Shown here: piece by piece, positions 1-64,000 of the stretch
How the letters are laid out: the number at the start of each line of letters is the position of its first letter
How positions within the stretch are numbered: the first letter of the stretch is position 1
Assembly (NCBI RefSeq): GCF_000002075.1
Contig: NW_004797416.1
Coordinates: forward strand, 624,027-688,026
DNA: 64,000 nt
Direction: 5' to 3'
Origin: Aplysia californica
Lineage: Eukaryota
Made by a program: the position numbers and the translations under genes
The notes under the pieces: model-generated
The model's database searches: none
Told to the model about the DNA's origin: nothing
The model's input: the letters and a program-made list of their open reading frames with translations, nothing else

Positions 1-35
<35 letters not shown>

Positions 36-149
36 GTAATAATACTTCCATGGGCCTCCTAAACGTTCTGAAACGTTCTCAGCCTCACAGAAAGCATTTC
101 ATACAAGCTGCTATTTCAGAGGCATCTAAAAAAAACCAGCACAGTGGCA

Positions 150-400
150 GGTATCTATTCACACCTTGCGATCTTAGAATTGCAAAGCTATCTGCTCAGT
201 AGCCTACCTAGTTTTGAGAAATTAGACGCAACAAATTTTGAGTTTCACAACCTGTCAAGCTTTTTCGAATGTAGTTATTTGAATAGCTTTATACACTGTG
301 ACGACTGCGAACAATCTTACGCTGTTGATAGAGCCGATAATTATAACATTTAGTTTCTGACCTCATGGTCTTAGTAACTCAGCACGGCCAAAAATGTCAG
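150..400 (+). repeat. Dispersed ~230 bp repeat (reverse copies ~11615-11840, 45715-45930, 59465-59690)
   Basis: Shared ATCTGCTCAGTA, TTTGAGTTTCACA and TCATGGTCTTAGT blocks. Confidence 0.75.
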
Positions 401-1198
401 ATACAACTTTATACCTATGAGGTAACGGCCGGTGTGAATTGGAGAAATGTACGAAAAGTCGCTATTCCAACGACCCAAAGTTAAGCCAGGATTCGAACCT
501 GCGAGCATTCGGTTAAAATTCTGTCATTCTAACCACAAAACTGTTGATGCCACATTTTGCATTATATTTTTTTAACATGCATACTGTAGTAGTTTTTAGG
601 GAACCAAGCAACTATCGTGTGCTGTAAAAAGTATATCAAGCTAATGCTGCGCAGGAGTGGGAGTTGTTTACACTAAGCGGCTTTGTATGACATAACTTTA
701 ATAAATAGGATTTCAGACTCCCTGGAGACAGCAGACGCAATTTGATATTTCCGGAAAATCTCGTTTTGACTAATAATAAATAGCATTTATTGAAAAGAAG
801 TCATTCCTGTTCAATAGCAAGCCTTATATGCTTTATACAAATCGATATTGATGGAGAGACTTTAAAAAAGGCTGCTTCGTAAATGTGGAAAATATTATGA
901 TAAGTTTAAATTGACACAGAGATGTCAGGGCCACGAAGAGCTCATGAAGTAGCTAGCCATGGGGCCCAATAATATATTAAATGAAAGGATAAGACAGACG
1001 ACACTGTAAAGACGAGCCCACTAGGGAGCGGGACAGAGAGTGCCCACCTCTTGAGAGCAGAGGAATGTAGGACTAACATGATCTAAACAATTAACTAGCT
1101 ACTAACCAGTTGTTGTAACCATCTCCAGTTAGGGCTATCGCAACATTTAGACGTGTAACTTACAAATAAACATTGTAAGAGTGAGGTAACATATTTAT

Positions 1199-1218
1199 TT
1201 AGTTAGTTAGTTAGGTTT

Positions 1219-1259
<41 letters not shown>

Positions 1260-1266
1260 CAGTTAA

Positions 1267-1310
<44 letters not shown>

Positions 1311-1345
1311 ATAGTTAGTTAGTTAGTTAGATAGTTAGTTAGTTA
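1199..1345. repeat. (TTAG)n microsatellite
   Basis: Direct observation. Confidence 0.95.
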
Positions 1346-2238
1346 TAATATGTAAAATGTTCTCCTGTATGTTTACTCTAAGACAAACAGCTAATTTCAA
1401 AATAAAAAATGCTGCAAATGTTGTTGTTATTACTAAACACAAAAGCGCCAAATGATAGAATTGGGCAAGGACCACAGAAAAAAAGGACAAGAAATCATTG
1501 GGAGTATGTTCAGGAAAAGTTGGAATGTTTCTCAAAGATTTAGAGCTCTGATAATTTGGTGACACGAGGAAAACTAGATCTAGACGTTCTTTGACCAGGC
1601 GTCAATTTAAGTAAAATATACATTGTAAGGGGAGACTAGAACTAAAGTTTAAGAAAGTAACGACAGAATGCGGACAGGCAATGTTGAACTGATATTAAGA
1701 TTTATCACTTGGTAGACTCCCACCTCCAGATGGCGACAAGTCGGAGAAAGTAGCTCACGTCCAGATATACTGCTTTCATCCATCTGCATTTCTCAGTTTT
1801 CTTTTTCTTTTTTCTTTTTTTTTTCCTTTTTTCTTTTTTTTTCTTTTTTCTTTTTTTTGTGTTCATTTTTTAGTTGATCGATTGTCTACTAGTCGGTAGA
1901 CTACTCTTTAACAAACTGTCAAATTGAACACCAGCTTAGTGCGTGATTTTCATGTGACAAGGGTGAGAACTGAAACCAACACTCTTTTCCCTTTTTTGTA
2001 GATTCTCTTTCCACAGTCGACTCCTTAAAGGTTTTCTTCAGTACCAGTGATCTTACCAATAGGTATTATTTATTGCCATTTTAGGCGCAGAATATTGTTT
2101 TAGGTGCTAGAGCGCAAATGCTGACCTCTGTACATATAAACAGGTTTACTTTTCTCACCCCCTCCCCCTTCTGTGTCTGTCTGTCTGTCTCTGCCCCTGT
2201 CTCTGACTCTGTTCCCCCTTCTCCCCTTCTCCCTCTCT

Positions 2239-2279
<41 letters not shown>

Positions 2280-3027
2280 NNNNNNNNNNNNNNNNNNNNN
2301 NNNNNNNNNNNNNNNNNNNNNNNNNNNNNNNNNNNNNNNNNNNNNNNNNNNNNNNNNNNNNNNNNNNNNNNNNNNNNNNNNNNNNNNNNNNNNNNNNNNN
2401 NNNNNNNNNNNNNNNNNNNNNNNNNNNNNNNNNNNNNNNNNNNNNNNNNNNNNNNNNNNNNNNNNNNNNNNNNNNNNNNNNNNNNNNNNNNNNNNNNNNN
2501 NNNNNNNNNNNNNNNNNNNNNNNNNNNNNNNNNNNNNNNNNNNNNNNNNNNNNNNNNNNNNNNNNNNNNNNNNNNNNNNNNNNNNNNNNNNNNNNNNNNN
2601 NNNNNNNNNNNNNNNNNNNNNNNNNNNNNNNNNNNNNNNNNNNNNNNNNNNNNNNNNNNNNNNNNNNNNNNNNNNNNNNNNNNNNNNNNNNNNNNNNNNN
2701 NNNNNNNNNNNNNNNNNNNNNNNNNNNNNNNNNNNNNNNNNNNNNNNNNNNNNNNNNNNNNNNNNNNNNNNNNNNNNNNNNNNNNNNNNNNNNNNNNNNN
2801 NNNNNNNNNNNNNNNNNNNNNNNNNNNNNNNNNNNNNNNNNNNNNNNNNNNNNNNNNNNNNNNNNNNNNNNNNNNNNNNNNNNNNNNNNNNNNNNNNNNN
2901 NNNNNNNNNNNNNNNNNNNNTCTCTCTCTCTCTCTCTCTCTCTCTTCCTCTGACTCCTTGATTTTTCTGTTTGGCCTCTTTTTACTCCTTCATCTCTAAA
3001 ACATAATCTATGAAATAGCGATTTTAC

Positions 3028-3147
3028 CTCACAGCTCTTCTGCACCGACTCCCGGAATGCATCAATCTTCATCATGCTTTTTCCCATGCCGGGCCACTGA
3101 CAGCCCATGCCAGTAAACACAAACACGATGGGGCGACGAGTTGCAGC
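3028..3147 (-). CDS. Gene B exon 12, AT start ([18 protein letters not shown])
   Basis: 120 nt as in gene A. Confidence 0.93.
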
Positions 3148-4899
3148 CTGGATGTGTATGTGCATGGTATGGGGACAAAGAGAAATATATGACACTAAAT
3201 GAAAACCACGACAACCAAATCCTCTTTACTTTGCTTCAATAAAAGTAATGATCACAAAGTATCGTAATGCACATTGTGGAAGAATGATACTAATGATATT
3301 ATTAGTCATAGTGCCTGTACTACACACAAAACACAAAGGCTGAGTTCTTGAAGTTTAACAAGTGGGCAAAAAATATGCACCTCTCTCTCAAAACATGTTT
3401 TCAAAATTAAGGGAAACAAAACGATTGGATATTCCACTGCTGTCACACGTGCGGTACTATAATTGTGTCTTAATGAATGAATGGACACATAAGCAAAGAA
3501 GAAGGCCAGCATAAAATATATGTTTTCAGTGACAATGACACGTTTTGTTTTTACTCATTTAAGAAATCTTTTAGCCTTTAAGACTGATATAAATTTTGTG
3601 TTTACTCCAAAAGGCTAACAAAAAGACATTTAATTTTCATTGATAACCAGACCAGTACAGTCATAACTTTTGACAATTGCAAATTTGGATACATTACGAG
3701 ATATGTTTCACACACGAACGAACTAATTCTTGGATAATAGTGAATAAAGGAAAATCTTAAACTTAAAATTTTCAGGAGGGGGGGGGGGGGCATATTATAG
3801 TTGTATTTAATTGTTTACTTGGTCCCTGAGAAGAAGAGTGCACGCCGCCACAAGTCTACACTAGCCAGGAAGAATGGAGCCCCAAAATAAGGACAATCTT
3901 TCTAATTTATTGCCAGAGGTGCAAACTCAGATTAATAATGATAATAAAAATAACAATGGAGTGCATGTGTAAAGATTTAAAAGTCTCCACACAATACGAT
4001 CTGCACGCCAACAGCAGTTTTGTAATGCTGCTTTAGCTACCCATGACATTATGTCACCACCAAATTACCTTAATCTCTGTGACATTTTCAGGGGCGTTCA
4101 GGAGAGTAAATCCTCTATACAGCATCTTCTGAACTGGCTCATTGGCCGAGGACTGGAGCAAAGCTTGATAGTGGACATTGTCTGCATGTTTCTGCACCTC
4201 TGCACAAAGGAGGAGAGGCAAGAGACAACTATGTTAGTATGTACTGAAAGGCCCAACTGTGGTTTGTCCTGTTAGAAACTTTACTGAATAAACAGCTGGT
4301 CATAGTAATGTGGAAAGCTTTAAGCTATATCAAACAGAAGAGATGCATACATATGAGGTAGGAATCAACCTCTTCGTCTTTTGCTGAAAGCATTAAACTG
4401 AACACCCCGATTCCGATTGTTTTTGTTTTTCTTTTTCTACATTCCCTCAGTGAACCTCAGGGCAAAGCAAAACTTGTCTTTTCGCTCTGTTGTAGGTGTA
4501 GCTGTCATATCGGGGATGGACGTTAAATTCGCCCGTCTTTTAAACAACCTTACAGTGTTGAAAAGGGTGTGAACCTATGGCCTACAATGACCAATGTAGA
4601 GGTGAGAAAAACCACAGTGACACCAAGTTGCGAGTCCTGTTGCCAGTAATCGCAGGACAGCGTACGTTACTCTTATACCCACACCCTGGCGCAAAACGTG
4701 TTTCTACTTCAAGAGAATTGTTTAATTATATAAAGAATGAAGGTAAATCATGCCATTCGTATTTGAGAAAAAAATTGTTTAGAATGGCCTGCACATATTC
4801 AGCCTCAAAACGAGTCATACAAAGAATGAAACAAATGACATGAAATAAAACATAAATAGATAAATAGGATGAATAGATAATAAAACACAACAGAGGAGA

Positions 4900-4945
<46 letters not shown>

Positions 4946-7471
4946 GAGAGAGAGAGGGGGGAGAGAGGAGAGAGAGAGAGAGAGGCGTGGTGGGGGCAAA
5001 ACTCAAAATGCAGGGCTGTCCCTCACCATTGAAGATTTGCCTGAGACCATCCTCTGTGCGGGCACCGTATGTGAACAACCGGACAGCATTGCCTGAAGGA
5101 TGAATAGCGTTGTTGGGACGGTCATTTTTCCTGCAAAAGAAAATCAAAACATTTCACTTTATGTCAATGAGGAGTTTTCTTCTTTTTTCTTCACTTGCTT
5201 TAAAGCCCAGAAATCTGCTTACATGAGCCCACATGTTTGGGTTAGTGGGTGTGTCACTTACCTATGCACGTTGTTAGTGTTTTGGAGTGGAGGGGNNNNN
5301 NNNNNNNNNNNNNNNNNNNNNNNNNNNNNNNNNNNNNNNNNNNNNNNNNNNNNNNNNNNNNNNNNNNNNNNNNNNNNNNNNNNNNNNNNNNNNNNNNNNN
5401 NNNNNNNNNNNNNNNNNNNNNNNNNNNNCATTTAGTTGAGCACATTGTGAGAGTTGTGTTGGGTTTTGTCACTTAATTGAGCACATTGTGAGAGTTGGGA
5501 GGAAGGGGTCACTTATTTGAGCACACAAAGAGAAGGTCACCTTCAGAAGCACATAGTGGGAGTTGGGGTAGTTGGGTGTGTCATTGGATTGAGCGCACAG
5601 CGTGAGTTGAAAAAAAAGGGGTGGGGGGAGGGGGGTAGATCACATGCTTGAGCATACATTTTCAGTTGAAGTCGGTAAGATACTTACTTGAGAATAACGT
5701 GTGAGTTGGTCCCTCCAATGCCAAAGCCACTGATGCCACACACACGTCCAGTCCAGGGGGTCATTTCAGTGACCACTTTGAGGCGACCATCCAGCAGACC
5801 GGGAATTTCTCGGTTTGGTCTCTCAAAGTTCAAATTGGGAGGAATAACGCCTTCTTCCATGCCAAATACACATTTAACCAGTGCATTGAATCCTGAAAAA
5901 TCAAGAGAAAAGCCCTTAAAGTACTGACATGTCTCAAAAGGATAGCATCATCATCCAATAAAGATCACAAGACGTTTGAAAAATTACGGCGACTGAGACA
6001 AAAATACAACACTTGAATAAGCATGTTAGCTCTACATTCTACCAGCTTTTACAGTATTTACAAAGTGCACTGCCTTTCTCATTCGTTTTTCATACAACAT
6101 ACATGTTTGTCTTCTTTACAATCCTTTCACTTTTGTGAAAGTGTTGTATTAATGGAGTGTGGGTGGGTAATTTTTTTTACATTAATTTATGAATAGACAA
6201 AGTTCCCCTACTAGACAGGAAATAGTCAAATCATAGAGTAATTAATTTTCGTAATACTATGAAACAATTATCCCAGGAGAAATTGGTCGTTCTAAAATTG
6301 CCGGCTGTTATAAATTCGTGTAAGGTCCATGACTGCCACACTGCTACTAAAACAGCGATCTTCTTTTTCTCTATAAGAAATGAACCTGCTAAAAGGGGCG
6401 ACGTGTATATTTTAAAAAAACAATGAAATTAGTAAGATCATAGCGTGTAATCCATCTTTTTCGTCCTCGATTTCTAATAGTATCATTGCCCCATCCTCCC
6501 AGTCCGTATGTACGTACCAGCTGCTGCCTCGGCATGTCCCACGTTTGTTTTGATAGATCCCACCAAAAGTGGTGATTTCCTGCGTTTTCCACAGAACACA
6601 TTGGTGACCGCGTTGGCCTCAACAGTATCTCCGGCAGATGTGCCTGTTCCGTGGCATTCCACGTACTCCACCTGTGTAGACATTGCAGGGTAAGGACCAC
6701 ATTTCTGCACTGATGAATTATGGCAATAGCAACACTGACAACACAAAGACGAATCTGTCAGTATCAGGTTGACTGCTAACTGCTGGTAGGCATAAAGTGT
6801 AGATGACCCGTTACATGGGCAAGCCAGGGGATAAAACACATGCACATTTTAATGAGAGTGACTTTCCATACTGCAGAGAAGGTAAAAAAATGCAAAGTAA
6901 ACGTAGGATTCTACACATATCACCAAGCCAGTGAGAGTGATATACTGCATATGTCAACAAGTGATGGTATTGTTCTACATATCTCAACATGTGAAGGTGA
7001 CATTCTTCATATTTCACCAAGTGAGAGTGGTATTTTTCATATTTCACTAAGTGGAGGTGACATTCTACAAACTTCACCAAGTGAGAGTGACATTCTGCAT
7101 ACTTCACTAAATGATGGAGGTATTTGACATACTTCACGAAATGAGGGTGGCATTCTAGATACTCCTTTAGTTTTTTAAACGAATAGGTGAGGACAAAGGA
7201 GTGCAGCCACAGCATCCAATAAAAACATGAGATCAATTACAGACAGTAAAACAGTTTTAGATGCTTCACTGCGCGTCTAGTACAAGCCAAAATTTTTCTC
7301 AAACAGAGACTCGTAAAATCCACTTGAAAGAAATTAAGAAGATTGTCATGATTATTTATGACTGTCTCCCTCGAAGCTTCTTCTGTGCAGGTCCATCATT
7401 CAGCATTGGCACATGTCGCCATAACACCAACATCAACAGAACATGACTTCATGCCCGTTTGTTTTGGTGAG

Positions 7472-7532
<61 letters not shown>

Positions 7533-10500
7533 ACGTGTCTGAAACAATGTAAACCGTTTACTTGACTTCAAGAACAGATCACCGTGTCACTCACCACTTG
7601 GGGGTCAATCCCGCATTGCCTGTAGCACTCGTTGATGGTGTGCATCTGACCAATGACTGAGGGATGGTTGAAATCTGGAGGAAATATAAGATGGGCATAG
7701 TAACAGTTAAACACAAAAGGCTTTAAGCCGTTTTTCCACGGCGTGAATAATCAATATGTATAAACATTATGTGTCAAATACAAGCACATTTTCACTGAAT
7801 GGATTTAATCGCTTTTTTAAAAAAAAGGTATTTCAGTGAATGATAAAGACCTGCCGCGAACGCATAACGCAATTTTTTTTTAAAACTGGTCTAGAACTAC
7901 GCGCGAAGTACTCTGCGATCGATGCTTACTGTCTGCCCATATTCGACCTTGGCATCAGAAGATCCACAGGATCTGTCAGTCATCCTGAATCAATTCACAA
8001 TAGCCAATAAGAAGTCACGAATGGTTCGCAATGAACTGAGCTAACCAGTAGTCTGCAAATCAAGATCTGGAACAACTACAATTACTTACACTGTACAAGA
8101 GCCAATCAGATACCATGCAGACTACGCATTGCAGCTTATCAATATCAAACACATTACACACTGCAGCAAATCAGATGTTAAGAACACTACAAACTGCAGC
8201 CGTTTAGAACGGTGGTGATGGCAGAGCAATGTCTGTACTGATCGTCCCGTCTGTTTTGTAGTTGTGCTTCAATATAATTAACGAAAGCAGAAGAATTAGT
8301 TTGAGTACGCATATCGGCTCACCAAAGTCGCCGCTGTTTCCGTCACATGATTGGAAGCAGTGAGCAAGTTTGCAGTAGACTCTCCTCGCATCTTCCTCTT
8401 TTTGCAGCAGGACCGCACCCACCGCCTCACCACGACCAAATCCCTGAGCTGTGGAGAGACGGACAAACACCAATGCAAAAGACTAAAGGGCACTTTATGA
8501 TCAGCTGAACCAAACATTGGATGAGAGGTAAGAACAAGGTTGAGATGGATTCATTATTTTAGTCAACACTCATGTGAAAGAAAGAGAAAGAGAAAATGAG
8601 AGAGAGGGNNNNNNNNNNNNNNNNNNNNNNNNNNNNNNNNNNNNNNNNNNNNNNNNNNNNNNNNNNNNNNNNNNNNNNNNNNNNNNNNNNNNNNNNNNNN
8701 NNNNNNNNNNNNNNNNNNNNNNNNNNNNNNNNNNNNNNNNNNNNNNNNNNNNNNNNNNNNNNNNNNNCGTTGACTACAATTGTCAATTTTTCTTCTTCAT
8801 TCTCCTTCTAGATTTCACTGGAAGTCAGTTATCTGTGGGTCAAAAACAAACGGCAGCAACAAGGAAAGGACAACCCCCCCCCCCCCCAAGAAAGTAAAGG
8901 ATACCTACAAAAACTAGAGCAAGATTAATGATATGATACAATCGAACCTGCTCTAACAACCACCTGTCCAAGACAATCACCTGTTCAAATGACACCTTCC
9001 CACTTTTCCCTTGCGTTTCTATGTGATGATGACACCATTCAAGAGGACAATCTTTCTAAGATGACTACTTTTTTTCTCGACAATGGAAGGTCGTCTTACA
9101 CAGATTTGACTGTAATTACGACTAAAGCTGAATGTAGAGACCACTGACCTCTCTCATCGAAGGTGTAACACTTCGCGTCAGGACCAGCAGCGCCAAGCTC
9201 TATAAAGAGCAATGATGACATGGGGTTGCAGTGAAGCTGGCAACAGGCCACGATAGCGCTGTCGGCAACGCCCATGCGTATGTCCTTCATGGCCGTTTCC
9301 AGTGCAGCCAAGTACCCTGAACATGCTGTGTCTACACACACGCTAGGACCTGAGAAAAAACCGGTTTTTGACAGTTAGAAAATACAAGACTGGATCTCCA
9401 CCCCACCTTTGATCACAGCCCGTTAACTCTTTGGCAACGGGCATGTTGCTTGCTTGAAGACGCTCTGTTTTGGGTTTATTTTAAAATAGAAGCAAAACTT
9501 GATTAGTCATATTCAATTCCGTTTTCTTTATTTCAAAGTAAAAAAAGCAGGCTACATCTGCATACTATGAAATATGCAAACTTGTTGTTTTGATTAATGT
9601 ATGATGGTTTGAAATGTGCTGCAACATTGCTTTCGTCTGCAGATCGGAGATAATGCGTCCGCAGCGTCCCCCAAGAGCTACAACATATAGTCTGTCAGTT
9701 CGCTTTGATCAAGTTAATCAGATTCTATTAAAAGAATATTTTAAACATCTGTTAATACAGCATGCTCCAAAGTATATCAATTCATTTCTCCTATATCACG
9801 TTATTTTTTATACTTCTCCTGTTAACGCATGTATGTTATGCATTCTATTAATTTGAAGTAGTCCTCCCAATAGTTCTTTTAGTAACTTCCAAACAGCATG
9901 TCATAACAATTCACTTTCTCTAGCTCCGAAATAACAAAGCTTCTGAACCCACGGGAGAACGAACGGCTATAGAAATGTAACTTATTTTTATATAGTAGCA
10001 GTGAATACCTCTACTAAGCCTAGATTAATGAAAAAAAGCACTCTGATGATGAGACATAGATCTACCTCGAAGATCCATGGCGTAAGATATTCTGGAAGCT
10101 CTGAAGTTGTTGACCACGCCCATGCCCTTTTTAGCCTCACCGATGACCTCCAGTCCTTTGCTGAGCCAGTAACAGTTGGCGTCATAGGCCACACAGGGGA
10201 CATACACGCCCGTGTTGGTGCCTCGTATTTCCTGCATTGAGTAACCTGTAGGGGTGGAGGGGTGGGGAGCACAATCGGACAAATGAGCAGATGACTGATG
10301 CGCATCAAACAATCTCTATCTTTCTCTCTATCTCTCTCTTTATGGAAAGGTGGAACATGTTTGTTTGTAGCGTATCCCTGATGCAGGGTGAGAAAAGACA
10401 GTGATGATGATAAACAATAGGAGAATGGGTGGGGGGCAGCTCTAGTAGTCCTTTACTGTTATCTGACCTATAGACATAAACCAAGATTTAGAGAGTCCTT

Positions 10501-13332
10501 ACCAGCATCCACCACAGCCTCGTAGGCACCCTCCAATGATAAACGGATGTTGGGATCAAGGAACTCGGCATTCTTAGGGGCAATGCCAAAGTAGTCGTTG
10601 TCAAAATATTCTGCATCATCTATGTACGCGTGCTGCTTTTGTGTGCCATACTTTTCTGAGGAAGGAAATCAGAATATATGTAAAGGGCTAAAGGGAAAAA
10701 CCGAGGGATATCACTTTCTGGCATTTTTAAGAAAAACAAAAATGAAATGCGTCTACTCCAGTGGTATTGAGCTACTCGTCAGGTTTTAGCCGTAGACACT
10801 TAGATGAGCCTAAAGAGGTGCGTAAACATTTTCCAAATCACGTCACAACTCAAATTATTTTGTTCCCTTCGAGTACATGTACTGGTTCTTTGATCTATTA
10901 AGAAGCTAAACTCTTTACCCTGATGGCCAGTGTGTCGGCCCTGCCAGCGTCAGTCTGTAAGTTCAATGCCAGTGGAGTGACTAGTCTAACAGTTGAACCT
11001 ATTCTGAAGACAACGTATATAAAATAATCCTATGTTCGAACGGCCATTTCCCACTTCCCTCTTTTTGGGGGGGAAAAGTAAATAATAATAATAATAATAG
11101 ATAGCATTTGTATAGCGCATATCCCCGCTCAGCAGCAGGCTCTATGCGCTTTACACTATATTATTACCCCAGCAGACCATAGAACACTCCGAAACATTCT
11201 CAGCTTCCCGAGAAGCATACAGTGCAAGCAGCCGATTAAGCGCTCAAACACTAACAAACTGACAAGATCTTTCGCTGTCTATAGCCGGGTACCCATTCCC
11301 ACCTGGGTGAAGTGAGGAAAATTCGTGTAAAGTGCCTTTCCCAAGGACACAACGTTGGGCCCTTGACGGGATTCGAACCCACGACCTTACGGTTGCGAGT
11401 CCGAGAGCCTAACCACTAGGCCACCGACGCCACCGTAGACAAGAACCATCTTACAGACTAAAAGTACGAGGATTATAAAGTCTCGAATACGTTGAACTCG
11501 CATCCTTCCATAGCACGTGTTCCTACAACAGCAGAAAACAAGCTTCAAAGATCGTGGTCTCCGTAACAGGCCAAACATTATATCCACATCTTTTGTTGTC
11601 ATTTCGCTACCCCAGAGTTTCTGGCCGTTTTGATTCACTAAGACCATGAGATCAGAAACCAAAATATGCTCTATCTGCCCTATGAAAATCGTGGGATTAT
11701 TATGAGTCGTCATCAAGACATTCAAATAATTGTATTTGAAAAAACTTGATAAGCTGTGAGACTCAAAGTTTGTTATGTCAAATTTCTCAAATCGAGGTAC
11801 TGAGCAGATGGAACTTTGAAAATCTAAGGTAGCGATTTGCTGTCTTTCATGTTCAATCTCAACGACACACTCCTTTTTGGACAATGGTTCTTTGTTACAT
11901 ACTTTACTGAGGATCAACTTCGCAACTCACCGATGTCAAATCTCATGGGTTTTGTTGTGAAGACCTCCTGTTTGTTCCAGAGCGCGTGTTTCACGTCAGT
12001 CAGGGTCCTTGCTTGACCAACTCGGCCAGCCATGCCCGTAACGCAGATGTCACCTAGAGAACAAAATCAGACACAGTAAATAAAAACTGTAGACTTGTGA
12101 GTCGATTTCCACACAATAAGTCAAACGCATCGAATACGTGTAGTCTTTAAAGATTTTTAAATTCCATCTTCTTCTTTCTCCACCTGCTTGTAATCATTTA
12201 TCCGGCATCCTTTCGTCTGCCCCCACCCCCTTTCCCCGTTTGCTTTCTCCATCACTTCCTTACTAATCTCCTTCTCAAACCTCCTTCCCCTTTCCTTTCC
12301 AGTCTTTTTCCTTCCACCCTTCCTTTTTTTCTCCCCCATCCCTCCCGCACAAATGCATAGTTGTTCGCCTTCTAGCGTTTAAGGTTTACCCTTCCACCCT
12401 CGAGTCCCCCCACTCTCTCTCTCTCTCTTNNNNNNNNNNNNNNNNNNNNNNNNNNNNNNNNNNNNNNNNNNNNNNNNNNNNNNNNNNNNNNNNNNNNNNN
12501 NNNNNNNNNNNNNNNNNNNNNNNNNNNNNNNNNNNNNNNNNNNNNNNNNNNNNNNNNNNNNNNNNNNNNNNNNNNNNNNNNNNNNNNNNNNNNNNNNNNN
12601 NNNNNNNNNNNNNNNNNNNNNNNNNNNNNNNNNNNNNNNNNNNNNNNNNNNNNNNNNNNNNNNNNNNNNNNNNNNNNNNNNNNNNNNNNNNNNNNNNNNN
12701 NNNNNNNNNNNNNNNNNNNNNNNNNNNNNNNNNNNNNNNNNNNNNNNNNNNNNNNNNNNNNNNNNNNNNNNNNNNNNNNNNNNNNNNNNNNNNNNNNNNN
12801 NNNNNNNNNNNNNNNNNNNNNNNNNNNNNNNNNNNNNNNNNNNNNNNNNNNNNNNNNNNNNNNNNNNNNNNNNNNNNNNNNNNNNNNNNNNNNNNNNNNN
12901 NNNNNNNNNNNNNNNNNNNNNNNNNNNNNNNNNNNNNNNNNNNNNNNNNNNNNNNNNNNNNNNNNNNNNNNNNNNNNNNNNNNNNNNNNNNNNNNNNNNN
13001 NNNNNNNNNNNNNNNNNNNNACGAAGACACACTCAGGCTATCATTGTCTGTCTGAACGTTTGCTTTGTTCTTTGGTATTTAGAATTCCTTAGACACTCTC
13101 CCTATTTACAAGCTTTAACTCTTAGTCTCTTGGTCTATTTAAACGTTCGCCTAGGTATTTAGCATATCTTAGATACTCTCATCTCACCCACCCCCTTCCC
13201 TCCGGAAAATATCCCCAGCCTTTTTTAATGTTCACCTTGATATTTAGCATATTTGAGACACTCGGGCAGGTCCGAATTGGTGCCATTGATGGTCGGCGAC
13301 GTGTTGCTGTTTGAGTCAGCGTAGGCTGGCAT
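3028..13332 (-). CDS. Gene B: paralogous FAS-like polyketide synthase, 12 coding exons (KS + start of AT), 3'-partial
   Basis: ATG at 13332 with in-frame upstream TGA; 12 phase-consistent GT-AG exons, 1674 nt. Motifs DTACSG, HGTGT, KTNVGH, GMGCQW. Eight exons have the same length as their gene A counterparts. Confidence 0.92.
4069..4199 (-). CDS. Gene B exon 11, linker (YRGFTLLN)
   Basis: 131 nt as in gene A. Confidence 0.92.
5027..5130 (-). CDS. Gene B exon 10, KS-AT linker ([13 protein letters not shown])
   Basis: 104 nt as in gene A. Confidence 0.92.
5250..5710. repeat. Degenerate tandem copies of the gene B exon 9 donor region
   Basis: Repeated tcacttaNttgagcaca...gagttgg. Confidence 0.75.
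5688..5892 (-). CDS. Gene B exon 9, KS end ([15 protein letters not shown])
   Basis: 205 nt as in gene A. Confidence 0.94.
6518..6671 (-). CDS. Gene B exon 8, KS His residues (VECHGTGT...KTNVGHAE)
   Basis: Catalytic motifs; 154 nt as in gene A. Confidence 0.95.
6905..7170. repeat. ~30 bp minisatellite (~8-9 units) resembling the start of gene B exon 8
   Basis: Unit gtgagagtgacattctgcatacttcaccaa. Confidence 0.8.
7595..7674 (-). CDS. Gene B exon 7, KS ([10 protein letters not shown]...GIDPQV)
   Basis: 80 nt as in gene A. Confidence 0.92.
8323..8448 (-). CDS. Gene B exon 6, KS ([11 protein letters not shown])
   Basis: 126 nt as in gene A. Confidence 0.93.
9149..9349 (-). CDS. Gene B exon 5, KS catalytic Cys ([12 protein letters not shown])
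   Basis: Active-site motif; 201 nt as in gene A. Confidence 0.95.
10066..10245 (-). CDS. Gene B exon 4, KS (RGTNTGVYV...[11 protein letters not shown])
   Basis: KS motif; GT-AG. Confidence 0.92.
10503..10655 (-). CDS. Gene B exon 3, KS ([22 protein letters not shown]...DAG)
   Basis: FD..FGI...DP..R motif; GT-AG. Confidence 0.92.
11080..11434 (-). mobile_element. tRNA-derived SINE, family 1, full length
   Basis: A box TGGCCTAGTGG, B box GGTTCGAATCCC, core CCCAGGTGGGAATGGGTACC, (TTA)n tail; near-identical copy at 40553-40915. Confidence 0.9.
11931..12053 (-). CDS. Gene B exon 2, KS start ([13 protein letters not shown]...)
   Basis: tag|GT...G|gtgagt; KS N-terminal motif. Confidence 0.9.
13236..13332 (-). 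CDS. Gene B exon 1 (N-terminal extension [11 protein letters not shown]...KYAKYQ)
   Basis: Polypyrimidine/cag acceptor near 13362, ATG, donor G|gtgaac whose phase fits exon 2. Confidence 0.7.
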
Positions 13333-13459
13333 GTTGTTCACTCAGGGAGGATCCGCTCAATACCTGGGGGCTGGAGGAGGGGTAGAGGGGGGGTGGGGTG
13401 GGGGGAGATGTTTCGTGTTATCATTGGGTCTGCTGTTCGTGCTGCTGCTGCTGCTGCTT

Positions 13460-13503
<44 letters not shown>

Positions 13504-13742
13504 AATCACTTTCCTGGGGACGCACATACTATTTTAGAATGTCATAAAACTTCAAAATTACCAAGTCTCCATCCCCTTTTTTATTTTTCTTATGGTCCTT
13601 ATTGTGATAATGATGGTGATGATTTCGTTTCCTTCATGGGCCTGGCGGACTCCACGAAGAAATCTTCGAGCGAGAGCGAGGCTCTTTTTCGACTCCATTG
13701 TCAACAATATGCTTAGCGGCACCTCCACTCGTCCAAATAACT

Positions 13743-13792
<50 letters not shown>

Positions 13793-14509
13793 GTAAGATG
13801 ACATTAAAATAAATGTATTTTAAACCAGATTCCTATGCGGTCAAATTAGGGGGATTGAATTCCACACTGAAAAAGGCGAAAAAGCCCTTCCTCAATGTAT
13901 TATTTTGTTACAAGGCAGTCTTAAATTGTTTTAATTAATGGATCAACAATTTAGAGATGGAATGTACTAATGTAGTAAATTGGAAAGACTTTGTGGTGTC
14001 AGGTCGTTCAAACACTTACTTATAGTACCGGGTGTCTAAAAAAGAGGACTCATTTAATGGCAATACCTCGGTCATCATTTGACCAATTTTAACGAAACTT
14101 TGAGAAAATAAACTTCAGCCTGGGGGGACATTACACATAGTAATAAAAATATCGATCACTACACTCAATAAGTATCCAGTTTTGAACTTATAACCAAAAT
14201 TTTGTAAAATGCAAAACTTTGCAGAATCATACAAATCTACTATACGGTTTCAAACAGTCACTATTTTTGCATTGAAGAACAATTAATTCATACAAAAATT
14301 ATGTTGCCAAATATACTCAGACAAGTGATTGCTATTTAAATCTCCAAGTGTTGACCATTTTTCTCCATATAAGCTTGAACGATCAAATGGAAATTTTGAA
14401 CTGCCCCGTGGCATGTTTTCGGTCAATTCTCTAGACATCCTGATCAACATTGAGTTTCAACTGTTCGATCGTTTGTGGCTTGTTTCCGTAGACTGTCAAA
14501 AACCCCAAT

Positions 14510-15170
14510 ATGGGCTTTAATATGGAGCCAAACTAGATGTTAAAAGGAATGATATTTGTGTTTTCATAGAGGTTTTTAAAACACATCTTGCAGCTTGGTT
14601 GCGAAGTCTTCACAATCTATTCATTAATTATGTTGGTATGTTAAAAAGGAGTCGGTTGTAACAGTCAGTATGAGATAAGACAGATGATGATATCTGTGTC
14701 TCCAGAGATGTCTCGCTTATAAATGTGCCATTTGTGCAATTCTTCGGATCTCTAAATCTGAAATAGAGTGAAGTAATAGATACATTTTGGATTTTTTAGT
14801 TCACGGGCAATTTGTTCTAGTTTTGGCCTTTGCTTTAAAAATCACTTTCCCATTTCCAACAACAAGATGATCTGTCCCGTAAATTGTGTCACCCAAGACT
14901 TTAAGTTACTTAAAATTATTTCGGTCTTATCGACGTTCAACCTCAGCCCTGTTGGATGTTATTCAGATCTTAACTTTTTTCTACACATTTTGTTATGCTT
15001 TGAGCCATTAAATGCATATTTCCTGGCCCTGGGGACGTGTACAACTGTATGTCGTCTCCGAACGATCGCAGGAATTATTATGATAGATTTAAGTAGTGTT
15101 GTGTACAAAGTGTATAACAGTGGTCCCAACACAGAGCCGTGTGGTGCCCCTCAGTTTAATCTGTTGTCAG
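14510..15170 (-). mobile_element. L2/CR1-type LINE reverse-transcriptase fragment (degenerate)
   Basis: Remnants GAPHGSVLGPLLY, DD.QLY, LN.DKTE, N.AAR. Confidence 0.7.
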
Positions 15171-15509
15171 CTCCAGTTCTTCCTATTTTATTGTGTTTCT
15201 TTGTTTGTTTGTTTGGCGTTGATTTTGTTGTTTTTGTTGTTTTTGTTGTTTTAGGTTGGTTTTTCTTCGCACCATCGAACATAATAGAACTTCATTAAAT
15301 CAGTGAACTCTTTTGTAGCAAGCACTCAAATACATAATACATGTGTGTCTATCTGTCCGTCTCCTCCCTTCCTCCCCCCACCCCCACCTCTCTCTTTCTC
15401 TCTCTCTCTNNNNNNNNNNNNNNNNNNNNNNNNNNNNNNNNNNNNNNNNNNNNNNNNNNNNNNNNNNNNNNNNNNNNNNNNNNNNNNNNNNNNNNNNNNN
15501 NNNNNNNNN

Positions 15510-15576
<67 letters not shown>

Positions 15577-17034
15577 ATCTCTCAATCTCTCTCTATCTGG
15601 CTGTCTGTCCTTCTGACAAGCAGGGTCGAGGCCGCCTCCAACTTTATCTAAATTCTCGATGTGGCCGTTACATATCCGCATTTAAAAATTGAAAATTAAA
15701 TTATATACCTACATAGATACCTTTTTACAGTTGGCATTAGTATTATCATAACATACACAGTGAAGTCTGCGTTGTGCCACGGTTTCTCAGAATGATTCCA
15801 GTAAACGAAAATTAATTTTAAAAATAAATAAAGCACCCGCCCGTTACCACAGCATTGTAAACCAAAATAGGTGTTATGGCACTCAATGTGAATGGGAAAG
15901 GGAACACTTCAACATAATATTCAATATTCATTTAGTTAGAAAATGCTCTCTGCATAACTTTGCAACGTTTATACGAGTACAAATATTTAGATACCTTACG
16001 TCATAAGTCATGATTTGACAAGTGGTGTATCTGTGGGATTTCTTCTCTTGATCTCTTTGAAAATGGTTTGCCTTTTTCATAATATTATTCTTGGATTACG
16101 CTTAAACTTCTCAAAATGTTTGCTTTTTTCATTTTATCAAGACAAAGCAGCTAAGTCGGTGATTGCGTTTAACGTACTGGAACAAAAAATAGAATACGTT
16201 GTTAGAAGTATTGATATAAAGTTTGATATTAAATTGTAATTGTTGATTGAATTATCCTAGCAGATATCTTTAATCTGTTTTTTTAAAGAAAAGTTGATGA
16301 TTTTTATTTTGTTCATTAAATTGTTTGAGATGATGATATTCTACTAGGTGATGCAAATATTCGAGAATGGTGTTCATATCGCTAGAGATAATGGTCGAGG
16401 ATGTACTTATCCAAGATGGTAAAAATAGTCGATGATGTTTATTTAATATGGTGATGTAAATAGTAGGTAATTGTGTTTAAGATGTTTTCCAACAAATGTC
16501 AGTAACGACATATCGTGCATTGGCGTAATTGTGTGTGTGCCTGGACAAAGGTCCCAGTTGTCGGCACAACTATGTTTGAGCAACAGCGTGAAAAGGCCAA
16601 AAAAAGTCGTACCTGGTCAAAGATTTAGTCCCATCAGAAAATACACGTTTAATCATTTCTTAATAACATATTGAAAGGATTTTTTAAAAATAGATATTTT
16701 TGCATGTTGTCTTTGACAAAGGTAGAAATGTGCTTGAAATTGGGGTTTTCTCCAAACTTTGTTTTTACACCCAGTGTAACAAAATATAGCATAATATGTT
16801 TAAAACTACTCACAATATTTTCATACAATAAAACGTCAGAGTGTTTAGCATTGAATTCGCTAAAAGAATATTATGTCCGTATTACAATATCCGAAATTTC
16901 TGACATCTGAGACCTTTCTACAGGCACACACGGAAATAGTAGATGATAACGTGACAATAGTCTTTGTGCTGGTGTAAAGAGTCGGGGGTGATGCTCACAG
17001 TTTGTTATGAATATCCTGCACACTCGTACTCCAA

Positions 17035-17620
17035 AGCCGTATGTGGTGTAACGGTTCGGCACTTCGCTGTCGGACGCAGGAGACCCGAGGTCGGTTCCTG
17101 ATTTGGCGGGAAAATTTTATCGTGGTCGAGAGGTACGGTCTTCGCCTCTCATTCAATAGGTCTGGGTTTAAAACCTGACAGCTACGGAAAATCTTTTAGC
17201 TCTAAAATTTTCTCCTGCCACCTCCTTCCCTGCTCTATAATCATGGTCTGTCGTCTGCTTTCGTCTCCAATTTCTGCCCCCCCCCCTCCTTTTTGCCCCC
17301 TCCTCTGGGCTTTTTTCAGCTGCTGCCTACCGCTACACTTCCCGCTCCCTCTTACTGCTTTCTTTCGGCCACACCCCTGATCTTAGAGTAGGTGAGATCG
17401 AACAACTAGCCTTCTCGGAAAAGGGCGAAAAAATCTCGTAGGTCGCGTTTACAAGTTGTGCGCGTTAAAGATCCCTGCGTTATCTTGAAATTGATATGAG
17501 TAGGCTTTCGCCGCCAAGGGGGCAAAAATTCAAAATTGAATTATCCTACCTAACTGTAAATATCTTATGTGTCCCGTGCGCTCATAGGACCTAATGCAGT
17601 TGTGAGCGCCGTAAAACACG
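17035..17620 (+). mobile_element. Long tRNA-headed SINE, family 3 (related copies ~21450-21660 + and ~61940-62420 -)
   Basis: tRNA-like head; shared CACCCC.GATCTTAG.GTAGGT and CGTTAAAGATCC segments. Confidence 0.6.
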
Positions 17621-18172
17621 TACCAAAAGAAAAGAAAAGAAAAGAAAATGGGGCGTGCCAAGAAACCATTAAAAAAAGACGAAGAATACTCCAAGAGTAT
17701 TGCAAACATTATTCCTATACCTGTATCAAATGATTTAGTATAAACAATAGACCCTCCAAAACTCAAAATTTGTGCCATTTTCATAATACCAAAAATGAAA
17801 CTTGTTATTTAACTTTTTTGCAACCTAAGTTTCATTTGTATTAAATATTTATCATATTGTAAAAAAATCAACAAACATTATTATAATTACTGCATTATTA
17901 TGTTGCATTATGATTCGGAGAACCCAGGTCAAATTCCCAGTGGGACCCAGTTGGCTCTGTTCTGTCGGAGAGGGACTTGAGATCGGAGTTTTCGCCACTT
18001 GTAATAACATTGAAGAGGGCTGTGTAAATCCATACTTCAAGCTACGGTGAAGGATATTCTTGTTAACTTTGCGGGTCGCAGGGGTTTGTTTTCGGAGTAA
18101 TAACTTCTTAACCCCATGTCTCTCCCAGCAACAACAGGTTTTTTTTCTTTCTTTGGGGATGCTGTGCTGGAC

Positions 18173-18235
<63 letters not shown>

Positions 18236-18252
18236 CAGATAGATAGATAGAT
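18173..18252. repeat. (GATA)n microsatellite
   Basis: Direct observation. Confidence 0.95.
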
Positions 18253-18404
18253 CAAGTTAACAAAATCTTAGCTTCTGCGGTGAAATCTAGAAATTAGAGT
18301 CGGTTGCAGCAACTCGTGAATCTCACCGAAACGACGCACTAACTTTTCGCCACTAAGTTTCACTCCTAAATGTAAAAAAATATATATTGAAATGTGAAGC
18401 TTAC

Positions 18405-18605
18405 CTGCTACAAATTCTCAGAATACTTCCGAAGTCAAACGAAACAAATAAAATAACCAGGATCAAAAGTTACTCCGGTGTGCTGCCTGGTGACTATTCT
18501 ATTGCCAAAGGTATTTGTCCAGTGATAGGCCTTTGGGTATTCCCTGATTTCCCTTGTGGCTCTGTGAGCACCACGGCTGTCCAGAAAGATGGTCTGAGGA
18601 CATAC
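18405..18605 (-). other. Candidate non-coding first exon of gene B
   Basis: Lies between the TATA-predicted start and donor CAG|gtaagc at 18405; an acceptor is available at about 13362 before the ATG. Confidence 0.45.
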
Positions 18606-18690
18606 GACCCACCACTGTTCTTTTGCCCTCTTTTATATGAGCCCTCAAGTCACGCGCCTCAGTAAGACCAATCTCTGGCTGTCCACGTGC
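18600..18690 (-). promoter_or_regulatory. Candidate core promoter of gene B (E-box CACGTG, inverted CCAAT, TATAAAAG)
   Basis: TATAAAA at 18637-18631, CCAAT at 18668-18672, CACGTG at 18684-18689; strong donor CAG|gtaagc about 200 nt downstream. Confidence 0.5.
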
Positions 18691-19109
18691 AAACCATTCA
18701 TTTGCACTTGTGGTCAATGCGTGTATTATTCAAATTTCATATTCACCATTCACTTTGCTTTATGTGTTCATTAACATTTTAACTGGTAGCCAGCGACATC
18801 TTGTCAGCTAAACAATCAGTAGACAACGTCAAATTATTCCATGTACATAACTCACTTGTGTCAGTTCTCAATCGTTGCGTATTCTGCTTGGCCATTCCCT
18901 CCGTCACCCCTCTGTCTATGGGCGAAACTCTAGCCATCGTAATCACCAGTAGCGCCAATAACACCACCCAGTATACGTAATTAATTCAACGTGAAAGCAC
19001 TATTGTGAGACCTCTGCATGGTTTTGCTTAACTAGCGTTGCGTTAAAAATTTTTGCAGGATCAACATTTGTGTTGTCCATCAACAGGATAGTATTAGGTT
19101 TTTGACCAA

Positions 19110-19635
19110 GGACAAAACTTTAATTACATCAAAGTAATCACAGGGCCCGCATCGGAAAGGCAGAGGCTGCGTTCATATTTTTAATAGGATTTGGAGGACC
19201 AGTCATATCTCACTTCGAACAAATCTGGGCATTTTCATCTCAAATGGGAAGTCAGTCTTGTTGTATGGATGTGAAACATGAAACGCATCTCAGACTGGCT
19301 TAAAAAGTGTCCAGGTTTTCTTGAACAAGGTGTCTAAGGAAGATACTGAGGATCAAATGGACAGACAAGGAGGAAGTGTTAAGGAGAAAAAGACAGAACC
19401 CGGTCAGAGATGAATTGGAAAGAAGGCGGTGGTGATTGATTGGACATACTCTCAGGAAGTCAGGCAGCTGCTTAACAAGGGAAGTGTTGGATTGGAATCC
19501 ACAGGGTAAAAGATAATGGTTAAGACCACGTGGAACCTGGAAAGAGTCACAGAAAGTGATGCACAGAAAAGTGGCTAGACATGGAATAACACCTAGAGGT
19601 ATCCCAGGATAGGGAAAGGTGGAAAACATTTGTTC
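19110..19635 (+). mobile_element. RTE-clade LINE 3' fragment (degenerate)
   Basis: Remnants SVLLYGCET, CLRKILRIKW, IGHTLR, LDWNPQG with stops and frameshifts. Confidence 0.75.
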
Positions 19636-21179
19636 TTGGCCTATACCCTGATCCGGCAAATATAGGTAAAATACCCCCCCCCCCCTTCTCAGAAGGAAAC
19701 ATCGTTGGACCAAGCTGAGGCTCGAACTCCCGAACCCACAACCTCACGATTACGAGTCCACCGTGATCCGAGGTGAGAAAGGCAATGATAATGTTGATGA
19801 ATCTCAAGACAAGCACTTCACTCTGATGCATACACTACCGTATAACACAGACTGAAGTATACAAATCTCAGTTAACTAATTTTGTTGGAGAGCGTAATTA
19901 TGGAAAAAATGCATCGTCATTTTGGAGTTGAAACCGCGACAAATAAAGAGAGAACTAATTCTATGTTGGAATGTCATCATTAGTTATGATAATTTTTTTA
20001 AAGACTACGATATTGAATAGAGAGGAAAGATACAAGCAAACTTTACAAGGAGTCATGCGCATTGATATTTTATAGATCAATACATACATGCACTCACTAC
20101 TCTGACAAACATCGTTTCTGTGACTGTTTGTCATGGGAAAGGCCATTTACTCGATTTTTTCCACAATTCTTCCAATTGTGAATGGATACCCCGTAAAAGA
20201 CAGCAAAATAAGATCTTATCAGTATGTTAGTGTTTAAGCGACTGTTAAGTGGCAGCTTGCACTGTATGCTTCCCAGGAAGCTGAGATTATTTCAAAATGC
20301 TGGGGTAATAATAGATTCTGAATCACACAGAGCTTGCTGTTGNNNNNNNNNNNNNNNNNNNNNNNNNNNNNNNNNNNNNNNNNNNNNNNNNNNNNNNNNN
20401 NNNNNNNNNNNNNNNNNNNNNNNNNNNNNNNNNNNNNNNNNNNNNNNNNNNNNNNNNNNNNNNNNNNNNNNNNNNNNNNNNNNNNNNNNNNNNNNNNNNN
20501 NNNNNNNNNNNNNNNNNNNNNNNNNNNNNNNNNNNNNNNNNNNNNNNNNNNNNNNNNNNNNNNNNNNNNNNNNNNNNNNNNNNNNNNNNNNNNNNNNNNN
20601 NNNNNNNNNNNNNNNNNNNNNNNNNNNNNNNNNNNNNNNNNNNNNNNNNNNNNNNNNNNNNNNNNNNNNNNNNNNNNNNNNNNNNNNNNNATTTACGACA
20701 TTGTACTTGTTTTATGGCCTCTTAGATATGATTTTGATTTTTTAGGAGGCAGCCTGCTTCAAACCTGCTTGTCAGGGCTTACCCGATCTGAGGGATACAA
20801 CACCCAAAGGAGACAAACGGCGATAGGAGGCAGGCTGCTTCAAACCTGCCTGTCAGGGCTTACCCGATCTGAGAGGGATACAACACCCAAGGGAGACAAA
20901 CGGCAATAGCTTACTCAATAACAAATATCTCTCGATACGGGAATCGACTCATGTCTTCTGCTTTCAACGGCGAAGCGNNNNNNNNNNNNNNNNNNNNNNN
21001 NNNNNNNNNNNNNNNNNNNNNNNNNNNNNNNNNNNNNNNNNNNNNNNNNNNNNNNNNNNNNNNNNNNNNNNNNNNNNNNNNNNNNNNNNNNNNNNNNNNN
21101 NNNNNNNNNNCAATGGGGTCTGCATTTCAAGACTGCCGAATAAACCTCGAAAACGTAGTCAGAAGAATGGAGGTCGACT

Positions 21180-21340
21180 GTGGGTGGTTGACGTGTGCTC
21201 TAGTGTGGTTGGCTCATTCTTCCTATCAAACATCTCTTGTCCTTATCCCTTCTTATTTTCTGTGTTTGTTACTCTATTAATTTGGCGCTTATATGGCTTA
21301 TTCATTTTGTAAGGGCCGTAAAATCTTACAAAAACTAAAA
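21180..21340 (+). repeat. Dispersed repeat, probable retroelement 3' tail (copies ~55250-55420, partial 60455-60510)
   Basis: Shared TTCCTATCAAACATCT and GCCGTAAAA...AAAACT. Confidence 0.6.
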
Positions 21341-22293
21341 GGTCAACTCCCTGGAATGCACACTTCCCCATTAATTACGGCTCAACCACACCAAGACAAC
21401 GTGTAGCATTAGCGACTTTAACGTGAATATTGCCACTGTTACTCCTGTCTACTTCTTACTGCTATCTTTCAGCAACACCCCTGGTTTTAGGGTAGGTAAG
21501 GTGGATCCCCTCGCCCTCTCTTTAAGCGCAAAAATTATTGAGGGTTCCGAGCGCAAATTGCTCTCGTTAAAGATCCTTTGGTGTTTCTAAAATCAATAAA
21601 AGTTTGCTTTGACCGCCACCCGATCACAATTCAAAATAAATTCCTACCAAAATTGAAAATGCCGTGGTCAGTATAAACAGTATGGAGTACCTTCGAAGTA
21701 GGAATGTGGCCTCCGGAAGGCAAGGGGCCCTACACTGTAATAACTAAGGGTCACATACGTAAAAATCAATTTCGTTGCAGGTTGAAAAATCAGCAGTTGA
21801 GTACGCCTAAGATCTAGCTGGGGAACACAAAGAAGAAGATCTCATAACCCCATCTCGGTCTCCAGACTCCGTCTCTACTGATCAAATATGTTTTACACAT
21901 TTCAACAACAGCAAATAAATACATAAAAAAGAAACGAAAAAAACCCCAACCTAGCAAGCATCTTGATTTCAAGTAAGCATCCTGACTTCGAGCATTAGCT
22001 GCACGTCTTTATATTATGAACTCAAGAGACAAAAGTAACGCACTGGGAAGAGGGTATCACTCGAACGTGAAAAAGAGACCTTACAATTCACAAAACCAGG
22101 CCACACAAAGGTCTTGAGCCCGATTAAGGTCATCAGGGTTGTTAATAAATTTGAAACTACTTTGTTCTTTATACGCAAGTATGTATAATCATTACAGTGT
22201 AGACTCAGTGTTCAGTTACTGTGCAGGGAATATCTAATTATGTCGTAATCAAACCTGCATGTTTTCATGTGAGCATCTGTAAGGGAAAAGTGT

Positions 22294-22336
<43 letters not shown>

Positions 22337-23085
22337 TTTGTGTGCGTGTGTATGTGTGNNNNNNNNNNNNNNNNNNNNNNNNNNNNNNNNNNNNNNNNNN
22401 NNNNNNNNNNNNNNNNNNNNNNNNNNNNNNNNNNNNNNNNNNNNNNNNNNNNNNNNNNNNNNNNNNNNNNNNNNNNNNNNNNNNNNNNNNNNNNNNNNNN
22501 NNNNNNNNNNNNNNNNNNNNNNNNNNNNNNNNNNNNNGAGGGGGGTCATTTAGACACGGTCTGGAGAAAGGCACCCCAGAGGGACCAAATCACACTTTTA
22601 TGTGATTTGACCTATGAAAGTGGACACCAGATGCTCTACGACTCCCACGTAGTGAGGTGACAAGCTGGAACGTATGGATCAAGTGGTCGGGCCTCTTAGT
22701 CGCCTTCCTATGAACTCAGTTACAGAATCTGGCGTTTACATGTTTCCACCTAGCTGAACGTCGTTCATAGCAAAAGCCATTCCATAATCTCTAGACCAAA
22801 CCCTCATCCCTCATTTTCTTTTATAAAGTTGTTGAATTCTGGCTAGTCAAAAATCTGTGAATGGTGAGAGAGAAACACACAGCATTGAATATTGAAATTT
22901 CGGGGGTCAAGCCAACAATGAGAAATATGTGAAACGTGACGTTGTTGTTCTGCCTGTCCAAGGTGTGTGAGTAAGATTATAGAACCAAGAACTCCACTGA
23001 GTACATGTATTGTCTTGATAACTATTGCGTGGAAGAAACATCATAAAACAAATACAATAACAGAAACAAAGAATTCCATTAATTC

Positions 23086-23091
23086 TTTATT
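23086..23091 (-). terminator. Candidate polyadenylation signal of gene A
   Basis: AATAAA on the minus strand followed by a U/GU-rich tract (ttctttgtttctgttattgtatttgttttt). Another AATAAA lies at 24115-24120. Confidence 0.45.
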
Positions 23092-24304
23092 TTCACGCAA
23101 AATATTACGGATCATTGAACAATACTGCTTTCTCTACTTTTCTGGTGGGAAGTCTACTGGAGTCAAAATATTTTATAATTATGTAAGAAAAAAAAGAATA
23201 TTCTATATTTAGCACTTGAGGTGAAGTTATACGAAAGGAACTCTACTGCAAGCAATTCAGTAATATATAAAGTATGCCTTACAAGAATTTTAAGAATAAA
23301 ATACTGTTGTCTTGAGCTGAAACCATGCCTAGTTTATTTTTTAACGTACTCGACAGAAGAAGAAAAAGAGAAACGGCCGGAAGCTTTCACTTATTATGTG
23401 ACAGTGTGACGTAGAGACAGAAATCCCCCAACAGAACCTCTCAACTCTGTACAAAGGACATACAGGACAGTAATCTTGTGGTTGAACCGATGTTCATTAT
23501 AATGTCACTTCTGTGCCCACTTCTATTCATTCCCAATCACTGCCAGCAAGTCTTTTGAAAGAAAATTAAGCGTATGTCTTTTCTTACATGATCTTCTGAA
23601 CCAATTCTCTGATCTACCCTTCCTCATTCACTTTTCCGCTGAGTTATATAACCTCCAAATCCACCCAGGCCTGTTGAGTTAACAGGTTTATTTCTCGTGG
23701 TAAAGTTTCCCACCCAAAAAAACCCAAAACAACAACAACAGCAACAAAAACCCCGATAAACAAAACAACTTTCCCCACACTTCTGGCGTCCAAATTCATC
23801 AGTATCATTTTTCTATTTGTATGAATAAACACGACCTTGTAGCGCGTGTCACAGCTCACAGACAACATTCCGTGAACATCCGATAAGCTCACATGACAGG
23901 TTATACAACCGTTAAGAGAAAGCGACTACAGCAACAACAAAAATGAAATAGTAAAAGAGCAGTTTAAAGCTTTCCCAAGGACTGTCACTTTAGTCTCTCT
24001 TTCCCATTTGTGGATAAATACAAATCGAAACCCTCCTGAAAGAAAAGTTTTGGAGAAGAACAATGCTGAAGTTAAAGCCACTGAGAGTTGAGAGTAAAGT
24101 AATGATATTAAATCTTTATTGTAGTAATGCTGTTCATCTTTTATTATACAGACACATGAGTATCTGAATCTACTAAAGTTATAGAATTAATCATGAAAAT
24201 GTTTCTACGAATTCTGATTAGACGGCGCGGGGTATCGACGCATGAGAGGTGATGACATCACAAAAGCCTTGTTAACTCGGTCGGCATCGTGTCCTGCCGC
24301 AATT

Positions 24305-24327
24305 TCATTCCTCTGCATTGGCTGTCT
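24305..24327 (-). CDS. Gene A terminal coding exon (ETANAEE*)
   Basis: ttacttccaacag|AG acceptor fits phase 1; TGA at 24307-24305. If this intron is retained, a stop follows at 24952-24950. Confidence 0.6.
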
Positions 24328-27300
24328 CTGTTGGAAGTAAAGCAAATTGAATATCACAGTAAACTATTACATAGTAAACTCACGGGCGCACTGGTATTAT
24401 AAGTCTCAGTAAAACAATTAACCTAGCCTGAGGAGATTCTATATATGAATGTACATAATGTACCCCCCCCCCCCACTCTCCAATACATAGCAATATACAG
24501 AGGCAGAAATAGGTAGTTATATAGTGCACAGTAAGAATGGACAACAGACTGCTCTTTAGCACTATATTCAATTTTACTTCAACTGGGCTGAGAGCTATAT
24601 TCCTTAGAACTTTCTCTCTCCTAGTCCCTTATCACTCCATTATCAATTACCAAAAAAGTAGCCAGAAGCATTACTACAATATATAATGTGTGTGTGTACA
24701 TATACATATACTATATTATATACATATACTATACATGTATACATAATGTTTATATACAAATTATGTACCTTGTCTGAACGGCCACCTCAGGAAGAAAAAA
24801 ATGGTTGTCTTAGAAAGGTGTGGACACCTTACACGGTGCCATTTTAGAGTAAAATAATCGCAAAGGGAAAATGGAACGGTGCTGTTTGTACAGGTGATTG
24901 CATTATACAGGTGGCCCTTATAGCAGATTCTACTGTATATACACAATCCTCAGCAAGGGGCTCTCCTCTCACCGATTTCCTTGAGCCTGGCCACGGTCAT
25001 CTTGCGCACCTCCACCAGGGTGACTTGCACGTCAAAGTCCTTCTCCAGGAGTTGCTTCATCTCCACGCCCATTAGAGAGTCCAGACCCAGGGTGCCCAGA
25101 GTGACGTCATCAGCAAGATTATCCATGGTGTTCATACCTGGGAGGAAAAAAGACTTGGCATGAGAGAGATACCAGTGACACGTTGTGTACAGGGCTTTCC
25201 ACCAAGATTATGTCCATTGAGCTTAATTTCTTTATCTTTTTCTTTTTTTGTGGGGGGGGGGGGGATAACACAAGAAGGGAAAAAAGAACCGTGATAAACC
25301 AGAAACTAAATGCATTTGTCCATTTCTTTACGACTGTGTTTGTTACTTGACATGTTTTTGTTTTTTTAAATCTGGGACTGGTTCTCTGCCATTTGTACAC
25401 TTCCAAGTGGAATGAATAAAGCAGTGTGTCCATCTATGATGCATGTATGTACGTGTGAACACACATTATTAAGTCTATGCATAAAAGGGTGCTATATTTT
25501 ATGTGAGAACTGAATGTGGCAAAAACATAATGAGAGTTGAAATTATTATAGTATTATCTATGAGGTGCAGGAAAGCTTCAGTGTTAGTTTAAGCGTACTT
25601 TTGAGAGTGTCACTCACCAAAGACCTTGCAGGTGGCAGCCATGAGAGACTTTTTGGCTCCTCCTGCTCCAGCACTTCTTCCCTCCTGATTTTTCTGTAGA
25701 GACACGGGCTGGTGGGAGGCGACCACGTCTTGATTCTTCAGAAGCAGGAAAGTGTCCATGCAGTGCAGACATGAGTCAATCTTTTGAATGCCCAGGCCCA
25801 TGGCTAAAGGGAAAACGGTGAAAGTCGATATCACATAAAAAGAAGATATATTTCTTTGTCGTGAATAAAGACAATCTGGACACAGAAAAGGATGTCTTGG
25901 TGAAGCAGTGGCTTCTGAAACAAGACATCAGGCCAAAATAATGGTTGCATGTGTAAACCAAAGTGACAGTCGCAAATGTTCAGATCAAACCTACGCCAGA
26001 AGGATGCTCAAGGAGTTCCAGGATTTACTATTTTAAAAAATATAGTAAAAAAATTAAAATGGAAATTATACCTCTTTCCTAAAAAATATCCAAGACAGAA
26101 TAATGTTTATGGTATAGTTAAAGATGGGCTGGAAATACAGCTATAAGCAATACTTAAATACTATTTAGAGATCTACGTTGCATCTTAAGATGTTGAACGG
26201 TCTATATGACATAAGTACCTATGAAAAGCTGGACCTTTGTAAAGGGTTTAACACAGAAAAATATTGCGACTCCATTTCAAAACATTAAATTCTGGACGTG
26301 TCTAGGGTGATTTAGAAATTATGATATTGTTTTTGAAGTGCAGGGAAATTCATCCCGTTGATCTGAGATACAAAGGTACTGAAACTTGTTCATAGTTTAC
26401 TTAATTTCAAGCACACCATACACATTACTCGGTATCACTGCTGAAATCACCGCAGTACGATATACACAATGGCTTGAGAAAGATTAACGACAGTTGGTGA
26501 TTGAGGGTGCGGTGGCGGCGCGGTTGGGGCGCTCGTCTCCGAAGCGGAAAGTCCGGGTTCGAGTCTCGGTTCGGACACGGATATTTTTCGTCCCCTCCTG
26601 CCCACCCAGCAGTAATGGGTACCTGACTTCAGTTCGGGAAGTAAAGGCGGGGTGGAAAGGAACTGGCCATCCTACCACAATATGTCGAAGGCTCGAACCC
26701 GGACTTTCCGCTTCGGAGAGGTTATATGCAACTTAATTGTATTCCTTGCAAGGACGTTCACTCGTGGACTACTCCGATGATCATTGCTATGGAAAGCCTG
26801 TTACTTGTGGATGGCAAGTATGGCTGCAGACATTCATTTTGAAGGCATCATTGATCTTTAAGAAATGACCTTAAAAATCAGAGGTTTTAGAACATCGAGA
26901 GTTAGGTAGTTATAACTAAACAGGTTATAAAAGCTACCCTGACATTGGAGAAACAGTTAAAACATTTTTACAGTCAACTAGGCTTCACGTGCCTCAATGA
27001 ACCTATTTTTCAGGAGATGCAGCTGTTATGGTATTTTATGTTGCCTTGTAATCGTGTAGCATCAAGCTGGAACCGTAAAGCTTGGTCAGTGCTTTTGTTA
27101 TCAAATAGAGCGAAAGCACTAACGCCCTGCGGAGTAGGAACAAACTTTTATAACTAATTCTACCTTCAAAAGTGGCCACCATGGCCTGTCCCTCTCGTTC
27201 AAAGCCAGTCTTGACCATGAAGGCTCCCACGTCACCCACGGCACCCCACTGGATGGCCATACCTACAAGAGAGAGAGAGAGAAGGTGCAAAATCCAGGGC

Positions 27301-30300
27301 AGAAAACGAGTAACGGACAAAGACTATAGAAGAAGCATTTGGACTATAGTAATTACTGTATCAACAGATACCATTGGCAGGAGAGAGGTAGCATACAGAT
27401 TCCAAAGCCAGGACAGAGGATAATCAAGCTACATTTACTTTTGTTGCTATTAAACCATTTGGCACATACTTCTATGTACTATGCTAGAGCGCAATAAAAA
27501 TGAACATAATAAAACAGAGAAATATAAATGCAGGAAATATTTGTCACGACGTGGTGGAACCAGGCACTCGTCATGTTTAGACATGTAGAGTTATTAGTAT
27601 TATTTCAAAGCTTATTAATTTGTCTTACTTTCAATGGAAAAAATAGTCAACTATCTTGAAAAAGTCGAAATATTTGCTATTGAAGGAGGTGAGGGTCACC
27701 TAGTTTCAGAAGTAAAATCAGCGAGCGAATGGCCGCCAAAGTTTGGCGACTTCCAAAGCTTGAGAGTCCTAAGAAACTGCAAAGTTACATTTTTTGTCTT
27801 AAATCAACCTTTTTCTGCAAGTTCCAAACATAAATTGTGTTTTTAAATGAACCTTATAGGTGTCAAGTCCACAAACAAACAAAATTGATCAAAAATATCA
27901 AATAGAGAGAAAAATGCCAGTTTCTTCAATTTCATTATTTTGACGAACACCGGATTTCACCATGATGCCTCAAATATTAGTATTGGGTCTTTGTGGTATA
28001 TTTTCTCCGGCAGACAAACAACCAGAAATGTCAAAACCCAGGAAGGAAGGGAAACAATGTTAAAAACAGTAACTTGACCAACAGACCCACCTGGCAGCCC
28101 GTCAGCTTTCCTCTTCTCACACGTTCTCTCCATCACGGAGTTTCCAAACCCGTAGTTTGTCTGTGCGGCGTTACCCCAGCCTGAGGCCATGCTGGAAAAG
28201 GGCACAAACCACCGAAGTTCTGACCCACACAGCTCACGAGACGCCTGGTCCATGAAGATTGTATCGTTGATTTTACTGTTGGCCGCTTCAGAGAATGTTT
28301 CACGATTCAGTTGGGAAAGGAAACGGTCATGCAGAACCTGAACACAGAGGAAGAAATAAGTGTATACTACAACGATGTACATGAGCAGATGCCTTCAAAT
28401 CCAGGAACATTAGTGTGAGTCCAGAAATACAAGAGTTTTAGACCTAAAATACATTCTGTGACTTTCGAAAAACATGGTTATTGGTGTTAACAAGTGGGTG
28501 CAAATATGAAACTGAGAACGAGAAGGGTTATTTCTTACACACTATAACATTGCAATCCTTTAGCCTTCCTTATTTAAAAGCATCTTTACTGAAAAAGGTT
28601 TGTTGAAAGCTGAAGTTGTTCTGAAACGACAGCAATATAATGTCATACAGGGTACAGACTCCTCGCATTTCAGAATGTCCGAGCCTATTGTTACTTTCAC
28701 GACTACGATTGAAATGAATACTGACACACTATAAACGTACCAGAGAGAGTACAAAAATGCCTCCTACAGGTCCCATCTGCTGAGCTTGCTGTATAAGTGC
28801 ACGTGCATCAGCGGTGGACTTGAGCGTGGTGGTCACCACAGAGATGTTAGCTTTGTAGTTCTCTCGGAGGATCTTGATCTTGTGCTCCTGGTAGCCATTG
28901 CTCACACCACGCCTAGAGCCATACAGCAGAAGGGACAGGGTGTAAACACGGGAAGGTAAGTCGAGTTGGAGAGGGCTAACAAAGTCGATAGAAAGAAGAA
29001 GATCGTATAATGCTGAAAAAATGGTGAAATGGTATAAGTTTAACGCCTCTATCAACATTTGTAGTTTTTAAGAGGGGAGACTTTCGAGTTTAACGTCCAA
29101 CTCCGAAAGGACCGAGCTAAATAGGAAATTTGGGTAAAGCACTTTTCTAAAGGACACAAAGTTGGACCTAGCTGAGGCTCGAACCCCCCCCCCCCCCCCT
29201 CGAACCAGCAAAATCATGATTTCGGGTCCTTAGCCAAACCTCTAGGCTAATAACGACACCACTTAATATTAGAACAAAGTGTTATTCTCCTCAATTCCAC
29301 CCCCCCCCCCCTACTTTTCAGCGTTAGCACGTAAGACTTAGTGCTTCAATGACTACATTTCTACACCAGTAGCCACGTCTATTAAGATCGCTGTCGCTGA
29401 GAAACTCAGGCATTATTTCATCTCCTCTTCTATTCCGAACTAAATACTGGAGGGTAAGGCTTCTACCTGATTGTAACCAATCGATGAGGTCAGGAACTTT
29501 GACCTGAGTGGAAGTCTTATAACGCACTTTTAAAAACAAAAGCAAGTTCTCTAAAACACACCTGGAGGTGAGCACGATGTTCCTGGCACCCCTCTGCACC
29601 AGCCAGTGTGTTAGTTCCAGTCCAAACCCTCCAAGGCCACCACACAAGATGTACACTTTCCTGGGGTCACAGGTCGCACGCGGGTTAACAGGAAGACTCA
29701 AGGGGTGAGAGAGGAAACGGTTGTAGGACTCCTCCTCGCGAACCTAACACGGGTAAAATGGGACTAAATTGAATCTCAATCGATAAAAAAGCCCCAAAAG
29801 AGAGCACAACAACAAATAAGTGATTGGACAGATGGCTGAGTGTACATCCGGTACCAGTTGGCCAGATCCAACTCAGGAGAGCTGCTTTAAAAGCTCAAAA
29901 TGTTGTAAAAGAGAAACCTTAAACAGTCAAAATCTCATTGGAAAGAGATACTTAAAACACTGAAATTCTCATTGAAGAAAGGTACTTAAAACCTCAAAAC
30001 TTCTGGAGAGAGCCATTTAAAACACTCATAACCTCAAAAGAAAGCTTCCTAAAACACTCAAAAGCTCATGATTAATGAGCCATGTTTTCCCATAAGTAGA
30101 GAACTTTCAAATTCCTTTTCCTGCCCATTGAATTTGAGACCCTCATACTCAAATAGACATATGCACAGGTAATTTCAGGTGTTGCTGATACAGGTACTCG
30201 TTGCAAAAGGAGCCTCCCACAGACGGTAACATGTTATGCTTTTGTCCGGCTTGAAAGTGAAAGTCTTCCGAGGCAATGTGAACAAAACATACAGATGAGC

Positions 30301-33172
30301 GATGGGGACAGCTTTTTCTTGTGTTGTATTTCCCCGAATCTGAGTTTCAGTATCTTTTCATTCATGCATATTATTTCATCTTCCAAGAAAAAGATTTTCG
30401 CATTCTGACATTTTCCATAAATATATCTCACAACGTAATTTTGTCTAATACAAAACGTAACTTACCTGTTATCTAGAAAAAAAATGTAATATACATGAGC
30501 ATTCACTCTTGGTGTGTGGATATGTGCATGTGTTTCAAAGTTACATGAGGTACCTCAATGACGACTTTTCCAAGCACCCTGTTCTCTGAAGCGGCTTGGA
30601 AGGCCTGGCTGATCTGCGCGGCCTCGTAAACGGTGGCACCGATGGGCTTGATAACTCCTCCTTCCAAGTCCTTGCCAACACACTGGATGAGCTTGGCATG
30701 GCTGGCCTTGTCGTTGAGGATGACCACTGTGTCTACACGTGTGTACGTCATGTTCTTCTGCATCAGTTTGGCCGCTGCAGACCACACAGGGATAACAGTT
30801 TGGGACATGAGGGACAATACAGTTTGCAAAATAGAACACCAGGACATTTGATCAGCGTGTCACAGCGATAGCTAAGATATACAACAGTTGATGACAGCAA
30901 GGATACCGTTTATGTGTATACGAGTCTGCAAGAGTTCGGAGGATGCCTTCATACATACATTATATCAATGTGCTACAGGAAGGGAACATTAAAATAAAAC
31001 AATTTGTGAAATCAAGGACGACTATATACGGTGCATGTCGCTTTACGTCCTTCCCAGCTGTCCACAAGAGTCACAATAAAACACTATTGCAAAAAGTACT
31101 GATGCAGGAGGTTCTAGTTTTCTGCACAAACTTGCTTTGTGAGAGATGTTTTATGGAAAATGTCAGAATGCGGGAATCTATTTCCTGAAGGACAAAATTA
31201 TACGATTGACTGAAAAGACACTGAACGAGGTGACTCACCGAAAGCTTCCACAACCTTGCTGGTGTTGGTGCGTCCCATCTCCACGTACTGACCGGAGCTG
31301 CCCAACGAGAAGACACTTTCCTCAAACAGTTCGTCATTGGCGAAAGGACTCAGAACCACGTCCACACCTGCAGCCAGCAATATACACGGCNNNNNNNNNN
31401 NNNNNNNNNNNNNNNNNNNNNNNNNNNNNNNNNNNNNNNNNNNNNNNNNNNNNNNNNNNNNNNNNNNNNNNNNNNNNNNNNNNNNNNNNNNNNNNNNNNN
31501 NNNNNNNNNNNNNNNNNNNNNTGGGGTGAAAATTTGAGACAAAGGAGAAACTAATCCTGACCAATAATACAGTAATGAGGACTAACCTAGGTCACATTTC
31601 ATTATGACACCAGTGAGTGTAGCTTTGTTTCTGTTAACACTCTACACAAACCTTTCTGTGTCCTTAGGAGTGGCCGGTTTCATTATATTTTTGCTCTTAT
31701 AAACACAAGGATATTTTCAAAGTGACTTTTAGCTGTCAGTGGTGACAGAAACTGAAGATTCAGTACAAATACACCTTAAATACACTAGTCACAGCGATCA
31801 CAGCATGTCTATACCAAGTGTTCAGTATGAAAAGCTTTTGCAAACTCTCTAGTCAAACTGACATCATGACAAATGATTTTGACCTCTGTTGCAGTTCCTT
31901 TTTCACCCATCCCATGATCTTCAGTCTAATCGTATACCCTCAGCTACGCTCGTCACTTTAATATCACGGCAGGCATATCCGTACCTTCACCACTGGTCAA
32001 TTTCTCAATGCCGTCAGTAATGCTAAGTTCTTGTCTCCGGAATATGATGTGAGACTCTGCTAGTTTGGGGAAATATTTCCTCACATACTTCCTCTCCTCT
32101 TCTGACTCGACTGTGGTGAAGACAATGGCGCCGACACTGAGAGCTGTTCGGATGGCAGCCTGGGGGGAGGGGGGATGCATATGAGTAAAATATAGCCACA
32201 GCAGCCGGATCTTTCTTTTTTTAGGGGGGGGGGGGGGTGACAGAGAATGATGTATCTCTCCACAAACATACTTCACATCTATTTTTTTTAAGTCTCACTG
32301 TGATAAAGTAAAAAATAAACTATAATGCCTGTACAGAAACAACTGAACAATGTTTCCGGTGGATACGACGAACACGAAAGCTGAACATTATCACCTATAG
32401 ACATGACCCCCCCCCCCCCACTACACACACACAAACATACACACACAAACATACACACGCGCGCAAACACACATGGGCACATTACCAAACTTATACACAT
32501 TTTTACATCCTTTCACATAAACAGCTGCACACAGCCAAATNNNNNNNNNNNNNNNNNNNNNNNNNNNNNNNNNNNNNNNNNNNNNNNNNNNNNNNNNNNN
32601 NNNNNNNNNNNNNNNNNNNNNNNNNNNNNNNNNNNNNNNNNNNNNNNNNNNNNNNNNNNNNNNNNNNNNNNACCTACTGTCCAAGACTCTATGACCTCGA
32701 AAAAAAATAACTTCTGCAAATTGGCCAGGATCTACACCAAATTTGAGAGGACCTTCGTTTGACTCCATAATCTATGCTCAAATTTGAACTGGTCAGATGA
32801 GCCTGTTTCATCAGCAATGTCTTGGAGTAACCGAGAAAAGGCCTTTTGCGTTAGAAAATACGCTGAATTTAAATTTGATAAAAAGCTTCAAGCCAGTTAT
32901 TGGGGGAAATAGGAGTTGATTCGAGATCAAGACCTGGTGCACCTTTGAAAAATCAGTTCAGGGCGTTACAATCAGTTCAAGGTGCGCGAATTTCTGTCAA
33001 AAAGCCTTGATTACGGGAGGGAGTAAGCATAAACAAACCATGGGACACCCTGAACACGCACAAAGCATTTGAACAGTGTCATTTGCAGACATTGCGTTTC
33101 CAGCCCTTTTGCCACCCACCCGCTCCCCCCTCCCAAAAAACGAGCGCACACACACACACAAATACACAAACG

Positions 33173-33258
<86 letters not shown>

Positions 33259-36200
33259 AACGCGCTCGCGCACATACACACAGAGCAGGACTTACTGTGC
33301 CCATGGCCGTGGCGCCCGAATGTATAAGAATCGTTTGTCCCTCTCTCAACGGATTCTTCACCACAAGAGCGTAGTAGACCGAGAAGTAGGCGTACGGTAC
33401 AGAGGCTGCGTCCTTCATGGTCCAACTGTCAGGAAGGTCCACAGCGAGACCTCGTGAGTAGTTGACACCAGTGGACAAAGCCTGAAGGATTGGGACATGG
33501 GAGGTTTTAATACGAGTTTTGCTACACTTGCAACACAAATAGGTCATATAAGTGTCGACATGAGAGGTGAAACAGTGTCTTATGGACGAAGGTTCGTAAC
33601 AATGCTCAATCAATCCCTATGAAATAAAAGATATTGTAAGGCTTCACCACAAACAGTGTATAATTATGTGGATAAATGTGTAATATGAATGATAAACACA
33701 GATGCCAAGATGACAAATCATGGTTACTAAAATATTAAGTAACAGTAAACCTATAAAGAAAATGTTAATTCAGCATTTGGTGGTTTATAAACATTATCTA
33801 CAGTAACGCATTTTATAAGGAAGTATACACGTAAATGAGTGCCAAATACGTCGGAATGAAGCATCATGCTGCATGAGCCAACGGAGCGCAAACACTAAAA
33901 GCCCAAAGGCTATACTGTGACAGTATCGCTTCCACTCATCGGCTTACCAAACCAGGGACAAGACCAATAACTCTAGTTCCGTTGACACGTCTGCCCACAA
34001 ACTCGTAGCCGAAGAGACCATGATTGAAACGCCACTGAAGGTCTGCTGTCTTGGGAATTTTTCCTGGCATGAAACAGATCACGGTGGAATCAGTCAATTT
34101 GAAAACCATACTTTTTTTTATCAGAAAATGCCATCGACTTTTTTGTGCACATTTAAAGTTTATGAATTTACGAACACATCGCTTTACAGTTTTGAACATA
34201 GAATAAGGCAATGTGCGATTTCAAAGGACCATGAAAGTGAATCTAAAACTCAGCAAAAATGACGACAAGTGACAAAGTAATTTTACTCTATATAGATATT
34301 CATACACTATTTCAGTAATCTCTGTGCCAGAAATGTTGAGCTCTGGCCTGAAACTTATGAACGCTGAAGACATTATATAACTTTACAAGGTAAAATTGAA
34401 GTAATTTCCAACGCTGAATGATAGTAATAAGGCTCAAACATACAAACATGAATCAAATAAGATCAAAGAAATTTGCCCCCTCTAGTAAAACTACAAGTGA
34501 CGAACAGCTACTAGGTAAGAACTCTAGCACTTATGCAAAGACCCACTCTGTGCACCAGATCTAGAGAAAATCAATACAAATAGACTGCAAATATCTCACA
34601 TTCGTGCGTGAGAATAATTTAATTTTTCAGACCACAAAATCTGAACAATACTTGGAAGGTATAAAATAGAAAGAGGTAACTGGTATCAAATATACAATTT
34701 TGAAGAAGGATTTTTGAGTCATATAACCAAAAAATAACATTTCATTGTTTATACAAAAGACATTTTGATGAGTTATCGAAAAGATTAGGGATTTATTCTT
34801 TTAATTTGTCCATGGATGACTCTTTAGAAAATGAGATTTATACAATTTCAAAAGCAGAAAATATTACAAGACCGCATGCATGAAACATTTGCCACGCAAA
34901 AACATAACTTTTGTTTTAATGTCATCTTACTTTAGCTTCTGACTTTTGCCAGCAACTATATACAGGTGTGCGTAGACCTACCATGAGCACACAGTATATC
35001 TCTGTCATTGAGAGCGCTGTAGTAGACCGAGCAGAATTTGTCGTTGTCTCTCTCCATGAAATCATCAGTGGCTAGCATCTCCTTTCCACTGCTGGTCCAC
35101 CGGGCACTGCTTGGATCTCCAATCACAGGCACAGTCACATAGGCATCCGCGGCCCGGGCAGAGTTCTTGAAAGATGCTGAAAAGTGGAGAAGATAAAAAA
35201 TTAAGCGCATGTTCCCAAGTTCCTTACCTAGAGGTCTGTCTCTATCTGTGTTATTTGACATAGTTGTCTGTAACATTAAGTCGCACCCTTCTTGGGGCTC
35301 TTTACAGCCATTTAGCTTTGTTCCTCCCACTTCATTACAAGCTGTCTTTCATCATGAGCGAGATGTAATGATACTAAACAGATAATCAATGTAATGTCTT
35401 ATTGTGGGCATGTGCACGACCACAAGTATTAATGTATGTGTGTGTTTGTTTATTTGTTTGTTTGTTTATGCCTATTACGTGGACGTGAGACTCACTGTCC
35501 AGGGGTTTGCGGGCAAAGAATCCCCAACGCCCATCCCTGAAGACATTTTGGTACAGGTCCAGACCGACCACCGTCTTCTGGAGTCGCTCGATGGACAAAT
35601 CAGCTTTGTCAGTGGTCTCTTCCAAGTTACTGCAGAGAGCAAACCTCACTTTGTCACCTCCAGGCTCTTTGCGCAGACACTGATTGCGGGGAGAGTAAAG
35701 TTCAAAGGTCAGTCGACGGGGAGATATGGAAAGAGTGGGAAGAGAAACAGAAGTGTATTGCTCAGTAATGTGGGTAGAAACAGCAAGGAGTGAAAGGAAA
35801 CAATATTACTATACTAAGGTTGTTAAAGGCCATTGCCCGATTGCCTGATGCAGACAAACGTTGCCGATATGCTTGTAGAATATATTATACTGAAGTTGCC
35901 TAGCTTAACAGATTATATTTAGGAGACATTTAGATCCATTTTATCTAGAAGCCTGATAATCTTATCCAAATGGGGTTATCTAAATTACAAAGACCGGTTG
36001 AGTCATGTAAGATGAAAGCAAAACGAAATGTCTGGCAAGAAACACAGAGAAAAATCCTGCTTTAAGTAAAATATTGCAACTGGGTTGATTCATTTCACAG
36101 AACCTCAGCAACTGAAATGCGTGTATGAAATACCAAATGGCCGTGGGGTAGGCAGTTGCATACCTGTGGTTTACTTGAAAGAAGAAGGCAAGGACTACAG

Positions 36201-39200
36201 CTGAGGAAGCATGTGGCTTTATTTTGACCTTTGCATGAAGACTTAATTTCAGAGCATAGCCTAGGAAACTCAGAAATGTGTACAGTCGAAACTGTCCAAG
36301 ATGGCAATCCATTATCGAGATGAAAACTGGATGTCTTAGACAGATGGACGTCGTAGAAAGTGTCGTCGTTATATAGAGGAGACACGAGGGGGGGGGGTTG
36401 GAAGTAGCCGTTTGTACAAGAGGTGGTCTTGGACAGGTGGCGGTTAGAGCAGGTTTGACAGTACTTCTCTTTCAGGGCATGGATTACATCACATCTGCAG
36501 TCCAATTTAGTATAGTAGGGATCTTCATGTGACTACAAAGCAGGTTTGGCTTTTCATTAGTAAGTCTAGACATCAGCCGTAGACTTAGAGTGTAAAGATT
36601 TTTTATTCGATTGTAGTCCGCGTATTTTATTTTTTTTTTTGGGGGGGGGGTTCTAGAGGATTCAGTGGTATATTACAAACAATGTTAATTGTTCTAATAG
36701 TGTGTACACCACTGTGTCTCGTGTGATAAGGCCATACACCCTCACCTGTACAAATCCAAAGATACCGCTATTGGCCGTCTCCGATACCAGCCAGAGTCTT
36801 TTGCCACTGTCGGAGGGTTCTGCCTCAAGACGAGCCATCTCTCTTTGTATGTCCTCCAGCCAGGAGCACTCAAGGCCCTCCATGTGGATAAAGGTCGGGT
36901 TGATGGGGATCTTTGGCTTCTTCCTCAGCAAATACATTGTGGACAGCAGGCCGTCCGACTTGCGGTACACGAGGTCAAGGTCACGTTTGGCAAAGTACGA
37001 CTGCCAGGTGCTGTGGTAGAAACAGGATGAACAGAACGCTTTAGACTTTCTTACAATTCTATCAGCTGTTGTCTTTCAATAAGTGGGTGTGTTAATAAAA
37101 TCCTTGAATTTAAAGTTCCACCCAGCAGTTCACATTTTGTTAACCTCACAAGGAACTGGGGGGGGGGGGGGGTGTTATTAAGAAAGAAACCTTTCGTCTC
37201 ATAAGAAAAACCAAACACGTAAATAAACATGCACAGATCTGAGTTATGCTCACCTGTCGGTCATGAAGCGCCCGTACTCTCGAGTGCCGTTGGTGGTGGG
37301 CAGAGTAACGTTCTGGTGTAGACCCTCCAGGGCTACAAAGAGCGGGAAGTTGTGCGTTACTTCTTGCACCAGAATGAACCCACCGGGTACAACATTGTTG
37401 ACCAGATCTGTCAAAGCACTCACCACGTTGGCCTGAAACAGTTAGGAGTCAGGGGTGCATGGTGCTTAGAAAATGCGGTCCAATATTGGGGCAGTTACAA
37501 AAATAGTGCGCTTAAAGGTTGACTGCGGCTGGGGAGGTATAGCCCCTAGCTTACAAGGATGTACATGCATTGTTCAACTGCCAAACCTTGTCTTACTTTG
37601 TAAAAGTTAAGTATCATTATTCTAAAACCTTTCCAAGTCAACAAAGACTTTTTCTAATATATTTATGGACACAACAGAGTTTAGTGTCTACAGCTGATAT
37701 GAACTACACTGAGAATTAACTATGTTGCTTCCATACCATTGTATCAATGTTTCACACTCCAAGCAAGACAAGTTAGAAATTTTATAGTGCTGACAAGGGA
37801 GCAAAATAATTTTATTTTAGCCTGCATCATGTTCAGAGCTTACTGACCTAAACACAATAAGATCACTGATGCTCAGCGGTGAAAAAGACAAATTACTGAA
37901 CATGCACCTCAAGACTTTCCACAAAGGTAACTTACTTGTTTATGCAGTACATTTTTTAGCACCAGCAGATTGGCCTCTACACTGGGGCTGGATCCACCAC
38001 TAGCTGGATCCCACGTGACTGCCTTCATGCCAGGACCTTTGAAATCCTTGGGCAGATCGTCTTTGTCTGTGGCTGTGTAGTTGATGCCACTGCGCACCTG
38101 CAGACGTGGCACAATGTGTCTGTGGGGACATATATATATATATGGCGTCACAATGCGTCCCAAGAATTTCTTTTAATTGAACATAAGAAAAGGTCTACGT
38201 TTATATTTCTATTACTTGATAAGGAACATTGTGCTGTCAATGAGAATTATTGGAAAGATATCGTATGGAAGCACTGAAAGACATGCTCACTAGCTTAAAT
38301 CTTAAAACTAGATTTTTCTGACACATCAAGCTTAAATCAGCTTCTTTCAAGCACACTATTAAATTGTCAGAACTGTTTGAGAGGTCAAACGAGAAAAACA
38401 TTTTTAAAAGTGGTGGATTGGACACAGGTAAAGAATCCGTTAGAAATAGAAACAGAAACGCTCTGAAATGAAACCCCCTTCAATTTGTTATCTCTGGTGG
38501 AGTGTGCACCTGTACATCCTACTGCTGGCTGCGTCCACTTCTAACACGGTGTGTTTGCCGTCAGGAAAGTTGTACTTGACTATTTCCAACGCAGCGTTTA
38601 AGATCTCTGTAGAGCTGAGACTGTCAAGAAGTCGATCTTGACTCAGTTCCGCCCTGCTGGACGCCATAATACCACTCACAGCTGTTATAGAGACGGGAAA
38701 AACAAGTTCAAGAGTGAGGTAAAACAAAAGAGTCTACGTTAAGTTACAATTGAAAGTTATGTCTTTTGATTTACACAGCAAAATTTCAAGAGCATTAGCA
38801 GCATGCATCTTGGTAAACTGCCTCCCACCGGCCTCAAATAGACTACGGTCTCCACCCAAGAAGTTAAAATACCAGTACTTTACTTGTACAACTTTACAAA
38901 TAATAAGTAAACTGAAGAAAGAGAACTTGACAGTATTCCAAACATGAAAACCCGTTCGAGTGTAAGCCTGGACACAGTTGGGGTTTTTTTCCCAAGAAAA
39001 AGAATATATTTGATCCTATAGTTCTTAAACTTCAGTAAAAACTATGGAGCTACTGTTGTATTCCCTGTCCACCATTTCACATAATTAGCCAGAACAAACA
39101 CGCCGAACATAGCAGACAATAAAAAGGTATACCCCTGGGATCTGTGCTTGTGCCGGCCGGAGGGAAAATTTTCTTCAGAGTTTTTGCCAACCCAGAGTTG

Positions 39201-42200
39201 GGAAGTTGACATGCCTTAGTTAGGTCTTCGTCGGAAGATTTAGCTGCCTTGAATCGGAACTCCTTCAGCGCGTCGGCGACAACCTGGGGAAGTGCCGTTT
39301 TCTTTGTAATAGTGTGGCTTTGGCAACAGTTAAAACAAAAATTGGAAATTTGTCCAGGGAATCACAAAATATGAAGCACGTTGATTCGTTTCTAAAGACT
39401 GAATTGAACTGGTTGCCACCTCTCACAGGAGGTAACAGTAACTACTCTAATTACTGGACTATGCAGGTCATAAAGTGTTCCAAGATACTTTGGTTTTTCA
39501 CAGACGTAAGTTCATGTAACTATAAATTTGTCTGCAGGACGTCTGTCACCGACATTTTTTTTTCTTTTATGAAAGTGTTATTCTTTGCTACGAGGAACCA
39601 GAAGTGATTGATCCTTTAAACCAATGGATACTTTTTAACACTGCACAAGATGCGCATATTAGTCATTCTATTTCTCTGAGATAGCTTCAAATAGCTGCAA
39701 TATACAACACCATCCATCCGCCAGGGTTTCCTGTTGCTGTACCTGCTAACATTCAAATAACGCATTCTAACTATCGCGCAACTGTTTCAAATATTGTAAA
39801 CATTTTACTTTGCCAATAACAAGCAAGCATAACGTTCTTGTTCTTATCCTAGCAAGATCAAGCAGCATTTTAGTTATTCCCACAACGGTTGGACCACCGT
39901 CTTAATCAAAATACTGCAAATAAAAAATCTAGCTATCACTTTAAAAGGGTGTGTTCTGGTTGCTGTTTCAGAACTAGGAGAGTTTTTAAAAATGGTTCAA
40001 AAGTCGCCTTTTACTCCTTAGTTAAGAAAAACAAGATTAGATAATTAAGCACATAACAATAACAATATTCTGATATTACAACAATCTGTAAAACCAAAGC
40101 CCATGTCTCCTTCGTGGATAGACATTTTTCAAAACTTACACCACAGACCTAAATTGCTTACAATCGGCAATTCTAAATAAAAACCCACAAAAAACAACCT
40201 CGAATTCCAAAGAAATAAAGATCAAAATGAGAATTGCTCTCCCTCCAAATCAGCCTCACTCAACCTTTGCGGAAGTAATAGACAGTGAAAGGGAAAAAAT
40301 GTATAGGACTGAAACCCACGAAGTTTTAAAAATTAGCAGATCATGCAGAAACAACTAACATCTTTGTTGTCAGAGAGCAGTGGGAAATTGCCGCCCTTGA
40401 GTGCCTCGTCCAGCCCTTTCACTGTGTACTGTAGACAGTCGGTGGCGTACTGGCGCAGAGTCTCGTCTGTGGCTTCTGGGACATTGGCAATGTAAGGTAC
40501 AAACCTGCAAGGGAAGTAGGTAGTGTGTGTGTGTGTGGGGGGGGGGGGGAATTAATAATAATAATCATAATAATAATAATAGATAGCATTTTTATAGCGC
40601 ATATCCCCACTCAACAGCAGGCTCTATGCGCTTTACACTATATTATTACCCCAGCAGACCATAGAACACTCCGAAACATTCTCAGCTTCCCGGGAAGCAT
40701 ACAGTGCAAGCAGCCGATTAAGCGCTCAAACACTAACAAACTGACAAGACCTTTCGCCGTCTATAGCCGGGTACCTATTCCCACCTGGGTGAAGTGAGGA
40801 AAATTCGTGTTAAGTGCCTTTCCCAAGGACACAACGTCGGGTCCCTGACGGGATTCGAACCCACGACCTTACGGTTGCGAGTCCGAGAGCCTAACCACTA
40901 GGCCACCGACGCCACAATTAAGATATTAAATCCGTGTAAAAGAAGGTGATTTGTCAATGTAAAGAACTGGGATATTCGTAATGTTGGGTACAAACTTGCA
41001 GGGGGGAAGAGGTTGGGGGGGTGTAACAAAGAGATTACAGAGTAAATAAAGGTGATTCGCCAATGTAAAAGAAAAATGGTAAGAGTCAGTGGGTGAAGTA
41101 ATGACAAGTGTGTAACTAAAGAGACGTTGGCTTGTGGGGGCCAGTCTTTCAGTTTTTAAACCGCATTGGTCCAATTAGCTGTGTCGTTATCTCTGGACAT
41201 TTGAATATAGAAAATGTACGACACAAACAGTTTTTACTGCAATGAAACAACAGTGCCTACTGCCACACTCATCTCTGCAGGTATACGCATTATTCCGGAG
41301 GCAAAAATTACGATAAACAAAAAAGCTTTTTGATTTGCCTTCAACCTTTGACCAAGGGTGTGGGCTCTGAAATGGTCTCGTTATCATGGCTTGATTAAAT
41401 GTGCAATCAAAATATTGCCTTAAAAACGTCTGTGTTAGTACAGTAGCCATATGCCTGGCCATGTCTTTTTCATCCCAAAAAACATAAACAAATTGTATGA
41501 ACTAAAACGACAGTCATTCCCCAACAATGTTTAGAATCACAGCTTCCCTGTTTCACCGCTGACATGAACTCAATTTAACCCCCGAGGTCATCATTTGCCT
41601 CGACATAACAATAAATTAGTTTCCAGGGTCATAACTGATAACTTAACTATTCCTCAGGTGATTACTGGTGCCTGCCCTTTTATCTCCTCTATGATGGCAA
41701 AACATTAGCAGCTGGTCCCTTGCTGAATTGTCAACCACCATTATCAAAAACTGTATTTTATTCACCCAAAATGTTTGACGTGCAGTCGAAACAGTCTGAG
41801 ACGGCCCCTATTGTTTAGGAGAAAATTAGCCGCGTTAGACAGGTGAAAGTCTTATACAGTGTTATTTTTGTGTTTAAAAAACCACTAGGAAGGAAGTAGC
41901 TGTTTGTATAGGTGATTGTCAGGTGGCCATTTGGGCAGGTACGACTGTAGAATATTTGAAATTAAAAGTAGGCTGCAAAAAAAAGAACTTTGTTGCATTC
42001 TAAAAACATAACGTCACCGGTTTGGTTGTGAAACTCTCCTCCAACATCACTCCAGAAATCATATCATCATTTCTCCTGGTGAACCCTGACACGGCTGCTT
42101 CCTCGAGTAACAACCAACGAATATCTTACCTGATCTCCTCCAGAAGTGGATCCCCTGATGGGTTAGGTTGTGTGTCCACCAGGCCAAATCCGATAAACTT

Positions 42201-45200
42201 GAACACCTCGCTGGTGGCGTAGTCCATGGCTTGGTCATAGCGCATCTGGGACACTGGAACCAACAGTAAGCATTTAGACAACGCACACTGGTACTCGCTG
42301 AGGTTGTGGTTCGGAACCGTTAGCGCTGGTTTGCAACACAAGAAAACTGTTTTGTAATATTCAGTAATAACACCCCCCCCCCCCCAAATCATTGCAACCA
42401 TCCAAACTATTTCTTAGCCTTATCGTGTAAATGTTTCTTTTTATCACTAAATCTGTTGTCTTTCTTATATTTTCAACAGTCACCCGTCTGTCTTACTACG
42501 TCCATCGTTCTTTCCGTCTCCTCTTCGCCTCTTATTCCCGCCGATGTCCTCTTCCCATTGCCACAACTGCTCTTCAATGTTTCTGGATCANNNNNNNNNN
42601 NNNNNNNNNNNNNNNNNNNNNNNNNNNNNNNNNNNNNNNNNNNNNNNNNNNNNNNNNNNNNNNNNNNNNNNNNNNNNNNNNNNNNNNNNNNNNNNNNNNN
42701 NNNNNNNNNNNNNNNNNNNNNNNNNNNNNNNNTTTTTCCTTGTCCTCCCTGCGCACCTTATCTTCTCATTATTACAATCCTTCCTTTTCACAGCTTACAA
42801 CAACCCCTTTCGCATCTGACATCCCTTCCCTCCATCATAACTCCTCCCTTTCACACCGTTCAACATCCCTTCCCTCAATAACGGCTCCCTCTTACAGCTT
42901 CCAACATTCCTTCCCTCCACAACTACTCCCTTTCAAAACTCTCAATCCCTTCCTCCATAGCTCCTCCTCCCTTAACCCAAGTCCTATAACAAATTTTTGT
43001 TGATGCATATTCACTTTTTATGATTTTTGCTATGTCAAAATCTCAACNNNNNNNNNNNNNNNNNNNNNNNNNNNNNNNNNNNNNNNNNNNNNNNNNNNNN
43101 NNNNNNNNNNNNNNNNNNNNNNNNNNNNNNNNNNNNNNNNNNNNNNNNNNNNNNNNNNNNNNNNNNNNNNNNNNNNNNNNNNNNNNNNNNNNNNNNNNNN
43201 NNNNNNNNNNNNNNNNNNNNNNNNNNNTTCTCACAACACAGTAGTCAGGTTCCATTATATCACCTGGTGTCTCCACTCCAGCGTGCTGCTGCTCTATGAT
43301 GTGACCTGCGTCCAGGTAGACAGCATCGAAGGAAGAGGGCGCCAGGTGGCTGTCTGCCTTCAGGATGTAGACGGCTGCTTGCAGGAAACAGTCCAGAAAG
43401 GCAATCCACTGACCTTTGTAGTCAATGTTGACCACTGAGGATGAAAACAGGACATAGGGAAGGAGAGAAACGGTTATATGGGAGGGTGAAATTATGGATG
43501 AATGAAAAATGTGTTGGGCAAAGAAGAGTTTAATGATAGAATTTGCATTACCCACACACAAAAATGAGAATTCATTTCTGCATGTCTGTTTGTCTGTCAG
43601 AGTTGATGTCTAGGAGTAAGTTTCAACAGTAGGTCTCGTATGTCTGTGTAGGAATACCTGGATACTTGGAGGTGTCATCTCTGGCTCAGAGGTTAACGTG
43701 CAATGACCCATCATTGCTTACGGTCGCTATCTGTCGTTATACACTTTGCCATACATAAGCCAGTCCATACCTTTATGCTATCGGTCAACATTGCTCATTG
43801 TCCACCATTAGCCCTTTTGTCCTACATCTTGTCTTCTAGAATTTCCTTCATAGCAATCTGGGGGCGTTTTATATGATCAAAGTATTGTATTTTTCTGGGG
43901 GGGGGGGGGGGGGTTCATTTTGATAAACAGGATTTGTCATGCAGGGGTATAATATTATTATTATTATGTCTGTTTATGTGAGCGTCTGACCATGTCTATC
44001 CGTGAATAGTTTTATTTCGGCTCTTATGTCCATTGCAAAGATCAAACACAATTTGTTTCTGTACATATTTGTCAGTTTGAACACTTTAACCCAGTAATAT
44101 TTGCCTCTTCGTGAATATGCTAGTGCGAGTTCCCAGCCCTGTCTGTCAGTCCGTCTGTGTGCATGCCTATGTCTACGCCTCACCCTGTCTATCTGTGCTA
44201 GCGATGCCACGGAAAGGACCAGCATAGTCCAGTCCTCGGTGCAACAGAGTCAAGTAGATCTCATCTCGAGTCTGAAGAAAGTCGGGCTTCTTGTCGTTGC
44301 GCTTCGATTTCTGAAACAAGTGTGAAAACGGCGTTGAAACTGTTATAGGGCTGAGATGAGCAAAAGAAAGGATGTATGAACAGTAGCCACGTGCTGTTTA
44401 ACCATTCTGTAAAGTAACAGACCCTCGGCGACATTTTGGAGAGAGCAACGGAGCATCAATGGACATGTCCGGAATGCAGGGATGTTGCTTCCTGAAACAA
44501 TGAACAATGAACAATAAAGAATGTAAATTAAAAGCCATCCAAATGAGAGTTCCAGTATCTCAATGGGAAAGGCTGGCAAGTGGGAGACAACGAGTGCACG
44601 AACAGCCTGTATGTACACAACCTGAATCTTAATGTGTGCGGGCATAATTCTATATACAATGATTTCCAGTGTATAAGCACAGCAAAATACAATGTTTCAT
44701 TGTGAAAGGACAGTATGTTACGAGAGCAGTGTTTACCTTGTCTGTGGTGTAGCAGTAAGGTGATTCGCTGCAGTCTGCAGGAGACATGAGTTCGATTCCC
44801 GAATGGCGAGCTAATCTTTATTGAGTATCTCAGGGTTTTTTTTCTGGGGTGTTGTATCCCTCTCAGCCCAGGTTGGTGAAGACAGGCAGCGTCGGAAGCC
44901 TGCCTCCTACATGTTGTAACTTGTGTTGATGTTGGCGTAAAATCACCTACATTTAAAAATGTATGCCTGTGACAACCTGACTCTTAGTGTGAGGGGATAT
45001 TTTTACAAATTTCAAACATGAGGATTTTAGGGAGTAATCACAGATGTTGCAGTGTGTCAGTGTGAGAGAGCATTATATTACAGAGTGTTTCGGTGCGTGA
45101 GCACAGCATGGAGTAGACTGAGGACACATAAACATAAACATACAGACTCACAATTTTCTCGTCCAGCTCCTTCATCTCATTCTTGATCTTGGGTGCCTCA

Positions 45201-48200
45201 GAAGCTAGACAGATTTTGCCGTTGGCAACCAGCTCGTTGTTCTCTGTCACCTCAAACTCCCCAGTGCGTAGCAGACGACACGTGAAAGTCAGTTTACCTT
45301 AAGGATAGGACACGAACGTTTTCAGCATTGTCCTCAACAGAGACATCATCATTGTCCTTATATACAACACTAGCAATAGCCACAACTGTAAATTCTGCAG
45401 TTGCTACATGTGTTTCCATCACAAATACAGCTCTTCTGCGTTGGGGGGGGGGGGGTCAGTTTACTGGACATAATAGGTATGTATTTTTAAGGTAGAAAAC
45501 AAAGTCCTTCGACTAGACCACGAACTAAAGGGAATATATACAACAAAAGATTACATTGATTCAGACTTGATTATTAAACATTCACACGTCATTCGAATTC
45601 AAAATCTGCAGCTACAGAATGGTCGGAACCACCTGAACTAGAGACATCTGTCATGTACGTGCAACAAAATAAATGCTATGTCGCTACTTCAGAATTACAA
45701 AGTTCTGTCTGACATTTTGGCCGTTTTGAGTTGCTAAGACAATGAGATCAAAAACCGAATATTCTACCTGCTCTATCAAAAATCGTAAAATTATCCGGAG
45801 TCGTTATCTGGTTATTCAGATAATTGCATTTGAAAGTGCTAAACATAATATGAAACTCAAAATTCATGACGTCAAATTTATCCTAGTTATGTACTGAGCA
45901 GATAGCATCTGACAATTCCGAGGTAGCGATGTATAAATAACATGAATAAATATAAAATGTTGCACACACCTGAAAGACATATAGTGATCCCTTAAGTTGC
46001 ATTTGTGCACTCAAAACAAACGATTACAGGGGAAGGATACAACAAAGACCTCCATGAGAAAGTTAAAATACCACTTGACTTTGACAGAAATGTTCGTGAA
46101 CAGATAAGTACATACATGTATTATACCTAAATATAACGTCTGAGTTTAAGGTACGTTTACTTCTTAAACCAAAATTAAGAAAACTGGGACATAAATGTAT
46201 ATATTTATTGCTATGTTTGATTTTGTTCAGGTATGCACGCCAATTTTTACTTTCACAACAACAAATATATGACTTCCATTTTTCCTGTGTCTGCAGCTTG
46301 ACATGTCAGGGGTCGCAACCTTTAAATCTGTTCCTCCCATAACACTTTACTCTTTGAAAAAACGGGGAAAAACTCACATTTGAAATAGTGAAGAGCACCA
46401 CAACGTATGCTCACATCGAAGTTGTTCTATACATAGGAAGATCATCGCGTAAAACATTAAAATAATTAGGTCAAGAAGTCCTAATTCGGACAACAATCCA
46501 TTCGTCATAACAGGCATCAAACATGGCTAGTGCATTGCTTAAAACCTTAACGGAAACCCTTACAAATGACATTACAAACTACGCTTATAAATAGCATCAT
46601 AAAATTACCATCCTCGGGCAGCATGGTGGCCCTGATAATGGATACATTCTCTAAGACGACTGGGAGTTTGTCGAACCTGGACCCATACTGCGCAGCCAGA
46701 GCCTCCCAGGCAATGAAGAGATAGCCAGTTCCAGGGAACAGTTTCACACCGTTCAGCTGGAAGGAGATGAAAATGGCAATCTATATATAACCAACCGGGA
46801 GAGATTTACCTTTGAAAGGGGTGTTAAACCTACACCATTTCATATTCGTTCATCCAAAAGTGCAAAAGAAGCTCCATAAAACGAAATATGCAGAGTGCCA
46901 AGTCCCAATATTGCAGAAATATACATAATATATGAAAGGAAAATGGAATTAGATGTGCTCCTTTCGGTTTTGGGGAGTGAATGAAATTTTTACAACTGAC
47001 CTGAGCGTTTTGACTCAGAATGTTTTTCCAACAAAGAGAAATTGTTTCTAGACAAACACAAAATAGAATGACCCTACCTCTATAGGACCACACATGTGCC
47101 TTCATGTAGTTTAGTAAACTCAAAACCAAAGAATACCTTAGACAGGGTAATGTGTATATGAACAGACAAGGACTTGAAAGGATTCGTGCTCTTAAACACA
47201 GGCTATGATGAAAACAATGGTAGGTCAGCAAAAATATAGTTGGTATTAAAAAGCAAACTATCAAATTAAGATTGCACTTGGGCATTTGAATGTCCGTGTG
47301 ATAGCCTAGCTTGACTTCCAGACCATGTACATTTATACATTGTGATATCATGCATCAGTTATACTGAACTTTATTTATTTAAGAGGGGGGGGGGGCGTAA
47401 TGTGACCTCACCTGATGGCCAAAAATGTAAGTGGCATTCCCGTTCTCTGAAAAGTCAAATGAGACCTCAAAAGCATCGCTGCTAGTTCCAGATATGTCGT
47501 CAATATGTGGAATCCTGTGGAAAGGAAGGGGGGGCGGATTTCAGAGTTGGTTTAACAACATCAAAGTCATTAGAAGACTTTTTCGGTCATGTCTAGCTCG
47601 TGACATGCACATGTATATAACATATTGATTAGAGAGTTTAAAAACTAGGTAACAAGTGTAACCTGAACACCTCCATGTGAGTCCATTGTTTTGTCTCCTG
47701 TGTGTTGCACTATGTGTCATCTGAACATCTTCATGTGATGCCACAGTGTGTTGTGTTCTGCGCTGTGTGTTATTCTGTGTGTTGTGCTATTTGTTACCTA
47801 AATTCTCCATGTGATTCCACTCTGCTGAGTGCATTGTGTTATGCTGTGTGTTGTATGTTGTGTAGTGTGTTGTGCTGTGTGTTACCTGAGCACCTCCATG
47901 TGACTCCACTGTGCTGTGTGCAGTGTGTTATGCTGTGTGTTGTGCTGTGTGTTGAATGTGTTGTATTGTGTAATACCTGAACACCTCCGTGTGACTCCAC
48001 TGTTGGGCAATAAGTGGAGAGATGAGCGGGGTCTTTGGGGGCACTGGGAACTTCACTTCTGGGAAGATACTTAAGGGCCGCATGTCACAACCGTTGATGT
48101 ACATGCTGAAAGAAGAATATTAAGTGGTTGTTACTGGTAATGTTATTGTACTTTATGTATGACAGAATACATAAAGGTTGGAATATCCAGGAGTTTACAG

Positions 48201-50870
48201 TGTCATCATATTTGGACGATACTTTAATCAATCTTTAAGTATATGGAATTTAGATATTATTCTCGAAAAAGGAGTACATTTGGACTAGTATCTTATATTG
48301 TAATTCATGTGTAAAAGTCGGCTCCGCCGACCTACGGAGTCATAAACTGGTACATCCCAGGACATCTGCCATAAATTCTGTTCATTTCCATTTATCCTGA
48401 GAATAAGTGAGAATCTCAGTAGAAATTCCATTTGTCATATTCAAGGGTGTTTCAACGCCATACTTACAACTTTTCAATAGCTTCCACGTGTACTCAAATT
48501 GTGCTAATACTACATTTGGCATACAAAGAGGGAAAAGGTAGTTGCGCACACTTCATTTTCCATACTGAGGTGAATGCTGCTACAATACGTGACTCACTTG
48601 CCAAGGTTCTCAAAGCAGTACATCGCATTATCCGGGTGGTTCTTTTTCATCAGCGACGCATACACACTAGTTGGTCCAAAGCTACGTTTGAGAAGAGACT
48701 GCAGCAAGCCGTGTGGGGCAATTTCAACAACTAAGGAGTCCTTTGGCAGCTATGGAGTGATAAGGTGANNNNNNNNNNNNNNNNNNNNNNNNNNNNNNNN
48801 NNNNNNNNNNNNNNNNNNNNNNNNNNNNNNNNNNNNNNNNNNNNNNNNNNNNNNNNNNNNNNNNNNNNNNNNNNNNNNNNNNNNNNNNNNNNNNNNNNNN
48901 NNNNNNNNNNNNNNNNNNNNNNNNNNNNNNNNNNNNNNNAGAAGGTAGCACTCTGTATATCAAATTGCCACTACACCTAGAGGTATAAGTAATAAAATTA
49001 TAGGGGCTGTCCTCGGTGTTTCAACGCACTATCATGGAATTAAGAGGAATTAATAAGTGTCGAAATCTTCTCAAGCGGCTAACGCAATTGCACTGAATAA
49101 TATCCACAGGAAGGAAACACCCCACCTCATCAGTAGGCATGGATGTAAACGCATGTGCCATGTTCCGATCTACAATACTTATACCCACACTATGCAAAAA
49201 GAAATGCTAAAATCATGGATGATCTCACATTCACAGCACAAAAAGAGCAAAGGCACTTTGAAATTTCAATTACCCACTACTGCATGCGGCGTCTGTCCCT
49301 TTCTGCCCAATGCCTATGCCCCCACCATCACTAAGTGCCGGCCAACTCTTAGGCCTACTTATTGCACCGGCATGATATGTAGTTTGGTAGTTCAGCTCTT
49401 TGCTGCTGCACCCAGAAAACTTGAGTTCAATTCCCGTATGGGTAGGATTTTTACTGGTGTTATTACTGATACATTATATCCCTCTCACTCCAGGGTCGAA
49501 GCCAGGCTTCTAAATTACCAAACTGTGTAGATGGTGGCGTAAAACACCTAGATTAAAAAAGCTAATAAAATGTGTTTACCGATTGTGCAATGTCATGGAA
49601 GTTCACCCCATTGCAGTAGTTGTAGGTGTAGTACTCGATGCCCCCGTGTTTGGCATCCTCCTTGCCCCAGTCACTGCGAGGGTAACAGGAGCTCAGCCAT
49701 TTGGGAGACCTCAACTTGTTGGACAGTTTCTGGAAGGCAACACGGGGTGAGAAGCAAACATTGAGCTTTGTCAGACACGTGAAGTATTGAATAATATTGT
49801 TTTTCTTCTGTAAGTAACAATTTCGACAGTCTTAAAGAGTTCCTATAATAGTTGAGTCCTCTTTACTAAAGTCGTTATGGCCAATCTTGAAAGTTCACGT
49901 TGAAAATTGTATGAAGCCCTGAGAAGATCAGCAACACTAGCAAAACCATCATTGTCGTCAACTACAGGAGGATGGGGAAGAAGAAGAGTTGCTATAAGAA
50001 GAGGTAGAAGGGGGGGGGGAATGAGGATGGGAAAAAAAGGATGAAAAAGAGGGAGGGGAGAAACAACACCATCGCCGTTTTCACCAACTGCAGGACTATT
50101 ATCATTATTATTATTATTATTGTTCTTCTTCTTCTTGTTGTTGAAATTATTTTCATTATTGTTATCCTAATTATTGTTTGTGTATGACATACATTGTGTA
50201 AAAGTCTCCTCAGCTCTCCCTCAGACTTGCGGATGAGTCTGCTGTGGAAGGCAGTGCCGAGTGAATCGACCTCTTTCGCAAAGATGTTTCTACTCTCAAG
50301 TTGTGCAACGAATGCGTCAATAGCACCTGAAGGGCCACTAACGGTCACAGAGTCCTCAGCGTTGTGGCAGGCAATGTCAATCTCAGGGGGCACGATCTTC
50401 TTCAGCTCTTCCAAAGTCATGCCTGAAACAAGAAAAAAAGTGTTGTTGAAATTCTGGTTATTTGAAAGCCACACCGGCGTCTGTTGTTAAGCCGTCAGGC
50501 GCTTTGCTGAAGAGACCTGAGTTTGAGTGCCGTGTGGGGAGGATTTTTATCGAGTGTCTCTCTAATGCTGGGACGTTGTATTCTTATAGGTCCGGGTAGC
50601 CGTGACAGATGAATTATCTAAGTTATGTCATTTAGGGCGTAAATACATTTTCCTGTTTAAGGCCATCACCGCTCGTGAAAATATAAAGCACACAGTATGA
50701 TAGTAAGAATTTACACAAATATAGCTAAAAACGCTAGACCGAATATGATCAGAAACCTACATTTTAAAAAAACCTGTAATGGAACTCCCAACTAGTTTAT
50801 AGAAAGCACAAACCTCAACTCATTTTTCATTATTGAATTTGATATTTCTTATGAAGATTTTGTTAAAATA

Positions 50871-50954
<84 letters not shown>

Positions 50955-52926
50955 ATTTCACAAAGGCTTCACCAATGGCTGCCATTTTGCCCTGCGTCTC
51001 TGTAGTAGACGCCGCAGCCCTGACACGGCACACAGGAATGAGCATGGCCTCCTCTCGGTTCAGACAACCGTCGGCGTATCCAGCAGCCACCTCGCCCAGG
51101 GAGTGGCCGAAGATGAAGTCCGGCTGGACACCCATAGCACTCAGCATGTCCAGTAGAGCCACCTGTTTCATTGGAGGGGTTGGGGGACAAGCACAAAGTA
51201 AAGGAATTGCACACGCAACTGTGTGCATAGAAAATAAATACCCATTTTCATCATGTGCATAAACAAACTAGAAAATCCAGCCGTAACAAAACATAAAACC
51301 TTGTCTACAGTACTGTTTTTTAAATTAATAATTATCAAATGCCTATATAATAAATACCTATTTTCATCCTGTACATAATTATATTTACAAATTAGAAAAA
51401 CTAGCCAGAGTTAAAAAAATAAACCGTGTCTACTGTACTGTTTTAAACAATAATCTAACACAATAATAGCTCTAAATTCACTTGGCAGAGTGTAATGTTC
51501 CTAGAACAGAGTCGGCACTGACTGGAAGACGGGCGCCCGTGGAAGGAGGGGGGGGGGTGTCAGTCAAACTTTCTATGCTATTCGGGTCTTACTGGTTTTT
51601 TACCACAACCCTATCAGCTTTTCAGCTACTCGTTGTGCTGTATACGAGTGTCTAAACTTTTCATTATTTAACTTTATGGGTGTTCAGTTACTACAACCGC
51701 CATCGTCACACTGGCGCCTGTGGTTTTAGTTGCAGTCAGGTGCTTTGCCATCGCACACAGAAGACCTTAGTTCGATTACCATGGGAGGAGGTTTTTTTTA
51801 TCGAGTATCTCCATCGGGTATGCTGGGGCGTAATATCCCTCTCAGCCTGGATTGGCCCCGAGAGACAGTGTGGAGGTCCGCCTCCTAGATCACCTAAATT
51901 GTTTTGATAAAGACGTAAAACATCTACATTTAAACAACAACCACCAGCACAACGTACCTGTATGACAGGGATACAGACGCCAAAGCCGTATCCTGGCTCT
52001 ATTTGGTCGTTGGTACCGTTCAAGATGTGCTCGTACAAGTCCACGTTGTGGTTCCTCTTCAATATCTGTCCAAGGAAATAAACGACACAGACAAGGGTAA
52101 AAAAACATCATAACCATCACAATGTTGGGGCCACCTACGGCTACATGGCACTGGGTCACACAGAGTAAGCCCGAAGGCTGCTGTGTACAAACAAAAATAA
52201 AAAGGGGAAAACGTTATCCACATGCTTTCGAACACATCTCCGTTTTACTTTTAAATAAGCTCTTATATTGGAAATTAAAGGAGCAAATATTATACAGCAT
52301 TAATGAGCCATGGAGTCCAGCAAAAGCAGCCTGATATTATTAGAGTGCTGAGGAGGGATGGAGGGAGGGGGCAACTCTTCGCTAATTAATATTCAAAGAA
52401 GGAGTCCAGTGAGAATGAAGATTAACTCTAATCACTCATATTATCATGCCATTTATGCCAAGAGTATGCAGTAGACTACAGACCGGGTTTACGTAAATAA
52501 GAGAGTTAAGAAATTAGCTGACCATCTTCAGCCAATTGAAAGTTGAAGACATTATAAAAGTATACAAAACTACATGTTATTCTAAAGCGTTGCTGGCAGA
52601 CAAATTTGCAATGGAAGAATGTAACATTGTAGAAAGTTCCCTTGATCATATTATAAATATTATAAATGATGAGTACCTGAAAACATCTGCTAATAGTACA
52701 TCAACATTGCGAGCTGGTATGGACAATCAAAAAAGTAATACATTATAATATACACCATAAAACAAAACGAAGACAACAATTAATTACTTCATACAAACTC
52801 AGGATGATGAAGGCATGCGTATATCTAAGTACCGAATTCGGTCATAGTATTAACAGCAACATGTGTCAATATCATATTCCATTAAATACCATCAACAATA
52901 CTCTAGTTACGCCTTTCTTATAATAG

Positions 52927-52986
<60 letters not shown>

Positions 52987-53986
52987 GTCTCTCTCTCTCC
53001 GATCAAATGTACGAGAGTCAATGTCCATAAATCCGTCTTTCAATCTTTACATTGGACACATCTACAATGTCGATGGAGGCGTAAAAAACATCTACTTTAA
53101 ATTATATTTCATTTTTACACCTACAACTCACCTCACAGTTTTTCTGCACAGACTCGCGGAACAGAGGGATCTTCATCATGGTCTTGCCCATGCCAGTCCA
53201 CTGACAACCCATGCCTGTACATGCAAACACTATGGGGCGGCGGCTGGCAGTCTAGGAGTTTTCATATGTGTGTGGAGAAGAGACAAGTAGAGAATCGTGA
53301 AAGCAATACAACAAAACAATATTTGTAAGTGCTGGAAATCAGTTTGCGTTAGGAACTTCTGATGCTGTTAACCTGTTTGGTTTGTTTTAGTAAGCGTTTG
53401 ACAGCATTTGCAATACAATTTGGTTATAAATAATAAATGCGAGCCGAAGATTTTACTATTTAAAAAAATGAATATGAAAGTTGACACACATTGAGCTGGA
53501 AGGTCAGATCTAACTGATGACAGGCCAAGGAACAATCATCATGATGAAGGCCATAGCTGACCACAAAGCGTTTGCACTGTCTAATAATGCCAGCGCCTGA
53601 ATGCAGGAAACATGCAGTCAAGTAAAATATTGACATAAGTGACTGCTGACCTCTTGTGACTTTTATATCAAATGAAACATGTCCATAGCATATTAGAACA
53701 TAATGTCATAAACTGATAAGACCATAGATGAAACGTAATAGGAACCCTTCTTCGGGCACCCTCGTTCATTGGTCACTCTATAGGTTCAACTTTTCAATAC
53801 TGTAAGGTTATTTAAATGACAGGACCTCCGAACGTACCATCCATCTCTGATAGAACAGAGCCAAATACAATGTAGGTGGAGAGTTTTAAAGAAATATAAA
53901 TTTAGTCTAGAACGTTGGCCACCCCCCCCCCCCTATAGTCCAGGATGATACCACATGAGCTAACGGTGTGCCCTGGGGTACTCGTG

Positions 53987-54077
<91 letters not shown>

Positions 54078-57000
54078 TGGTTCCATATCACTGCTACAAG
54101 TCTACATGAGCCAGAAAGAATAGAGCCTCAAAATAGGGACTTCTTTCATGATAATTTATTGTCAGAGGTGAAAACTCAGATTAATAACGATAACAATAGT
54201 AGCAATGGCCTGCATTTGTAAAGATTTAAAGGTTTCCACAAGCTACGATCTGCACATCAATAGCAGTTTCGTAATGGTGCTATGGCTTTACATTACTGTA
54301 TGACTCTATCCAGTTACTTGTACCAAAGATAGTAAATAACAAGATGGGCCACTCAGTCAAAAAAGTGTCCGCAGGAAGTATGCTCTTTGCTTCAGATGGC
54401 GCTGCAGTCTGTTTTGAAGCTCTCTTTCGTTTTTCCAGAAGAAGAATAGGAATAGCACCTCCTTGCGTGCGCAGATCGACTGCTGTTCATCAGCAGTTCG
54501 GGTTCGTTCAGTGCGGAGTTTTAGGTTATTTATATTTTAATGACCTCTCGCCTTTCATTCTAAAGTCAAATTGAACGAAGAAAACAATCACCCTTTCCTC
54601 CAGAAGAGGTTTTTTGTCAGCGTAACCATTTTAAAAAAGCGTTCTTCCGAAATTCATTTAAAAACTTGCTAGTTTCACTTTGATTTTTTAAAACTCAAGT
54701 AGGATAACTCTGTTCGCAAAAGGTGCGCTTTTGCGAAGAGGGCGCCACCGAATTTTGAGGACACTTTTTTAATTGGCTCAAAGAGAGAAGTGGCCCCTCT
54801 TGTTATGTAAACTCATTGCTTGTACCTTAATCTCAGTAAGGTTCTGAGAAGCGTTCAGGACGGTGAATCCACGGTATGGCATCTTCTGAACTGGCTCGTT
54901 GGCTGAGGACTGGAGCAGAGCCTGAAAGTTCACGTTGTTCCCGTTCTTCTGCACCTCTGCTCGGGGGGAGAGACAAGATATTATTATTATTATCATTATT
55001 TTTATTATCGTTATTGTTATAATCATGATTATTATTGATATCATTATTATNNNNNNNNNNNNNNNNNNNNNNNNNNNNNNNNNNNNNNNNNNNNNNNNNN
55101 NNNNNNNNNNNNNNNNNNNNNNNNNNNNNNNNNNNNNNNNNNNNNNNNNNNNNNNNNNNNNNNNNNNNNNNNNNNNNNNNNNNNNNNNNNNNNNNNNNNN
55201 NNNNNNNNNNNNNNNNNNNNNNNNNNNNNNNNNNNNNNNNNNNNNNNTGGTTGGCGGATGCTCTGGTGTGGTTTGCTCCTTCTTTCCTATCAAACATCTC
55301 TCGTCTTTATCTCCCCTCCTTCTTTTTTGTGTTTGTTACTCTCTTGTAACACATCTAATCTTCGGCACTTATATGACCTTTTTGTGTTGCAAGTGCCGTA
55401 AAACTCTGACGAAAACTTAAATATTATTATCAACATTATTATCAGTATTATTTTTAAATAGTATTATTATAAATATCAACATCATCATTATCATCATCAT
55501 TATCATTATCATTACTATTAGTTCTATTATTATTAAAGTATTCCTCAAAGAGGTGTTTACTAATTAATTTTTTTTAAAGATAGACTCCTTGTGTTTGTGG
55601 GAGCGCTCACAAATCAAGGTAAGCAAGAAAGGCCATCCAGACAATTACAATTCCAAATCATTCTTAAAAACAGTGAACCTGTTCATTGTCCAGATATAAC
55701 TGCATTCTAATCTGATGCATTTCTTCTTCTCTTACAATGGCCATGTTTCTGAGTCATCATAGTATATCTAATGTATTGATAAGTGTGTCATCGTTGGTGC
55801 AGTGCTCTAGAAAATGACAGCTAACATTTTGTTGATGTTAAGTTTAACAGTATATCGCCTTTTGCCTTTCCCCGTTGTATAAGGAAAATGGGAAGATTAT
55901 GGAGGGGGTACCAGTAGATATGCCCATNNNNNNNNNNNNNNNNNNNNNNNNNNNNNNNNNNNNNNNNNNNNNNNNNNNNNNNNNNNNNNNNNNNNNNNNN
56001 NNNNNNNNNNNNNNNNNNNNNNNNNNNNNNNNNNNNNNNNNNNNNNNNNNNNNNNNNNNNNNNNNNNNNNNNNNNNNNNNNNNNNNNNNNNNNNNNNNNN
56101 NNNNNNNNNNNNNNNNNNNNNNNNNNNNNNNNNNNNNNNNNNNNNNNNNNNNNNNNNNNNNNNNNNNNNNNNNNNNNNNNNNNNTGAGTGAGTGTGTGTG
56201 TTTATACATGTATGTATGCGTACCCGAGAGCATAAGAGGAGGCATATGAACATAAAGGGATCGACTGACAACAGACGTGAGGATGAACTCTCAGACATGC
56301 AATATTGAGGAGCAATTAATGGGAATTAATTTTCTAAAAGGAGAAAATGGGGATATACAAGTTATTAGCGTAAGTTTAAAAATAAAAACAGGCTAAGTCA
56401 ATTTTCAGAATAAAAACGAGGGTAGTAGCCATTTGAACAAACTATGTAATTCACAAACTGTATATTGCACGGCTAAATCAAGTTAAGAACTAGCCAAACT
56501 CAGTCATTAAAATGTGAAAATTGGTTAATGGGGGGGGGGGGGCAATGCCCTAAAAGTCCCGATTCGGCTCAAAATTATGGATTTAGATTTGTTTGCATTT
56601 TTAGCTTCTTTAGCCTCTCTTACAACTATTTCATAGCAATAGACTCCCCTAAAGCCTTATTTCTTCCCATACCTGGCATATTTGTCACCACCATTTCTGC
56701 ATAAAGTCAATCTTTTATTTTTCTTTAACGCCCGTTTTCTCAACGAAGTTTTTTCTATGTACATTTTTTATTAAAGAACTTCACTATTTTTCATCCAATC
56801 TTCATGAAATTTTCACAAAATGAAGAGGAGATGTAGATCTAATACTAAAAAGTATACGTTGAAATTTTGATAGATGGAATAGATTTTTGTTGGTGGTGTC
56901 TTGAGTGTGGATTTTCACGGATTTTTTGCAACTTGAATAGTACCTCAGGAAAAAATTCATTTATAATATTCTAATCCGTTTAGGAAAAATTCAAGTGAAA

Positions 57001-59393
57001 AATATTTTAATCTAGTTTGCCAACATGCATGCAAAAAAAAAAATCTATTTCCATGAAAAATAAGTGCGGTATTTGTTTCGTAAGACATGTCAATGAAATT
57101 CAATATGGCCGCCGTAGCCTTGGAAACGAAACTCTTTTCCTCAAATTTGATTGCAGATTTCAAGACTCTTTACTATGCTTGTTATATGTGTGAAATTTGG
57201 GAAAATTTCATCTACTAATAAGCGAGATAGCGTTCAGGTGTAGCCACCCCCCCCCCCCCTTTTAAGACGTGGCAGAACAAATGTGACTGAGCCTGTTCTT
57301 CTGTTGAACCCTTCAATTACATTGACAGGTGGCCAAGAAAGCAGGTGATATGCATGCAGGTGGTCATGGCATGATTAAGAGGGTCAATAGGAAGGCAGGC
57401 AAACTGTCATACTGGAAAGAGAAGTGTATTTCTCACCATTAAAGATCTGCCTCAGGCCATCCTCTGTACGTGCACCATACGTAAAAAGACGGACTGCGTC
57501 ATTAGAAGGGTGTACCGTGGTGTTTGGACGATCATTCTTCCTGCAAAACCCCACAAAAATGATATAGTACTTTTATTATTAAGTATTTCCATTTTCGAGT
57601 TTAAATACAGTCGAATTTGCTCTAATTACCAGCCGTCCAAGACAATCACCTGTACAAAGAAACATTTCCCACTTTCCCCTTACATTTTAAGCGTATTCTC
57701 ACTGTCCAAGAGGATCACCTGTTTAAGATGACCACTTTTTATCGACAAAGGGCAGCCGTCTTGGATAGGTTCGACTGTTTTGCATTTGACGGCCAAGCTG
57801 AGACCAAGATAAATAGCTTTGAAACAATTGAAGGCTCTCTGCTACCTCCCATCACACCTTGATTAATAGTTCATGACCCAGAAGTAACATACTGTCCCTT
57901 AATGGGGGGGCCCTTAAACTTAAACCAATCGTGACTAGCAAATTATACCCAAAAACAGAAACTATGATCACTTCAGCCGCAAGAACAATCTATAATCATA
58001 TCGACTGAGAGACAACAGAAACCTCCTTACTTGATCACACGGTACTGATAGTGGGGTGAGAAGGACATTTCACTTGAGTTCACATTTTGAGTTGGGGGAT
58101 GGGTTATTCACTTGAGTTCACAGTTCGAGTGAGGTGGATGGGTCACTTACTTGAGCACACAGTGCGAGTTGGTTCCTCCGATGCCAAAGCCACTGATGCC
58201 ACACACTTGTCCAGACCAGGGGGTCATTTCAGTGACCACTTTGAGACGGCCGTCCAGAAGACCGGGAATCTCGGGGTTGGGTCTCTCAAAGTTCAAGTTT
58301 GCAGGCAGGAGACCTTCCTCAATGCCGAAAATACACTTGACCACAGCGTTGAAGCCTGAGATCCAAACGTAAAAAGCATGAAAATAAACAATTAATGAAC
58401 TGTAATGCATAAGCTCCGTTTAAAGAATATAAACATCATACAGAGAAACCTCATACAAAGAAAGAAAAGAACTACCACGATGAGTTTAGGCTGTAAAAGG
58501 ATAAAAGGATGGGAAGGGGGGAGAGTAAGAAGAGTAAGATTTAAATTATAATGGTTGACAGGCCTGTAGCTCCAACCAGGGTAAAATCTGCACTTAGTTA
58601 AGTCACTTTAACGTAATATAGATATAAATGATCAACTTCAGTCGATATATCTATACTGGACGCAACCTCTACCAAAATTTCCATATTTAGAAGAAAGTAT
58701 ATCCCATTTGAGTCGCTACACATTTTGTAAAAACCATGTTATTCTGAAAAAGTATGTTGAGCAATAAAAGCGTTCGCCCCAAGCACACGAAGTATTTTTC
58801 CACTCGTTGCACGGCTGCGGGTATGCAAACGAAGCAATTTTTGCCTGTTCGTCTCTCATCACCGCCAAGGGGCGTCAAATTTCAAAGCCATACGAGGAGT
58901 CGAAATTTCCAAGTCTTCCCTGGGCTTTTTTTTTTTGGTATGACTATTGTGTTCGTTGAATCAAGAAGCAAAAAAAAGTCCTGTAAGGCAGCACTATCAC
59001 AAGTACGAACATGCACACATGATTAATCATTTCTGATATTTATGATAGTGACTTTTTGTAGCACAGGACCAAGCAACAGATACTGACCACCGGCATAATA
59101 TGTTGTGTAGCGGTTAGGCGATTCGCTGTCGCACCGTTTTCTAAATGATATGAATTGTGTCGATTGGAGCGTAAAAACACCTACAAATAGGTACTGACCA
59201 GCAGTGGCCTCAGCGTGTCCGATATTTGTTTTAACAGACCCCACCATGAGCGGCTTGGTTCTGCGTTTGCCACAAAACACATTGGTGATGGCGTTGGTCT
59301 CCACAATGTCACCTGCCCGAGTACCTGTGCCGTGACACTCCACGTACTCCACCTGAGGGACACATCAAAGACATGTTGCTACCTTAGAATTAC

Positions 59394-59461
<68 letters not shown>

Positions 59462-61469
59462 CATTTTTTTGCCGTTTTGGGTTACTTAGACCACAAGATC
59501 ATAAACCAAATGTTCTTCCAGCTCTGTCACAATCGAAAGATTATTAGGGTCACCATCAAGATACTCAAAGAAATAATTTCGAAAAAGCTTGACGCGTTGT
59601 GAAACGCAATATCTTTAATGTCAAATGATTCAAAACAAAGTACTGAGCAGATGGAACTTTGCAATTCTAAGGTAGCGATGTGAGAGGGACAGCAGCATAC
59701 TGTCGGTAACCTTGAACAAAAACATATTATCGTACTTGTAAAACTTACTACAATAAGGGAGTCGATTATTAGTATGTGTACTCGCAATTTTAGAAGTTTT
59801 ACTTCTCAATCTTATGTGAAATGTGTTAATCTGGTTCCATCTGTAAAGGCGCACTTTCAAACATTAAACTTGTGTCGTAGATCACAAGGTAACAAGACCA
59901 TGATAATGGGGTAGAAATATACTTAGTAACATTAGAAATCTGTGTTGGCTTGTGTGCTAGCGTACGGGTAGAGACGACGGACAAGACCATGGCATTCAGG
60001 TAGGACCACCTCCTGTGATATCAAAAGTATGTGGATGTGCATGTGGATGTATTTTTGGAAAGGGCACACAATATCTGTGTGATCAAGCGCGGTTGATATG
60101 ATTGCATGCTTTACTATAGTACCACCCTGCCTTGGTACATAATATCTCCTCGCAGAATTAACATTTTCAGCTCATACATCTGCCATTTCTGCAAATGAAG
60201 TATTAAATACGCGTACAGTCTAAAACAAACACAGGAGTTCACGCCCGGCGCGCAGAATTCAACACTGTCACTTACTGTGTGGGGATCAATTCCACACCGC
60301 TTGTAGCACTCAGTGATTGTTTGCATCTGGCCAAAGATGGAAGGGTGGTTGAAATCTGGAGAAGGAAAAAAACCCAAAATATTTATTTTGGCAAACATAA
60401 CCGTGGAGAAAATGTATAAACGTTTTCATACCTATCGAACGGGGTAATTAGAGGATGGTGTTGTGTGGGTTTGCTCCTTATTTCCTATCAAACATCTATT
60501 GTCCTATCCATCATCTACGGGCATCCACTCCGTAATCCAGCATGATATCAACTGGGCTAACGATAGGCCCATTAGATAGCGCTAAAAGAACTAGCTCTGA
60601 CAAATAATTAAGAGTGAAATCGTTCTCTTAAAACCCTCAGCACCATTAGACCTACCGCTACTGCATTTAACTACATTTTGCCGTAAGTTGGGGATCAAAG
60701 GTGAGCCAATATAATAGTACCCAAAAATTCTTGTACTTCCCAGTACTTTTAACATCATAAATCCTCCATCCTCTCCAACATAGTCACCGTTATTTCATCT
60801 CTGTTGGAATAAAACTAGTTTTTATTCTTTTTAATGGCAATATGGAACAGATAATAACTAATTATGCCCACCAAAGTCGCCGCTGTTCCCGTCGCAAGAC
60901 TGGTAACAGTGAGCCAATTTGCAGTATATTCTCCTTGCATCTTCCTCCTTTTGGAGCAAGATGGCACCCACTGCCTCACCACGACCAAATCCCTGAGCTG
61001 TGGACATGTNNNNNNNNNNNNNNNNNNNNNNNNNNNNNNNNNNNNNNNNNNNNNNNNNNNNNNNNNNNNNNNNNNNNNNNNNNNNNNNNNNNNNNNNNNN
61101 NNNNNNNNNNNNNNNNNNNNNNNNNNNNNNNNNNNNNNNNNNNNNNNNNNNNNNNNNNNNNNNNNNNNNNNNNNNNNNNNNNNNNNNNNNNNNGAGAGAG
61201 TGTATAAACATGTAACAGATCACAAAAATGCTTGAAAGATTGAAGCAGTCTGACAAAAATGATGTTATACCAAAAATCTACAAATGAGGAGGTAAAACAA
61301 ATTTCTTTACTTAACGTGGGTCAATTAACCAGTTTGAGGATGATGGTGTTAATTTCATTCTTAGGCCCTTATATCAAAGCTATACTGAAAGACGATTATA
61401 CCGATGAAACCATTCACAACTTCTGAAAAGCGCATTTTTTAAAGTGACCTGAAAAAATCAGTTGAACTC

Positions 61470-61524
<55 letters not shown>

Positions 61525-62679
61525 GACTTGTGGTTCTCTTCTTCTGTTGCTGTCCTATTGAAGCAGACAGGCATAATTAAGTTGCCTCATTAGTGAAGAG
61601 ACAGGGTAGAATAATGATATAAGAAAATCATTCGAGACTAGTAATAGCATCAGAGCAAGCAATGTTCCCTCATCCACCTTCCCCAATCCTAAGATCCAAA
61701 GATTATCGTGGCAAAAAAAAAACATTTTAAAAAATCAACAGCTTAAGAGAACACAAGGGAAAAACCAGATATGTCCTAAATTAGAACATTCATCTGCAAC
61801 AATAAAACGCCTAAAAATTACAACAGGCAAACGGTGAGAGTGAAAAGGCCGCTATCAGTTAGTTGTAAGTGTAAGAATATGGGTTTAACCATCTCCTTTT
61901 TGGGGGTCTTGGTAAGCCTTTTACGGCGCTCGAAACTGCAAGGTCATATGAACGTTCGGAGAACATTATACATTTTCAGTTTAATAAGAAATAATTTTGA
62001 ATTTTTGCCCGGATGGTGGCCGAAGCCTACTCTTATCGATTTTAGGACCACCAAGGAATCTTTAATGTTCTCAACTAGCACACAGAACCTCCGAGATATT
62101 TTGCCCTTATCCGAGAAGGCTAGGTATTATATCTTACCTACCCTAAGATCGGGGGTGTGGCTGAAAGACAGCAGTAAGAATTAGCCCAAGAGTAGAAGTT
62201 GAAAGGCTGCAGAAAGAGTCAGGCGCTCAGAGGAGGTGATAAAAAAAGGAGGGGGGGGGGGCAGAAAGTGGAAACGAAAGAGGACGACAGAACATGGTTA
62301 GTGAGCAGGAAAGAAGGTGAAAGGAGAAAGCTTCAGAAAATGCTCTGTCACTCTCAGATTTCGAACCCGGAACCTATTGAATGAGAGGCGAACATCGTAA
62401 CCTCTAGACGACGAGAGCCCCTCCGTCAATCTCTGATGGCACCGCTGTTTACCGTGAGACAAAGCAAAAACTACTTACCTCTCTCATCAAAGGTGTAGCA
62501 CTTCGCATCTGGACCAGCTGCGCCAAGCTCCATAAACAGCAGAGACGACATGGGGTTGCAGTGCAGTTGGCAACCAGCCACAATAGCGCTGTCGATAATG
62601 CCCAAGCGCATGTCCTTCATAGCAGCCTCTATGGCAGCCAGATATCCGGAGCAAGCTGTATCTACACAGACACTGGGAC
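24305..62679 (-). CDS. Gene A: FAS-like iterative type I polyketide synthase (KS-AT-DH-pseudoMT-ER0-KR-ACP, no TE), 40 exons visible, 5'-partial
   Basis: Hand-spliced join of 40 GT-AG exons (listed separately) with matching phases, 6347 nt, no internal stop. Motifs: DTACS, HGTGT, KTNIGH, GHSLG, AFHS, GHQLNGVKLFP, FLDCFLQ, GGLGGFG, QTNY, LGLDSL. Exons equivalent to gene B exons 1-4 would lie beyond 64000. Confidence 0.93.
24973..25137 (-). CDS. Gene A exon, ACP (LGLDSLMGVE)
   Basis: Phosphopantetheine Ser motif; donor G|gtgaga. Confidence 0.95.
25618..25803 (-). CDS. Gene A exon, KR end / ACP start (QKIDSCL..MDTFL)
   Basis: FAS-like Q...SCL..D.FL. Confidence 0.92.
26502..26720 (+). mobile_element. 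tRNA-derived SINE, truncated, with terminal inverted segment
   Basis: B box GGGTTCGAGTCTC, core CCCAGCAGTAATGGGTACC. Confidence 0.75.
27164..27262 (-). CDS. Gene A exon, KR (AIQWGAVGDVG)
   Basis: KR motif. Confidence 0.94.
28091..28337 (-). CDS. Gene A exon, KR catalytic residues (VLHD, SK, FSS, QTNYGFGN)
   Basis: KR motifs. Confidence 0.95.
28741..28912 (-). CDS. Gene A exon, KR (GYQ...GPVGGIF)
   Basis: KR motifs. Confidence 0.94.
29562..29743 (-). CDS. Gene A exon, KR NADPH loop (YILCGGLGGFGLEL)
   Basis: Intact Rossmann motif. Confidence 0.95.
29880..30075. repeat. ~32 bp degenerate minisatellite
   Basis: Repeated cttaaaacactcaaaa.ctcattg units. Confidence 0.65.
30554..30774 (-). CDS. 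Gene A exon, ER end (GVIKP...GKVVIE)
   Basis: ER motif. Confidence 0.92.
31239..31367 (-). CDS. Gene A exon, ER (GVDVVLS...VEMGR)
   Basis: ER motif. Confidence 0.92.
31985..32159 (-). CDS. Gene A exon, ER (AAI..ALS.G..VFTTV)
   Basis: ER motif. Confidence 0.93.
33296..33481 (-). CDS. Gene A exon, ER (AASVP...LIHSGATAMGT)
   Basis: ER motif with degenerate nucleotide-binding loop. Confidence 0.93.
33948..34063 (-). CDS. Gene A exon, ER (GYEFVG...RVIGL)
   Basis: ER motif. Confidence 0.92.
34982..35176 (-). CDS. Gene A exon, ER start (GDPSSARW...VYYSALNDRD)
   Basis: ER motifs. Confidence 0.92.
35496..35679 (-). CDS. Gene A exon, pseudo-KR (CLRKEPGG...NVFRDGRWG)
   Basis: Strong FAS motifs. 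Confidence 0.94.
36281..36463. mobile_element. TA-flanked MITE family with CAGTCGAA termini (copies ~8937-9113, 24765-24935, 41783-41949, 57606-57778)
   Basis: tacagtcgaa...ttcgactgta-like terminal inverted repeats and internal CACCTGTCCAAGAC repeats shared among five copies. Confidence 0.7.
36746..37010 (-). CDS. Gene A exon, pseudo-KR (WL...RLWLV...SGIFGFV)
   Basis: FAS pseudo-KR motifs. Confidence 0.92.
37254..37432 (-). CDS. Gene A exon, pseudo-MT (PGGFILVQE)
   Basis: MT-fold motif. Confidence 0.92.
37936..38119 (-). CDS. Gene A exon, pseudo-MT (YTATD...WDP...NVLH)
   Basis: FAS pseudo-MT motifs. Confidence 0.9.
38510..38681 (-). CDS. Gene A exon, pseudo-MT (DRLL...VLEVDAASS)
   Basis: Degenerate SAM motif I. 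Confidence 0.88.
39133..39283 (-). CDS. Gene A exon, pseudo-MT N-part (SGLAKTL)
   Basis: GT-AG, phase fit. Confidence 0.8.
40360..40504 (-). CDS. Gene A exon (FVPY...QYATDC)
   Basis: Completes the FAS-like LE...FVPY motif. Confidence 0.85.
40553..40915 (-). mobile_element. tRNA-derived SINE, family 1, full length
   Basis: About 11 differences over ~333 bp from the 11.1 kb copy (hand count). Confidence 0.9.
42130..42325 (-). CDS. Gene A exon, DH end/linker (...PLLEEIR)
   Basis: Open frame; acceptor chosen by phase fit, so the 5' boundary is less certain and N gaps lie upstream. Confidence 0.7.
43264..43434 (-). CDS. Gene A exon, DH catalytic Asp (WIAFLDCFLQ)
   Basis: DxxxQ motif. Confidence 0.92.
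44184..44310 (-). CDS. Gene A exon, DH (EIYLTLLHRGLDYAGPFRGI)
   Basis: Y..L..RG.DY...F.GI motif. Confidence 0.92.
44742..44960 (+). mobile_element. tRNA-derived SINE, family 2 (other copies ~49372-49560, 50468-50650, 51712-51935; reverse partial tandem 20745-20900)
   Basis: B box GAGTTCGATTCCC; shared body TATCCCTCTCAG and tail GGCGTAAAAYACCTACATTTAAA. Confidence 0.7.
45152..45297 (-). CDS. Gene A exon, DH (GEFEVTENNELVANGKI)
   Basis: FAS-like FEV.E...LV..G; aag acceptor. Confidence 0.88.
46609..46756 (-). CDS. Gene A exon, DH (LNGVKLFPGTGYL)
   Basis: Completes HxxxGxxxxP. Confidence 0.94.
47412..47514 (-). CDS. Gene A exon, DH start with catalytic His (YIFGHQ)
   Basis: GT-AG, phase fit. 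Confidence 0.9.
47655..48003. repeat. Five degenerate tandem copies of a gene A exon donor region
   Basis: Repeated tacctgaacacctccatgtgactccactgt. Confidence 0.85.
47977..48105 (-). CDS. Gene A exon, post-AT linker (FPVPPKTPLISPL..WSH)
   Basis: FAS-like TPLISP...W.H. Confidence 0.92.
48598..48749 (-). CDS. Gene A exon, AT end (EIAPHGLLQ)
   Basis: FAS EIAPH motif. Confidence 0.93.
49580..49729 (-). CDS. Gene A exon, AT (RSPKWLSS...NGVNF)
   Basis: FAS-like RS..W.SS motif. Confidence 0.9.
50193..50422 (-). CDS. Gene A exon, AT (ACHNAEDSVTVSG...TAFHS)
   Basis: AT motifs. Confidence 0.95.
50874..50956. repeat. (TA)n microsatellite
   Basis: Direct observation. Confidence 0.95.
50973..51162 (-). 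CDS. Gene A exon, AT catalytic Ser (GHSLGEVAAGYADG)
   Basis: Active-site motif. Confidence 0.95.
51958..52065 (-). CDS. Gene A exon, AT (ILKRNHNVDL...IPVIQ)
   Basis: GT-AG, phase 0-0. Confidence 0.88.
53132..53251 (-). CDS. Gene A exon, AT start (RPIVFACTGMGCQW)
   Basis: AT motif. Confidence 0.93.
53989..54070. repeat. (CA)n microsatellite
   Basis: Direct observation. Confidence 0.95.
54345..54780. mobile_element. MITE-like element with imperfect TIRs
   Basis: cagtcaaaaaagtgtccgca ... tgaggacactttttttaattg; absent from the equivalent gene B intron position. Confidence 0.55.
54826..54956 (-). CDS. Gene A exon, linker (MPYRGFTVLN)
   Basis: GT-AG, paralog match. Confidence 0.92.
56525..57265. 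mobile_element. TTAA-flanked non-autonomous DNA transposon-like element
   Basis: ttaa+G-run at the left end, C-run+ttaa at the right end; no ORF. Confidence 0.4.
57437..57540 (-). CDS. Gene A exon, KS-AT linker
   Basis: [13 protein letters not shown]; paralog match. Confidence 0.92.
58151..58355 (-). CDS. Gene A exon, KS end ([12 protein letters not shown])
   Basis: GT-AG, paralog match. Confidence 0.94.
59199..59352 (-). CDS. Gene A exon, KS His residues (HGTGT, KTNIGH)
   Basis: Catalytic motifs. Confidence 0.95.
60276..60355 (-). CDS. Gene A exon, KS (DFNHPSIFGQ)
   Basis: GT-AG, paralog match. Confidence 0.92.
60872..60997 (-). CDS. Gene A exon, KS ([11 protein letters not shown])
   Basis: GT-AG, paralog match. 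Confidence 0.93.
62479..62679 (-). CDS. Gene A exon, KS catalytic Cys ([12 protein letters not shown])
   Basis: Active-site motif; tag|GT...G|gtaagt. Confidence 0.95.
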
Positions 62680-62870
62680 CTAAAAGATGCGGCGGAGGGA
62701 GAGATGAGAGGGATGATACTGTTTAATTCTGTAATAATAAGTTATTAGTTCGGGGATCACCCGAGTAAGGTGCACCATAAAAACTTACTAACTGAATGCA
62801 ACCATTTTACTACATCACAACAAAGACAGAAAACAAAATTGGGCGAAATAAAGAATTGGAACAGAAGGGG

Positions 62871-63090
62871 ATAATAATAATAATAATTATTATTATTATT
62901 ATTATTATTAATATTATTATTATTATTATTATAATGATGATGTTGATTATATTAATAATAATAATAATAGTAATGATAAAATGATAATGATAATGATAAT
63001 AATATAAATACAAATGTTAGTATTATTACTATCATTATCATTTTCTAATCAATATTATGATAATATTATTATTACTGTTATTATTATTAC
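62871..63090. repeat. (AAT/ATT)n low-complexity tract
   Basis: Direct observation. Confidence 0.9.
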
Positions 63091-63364
63091 TAGTAATTAA
63101 AGTTCCCGTTCTACGAACGTGAATAATAATGAAGAATTATTTGGAAAGTTAAGAAGATGAAAAAGACTGAAAACAGGAAAGAAACAAAGCATTTAATATT
63201 TTACCTTGAATTTATCCATGTAGCACCCCCTCTTGACTACCTCTAGGTGTAAGACTTCTTCTCCCTCTTCGAAGGCGTGGCATTTTCTACAAAAGTTCCA
63301 GCTCAATCACTTTTTTTTATTTAAGAGTTAGGCCTACATGCCAATTGTTGCTTCCTAGAAGAAC

Positions 63365-63860
63365 CTAATCTAGATTCTAGGTCTAGCCTAGATCTCGAAG
63401 GATTATAAAGACATAGGCCAATAAGAGAAGGAAAGAGTCTTGGCACTTAGATAGATCTAAGTTTAGAAATTCACATTTTTAACAACCGACAGGCGTCACA
63501 GATGGCCTAGATTTCTAAACCTATTCACAGTAGGAAAAACCCACTTTCAAGAATACTTTCATGATTCTTGATCTCGATCTAGATTCACCTACAGCCTAGT
63601 TCTATACTCTAGATTTATTCACAGCAGGAAAAAATCCACGTTCAATACTTTCATCATTCTTGATCTCGATCTAAGATTCACATAGATCTAGCCTAGATCT
63701 AGATCTTAGAATCTATAATGCTCAGCTAGAAAAATCCACTTTCAATATTCAATAGGTTACCGAAATATCACAGATCTAGATTATACTTTCATTTTGTGGT
63801 TTTTCTTGATCTCGATTTATCTCGATACATTAAGTAGGCCTACGGTAAGCTAGACTACTC
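63365..63860. repeat. Degenerate tandem repeat rich in CTAGATCTAG
   Basis: Repeated ttcacag.aggaaaaa.ccactttcaa...cttgatctcgatct. Confidence 0.65.
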
Positions 63861-63923
63861 TTTGCGCTTTCGACGACACCCTCCCTGTCACTCACCACCC
63901 TCCCTCTGGTAGTGCTTTCTGAC

Positions 63924-64000
<77 letters not shown>

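What the first reader, a model, noticed from the sequence alone, without database searches (positions are those of the whole stretch)
3028..62679. Tandem cluster of animal FAS-like PKSs; the complete copy is ER-dead and TE-less, suggesting a polyene/pyrone pathway
Seen: two head-to-tail minus-strand megasynthase genes. The nearly complete one (gene A) is KS-AT-DH-pseudoMT-ER-KR-ACP with intact KS/AT/DH/KR/ACP catalytic motifs, a destroyed ER cofactor loop and no TE. Known: canonical animal FASN has an active ER and a C-terminal TE. Animal FAS-like PKSs such as Elysia EcPKS1/EcPKS2 make polyene-pyrone polypropionates, and the parrot PKS MuPKS makes polyene pigments. Inference: this locus is a duplicated secondary-metabolite (defence or pigment) pathway that automated pipelines would probably label simply 'fatty acid synthase'.
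Basis: partly seen in the sequence, partly recalled or inferred. Interest (0 to 1): 0.92.

Follow-up and report, generated by a model that had tools for sequence, protein, structure and literature searches.

The report
Tandem sea-hare FAS-like polyketide synthases
Two intact, duplicated sea-hare genes derived from fatty acid synthase most likely make unsaturated (polyene-type) small molecules instead of fat; both are already catalogued in a published mollusc enzyme clade, but no product of that clade has been reported.

Summary
Observation confirmed and extended. The genome is Aplysia californica (scaffold 146). Gene A has 44 coding exons, all introns GT-AG, and a stop-free 2281-aa frame: KS-AT-DH-pseudoMT-ER-KR-ACP, ending 7 residues after the ACP with no thioesterase. 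Gene B is also full-length. It runs 32 kb past the window's left edge, is 83% identical to A, and four of its exons map to assembly gaps. The gaps the program named lie in B introns or the spacer, and the flanking exon phases fit. Both KS domains are already in Lin et al. 2024 (PMC10764717); B's is labelled AFPK mo-clade 3, a TE-less clade reported from sea hares, bubble shells and pteropods. Canonical FAS, with its TE, lies on scaffold 76. The ER lacks the FAS glycine loop, catalytic Lys and Asp. It is not decaying: dN/dS is 0.20, and the same altered loop occurs in a sea-angel clade-3 protein (split ≥133 My). Best reading: iterative polyene synthases with a structural, inactive ER. Extender, release route and product are unknown; pyrone is only an analogy to clade 1. 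I found no published account of the tandem layout, the 17 extra introns or the mosaic paralog divergence.

The parts
58151..62679 (-). Gene A ketosynthase, exons 5-9 (62679-62479, 60997-60872, 60355-60276, 59352-59199, 58355-58151); catalytic Cys codon 62653-62651. Exons 1-4 lie beyond the right edge (window-equivalent 69156-64859)
   Evidence: the KS matches published RNA-derived SRR830638_NODE_12029 (one difference seen in the ~180 aa shown, compared by eye)
54826..57540 (-). Gene A KS-AT linker, exons 10-11 (57540-57437, 54956-54826)
48598..53251 (-). Gene A acyltransferase, exons 12-17; active Ser621 codon 51102-51100; Ala-Phe-His motif
42130..48105 (-). Gene A post-AT linker and dehydratase, exons 18-24; His917 and Asp1073 present
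35496..40504 (-). Gene A pseudo-methyltransferase and structural pseudo-KR, exons 25-31. Most of this region is one 1389-nt exon in the scaffold-76 FAS
30554..35176 (-). Gene A enoylreductase (ER0), exons 32-37; altered nucleotide loop at 33325-33296; FAS Lys1771 and Asp1797 equivalents are Arg and Val; dN/dS against gene B 0.20
25618..29743 (-). Gene A ketoreductase and KR-ACP linker, exons 38-42; glycine loop, Lys, Ser and Tyr intact
24973..25137 (-). Gene A single ACP core, exon 43; Ser2240 codon 25078-25076
24305..24327 (-). Gene A terminal coding exon: 7 residues then stop; conserved in gene B; no thioesterase follows
13333..24304 (.). Spacer between gene A stop and gene B start (3' UTR of A, 5' region of B); holds four assembly gaps; no TE-like coding found
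5688..13332 (-). Gene B exons 1-9: start codon at 13332, then the ketosynthase (12053-11931, 10655-10503, 10245-10066, 9349-9149, 8448-8323, 7674-7595, 6671-6518, 5892-5688)
   Evidence: the KS matches published SRR830638_NODE_435, labelled clade3 (no difference seen, compared by eye)
3028..5130 (-). Gene B exons 10-12 (linker and AT start). The gene continues past the left edge to window-equivalent -32142. Exons 13-14 are not visible; gaps at 2280-2920 and just left of the window lie where they are expected
54093..54287 (.). Conserved non-coding element in gene A intron 11, 82% identical to gene B intron 11 (3847-4038); no other copy found in the genome

Best explanation
Two intact tandem paralogs of the mollusc AFPK mo-clade 3, derived from an animal FAS gene. 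Shown here: the gene structure, intact KS/AT/DH/KR/ACP motifs, a single ACP, no TE, the ER substitutions, clade identity and a separate FAS. Inferred mechanism: each protein works as a homodimeric iterative synthase. The AT loads an extender; malonyl-CoA is slightly favoured by the Ala-Phe-His motif, but such motifs fail to predict substrate in AFPKs. The KS condenses and sets chain length. KR and DH make a double bond each cycle. The ER cannot use NADPH and is kept as a structural dimer domain, so a conjugated polyene builds up. Without a TE, release is by spontaneous cyclisation after skipped KR steps (pyrone, as in EcPKS1/2), by hydrolysis and decarboxylation to a methyl ketone, or by a partner acting in trans. 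A and B differ most at silent sites in KS-AT, so they probably make related chains that differ in starter or length. The product is a specialised metabolite made in a restricted tissue; defence, signal and pigment roles cannot be told apart.
For: Gene models and motifs. Published clade label and matching KS sequences. Clades 1-3 lack a TE and clade 3 is restricted to Euopisthobranchia, including Aplysia. ER: glycine loop altered, Lys1771 to Arg and Asp1797 to Val (64, 69), and the Gly-Ser-x-Glu-Lys stretch made acidic. EcPKS2, whose ER is described as non-functional and which makes polyenes, has a comparably altered loop, HAGASVVG (46, 15, 54). Canonical FAS with intact loop and TE on scaffold 76. 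A small KS tree puts A+B (100/100) apart from the two FAS-type genes (99/97). 26 of 28 FAS introns up to the ACP are shared with gene A (63).
Against: No clade-3 enzyme assay was found in the searchable literature. ER inactivity is inferred from sequence alone, and the altered loop is identical in a sea-angel protein (25), which could indicate retained binding or a new role. I found no report of a de novo polyene or polypropionate from A. californica (44, 53; not exhaustive). Two polyA runs of unknown tissue showed no exon coverage or exon joints over the pseudoMT-ER stretch (36).
Confidence: 0.72

Rival explanations
1. The remodelled ER is still active, selectively or with another cofactor, so the enzymes make partly saturated chains (haminol-like or branched lipids) rather than full polyenes.
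For: ER dN/dS equals KR dN/dS (0.20). The altered loop is identical in gene A and a Spongiobranchaea clade-3 protein, lineages split at least 133 My ago. antiSMASH scores that ER at 175.7 bits. Arg at the Lys1771 position is a conservative change.
Against: Both central glycines are replaced, the Asp is lost and acidic residues sit at the presumed 2'-phosphate site (64). Gene B has a different loop variant. The Elysia ER0 domains are also ordered and canonical in fold yet unused (15), so conservation is explained structurally.
Confidence: 0.13
2. They are polypropionate-pyrone synthases working like EcPKS1/EcPKS2 (methylmalonyl extender, pyrone release).
For: Same domain order and size: 2281 aa against 2272 and 2287 aa. 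Both have ER0 and no TE. Cephalaspideans, a pteropod and Dolabella contain polypropionates (53).
Against: Different clade (3, not 1). The KS active-site region and pocket are strongly remodelled. The AT has Ala-Phe-His where EcPKS2 has Ser-Tyr-His (46, 50, 63). No such compound from this species was found in my searches.
Confidence: 0.3
3. Ordinary FASN paralogs for housekeeping lipids.
For: Same domain order and shared introns with FAS; 39% overall identity to the scaffold-76 FAS (45, 63).
Against: Canonical FAS and a second FAS-type gene lie on scaffold 76. There is no TE and the ER is altered. The published FAS-HMM score of gene B's KS is 438.6, against about 755 for an FAS-labelled contig from the same run. 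Long separate branch in the KS tree.
Confidence: 0.03
4. The second copy is an assembly artefact (haplotype duplicate) or a pseudogene.
For: Gappy assembly; four exons of B are not visible (42).
Against: 83% protein identity, KS dS about 1.07 and largely unalignable introns. No stop in 40 visible exons. Each paralog has its own RNA-derived KS contig in one run.
Confidence: 0.05

Closest known systems
AFPK mo-clade 3 (Lin et al. 2024, PMC10764717), e.g. SRR830638_NODE_435 and NODE_12029, and Spongiobranchaea australis SRR10527249_NODE_231
   Same: The KS domains match the two SRR830638 entries. Domain order, absence of TE, the altered ER loop, the KS active-site context and the N-terminal leader match the sea-angel full-length reference.
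   Different: One ACP instead of tandem ACPs, and shorter AT-DH and KR-ACP linkers than the sea-angel protein. I found no description of the tandem genomic layout or the 44-exon structure; no locus labelled clade 3 is in the paper's genomic dataset.
Elysia chlorotica EcPKS1 / EcPKS2 (AFPK mo-clade 1)
   Same: KS-AT-DH-MT0-ER0-KR-ACP, no TE, about 2280 aa; best PDB hits for a KS exon.
   Different: Different clade, restricted to sacoglossans; a different ER loop lesion; proven methylmalonyl use and pyrone release, both untested here.
Animal cytosolic FAS (Aplysia XP_005094185.1, scaffold 76)
   Same: Domain order, 39% identity, 26 of 28 intron positions up to the ACP.
   Different: FAS has an intact ER loop, Lys, Asp and a C-terminal TE. 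Gene A has 17 introns that FAS lacks.
Budgerigar MuPKS and other canonical animal PKSs
   Same: Polyene output from an iterative enzyme; ER inactivity in MuPKS is from my own knowledge.
   Different: A separate PKS clade. This genome's own PKS is on scaffold 228 and does not group with A/B.

Membership tests
AFPK mo-clade 3 | KS falls in mo-clade 3 of the mollusc KS tree / HMM scheme | tested here: met
   Gene B's KS matches a sequence the authors label clade3 (FAS HMM 438.6, PKS HMM 253.4). Gene A's KS is in their FAS-like set and is 84.5% identical to B's. Compared by eye on tool output; I did not rerun their HMMs or tree.
AFPK mo-clade 3 | No thioesterase | tested here: met
   Stop 7 aa after the ACP in both paralogs; no TE hit nearby
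AFPK mo-clade 3 | Host is a euopisthobranch gastropod | tested here: met
   Published Aplysia scaffold-76 FAS exon coordinates give the matching stop-free protein in G000:C76
AFPK mo-clade 3 | KR predicted active (unlike mo-clade 2) | tested here: met
   Glycine loop, Lys, Ser and Tyr present in A; the Tyr-bearing exon of B is not visible and maps to a gap
AFPK mo-clade 3 | Tandem ACPs (some members only) | tested here: not met
   Single ACP in A and B; the paper calls this optional
AFPK mo-clade 1 (EcPKS type) | KS in the sacoglossan clade 1 | tested here: not met
   Published label is clade 3; host is not a sacoglossan
AFPK mo-clade 1 (EcPKS type) | Methylmalonyl-CoA extender and pyrone products | not testable with these tools
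   AT motifs do not predict substrate in AFPKs
Canonical animal FASN | Active ER (glycine loop, Lys1771, Asp1797) | tested here: not met
Canonical animal FASN | C-terminal thioesterase | tested here: not met
Canonical animal FASN | KS groups with FAS orthologs | tested here: not met
   Small tree of partial KS: A+B form a long separate branch and the two scaffold-76 genes group together; order among FAS, A/B and C75 is unresolved

The most novel reading that the evidence does not exclude
Clade-3 AFPKs are the still unidentified synthases of euopisthobranch de novo polyenes, such as navenone/lignarenone-type aryl polyene ketones or related signals. Aplysia californica would then make an unrecognised polyene with this pair. 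The remodelled ER, conserved for at least 133 My, would have a new non-reductive job such as chain release or programming.
Probability: 0.15. Interest if true: 0.7.

Novelty: already known. Interest (0 to 1): 0.36.

Why it matters
I found no assay of a mo-clade 3 enzyme, and the release mechanism of most TE-less AFPKs is stated to be unknown. A complete gene A model in a laboratory model animal makes the question directly testable by yeast expression, as done for EcPKS1/2. If the product is a polyene, it would show de novo chemistry in a sea hare usually thought to rely on dietary compounds (own knowledge). It could also point to the enzymes behind the cephalaspidean alarm pheromones. The existence and family of the genes are not news.

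Tried and rejected
1) The search of protein representatives with the KS active-site exon returned only multi-module bacterial-type PKSs; these served for rough mapping only. 2) search for homologous proteins with an ER exon found nothing; this is uninformative because of the length window. 3) RNA reads on 33270-38700: two polyA runs and two contig sets gave no exon coverage or exon joints, only repeat-derived or low-depth DNA-like pieces. Tissue is unknown, so this is not evidence of silence. 4) A hidden TE in the spacer gaps is unlikely: a conserved stop follows the ACP in both paralogs, and the FAS TE region needs several exons. 5) Further clade-3 copies in the genome: none found with two KS exons (lower bound). 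6) Tailoring genes in about 28 kb and 35 kb of flank: only a temptin-like gene and transposon-like remnants were seen, so there is no sign of a biosynthetic cluster (short exons could be missed). 7) First splice models had wrong donors at exons 17 and 31; corrected. 8) The species and tissue of the SRR runs could not be found in papers. Published sequences were not typed into scripts, so they are missing from my tree.
Full report
Source. The window is G000:C146:624027-688026 of a 927-Mb assembly in 4332 contigs. Lin et al. 2024 (PMC10764717) list the exon coordinates of the Aplysia californica FAS on scaffold 76. Applied to G000:C76, they give a stop-free 2566-aa protein with the published N-terminus. 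The PKS on C228 also matches their Aplysia scaffold-228 entry. The genome is therefore AplCal3.0.

Observation. Minus-strand frames show FAS-like exons across the window. I fetched 60 kb to the left and 40 kb to the right and compared the two copies. I then set splice sites. Gene A has 44 coding exons from window-equivalent 69156 to 24305, 2281 aa, no internal stop, and 43 GT-AG introns. Gene B starts at 13332 and ends at -32142. Forty of its exons are visible, nearly all the same length as in A, with GT-AG ends. Exons 13, 14, 31 and 40 are not found, and each expected position contains a large assembly gap. They were kept as X runs of A's length; with that assumption the frame is open. A and B are 82.7% identical, and A is 39% identical to FAS.

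Gaps. The gaps at 5296-5428, 8609-8767 and 12430-13020 are inside B introns 9, 5 and 1, and exon phases on both sides agree with gene A. A published RNA-derived KS runs across introns 2-9 of B in frame. The gaps at 15410, 20343 and 20978 are in the spacer. In gene A the gap 61010-61193 ends 12 nt before the exon 6 acceptor; all other gaps in A lie inside introns. No gap was filled. The joined model was used only inside local scripts; database searches were made exon by exon by reference, and the joined search and fold were left out.

Domains. Pfam supports KS, AT, DH, ER, KR and ACP exon by exon. The catalytic residues of KS, AT, DH, KR and ACP are present in A. In B the AT serine and KR tyrosine exons are hidden. 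The methyltransferase region has Asp in place of the first Gly of the SAM loop, consistent with a pseudo-domain. After the ACP a short exon, conserved in both genes, ends the protein. The FAS TE finds no counterpart in the 164 kb held, and the only PF00975 hit in the genome is on scaffold 76.

The ER. Against human and Aplysia FAS (HSGSGGVGQ) the loop reads HSGATAMGT in A and HSGASATGT in B. The proposed proton donors Lys1771 and Asp1797 align with Arg and Val, and the Gly-Ser-x-Glu-Lys stretch is acidic. EcPKS2, whose ER is described as non-functional and which makes polyenes, has a similarly altered loop. Inactivity is thus likely but inferred. The domain is not eroding: it is full-length, dN/dS between paralogs is 0.20, the same as KR, and A's loop is identical in a clade-3 protein of the sea angel Spongiobranchaea australis. 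That lineage split from sea hares at least 133 My ago. The simplest account is one ancient loss of activity with retention as a structural dimer domain, as seen in the EcPKS structures. A residual or new function cannot be excluded.

Identity. Lin et al. define mollusc AFPK clades 1-4. Clades 1-3 lack a TE, and clade 3 occurs only in cephalaspideans, sea hares including Aplysia, and pteropods. Their alignment holds SRR830638_NODE_435, whose KS matches gene B with no difference seen and is labelled clade3. It also holds SRR830638_NODE_12029, which matches gene A with one difference in the part shown. Both come from one assembled sequencing run, at coverage about 3, and read in frame across introns, so both genes are transcribed and spliced at least in the KS. 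These comparisons were made by eye on tool output. My own small tree of partial KS sequences from this genome and bacterial-type KSs joins A and B (100/100) on a long branch. The two scaffold-76 FAS-type genes form a separate group (99/97), and deeper order is unresolved. Only these two clade-3 copies were found in the genome.

What I did not find published. (i) The tandem arrangement and full gene models. (ii) Gene A shares 26 of 28 FAS introns up to the ACP but has 17 that FAS lacks. Seven of these lie in the region that is one 1389-nt exon in FAS, whereas the paper notes large exons there. (iii) Divergence between A and B is a mosaic. At fourfold-degenerate sites it is 0.47 in KS-AT and 0.46 near the ACP, but 0.10-0.13 in DH, late pseudoMT and KR (chi-square p about 1e-16). 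This suggests gene conversion in the modifying region while the condensing region diverged; it was not tested with outgroups.

Mechanism. Shown: architecture and residues. From family knowledge: AFPKs are iterative homodimers; the KS sets chain length; KR plus DH without ER give polyenes; EcPKS1/2 release without a TE, possibly by spontaneous pyrone formation after unreduced final cycles. Inferred: A and B make conjugated polyenes (about 0.7). The extender is uncertain. The AT carries Ala-Phe-His where EcPKS2 has Ser-Tyr-His, which by bacterial rules favours malonyl, but those rules failed in EcPKS2 mutants. Candidate product types in relatives are de novo aryl- and pyridyl-polyenes of cephalaspideans and polypropionates such as pteroenone. 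EcPKS2 accepts benzoyl and nicotinoyl starters, so such chemistry is within reach of AFPKs. I found no such compound reported from A. californica. My RNA test over the pseudoMT-ER region was negative in runs of unknown tissue, which fits restricted or low expression but does not show it.

Verdict. The finding is real and the family call is correct, but these genes are already catalogued members of AFPK mo-clade 3. The interest lies in the untested chemistry of that clade.

Noticed in passing
L026:381-602 and L019:6939-7100 (minus strand, about 12-15 kb upstream of the gene A start): Two-exon temptin-like secreted protein gene (Pfam Temptin_C, E 5e-10 and 2e-17), same strand as the PKS pair; no second copy in the DNA held.
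   Followed up: partly
window 54093-54287 and 3847-4038: About 195-nt element in intron 11, 82% identical between the paralogs although neighbouring silent sites are near saturation; no other genomic copy found. Possible shared regulatory element.
   Followed up: partly
G000:C76 about 87000-123100, minus strand (L033-L036): A second FAS-type gene converging on the canonical FAS. Some exons are 94-98% identical to it and others about 50%, suggesting mosaic gene conversion; its ER loop and C-terminus were not examined.
   Followed up: partly
L005 (G000:C75 about 1022500-1029600): Another FAS-like KS gene whose motifs resemble the published mo-clade 2 reference; L007 (C90) matches a published FAS-like entry. 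Neither was modelled.
   Followed up: no
window 45134-45324 and gene B counterpart: DH exon 21 and its upstream intron edge are 96% identical between paralogs, the clearest candidate conversion tract.
   Followed up: partly
window 47650-48003: Tandem repeat in intron 18 built from copies of the end of exon 18; a similar array is present in gene B.
   Followed up: no
window 58151-58200 and 5688-5740: The KS C-terminal loop has Ile where FAS has Phe; the same change is in the sea-angel clade-3 reference, so it is not specific to this locus.
   Followed up: partly

Follow-up and report, generated by a model that had tools for sequence, protein, structure and literature searches.

In the window (the whole stretch of 64,000 nucleotides from Aplysia californica analysed here), the minus-strand gene A encodes an animal FAS-like polyketide synthase (AFPK), probably a member of mo-clade 3, and its protein very probably ends directly after the acyl carrier protein (ACP), with no release domain in cis. 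The missing thioesterase (TE) is in itself no discovery. The surprise implied in a preliminary description is not supported: AFPK mo-clades 1-3 are already described in print as having no TE (Lin et al. 2024, section 8; PMC10764717), and pyrones made without a TE have been described for EcPKS1/2 (PMC7280274, PMC10515154, PMC11831141). What is added here is a corrected model of gene A, a genomic stop for clade 3, and a TE loss that likely took place behind an intron retained from fatty acid synthase (FAS).

Structure and C-terminus of gene A

Gene A has 44 exons, all with GT-AG introns, and encodes 2,281 amino acids when modelled together with sequence flanking the window; exon boundaries are predicted, three donors having been set by hand. 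The frame contains no internal stop and no N, and the catalytic motifs of KS, AT, DH, KR and ACP are intact. The features are as follows, all on the minus strand:

window-equivalent 69156-64859 (loci L012), minus: KS exons 1-4, beyond the window end (model)
58151..62679, minus: KS exons 5-9, Cys/His/His present (alignment, model)
47977..57540, minus: KS-AT linker, AT (GHSLG, Arg, AFHS) and post-AT exons (alignment, model)
35496..47514, minus: DH (His motif and FLD Asp present), pseudo-MT and pseudo-KR exons (alignment, model)
30554..35176, minus: ER exons with HSGATAMG, Arg for the FAS Lys and Val for the FAS Asp; predicted inactive (motifs)
27164..29743, minus: KR exons with Rossmann motif, Lys, Ser, Tyr, Asn; predicted active (motifs)
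25618..25803, minus: exon 42, with the end of the KR region, the KR-ACP linker and the first ACP helix (model)
24973..25137, minus: ACP exon (exon 43 of 44), DSL serine motif, phase-1 donor (model)
24328..24972, minus: last intron, 645 nt, GT-AG, phase 1 (model)
24305..24327, minus: 23-nt coding portion of the inferred last exon, completing ETANAEE and TGA (acceptor, paralogue B)
23080..24304, minus: putative 3' UTR, with five further collinear blocks common to gene B (alignment with B; weak low-depth contigs)
23086..23091, minus: AATAAA conserved with gene B, the likely main poly(A) signal (alignment with B)
1..13332, minus: 5' part of gene B, tandem paralogue of A (81% identity)

The domain order, KS-AT-DH-pseudoMT-degenerate ER-KR-ACP, was obtained by aligning the model to FAS, with Pfam run on three related public proteins (P0001-P0003). 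Identity to mammalian and limpet FAS is 34-37%. The roles of the catalytic residues compared are those of FAS enzymology: gene A retains the KS Cys-His-His, the AT GHSLG/Arg/AFHS, the DH His, the KR Lys-Ser-Tyr-Asn and the ACP DSL. The KR, with its Rossmann motif and all four of these residues aligned, is predicted to be active. In the ER, the NADPH loop HSGSGGVG of FAS has become HSGATAMG, the Lys of EIGKFD is replaced by Arg and the Asp of GILLD is aligned with Val; since all three motifs are altered, this domain is predicted to be inactive, as reported for EcPKS1/2, and similar changes are found at the same positions in P0002 and P0003. The AT motif GHSLG is uninformative on the extender unit, being present also in EcPKS2, described as a methylmalonate user.

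The ACP exon (25137-24973) reads ...LGLDSLMGVE...LKEI and then G|GTGAGA, exactly the exon end given in the preliminary description. As a correction to that description, the ACP domain begins one exon upstream, where 25803-25618 carries the linker and first helix. Each of genes A and B has a single ACP, not a tandem, and a whole-genome ACP search gave four matches, one each in A, B, the canonical FAS and a second gene on contig C76.

Among 680 AG sites checked down to 13300, the first strong acceptor (a pyrimidine tract of at least 11/15 followed by YAG) lies at 24327 and yields ETANAEE and a stop. This is the acceptor that had been proposed earlier, although its description as phase-compatible adds nothing, phase being no constraint on a terminal exon. 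Reading through the ACP donor does lead to a stop after 7 codons, within the 8 claimed, but this was discarded as evidence for the C-terminus because 17 of 43 gene A donors (counted before three donors were corrected) reach a stop within 8 codons in the same way.

Better evidence comes from gene B, which starts at 13332, is 81% identical to A over 2,036 aligned residues (least so in AT, 70%, and DH, 73%), and has its ACP and a matching stop exon about 31-32 kb below the window start (L003). Stop exon and acceptor are 83% identical between the paralogues over 54 nt (E 2.7e-11). The 23-nt exon itself shares 20 of its nucleotides, with one amino-acid change, one silent change and an identical TGA, and lies 674 nt behind the ACP donor in B against 645 nt in A. 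As acceptor and exon are conserved while the rest of the intron cannot be aligned with that of B, the stop exon of gene A appears to be real.

Conservation continues beyond the stop in five blocks (24006-23956, 23882-23861, 23629-23504, 23487-23455 and 23133-23080), a collinear series that terminates at the common AATAAAGAATTA (AATAAA); a seventh match between A and B, of 12 nt and E 0.55, was non-collinear and was dropped. The poly(A) signals noted previously were recovered: five AATAAA fall between 24304 and 23000, a density of 3.8 per kb where the introns of gene A have 0.6, and the last of the five, at 23091, is the one conserved in B.

Four sequencing runs were compared with 22600-24685, three of them possible-RNA assemblies and one a raw-read run, none being on record as RNA. 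The assemblies gave seven short contigs of depth 3-8, all within 22758-24033; none of them covers the stop exon, and one falls past the conserved AATAAA. No reads of the raw-read run matched 22600-24685, and neither joints nor loose ends are listed in the runs on this stretch.

Public protein models of the gene A locus are fragments titled 'fatty acid synthase'. P0001, which derives from gene A exons and is titled 'fatty acid synthase [Aplysia californica]', runs through the donor at 25618 and then stops, so losing the ACP serine. P0002 and P0003, from other collections, both end 5-7 residues after the ACP. P0003 (59% identical to gene A, on an intron-less contig of 4,549 nt) ends LREIEADNSDE, with a tail as long as that of gene A; P0002 (63% identical, on a short intron-less contig) ends LREIDEKFAGQ, five residues past the ACP match. 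Both ends are probably stops and not contig edges, as the contigs leave about 190-230 spare bases.

We infer that the splice from 24973 to 24327 is used, and hold this with high confidence. The proposal that the protein stops right behind the ACP without a TE is supported by conservation in the paralogue, by two homologues with a short tail and by the controlled negative searches described below.

Search for release domains downstream of the ACP

The search for TE and reductase domains behind the ACP that had been recommended was carried out with 190 post-ACP tails of at least 200 aa each, mostly TE and one reductase-sulfotransferase. None of the 190 matched 13400-24970 at E<1e-3, nor did any match the 27.5 kb behind gene B at that threshold, while 148 of 190 matched the FAS locus as a positive control; five shuffles likewise gave no match downstream of A and B. 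The earlier statement that GxSxG hydrolase exons are absent was upheld (0 of 547 minus-strand stop-to-stop segments in 13420-24972). In the interval between A and B, none of 58 minus-strand ORFs of at least 42 aa passed the Pfam cut-off; four weak Pfam rows among them (E 0.007-0.04), all under the cut-off, were put down to chance.

A TE profile recovered six exons of the canonical Aplysia californica FAS on C76, spread over about 4.7 kb; within the 164 kb surrounding the window no match fell below E 4. Genome-wide (927 Mb), an exon-wise search with PF00975, which gives a lower bound, produced one match among five candidates, namely FAS, and a TE exon query, again a lower bound, matched only at FAS.

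Of the three N gaps noted beforehand, all are real (20343-20690, 20978-21110 and 22359-22537), but the count misses a fourth of 100 N at 15410. These runs of 348, 133, 179 and 100 N between the stop and gene B are all situated downstream of the stop exon and also of the poly(A) signal conserved with B. A TE hidden within them was rejected, their total being smaller than a TE coding sequence and the transcript signals preceding them.

The last intron of gene A interrupts the same codon in the same phase as the ACP-to-linker intron of the canonical FAS of this genome. It therefore seems likely that the TE was lost when the exon following the ACP acquired a stop, the ancestral FAS intron being kept, which would suggest how the domain vanished from a FAS-like ancestor.

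Clade placement and release of the chain

Mo-clade 3 is confined to Euopisthobranchia, Aplysia included, and the Aplysia row of the published survey scores clades 2, 3 and 6 (PMC10764717). Gene A, from a host within this group, has the FAS-like domain order, no C-terminal TE and a KR predicted to be active, and its motifs agree by eye with those of a mo-clade 3 exemplar in the N-terminus, KS, AT, ER, KR and ACP. Tandem ACPs occur in some members of the clade only and are no requirement for membership (PMC10764717). Of the other groups, mo-clade 1 shares the ER predicted by motif to be inactive, but is restricted to shell-less sacoglossans, whereas the present host is a sea hare; the features of mo-clade 2 do not fit a protein with the KS Cys present and KR motifs intact; and canonical animal FAS has the C-terminal TE and intact ER that gene A lacks. 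In a tree, used solely to show separation from FAS, A, B, P0002 and P0003 form a single long-branch group that includes no FAS row (SH-aLRT 100); the tree comes from a quick search only, carries a long-branch warning and represents B and the C76 genes by rough tblastn mosaics. Short motifs of A and B have no exact copy in Supplementary Data 4 and 11 of PMC10764717, where line breaks or gaps may mask them.

Both routes of release suggested in the preliminary description, spontaneous pyrone formation and a hydrolase or acyltransferase acting in trans, would appear to be the right candidates to test. The reading we prefer, for which we regard the case as evenly balanced, is that gene A is a TE-less AFPK, ending seven residues past the ACP, that releases a polyene as a pyrone through self-cyclisation. 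Repeated rounds of elongation that include the KR and DH steps and omit the ER step would give a conjugated polyene; skipping of the KR in the last rounds would leave a terminal poly-keto acyl chain on the ACP; and this chain would lactonise off the ACP as an alpha-pyrone, as in EcPKS1/2. Every one of these chemical steps is carried over from clade-1 enzymes.

In EcPKS1/2 the ER is dead and the ACP is C-terminal; the purified enzymes yield pyrones, though their release step is called not understood (PMC7280274, PMC10515154, PMC11831141). Offloading in them possibly proceeds by spontaneous pyrone formation, the route for most AFPKs being given as unknown (PMC10764717). The occurrence of auripyrones in Dolabella, a sea hare, favours the pyrone reading (PMC7767343). 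Weighing against it, euopisthobranchs also make non-pyrones de novo, lignarenones (aryl methyl ketones) and haminols (alkylpyridines) among them (PMC7767343), and the sources cited name no polyketide product for Aplysia californica. Pyrone release is described for mo-clade 1 only, PMC11524194 adding clade-1 enzymes only, and in a literature search whose coverage excluded most subscription journals no biochemical work on a clade-3 enzyme came up. P0002 fits EcPKS1 (300 bits) no better than mammalian FAS (342 bits), so the analogy spans a deep split.

A possible but somewhat unlikely course is that the chain is hydrolysed off, by a hydrolase in trans or by water, and that the resulting beta-keto acid loses CO2 to give a polyene ketone, perhaps one like those that euopisthobranchs secrete in alarm and defence. 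Ketone ends are a feature of navenones, aglajnes and pteroenone. Euopisthobranchia, the sole home of mo-clade 3, contain lignarenones, haminols, aglajnes and pteroenone made de novo, which speaks for hydrolysis, as does the missing chain-length factor remarked on by the EcPKS1 authors. None of these four kinds of compound is reported from Aplysia californica in the sources cited, however, and the exon-wise genome search (a lower bound) gave no stand-alone PF00975 thioesterase, nor was there a TE-like exon in the 164 kb around the locus, other hydrolase families having been searched in the interval between A and B.

It is improbable that the chain is moved from the ACP to an acceptor (an alcohol, amine, glycerolipid or CoA) or between A and B, the agent being a separate acyltransferase or gene A's own AT or KS. 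Fungal synthases without a TE, those of LovB type among them, work with partner proteins, a role for the KS in release has been suggested for the EcPKS enzymes, and A and B stand in tandem and differ most in AT and DH, all of which would suit such a transfer; against it, the ORFs scanned between A and B include no candidate for a partner. Least probable is that the missing TE is an artefact of assembly or modelling, with exons under N or unassembled, or that gene A is a decaying FAS duplicate: the four N runs and the splice unseen in possible-RNA contigs or raw reads on 22600-24685 would allow the former, but the FAS TE region holds more coding sequence than the four runs combined, every run lies past the conserved stop and poly(A) signal, and paralogue B and two homologues end alike, while the uninterrupted frame with its intact motifs argues against decay.

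Tentatively, then, mo-clade 3 as a whole might use a release not yet described (hydrolysis with decarboxylation, or transfer by a partner) in place of EcPKS1/2-like pyrone formation, although we consider this rather doubtful. If it did, mo-clade 3 enzymes would make the polyene ketones and related compounds that serve sea hares, bubble snails and sea butterflies in alarm and defence, and the complete single-ACP paralogues A and B, coming from a laboratory animal, would make the release question directly testable. In any case, a complete single-ACP model with a defined C-terminus is a clean reagent for studying release by TE-less synthases outside Elysia, and serves the question of what Aplysia makes with such enzymes.

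Comparison with known systems

The closest counterparts of gene A are the mo-clade 3 exemplars c00826 and c00040 (Supplementary Data 11, PMC10764717), two of a larger number of sequences used in that study. Sea hares are hosts of this clade, which like gene A has no TE, and its KR is active, as predicted for gene A; an exemplar's first exon starts MPAYA as in gene A and its motifs are near-identical along the protein. The exemplars differ in carrying a Pro-rich linker and tandem ACPs, where A and B have one ACP and a short linker, and in being stop-less, ending at the contig edge inside the tandem-ACP region, where A and B have a genomic stop.

EcPKS1 and EcPKS2 of Elysia chlorotica (mo-clade 1; PDB 9cq1, 9ctk) share with gene A the domain order, the inactive MT and ER, the C-terminal ACP and the lack of a TE, and are adjacent genomic paralogues as are A and B. 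They belong to another clade, found in sacoglossans only, use methylmalonyl-CoA and have proven pyrone products. Judged by record ends only, EcPKS3 and EcPKS6 appear to stop within the ACP exon, unlike gene A with its separate stop exon, whereas a Siphonaria record of clade 2 appears, on the same kind of evidence, to end in a similar post-ACP micro-exon. Mo-clade 2 shares the absence of a TE, but in its exemplar the KS cysteine is missing and the KR is inactive, both of which are intact in gene A. Canonical FAS, finally, has the domain order of gene A up to the ACP and the same phase-1 intron after it, and differs in its intact ER (GGVG, Lys, Asp) and in about 300 further residues that include the TE (GYSFG).

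Uneven identity between the tandem copies

Gene A, the minus-strand FAS-like polyketide synthase, and its tandem paralogue gene B are 92-96% identical in several modifying-region exons and mostly 73-87% identical in the KS, AT and ACP exons, an unevenness that may have its source in patchy gene conversion between the two copies. The following gene A stretches were compared with gene B:
Window 45324-45134, minus strand
Window 38138-37933, minus strand
Window 37465-37229, minus strand
Window 30780-30543, minus strand

Probable repeats and other elements in and between the two genes

Window 40915-40563, 353-nt intronic element in gene A
Window 11433-11081, 353-nt intronic element in gene B
Window 20760-20910, two adjoining copies of a ~78-nt unit in the A-B interval, between two N runs
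Window 26490-26730, intronic G+C-rich element, recognised by eye

The two copies of the 353-nt element share 96.6% identity in non-equivalent host introns, with weaker copies at window 65637-65417 and elsewhere, and the element is probably a mobile repeat. The ~78-nt unit probably belongs to a repeat family, sequence similar to it also flanking the N run at window 55051-55247. By eye, the G+C-rich element looks tRNA-like, in the manner of a SINE, and an inverted repeat lies within it.

Protein models and other synthase loci

Public protein models of both paralogues (P0001 for A, P0124 for B) are fragments; P0001 starts in intron-derived sequence and ends before the ACP serine.
Window 25618-36471, P0001, named fatty acid synthase

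Further ketosynthase loci in the A. californica genome (G000) are candidates for canonical PKS, clade-2 AFPK and mitochondrial synthase:
C228:475452-478986
C847:177014
C75:1023360
C90:126236-126979

A second FAS-like gene lies tail to tail with the canonical FAS:
G000:C76 about 134500-86960, minus strand

A TE search from its ACP to the FAS end gave no matches, and because this stretch holds N runs of 100, 237, 2,798 and 100, the absence of a TE behind this ACP is unsure. The post-ACP donor is kept unchanged in this gene. The second gene and the canonical FAS are sisters in a quick tree, into which both were entered as rough tblastn mosaics and which carries a long-branch warning, and they share 69% identity over 1,848 aligned residues.

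Follow-up and report, generated by a model that had tools for sequence, protein, structure and literature searches.

This locus raises the question of whether an ER domain with open exons and eroded cofactor-binding motifs can still act as an enoylreductase. The domain lies on the minus strand of the window (the whole 64,000-nucleotide stretch of Aplysia californica DNA analyzed), in a gene that, together with its tandem paralog, probably belongs to the mo-clade 3 animal FAS-like PKSs (AFPKs); both genes already appear in the catalogue of Lin et al. 2024. In the supplements to that study, the transcript of the tandem paralog (SRR830638_NODE_435) is labelled "clade3", and the KS transcript of the window gene (NODE_12029) is present and listed as FLP. 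Searches by tblastn with bird FAS (P0127) and an ortholog from a metatranscriptome (P0005) mapped the domain order KS-AT-DH-pseudoMT-pseudoKR-ER-KR-ACP to many small exons running from 62680 to 24965 on the minus strand; further 5' exons may lie beyond 62722. The gene, its ER exons and their immediate surroundings are as follows:

24965-62722, minus strand: host gene as seen in the window, with KS, AT, DH, pseudo-MT, pseudo-KR, ER0, KR and ACP (tblastn with P0127 and P0005; DH His motif)
35494-35682 (approximate ends), minus strand: pseudo-KR exon lying upstream of the ER exons in this gene (tblastn and splice phase)
34982-35176, minus strand: ER exon 1 (E1), N-terminal substrate-binding lobe (bordered by AG/GT, in phase; aligned by tblastn with bird FAS, P0001 and P0005)
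33948-34063, minus strand: ER exon 2 (E2) (splice sites and phase; 84% identity to the paralog)
33296-33481, minus strand: ER exon 3 (E3), ending in LIHSGATAMGT (phmmer to the PDB FAS ER 4w82, E 7.6e-13; same-genome comparison)
32541-32671: assembly gap (N) in the E3-E4 intron, with protein alignments contiguous across it
31985-32159, minus strand: ER exon 4 (E4), carrying TTVESEEER (PDB alignment; same-genome FAS control)
31391-31521: assembly gap (N) in the intron between E4 and E5, 24 nt ahead of the E5 acceptor, with protein alignments contiguous across it
31239-31367, minus strand: ER exon 5 (E5), carrying VVLSPF and VEMGR (splice sites; same-genome FAS and paralog comparison)
30554-30774, minus strand: ER exon 6 (E6) (PDB alignment to 4w82/8vf7; Pfam ADH_zinc_N_2, 27.2 bits)
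29561-29743, minus strand: first exon of the KR, whose NADPH motif (GGLGGFGLE) is intact (tblastn and phase)

All six ER exons are bordered by an AG acceptor and a GT donor (minus strand, 30554-35176), and they sum to 1022 nt, giving 341 codons with the one base received from the upstream exon. Intron phases agree at every junction, the junction residues are those of the paralog in its RefSeq model (P0001), and the ER exons keep phase with the pseudo-KR and KR exons on either side: the pseudo-KR exon ends with GAC A, followed by the donor GTGAGT, in phase 1 and passes one base to E1, and the KR exon downstream begins in phase 0. In alignments with human FAS, bird FAS and P0001, zero residues are missing across the two N gaps, the end of E3 (AMGT) continuing into the start of E4 (AAIRT) over 32541-32671, and the end of E4 (TSGE, with a split codon for G) into the start of E5 (VDVV) over 31391-31521. 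As the protein alignments are unbroken over both gaps, no coding sequence is hidden in them. This splice model, based on protein alignments and GT-AG sites rather than RNA reads, bears out the first-pass annotation, which had described six open exons in phase: GT-AG sites and phase are as expected at every junction, and no exon is absent.

The same annotation had quoted six eroded motifs, all of which were recovered from the window; they are given here together with a further replaced segment of E6 (TYTRVDTVV):

34998-35015, minus strand (E1): ALNDRD, for FAS LNFRD
33296-33328, minus strand (E3): LIHSGATAMGT, the glycine-rich NADPH motif, with GATAMG for FAS GSGGVG
32091-32117, minus strand (E4): TTVESEEER, for FAS TTVGSxEKR, in the 2'-phosphate region
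31342-31359, minus strand (E5): VVLSPF, for FAS VLNSLA
31270-31284, minus strand (E5): VEMGR, for FAS LEIGK (K1771 to R)
30722-30748, minus strand (E6): TYTRVDTVV, for FAS FHGxLLDA (L1796 to T, D1797 to V)
within 30554-30586, minus strand (E6): ENRVLGK, for FAS GKHIGK

Alignment with FASN ER domains (4w82/8vf7), which had been proposed as a check, placed replacements at both cofactor and active-site positions. The NADPH loop has beta-branched or larger residues in place of its two central glycines. In the 2'-phosphate region (hFASN numbering), G1700, A1702 and K1704 have each become E, and the site contains four acidic residues. The nicotinamide residues T1654 (in E3), K1771, L1796 and D1797 correspond to S, R, T and V, the first two being conservative changes and the last two not. 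E6 has AFQAASENRVLGK in place of FAS AFRxMAQGKHIGK, with R1841 replaced by Q. The first and last loop glycines (G1676 and G1681) and R1705, the usual position of a positive NADP ligand, are unchanged. The roles of these hFASN residues, including the nicotinamide positions and the ACP-docking R1841, have been described elsewhere (PMC12058525).

The genome's own true FAS, on contig C76, retains SLNFRD, LIHSGSGGVG, TTVGSTEKR, VLNSLA, LEIGK and GKHIGK, and a GxG(G/A)xG glycine motif is present in 116 of the 149 best relatives of E3 with a readable motif. Given these two comparisons, the pattern of erosion goes beyond chance. The loop (S/A)(G/A)xGGVG of functional FAS/PKS ER domains (MDR family "FAS/ACR") is absent from both the window gene and its paralog. 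The ER of animal type I FAS (human FASN 4w82/8vf7, pig 2vz9 and the C76 FAS) shares its fold and its place in the polypeptide with the window ER, with a similar arrangement of exons and 31-34% identity; unlike the window ER, it keeps GSGGVG, TVGSxEKR, VLNSLA, LEIGK, LLD and FRxMAQGKHIGK, binds NADPH and reduces enoyl-ACP. FAS also carries a C-terminal thioesterase, whereas a search with FAS residues 2200-2513 (E<=0.01) found none from the window gene's ACP exon to the following gene, and the ortholog P0005 terminates 7 residues past its ACP match.

Some of these residues would be compatible with a working enoylreductase whose loop, though non-canonical, still takes NADPH or a different nucleotide, the enzyme making chains that are saturated in full or in part. 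The loop keeps its G1 and G6, R1705 is present, the K1771 position still has a basic residue and the T1654 position a Ser, and the domain is under purifying selection (see below). If mitochondrial MDR enoyl reductases (Etr1p/MECR) bind NADPH through a non-canonical glycine motif, loss of the glycine motif is not in itself proof of inactivity; two MDR reviews state no documented example of such a loop in active enzymes of this kind. The paralog also still passes Pfam ADH_zinc_N (44.8 bits, cut-off 31.8) and ADH_zinc_N_2 (47.6 bits, cut-off 27). The RefSeq model of the paralog was used for this search because the window exons are too short: searched exon by exon, as in all searches with the window ER, it was nearly blank, with only E6 over the threshold (ADH_zinc_N_2, 27.2 bits). 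However, such scores show membership of the fold family, not activity. A working enzyme is also difficult to reconcile with the absence of both central glycines, the four acidic residues at the 2'-phosphate site, the loss of D1797, L1796 and the ACP-docking R1841, the very long stem branch of this ER clade, and the inactivity of EcPKS2, which has the same pattern (PMC11831141). In the bacterial monensin and aureothin PKSs, a GGVG-to-SPVG mutation abolished ER activity (PMC7327777). We judge continued enoyl reduction to be very unlikely. By analogy, we infer that NADPH binding has been lost, and there is a strong probability that the window ER is an inactive, structurally retained ER0 of a mo-clade 3 AFPK, most likely neither binding NADPH nor reducing enoyl groups, with unsaturated products.

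The eroded ER states are not restricted to the window gene. They are found in its tandem paralog, in P0005, and in a clade 3 protein (ctg826_1; Lin et al. 2024, Supplement file 13) with an identical HSGATAMG motif. The window and paralog ER are 81-93% identical per exon, with a dN/dS between paralogs of 0.19 over 336 ER codons, versus 0.12 for the KS exons. These comparisons point to an ER domain under purifying selection, and to an erosion limited to the ER that predates the gene duplication. The AlphaFold model of the paralog ER (P0001:1-356) had a pLDDT of 89.5 and a pTM of 0.90; its best PDB matches were the human FAS ER (TM 0.78-0.91; 0.91 for 4w82) and the modifying regions of EcPKS1/2 (0.82 for 9cq9). 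The window ER, by proxy of this 81-93% identical paralog, is thus predicted to keep the MDR/FAS-type fold. In the mechanism we propose, the domain would retain the medium-chain dehydrogenase fold seen in the FAS ER, the replaced cofactor and active-site residues would most likely allow neither NADPH binding nor reduction of the enoyl intermediate, and the domain would probably persist because the ER pair contributes to the dimer contacts within the modifying region, as in mammalian FAS and EcPKS2.

A quick ER tree, which was poorly resolved with long branches and was used for its branch-length pattern only, gave this ER clade a very long stem branch, its terminal branches being short. The derived pocket residues are conserved across Aplysia, P0005 and the clade 3 protein: NDRD, GAT(A/P)MGTAAIRTAL, SEEE(R/T), (V/I)E(M/I)GR and RVD. 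Conservation extending to a protein from another data set, the branch-length pattern and the dN/dS of 0.19 would also fit an ER-like domain that acquired a new function in mo-clade 3 AFPKs, unrelated to redox chemistry, for example docking of a ligand or the ACP, control of chain length, or cyclisation, and that is more than an inert scaffold. Nevertheless, the same conservation is expected of a purely structural domain holding the dimer, the comparison covers four sequences only, and candidate chemistry or a ligand was not found; we regard this explanation as very unlikely. In its more specific form, the cofactor pocket would have been rebuilt after a burst of change (NDRD, GATxMG, SEEER, RVD) across mo-clade 3 (sea hares, bubble snails and pteropods), with non-redox docking programming chain length or cyclisation, a proposal that we put forward as improbable speculation.

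The RNA data bear on whether the gene, or the window copy, is a decaying or silent pseudogene in which the ER erosion is part of a general decay. Within 30400-35300, three raw poly(A) RNA runs of the species, together with one contig run, gave no ER exon reads or splice joints, the sole match being an intronic repeat at 33525-33558; zero exon reads in the three poly(A) runs is what silence would predict. The published transcript contig of the window gene covers the KS part only, at ~3x coverage, but this match in the Lin et al. 2024 data argues for expression. Every examined exon is open with canonical splice sites, the catalytic motifs of KS, AT, DH, KR and ACP are intact, dN/dS is 0.12-0.19, and the erosion affects the ER alone and predates the duplication. 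Decay is accordingly highly improbable, and it was rejected together with an artefactual origin on the basis of the open canonical exons, intact catalytic motifs, low dN/dS and KS transcript.

Outside the ER, the motifs DTACS, HGTGT, GHSLGE, HxxxGxxxxP, GGLGGFG plus S/Y/N, and LGLDS are preserved, and KS, AT, DH, KR and ACP all look intact. Extension, ketoreduction and dehydration would therefore be expected, with C=C bonds left in place, and the window enzyme would make unsaturated polyketides. The extender unit was not assigned from the AT motif GHSLGE, as EcPKS2 has the same motif yet takes methylmalonyl-CoA.

To our knowledge, only two AFPKs have been characterized, EcPKS1 and EcPKS2 of Elysia chlorotica (mo-clade 1; PDB 9cq9, 9ctk/9ctl). 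They too have a FAS-like architecture with the ACP at the C-terminus and, like the window gene, keep the ER fold and an intact KR and DH, with altered LNFRD and TVGSxEKR motifs. The ER0 motifs of EcPKS2 are LNLRD, GASVVG and TLTKNSDET: both proteins have other residues where the NADPH loop has its central glycines (GASVVG versus GATAMG), and the substitutions differ (NLRD versus NDRD; NSDET versus SEEER). The window ER probably belongs to another AFPK clade (mo-clade 3, Euopisthobranchia), shares only ~30% identity with those of EcPKS1/2 and is known here from sequence, whereas experiments have shown EcPKS1/2 to be non-reducing (PMC7280274, PMC11831141). In some cycles these two enzymes bypass KR, giving ketone/pyrone polyenes (PMC7280274, PMC10515154), and AFPK products have been called unpredictable (Lin et al. 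2024). The interpretation in the first-pass annotation can therefore be maintained in part: a structural ER0 is well supported in silico by the glycines, the active-site residues, the fold and selection, but an alkene at every cycle, yielding conjugated polyenes, is too simple. A polyene product is predicted for the window enzyme.

The ER0 of the fungal LovB type (lovastatin nonaketide synthase) is likewise a structurally retained, catalytically dead ER in an iterative synthase, but from a distantly related lineage, and it is complemented by the trans-acting ER LovC, whereas a partner for the window enzyme is not known. LovB acting alone gives polyene or pyrone products. By analogy with LovC, a trans-acting reductase may supply enoyl reduction.

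ER0 domains in AFPKs have been published since 2020, so the concept is unchanged: the dead-but-retained ER0 is not a new idea, and the window ER adds another example to an established principle. AFPKs are a recently recognized source of animal-made polyketides, and the mo-clade 3 pair of Aplysia also appears to have a dead but constrained ER with intact KR and DH, a combination that predicts unsaturated products for this clade. The two genes can be tested in a mollusc that serves as a laboratory model, where the genome's own true FAS offers a ready-made control. Within the window gene itself, the KR motif GGLGGFGLE provides an internal contrast to the eroded ER.

The minus strand of 30400-35400 was read and tested for frames and splice sites, and the enoylreductase-like (ER) domain of the animal FAS-like polyketide synthase (AFPK) gene was found to be encoded by six exons, each with an open frame and bounded by AG on its 5' side and GT on its 3' side:

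35176-34982, minus strand, ER exon E1
34063-33948, minus strand, ER exon E2
33481-33296, minus strand, ER exon E3
32159-31985, minus strand, ER exon E4
31367-31239, minus strand, ER exon E5
30774-30554, minus strand, ER exon E6

The intron phases agree at all junctions (1, 0, 0, 1, 1), and the split-codon residues are those found in P0001, the RefSeq protein of the tandem paralog. The pseudo-KR exon upstream of E1 ends GAC A|GTGAGT, with one base passed to E1, and E6 ends in phase 0, the following exon starting VREEE and leading into the KR. On this reading of frames, splice sites and phases, the coordinates given in the first-pass annotation were exact, as was its description of six open exons in phase. 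Runs of N interrupt the E4-E5 intron (31391-31521, 24 nt before the E5 acceptor) and the E3-E4 intron (32541-32671). Aligned with P0001 and with FAS from human, pig, insect and bird, the ER lacks no residue across either; judged from these alignments, neither gap hides an exon. The E3 donor is followed, ~35 nt further on, by a compound (CA)n(GA)n microsatellite (33150-33262), and the gap is bordered at 32400-32540 by CA-rich tracts of a similar kind.

The ER exons had no reads in three poly(A) RNA runs of unstated tissue, an absence that is not proof of silence. The sole stretch of 30400-35300 matched by RNA reads or contigs, at 33525-33558 in the E2-E3 intron, is a dispersed repeat rather than expression of the ER locus, because all its reads continue into unrelated sequence.

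The six motif strings quoted in the first-pass annotation as eroded were all found in these exons. Alignment of the ER with human FASN (4w82), from which the human numbering was taken with the 26-residue K1771-D1797 spacing as a check, confirmed the replacement of cofactor-site residues.

Human FASN residues and their counterparts in the window ER
Loop G1676-S-G-G-V-G1681: G-A-T-A-M-G
G1700-S-A-E-K-R1705: E-S-E-E-E-R
T1654: S
K1771: R
L1796: T
D1797: V
R1841: Q

The window ER still has the two outer glycines of the loop and R1705, and position 1771 is still basic. In the cryo-EM structure of human FASN with NADPH, T1654, K1771, L1796 and D1797 adjoin the nicotinamide ring; R1841 is a surface residue of the FAS ER, and its alanine mutant lowers FAS activity to ~20% (PMC12058525). 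As a standard procedure, a PKS ER is inactivated by changing both of its central glycines (GGVG to SPVG; PMC7327777).

A search of the same genome with E3 identified four loci: the window gene, the tandem paralog ~56 kb away on the same contig (loop HSGASATG), the true FAS on contig C76 (HSGSGGVG) and a divergent copy on contig C75 (HNGTGSIG). The C76 gene, which corresponds to 'Aplysia_FAS' on AplCal3.0 scaffold00076 in Lin et al. 2024, retains all the FAS motifs (SLNFRD, TTVGSTEKR, VLNSLAEEKL, FLEIGK and GKHIGKVV). The fourth ER, on C75 (L004/L007, G000:C75:1047000-1056999), keeps a GxGxxG loop but reads AVNDVD at the LNFRD site and diverges strongly elsewhere; this copy may represent the mo-clade 2 AFPK described from Aplysia. 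When 1.8 billion proteins were searched with E3, the motif could be read in 149 of the best 150 relatives, and 116 of these 149 keep the glycine loop. Those lacking it include FAS-like paralogs from molluscs, beetles and stick insects, and ER loss looks widespread among protostome FAS-like paralogs. A GxTxxG-type loop, with Thr/Ser at the second glycine, recurs in beetle, stick-insect and sacoglossan FAS-like proteins (P0022, P0095, P0140, P0117 and P0044). Reductases of the Etr1p/MECR type function with non-canonical loops. Elsewhere in the window gene, the KS motifs DTACS, HGTGT and NIGH are present and the KS looks intact, as do the AT (GHSLGE), DH (HxxxGxxxxP) and ACP (LGLDS), and the KR keeps GGLGGFGLE and its Ser, Tyr and Asn. 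As far as these motifs indicate, erosion is confined to the ER.

The paralog belongs to a second AFPK gene, downstream of the first, the ER exons of which were located on locus L005:

1-10668, minus strand, second tandem AFPK gene, running past base 1 onto L005
10650-10483, 9356-9108, 6674-6516 and 5896-5687, minus strand, KS exons of the second gene, 73-87% identical to the KS of the first

Every eroded ER motif is common to the two genes, and the same motifs are carried by the metatranscriptome ortholog P0005, a 1454-residue protein from an intron-less 4.5 kb JGI contig taken as a transcript. HSGATAMG is identical, and the eroded motifs are shared, in a clade 3 protein from the antiSMASH supplement of Lin et al., in which the domain is labeled 'PKS_ER'. 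Between the paralogs, the ER exons gave a dS of 0.36, a dN of 0.069 and a dN/dS of 0.19 (336 codons), and the KS exons a dN/dS of 0.12. In a quick ER tree, otherwise poorly resolved, the stem of Aplysia and P0005 measured ~2.9 substitutions per site and the terminal branches 0.36 and 0.56. The picture suggested by these comparisons is an old burst of change, then purifying selection.

The paralog ER (P0001:1-356, alignment A1) was folded as a proxy for the window's own exons, giving a model with a pLDDT of 89.5 and a pTM of 0.90. Foldseek placed the human FAS ER first (4w82, TM 0.78/0.91), then the modifying regions of FAS and of the Elysia chlorotica AFPKs EcPKS1/2; this predicts that the domain has stayed a properly folded FAS-type ER. 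Two PNAS papers, of 2023 and 2025, give the EcPKS architecture as DH-MT0-ER0-KR-ACP, with an inactive, structurally kept ER (ER0) that is ordered, 'lacks active site residues' and contributes to the dimer through ER0:ER0' and DH:ER0' contacts (PMC10515154, PMC11831141). The EcPKS2 motifs in the PDB alignment (LNLRD, GASVVG and TLTKNSDET) reveal the same kind of erosion as in the window ER, with other replacement residues. The structural ER0 proposed in the first-pass annotation is well supported by the replaced cofactor residues, purifying selection and the FAS-type fold predicted from the paralog, and is a further example of an already known type rather than a new principle. Aplysia AFPKs of mo-clades 2 and 3 are catalogued in Lin et al. 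2024, where the paralog's transcript carries the label clade3 and a KS transcript of the window gene is present in the alignments; the text of that paper treats KR, MT, TE and ACP by clade, the ER status of clade 3 being absent from it.

The synthase would iterate KS/AT condensation, KR reduction and DH dehydration, and the ER-like domain would keep the modifying-region dimer together. Its sequence suggests that it would be unable to deliver hydride, so double bonds would persist. No thioesterase was found for the window gene with a FAS C-terminal query between the ACP exon and the next gene. KR/DH use per cycle, extender unit, chain length and release step cannot be predicted from sequence, and the conjugated polyenes initially proposed, with every cycle stopping at the alkene, are a plausible guess by analogy. 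Cephalaspideans and sea hares have polyene/polypropionate metabolites (navenones, haminols, lignarenones, dolabriferol and auripyrones). Both groups hold mo-clade 3 AFPKs, enzymes that such metabolites would fit.

Synonymous divergence between the paralogs is very uneven, with a dS of 1.09 for the KS exons (58150-62722 versus 5687-9374) and 0.36 for the ER exons overall, individual values being 0.08 for E2, 0.16 for E6 and 0.95 for E3; this unevenness points to gene conversion that was patchy along the 3' half of the genes. Between both AFPK genes, a reverse-transcriptase-like fragment (…GSVLGPLLYTLYT…) at 14962-15150, on the minus strand, is probably a LINE remnant.
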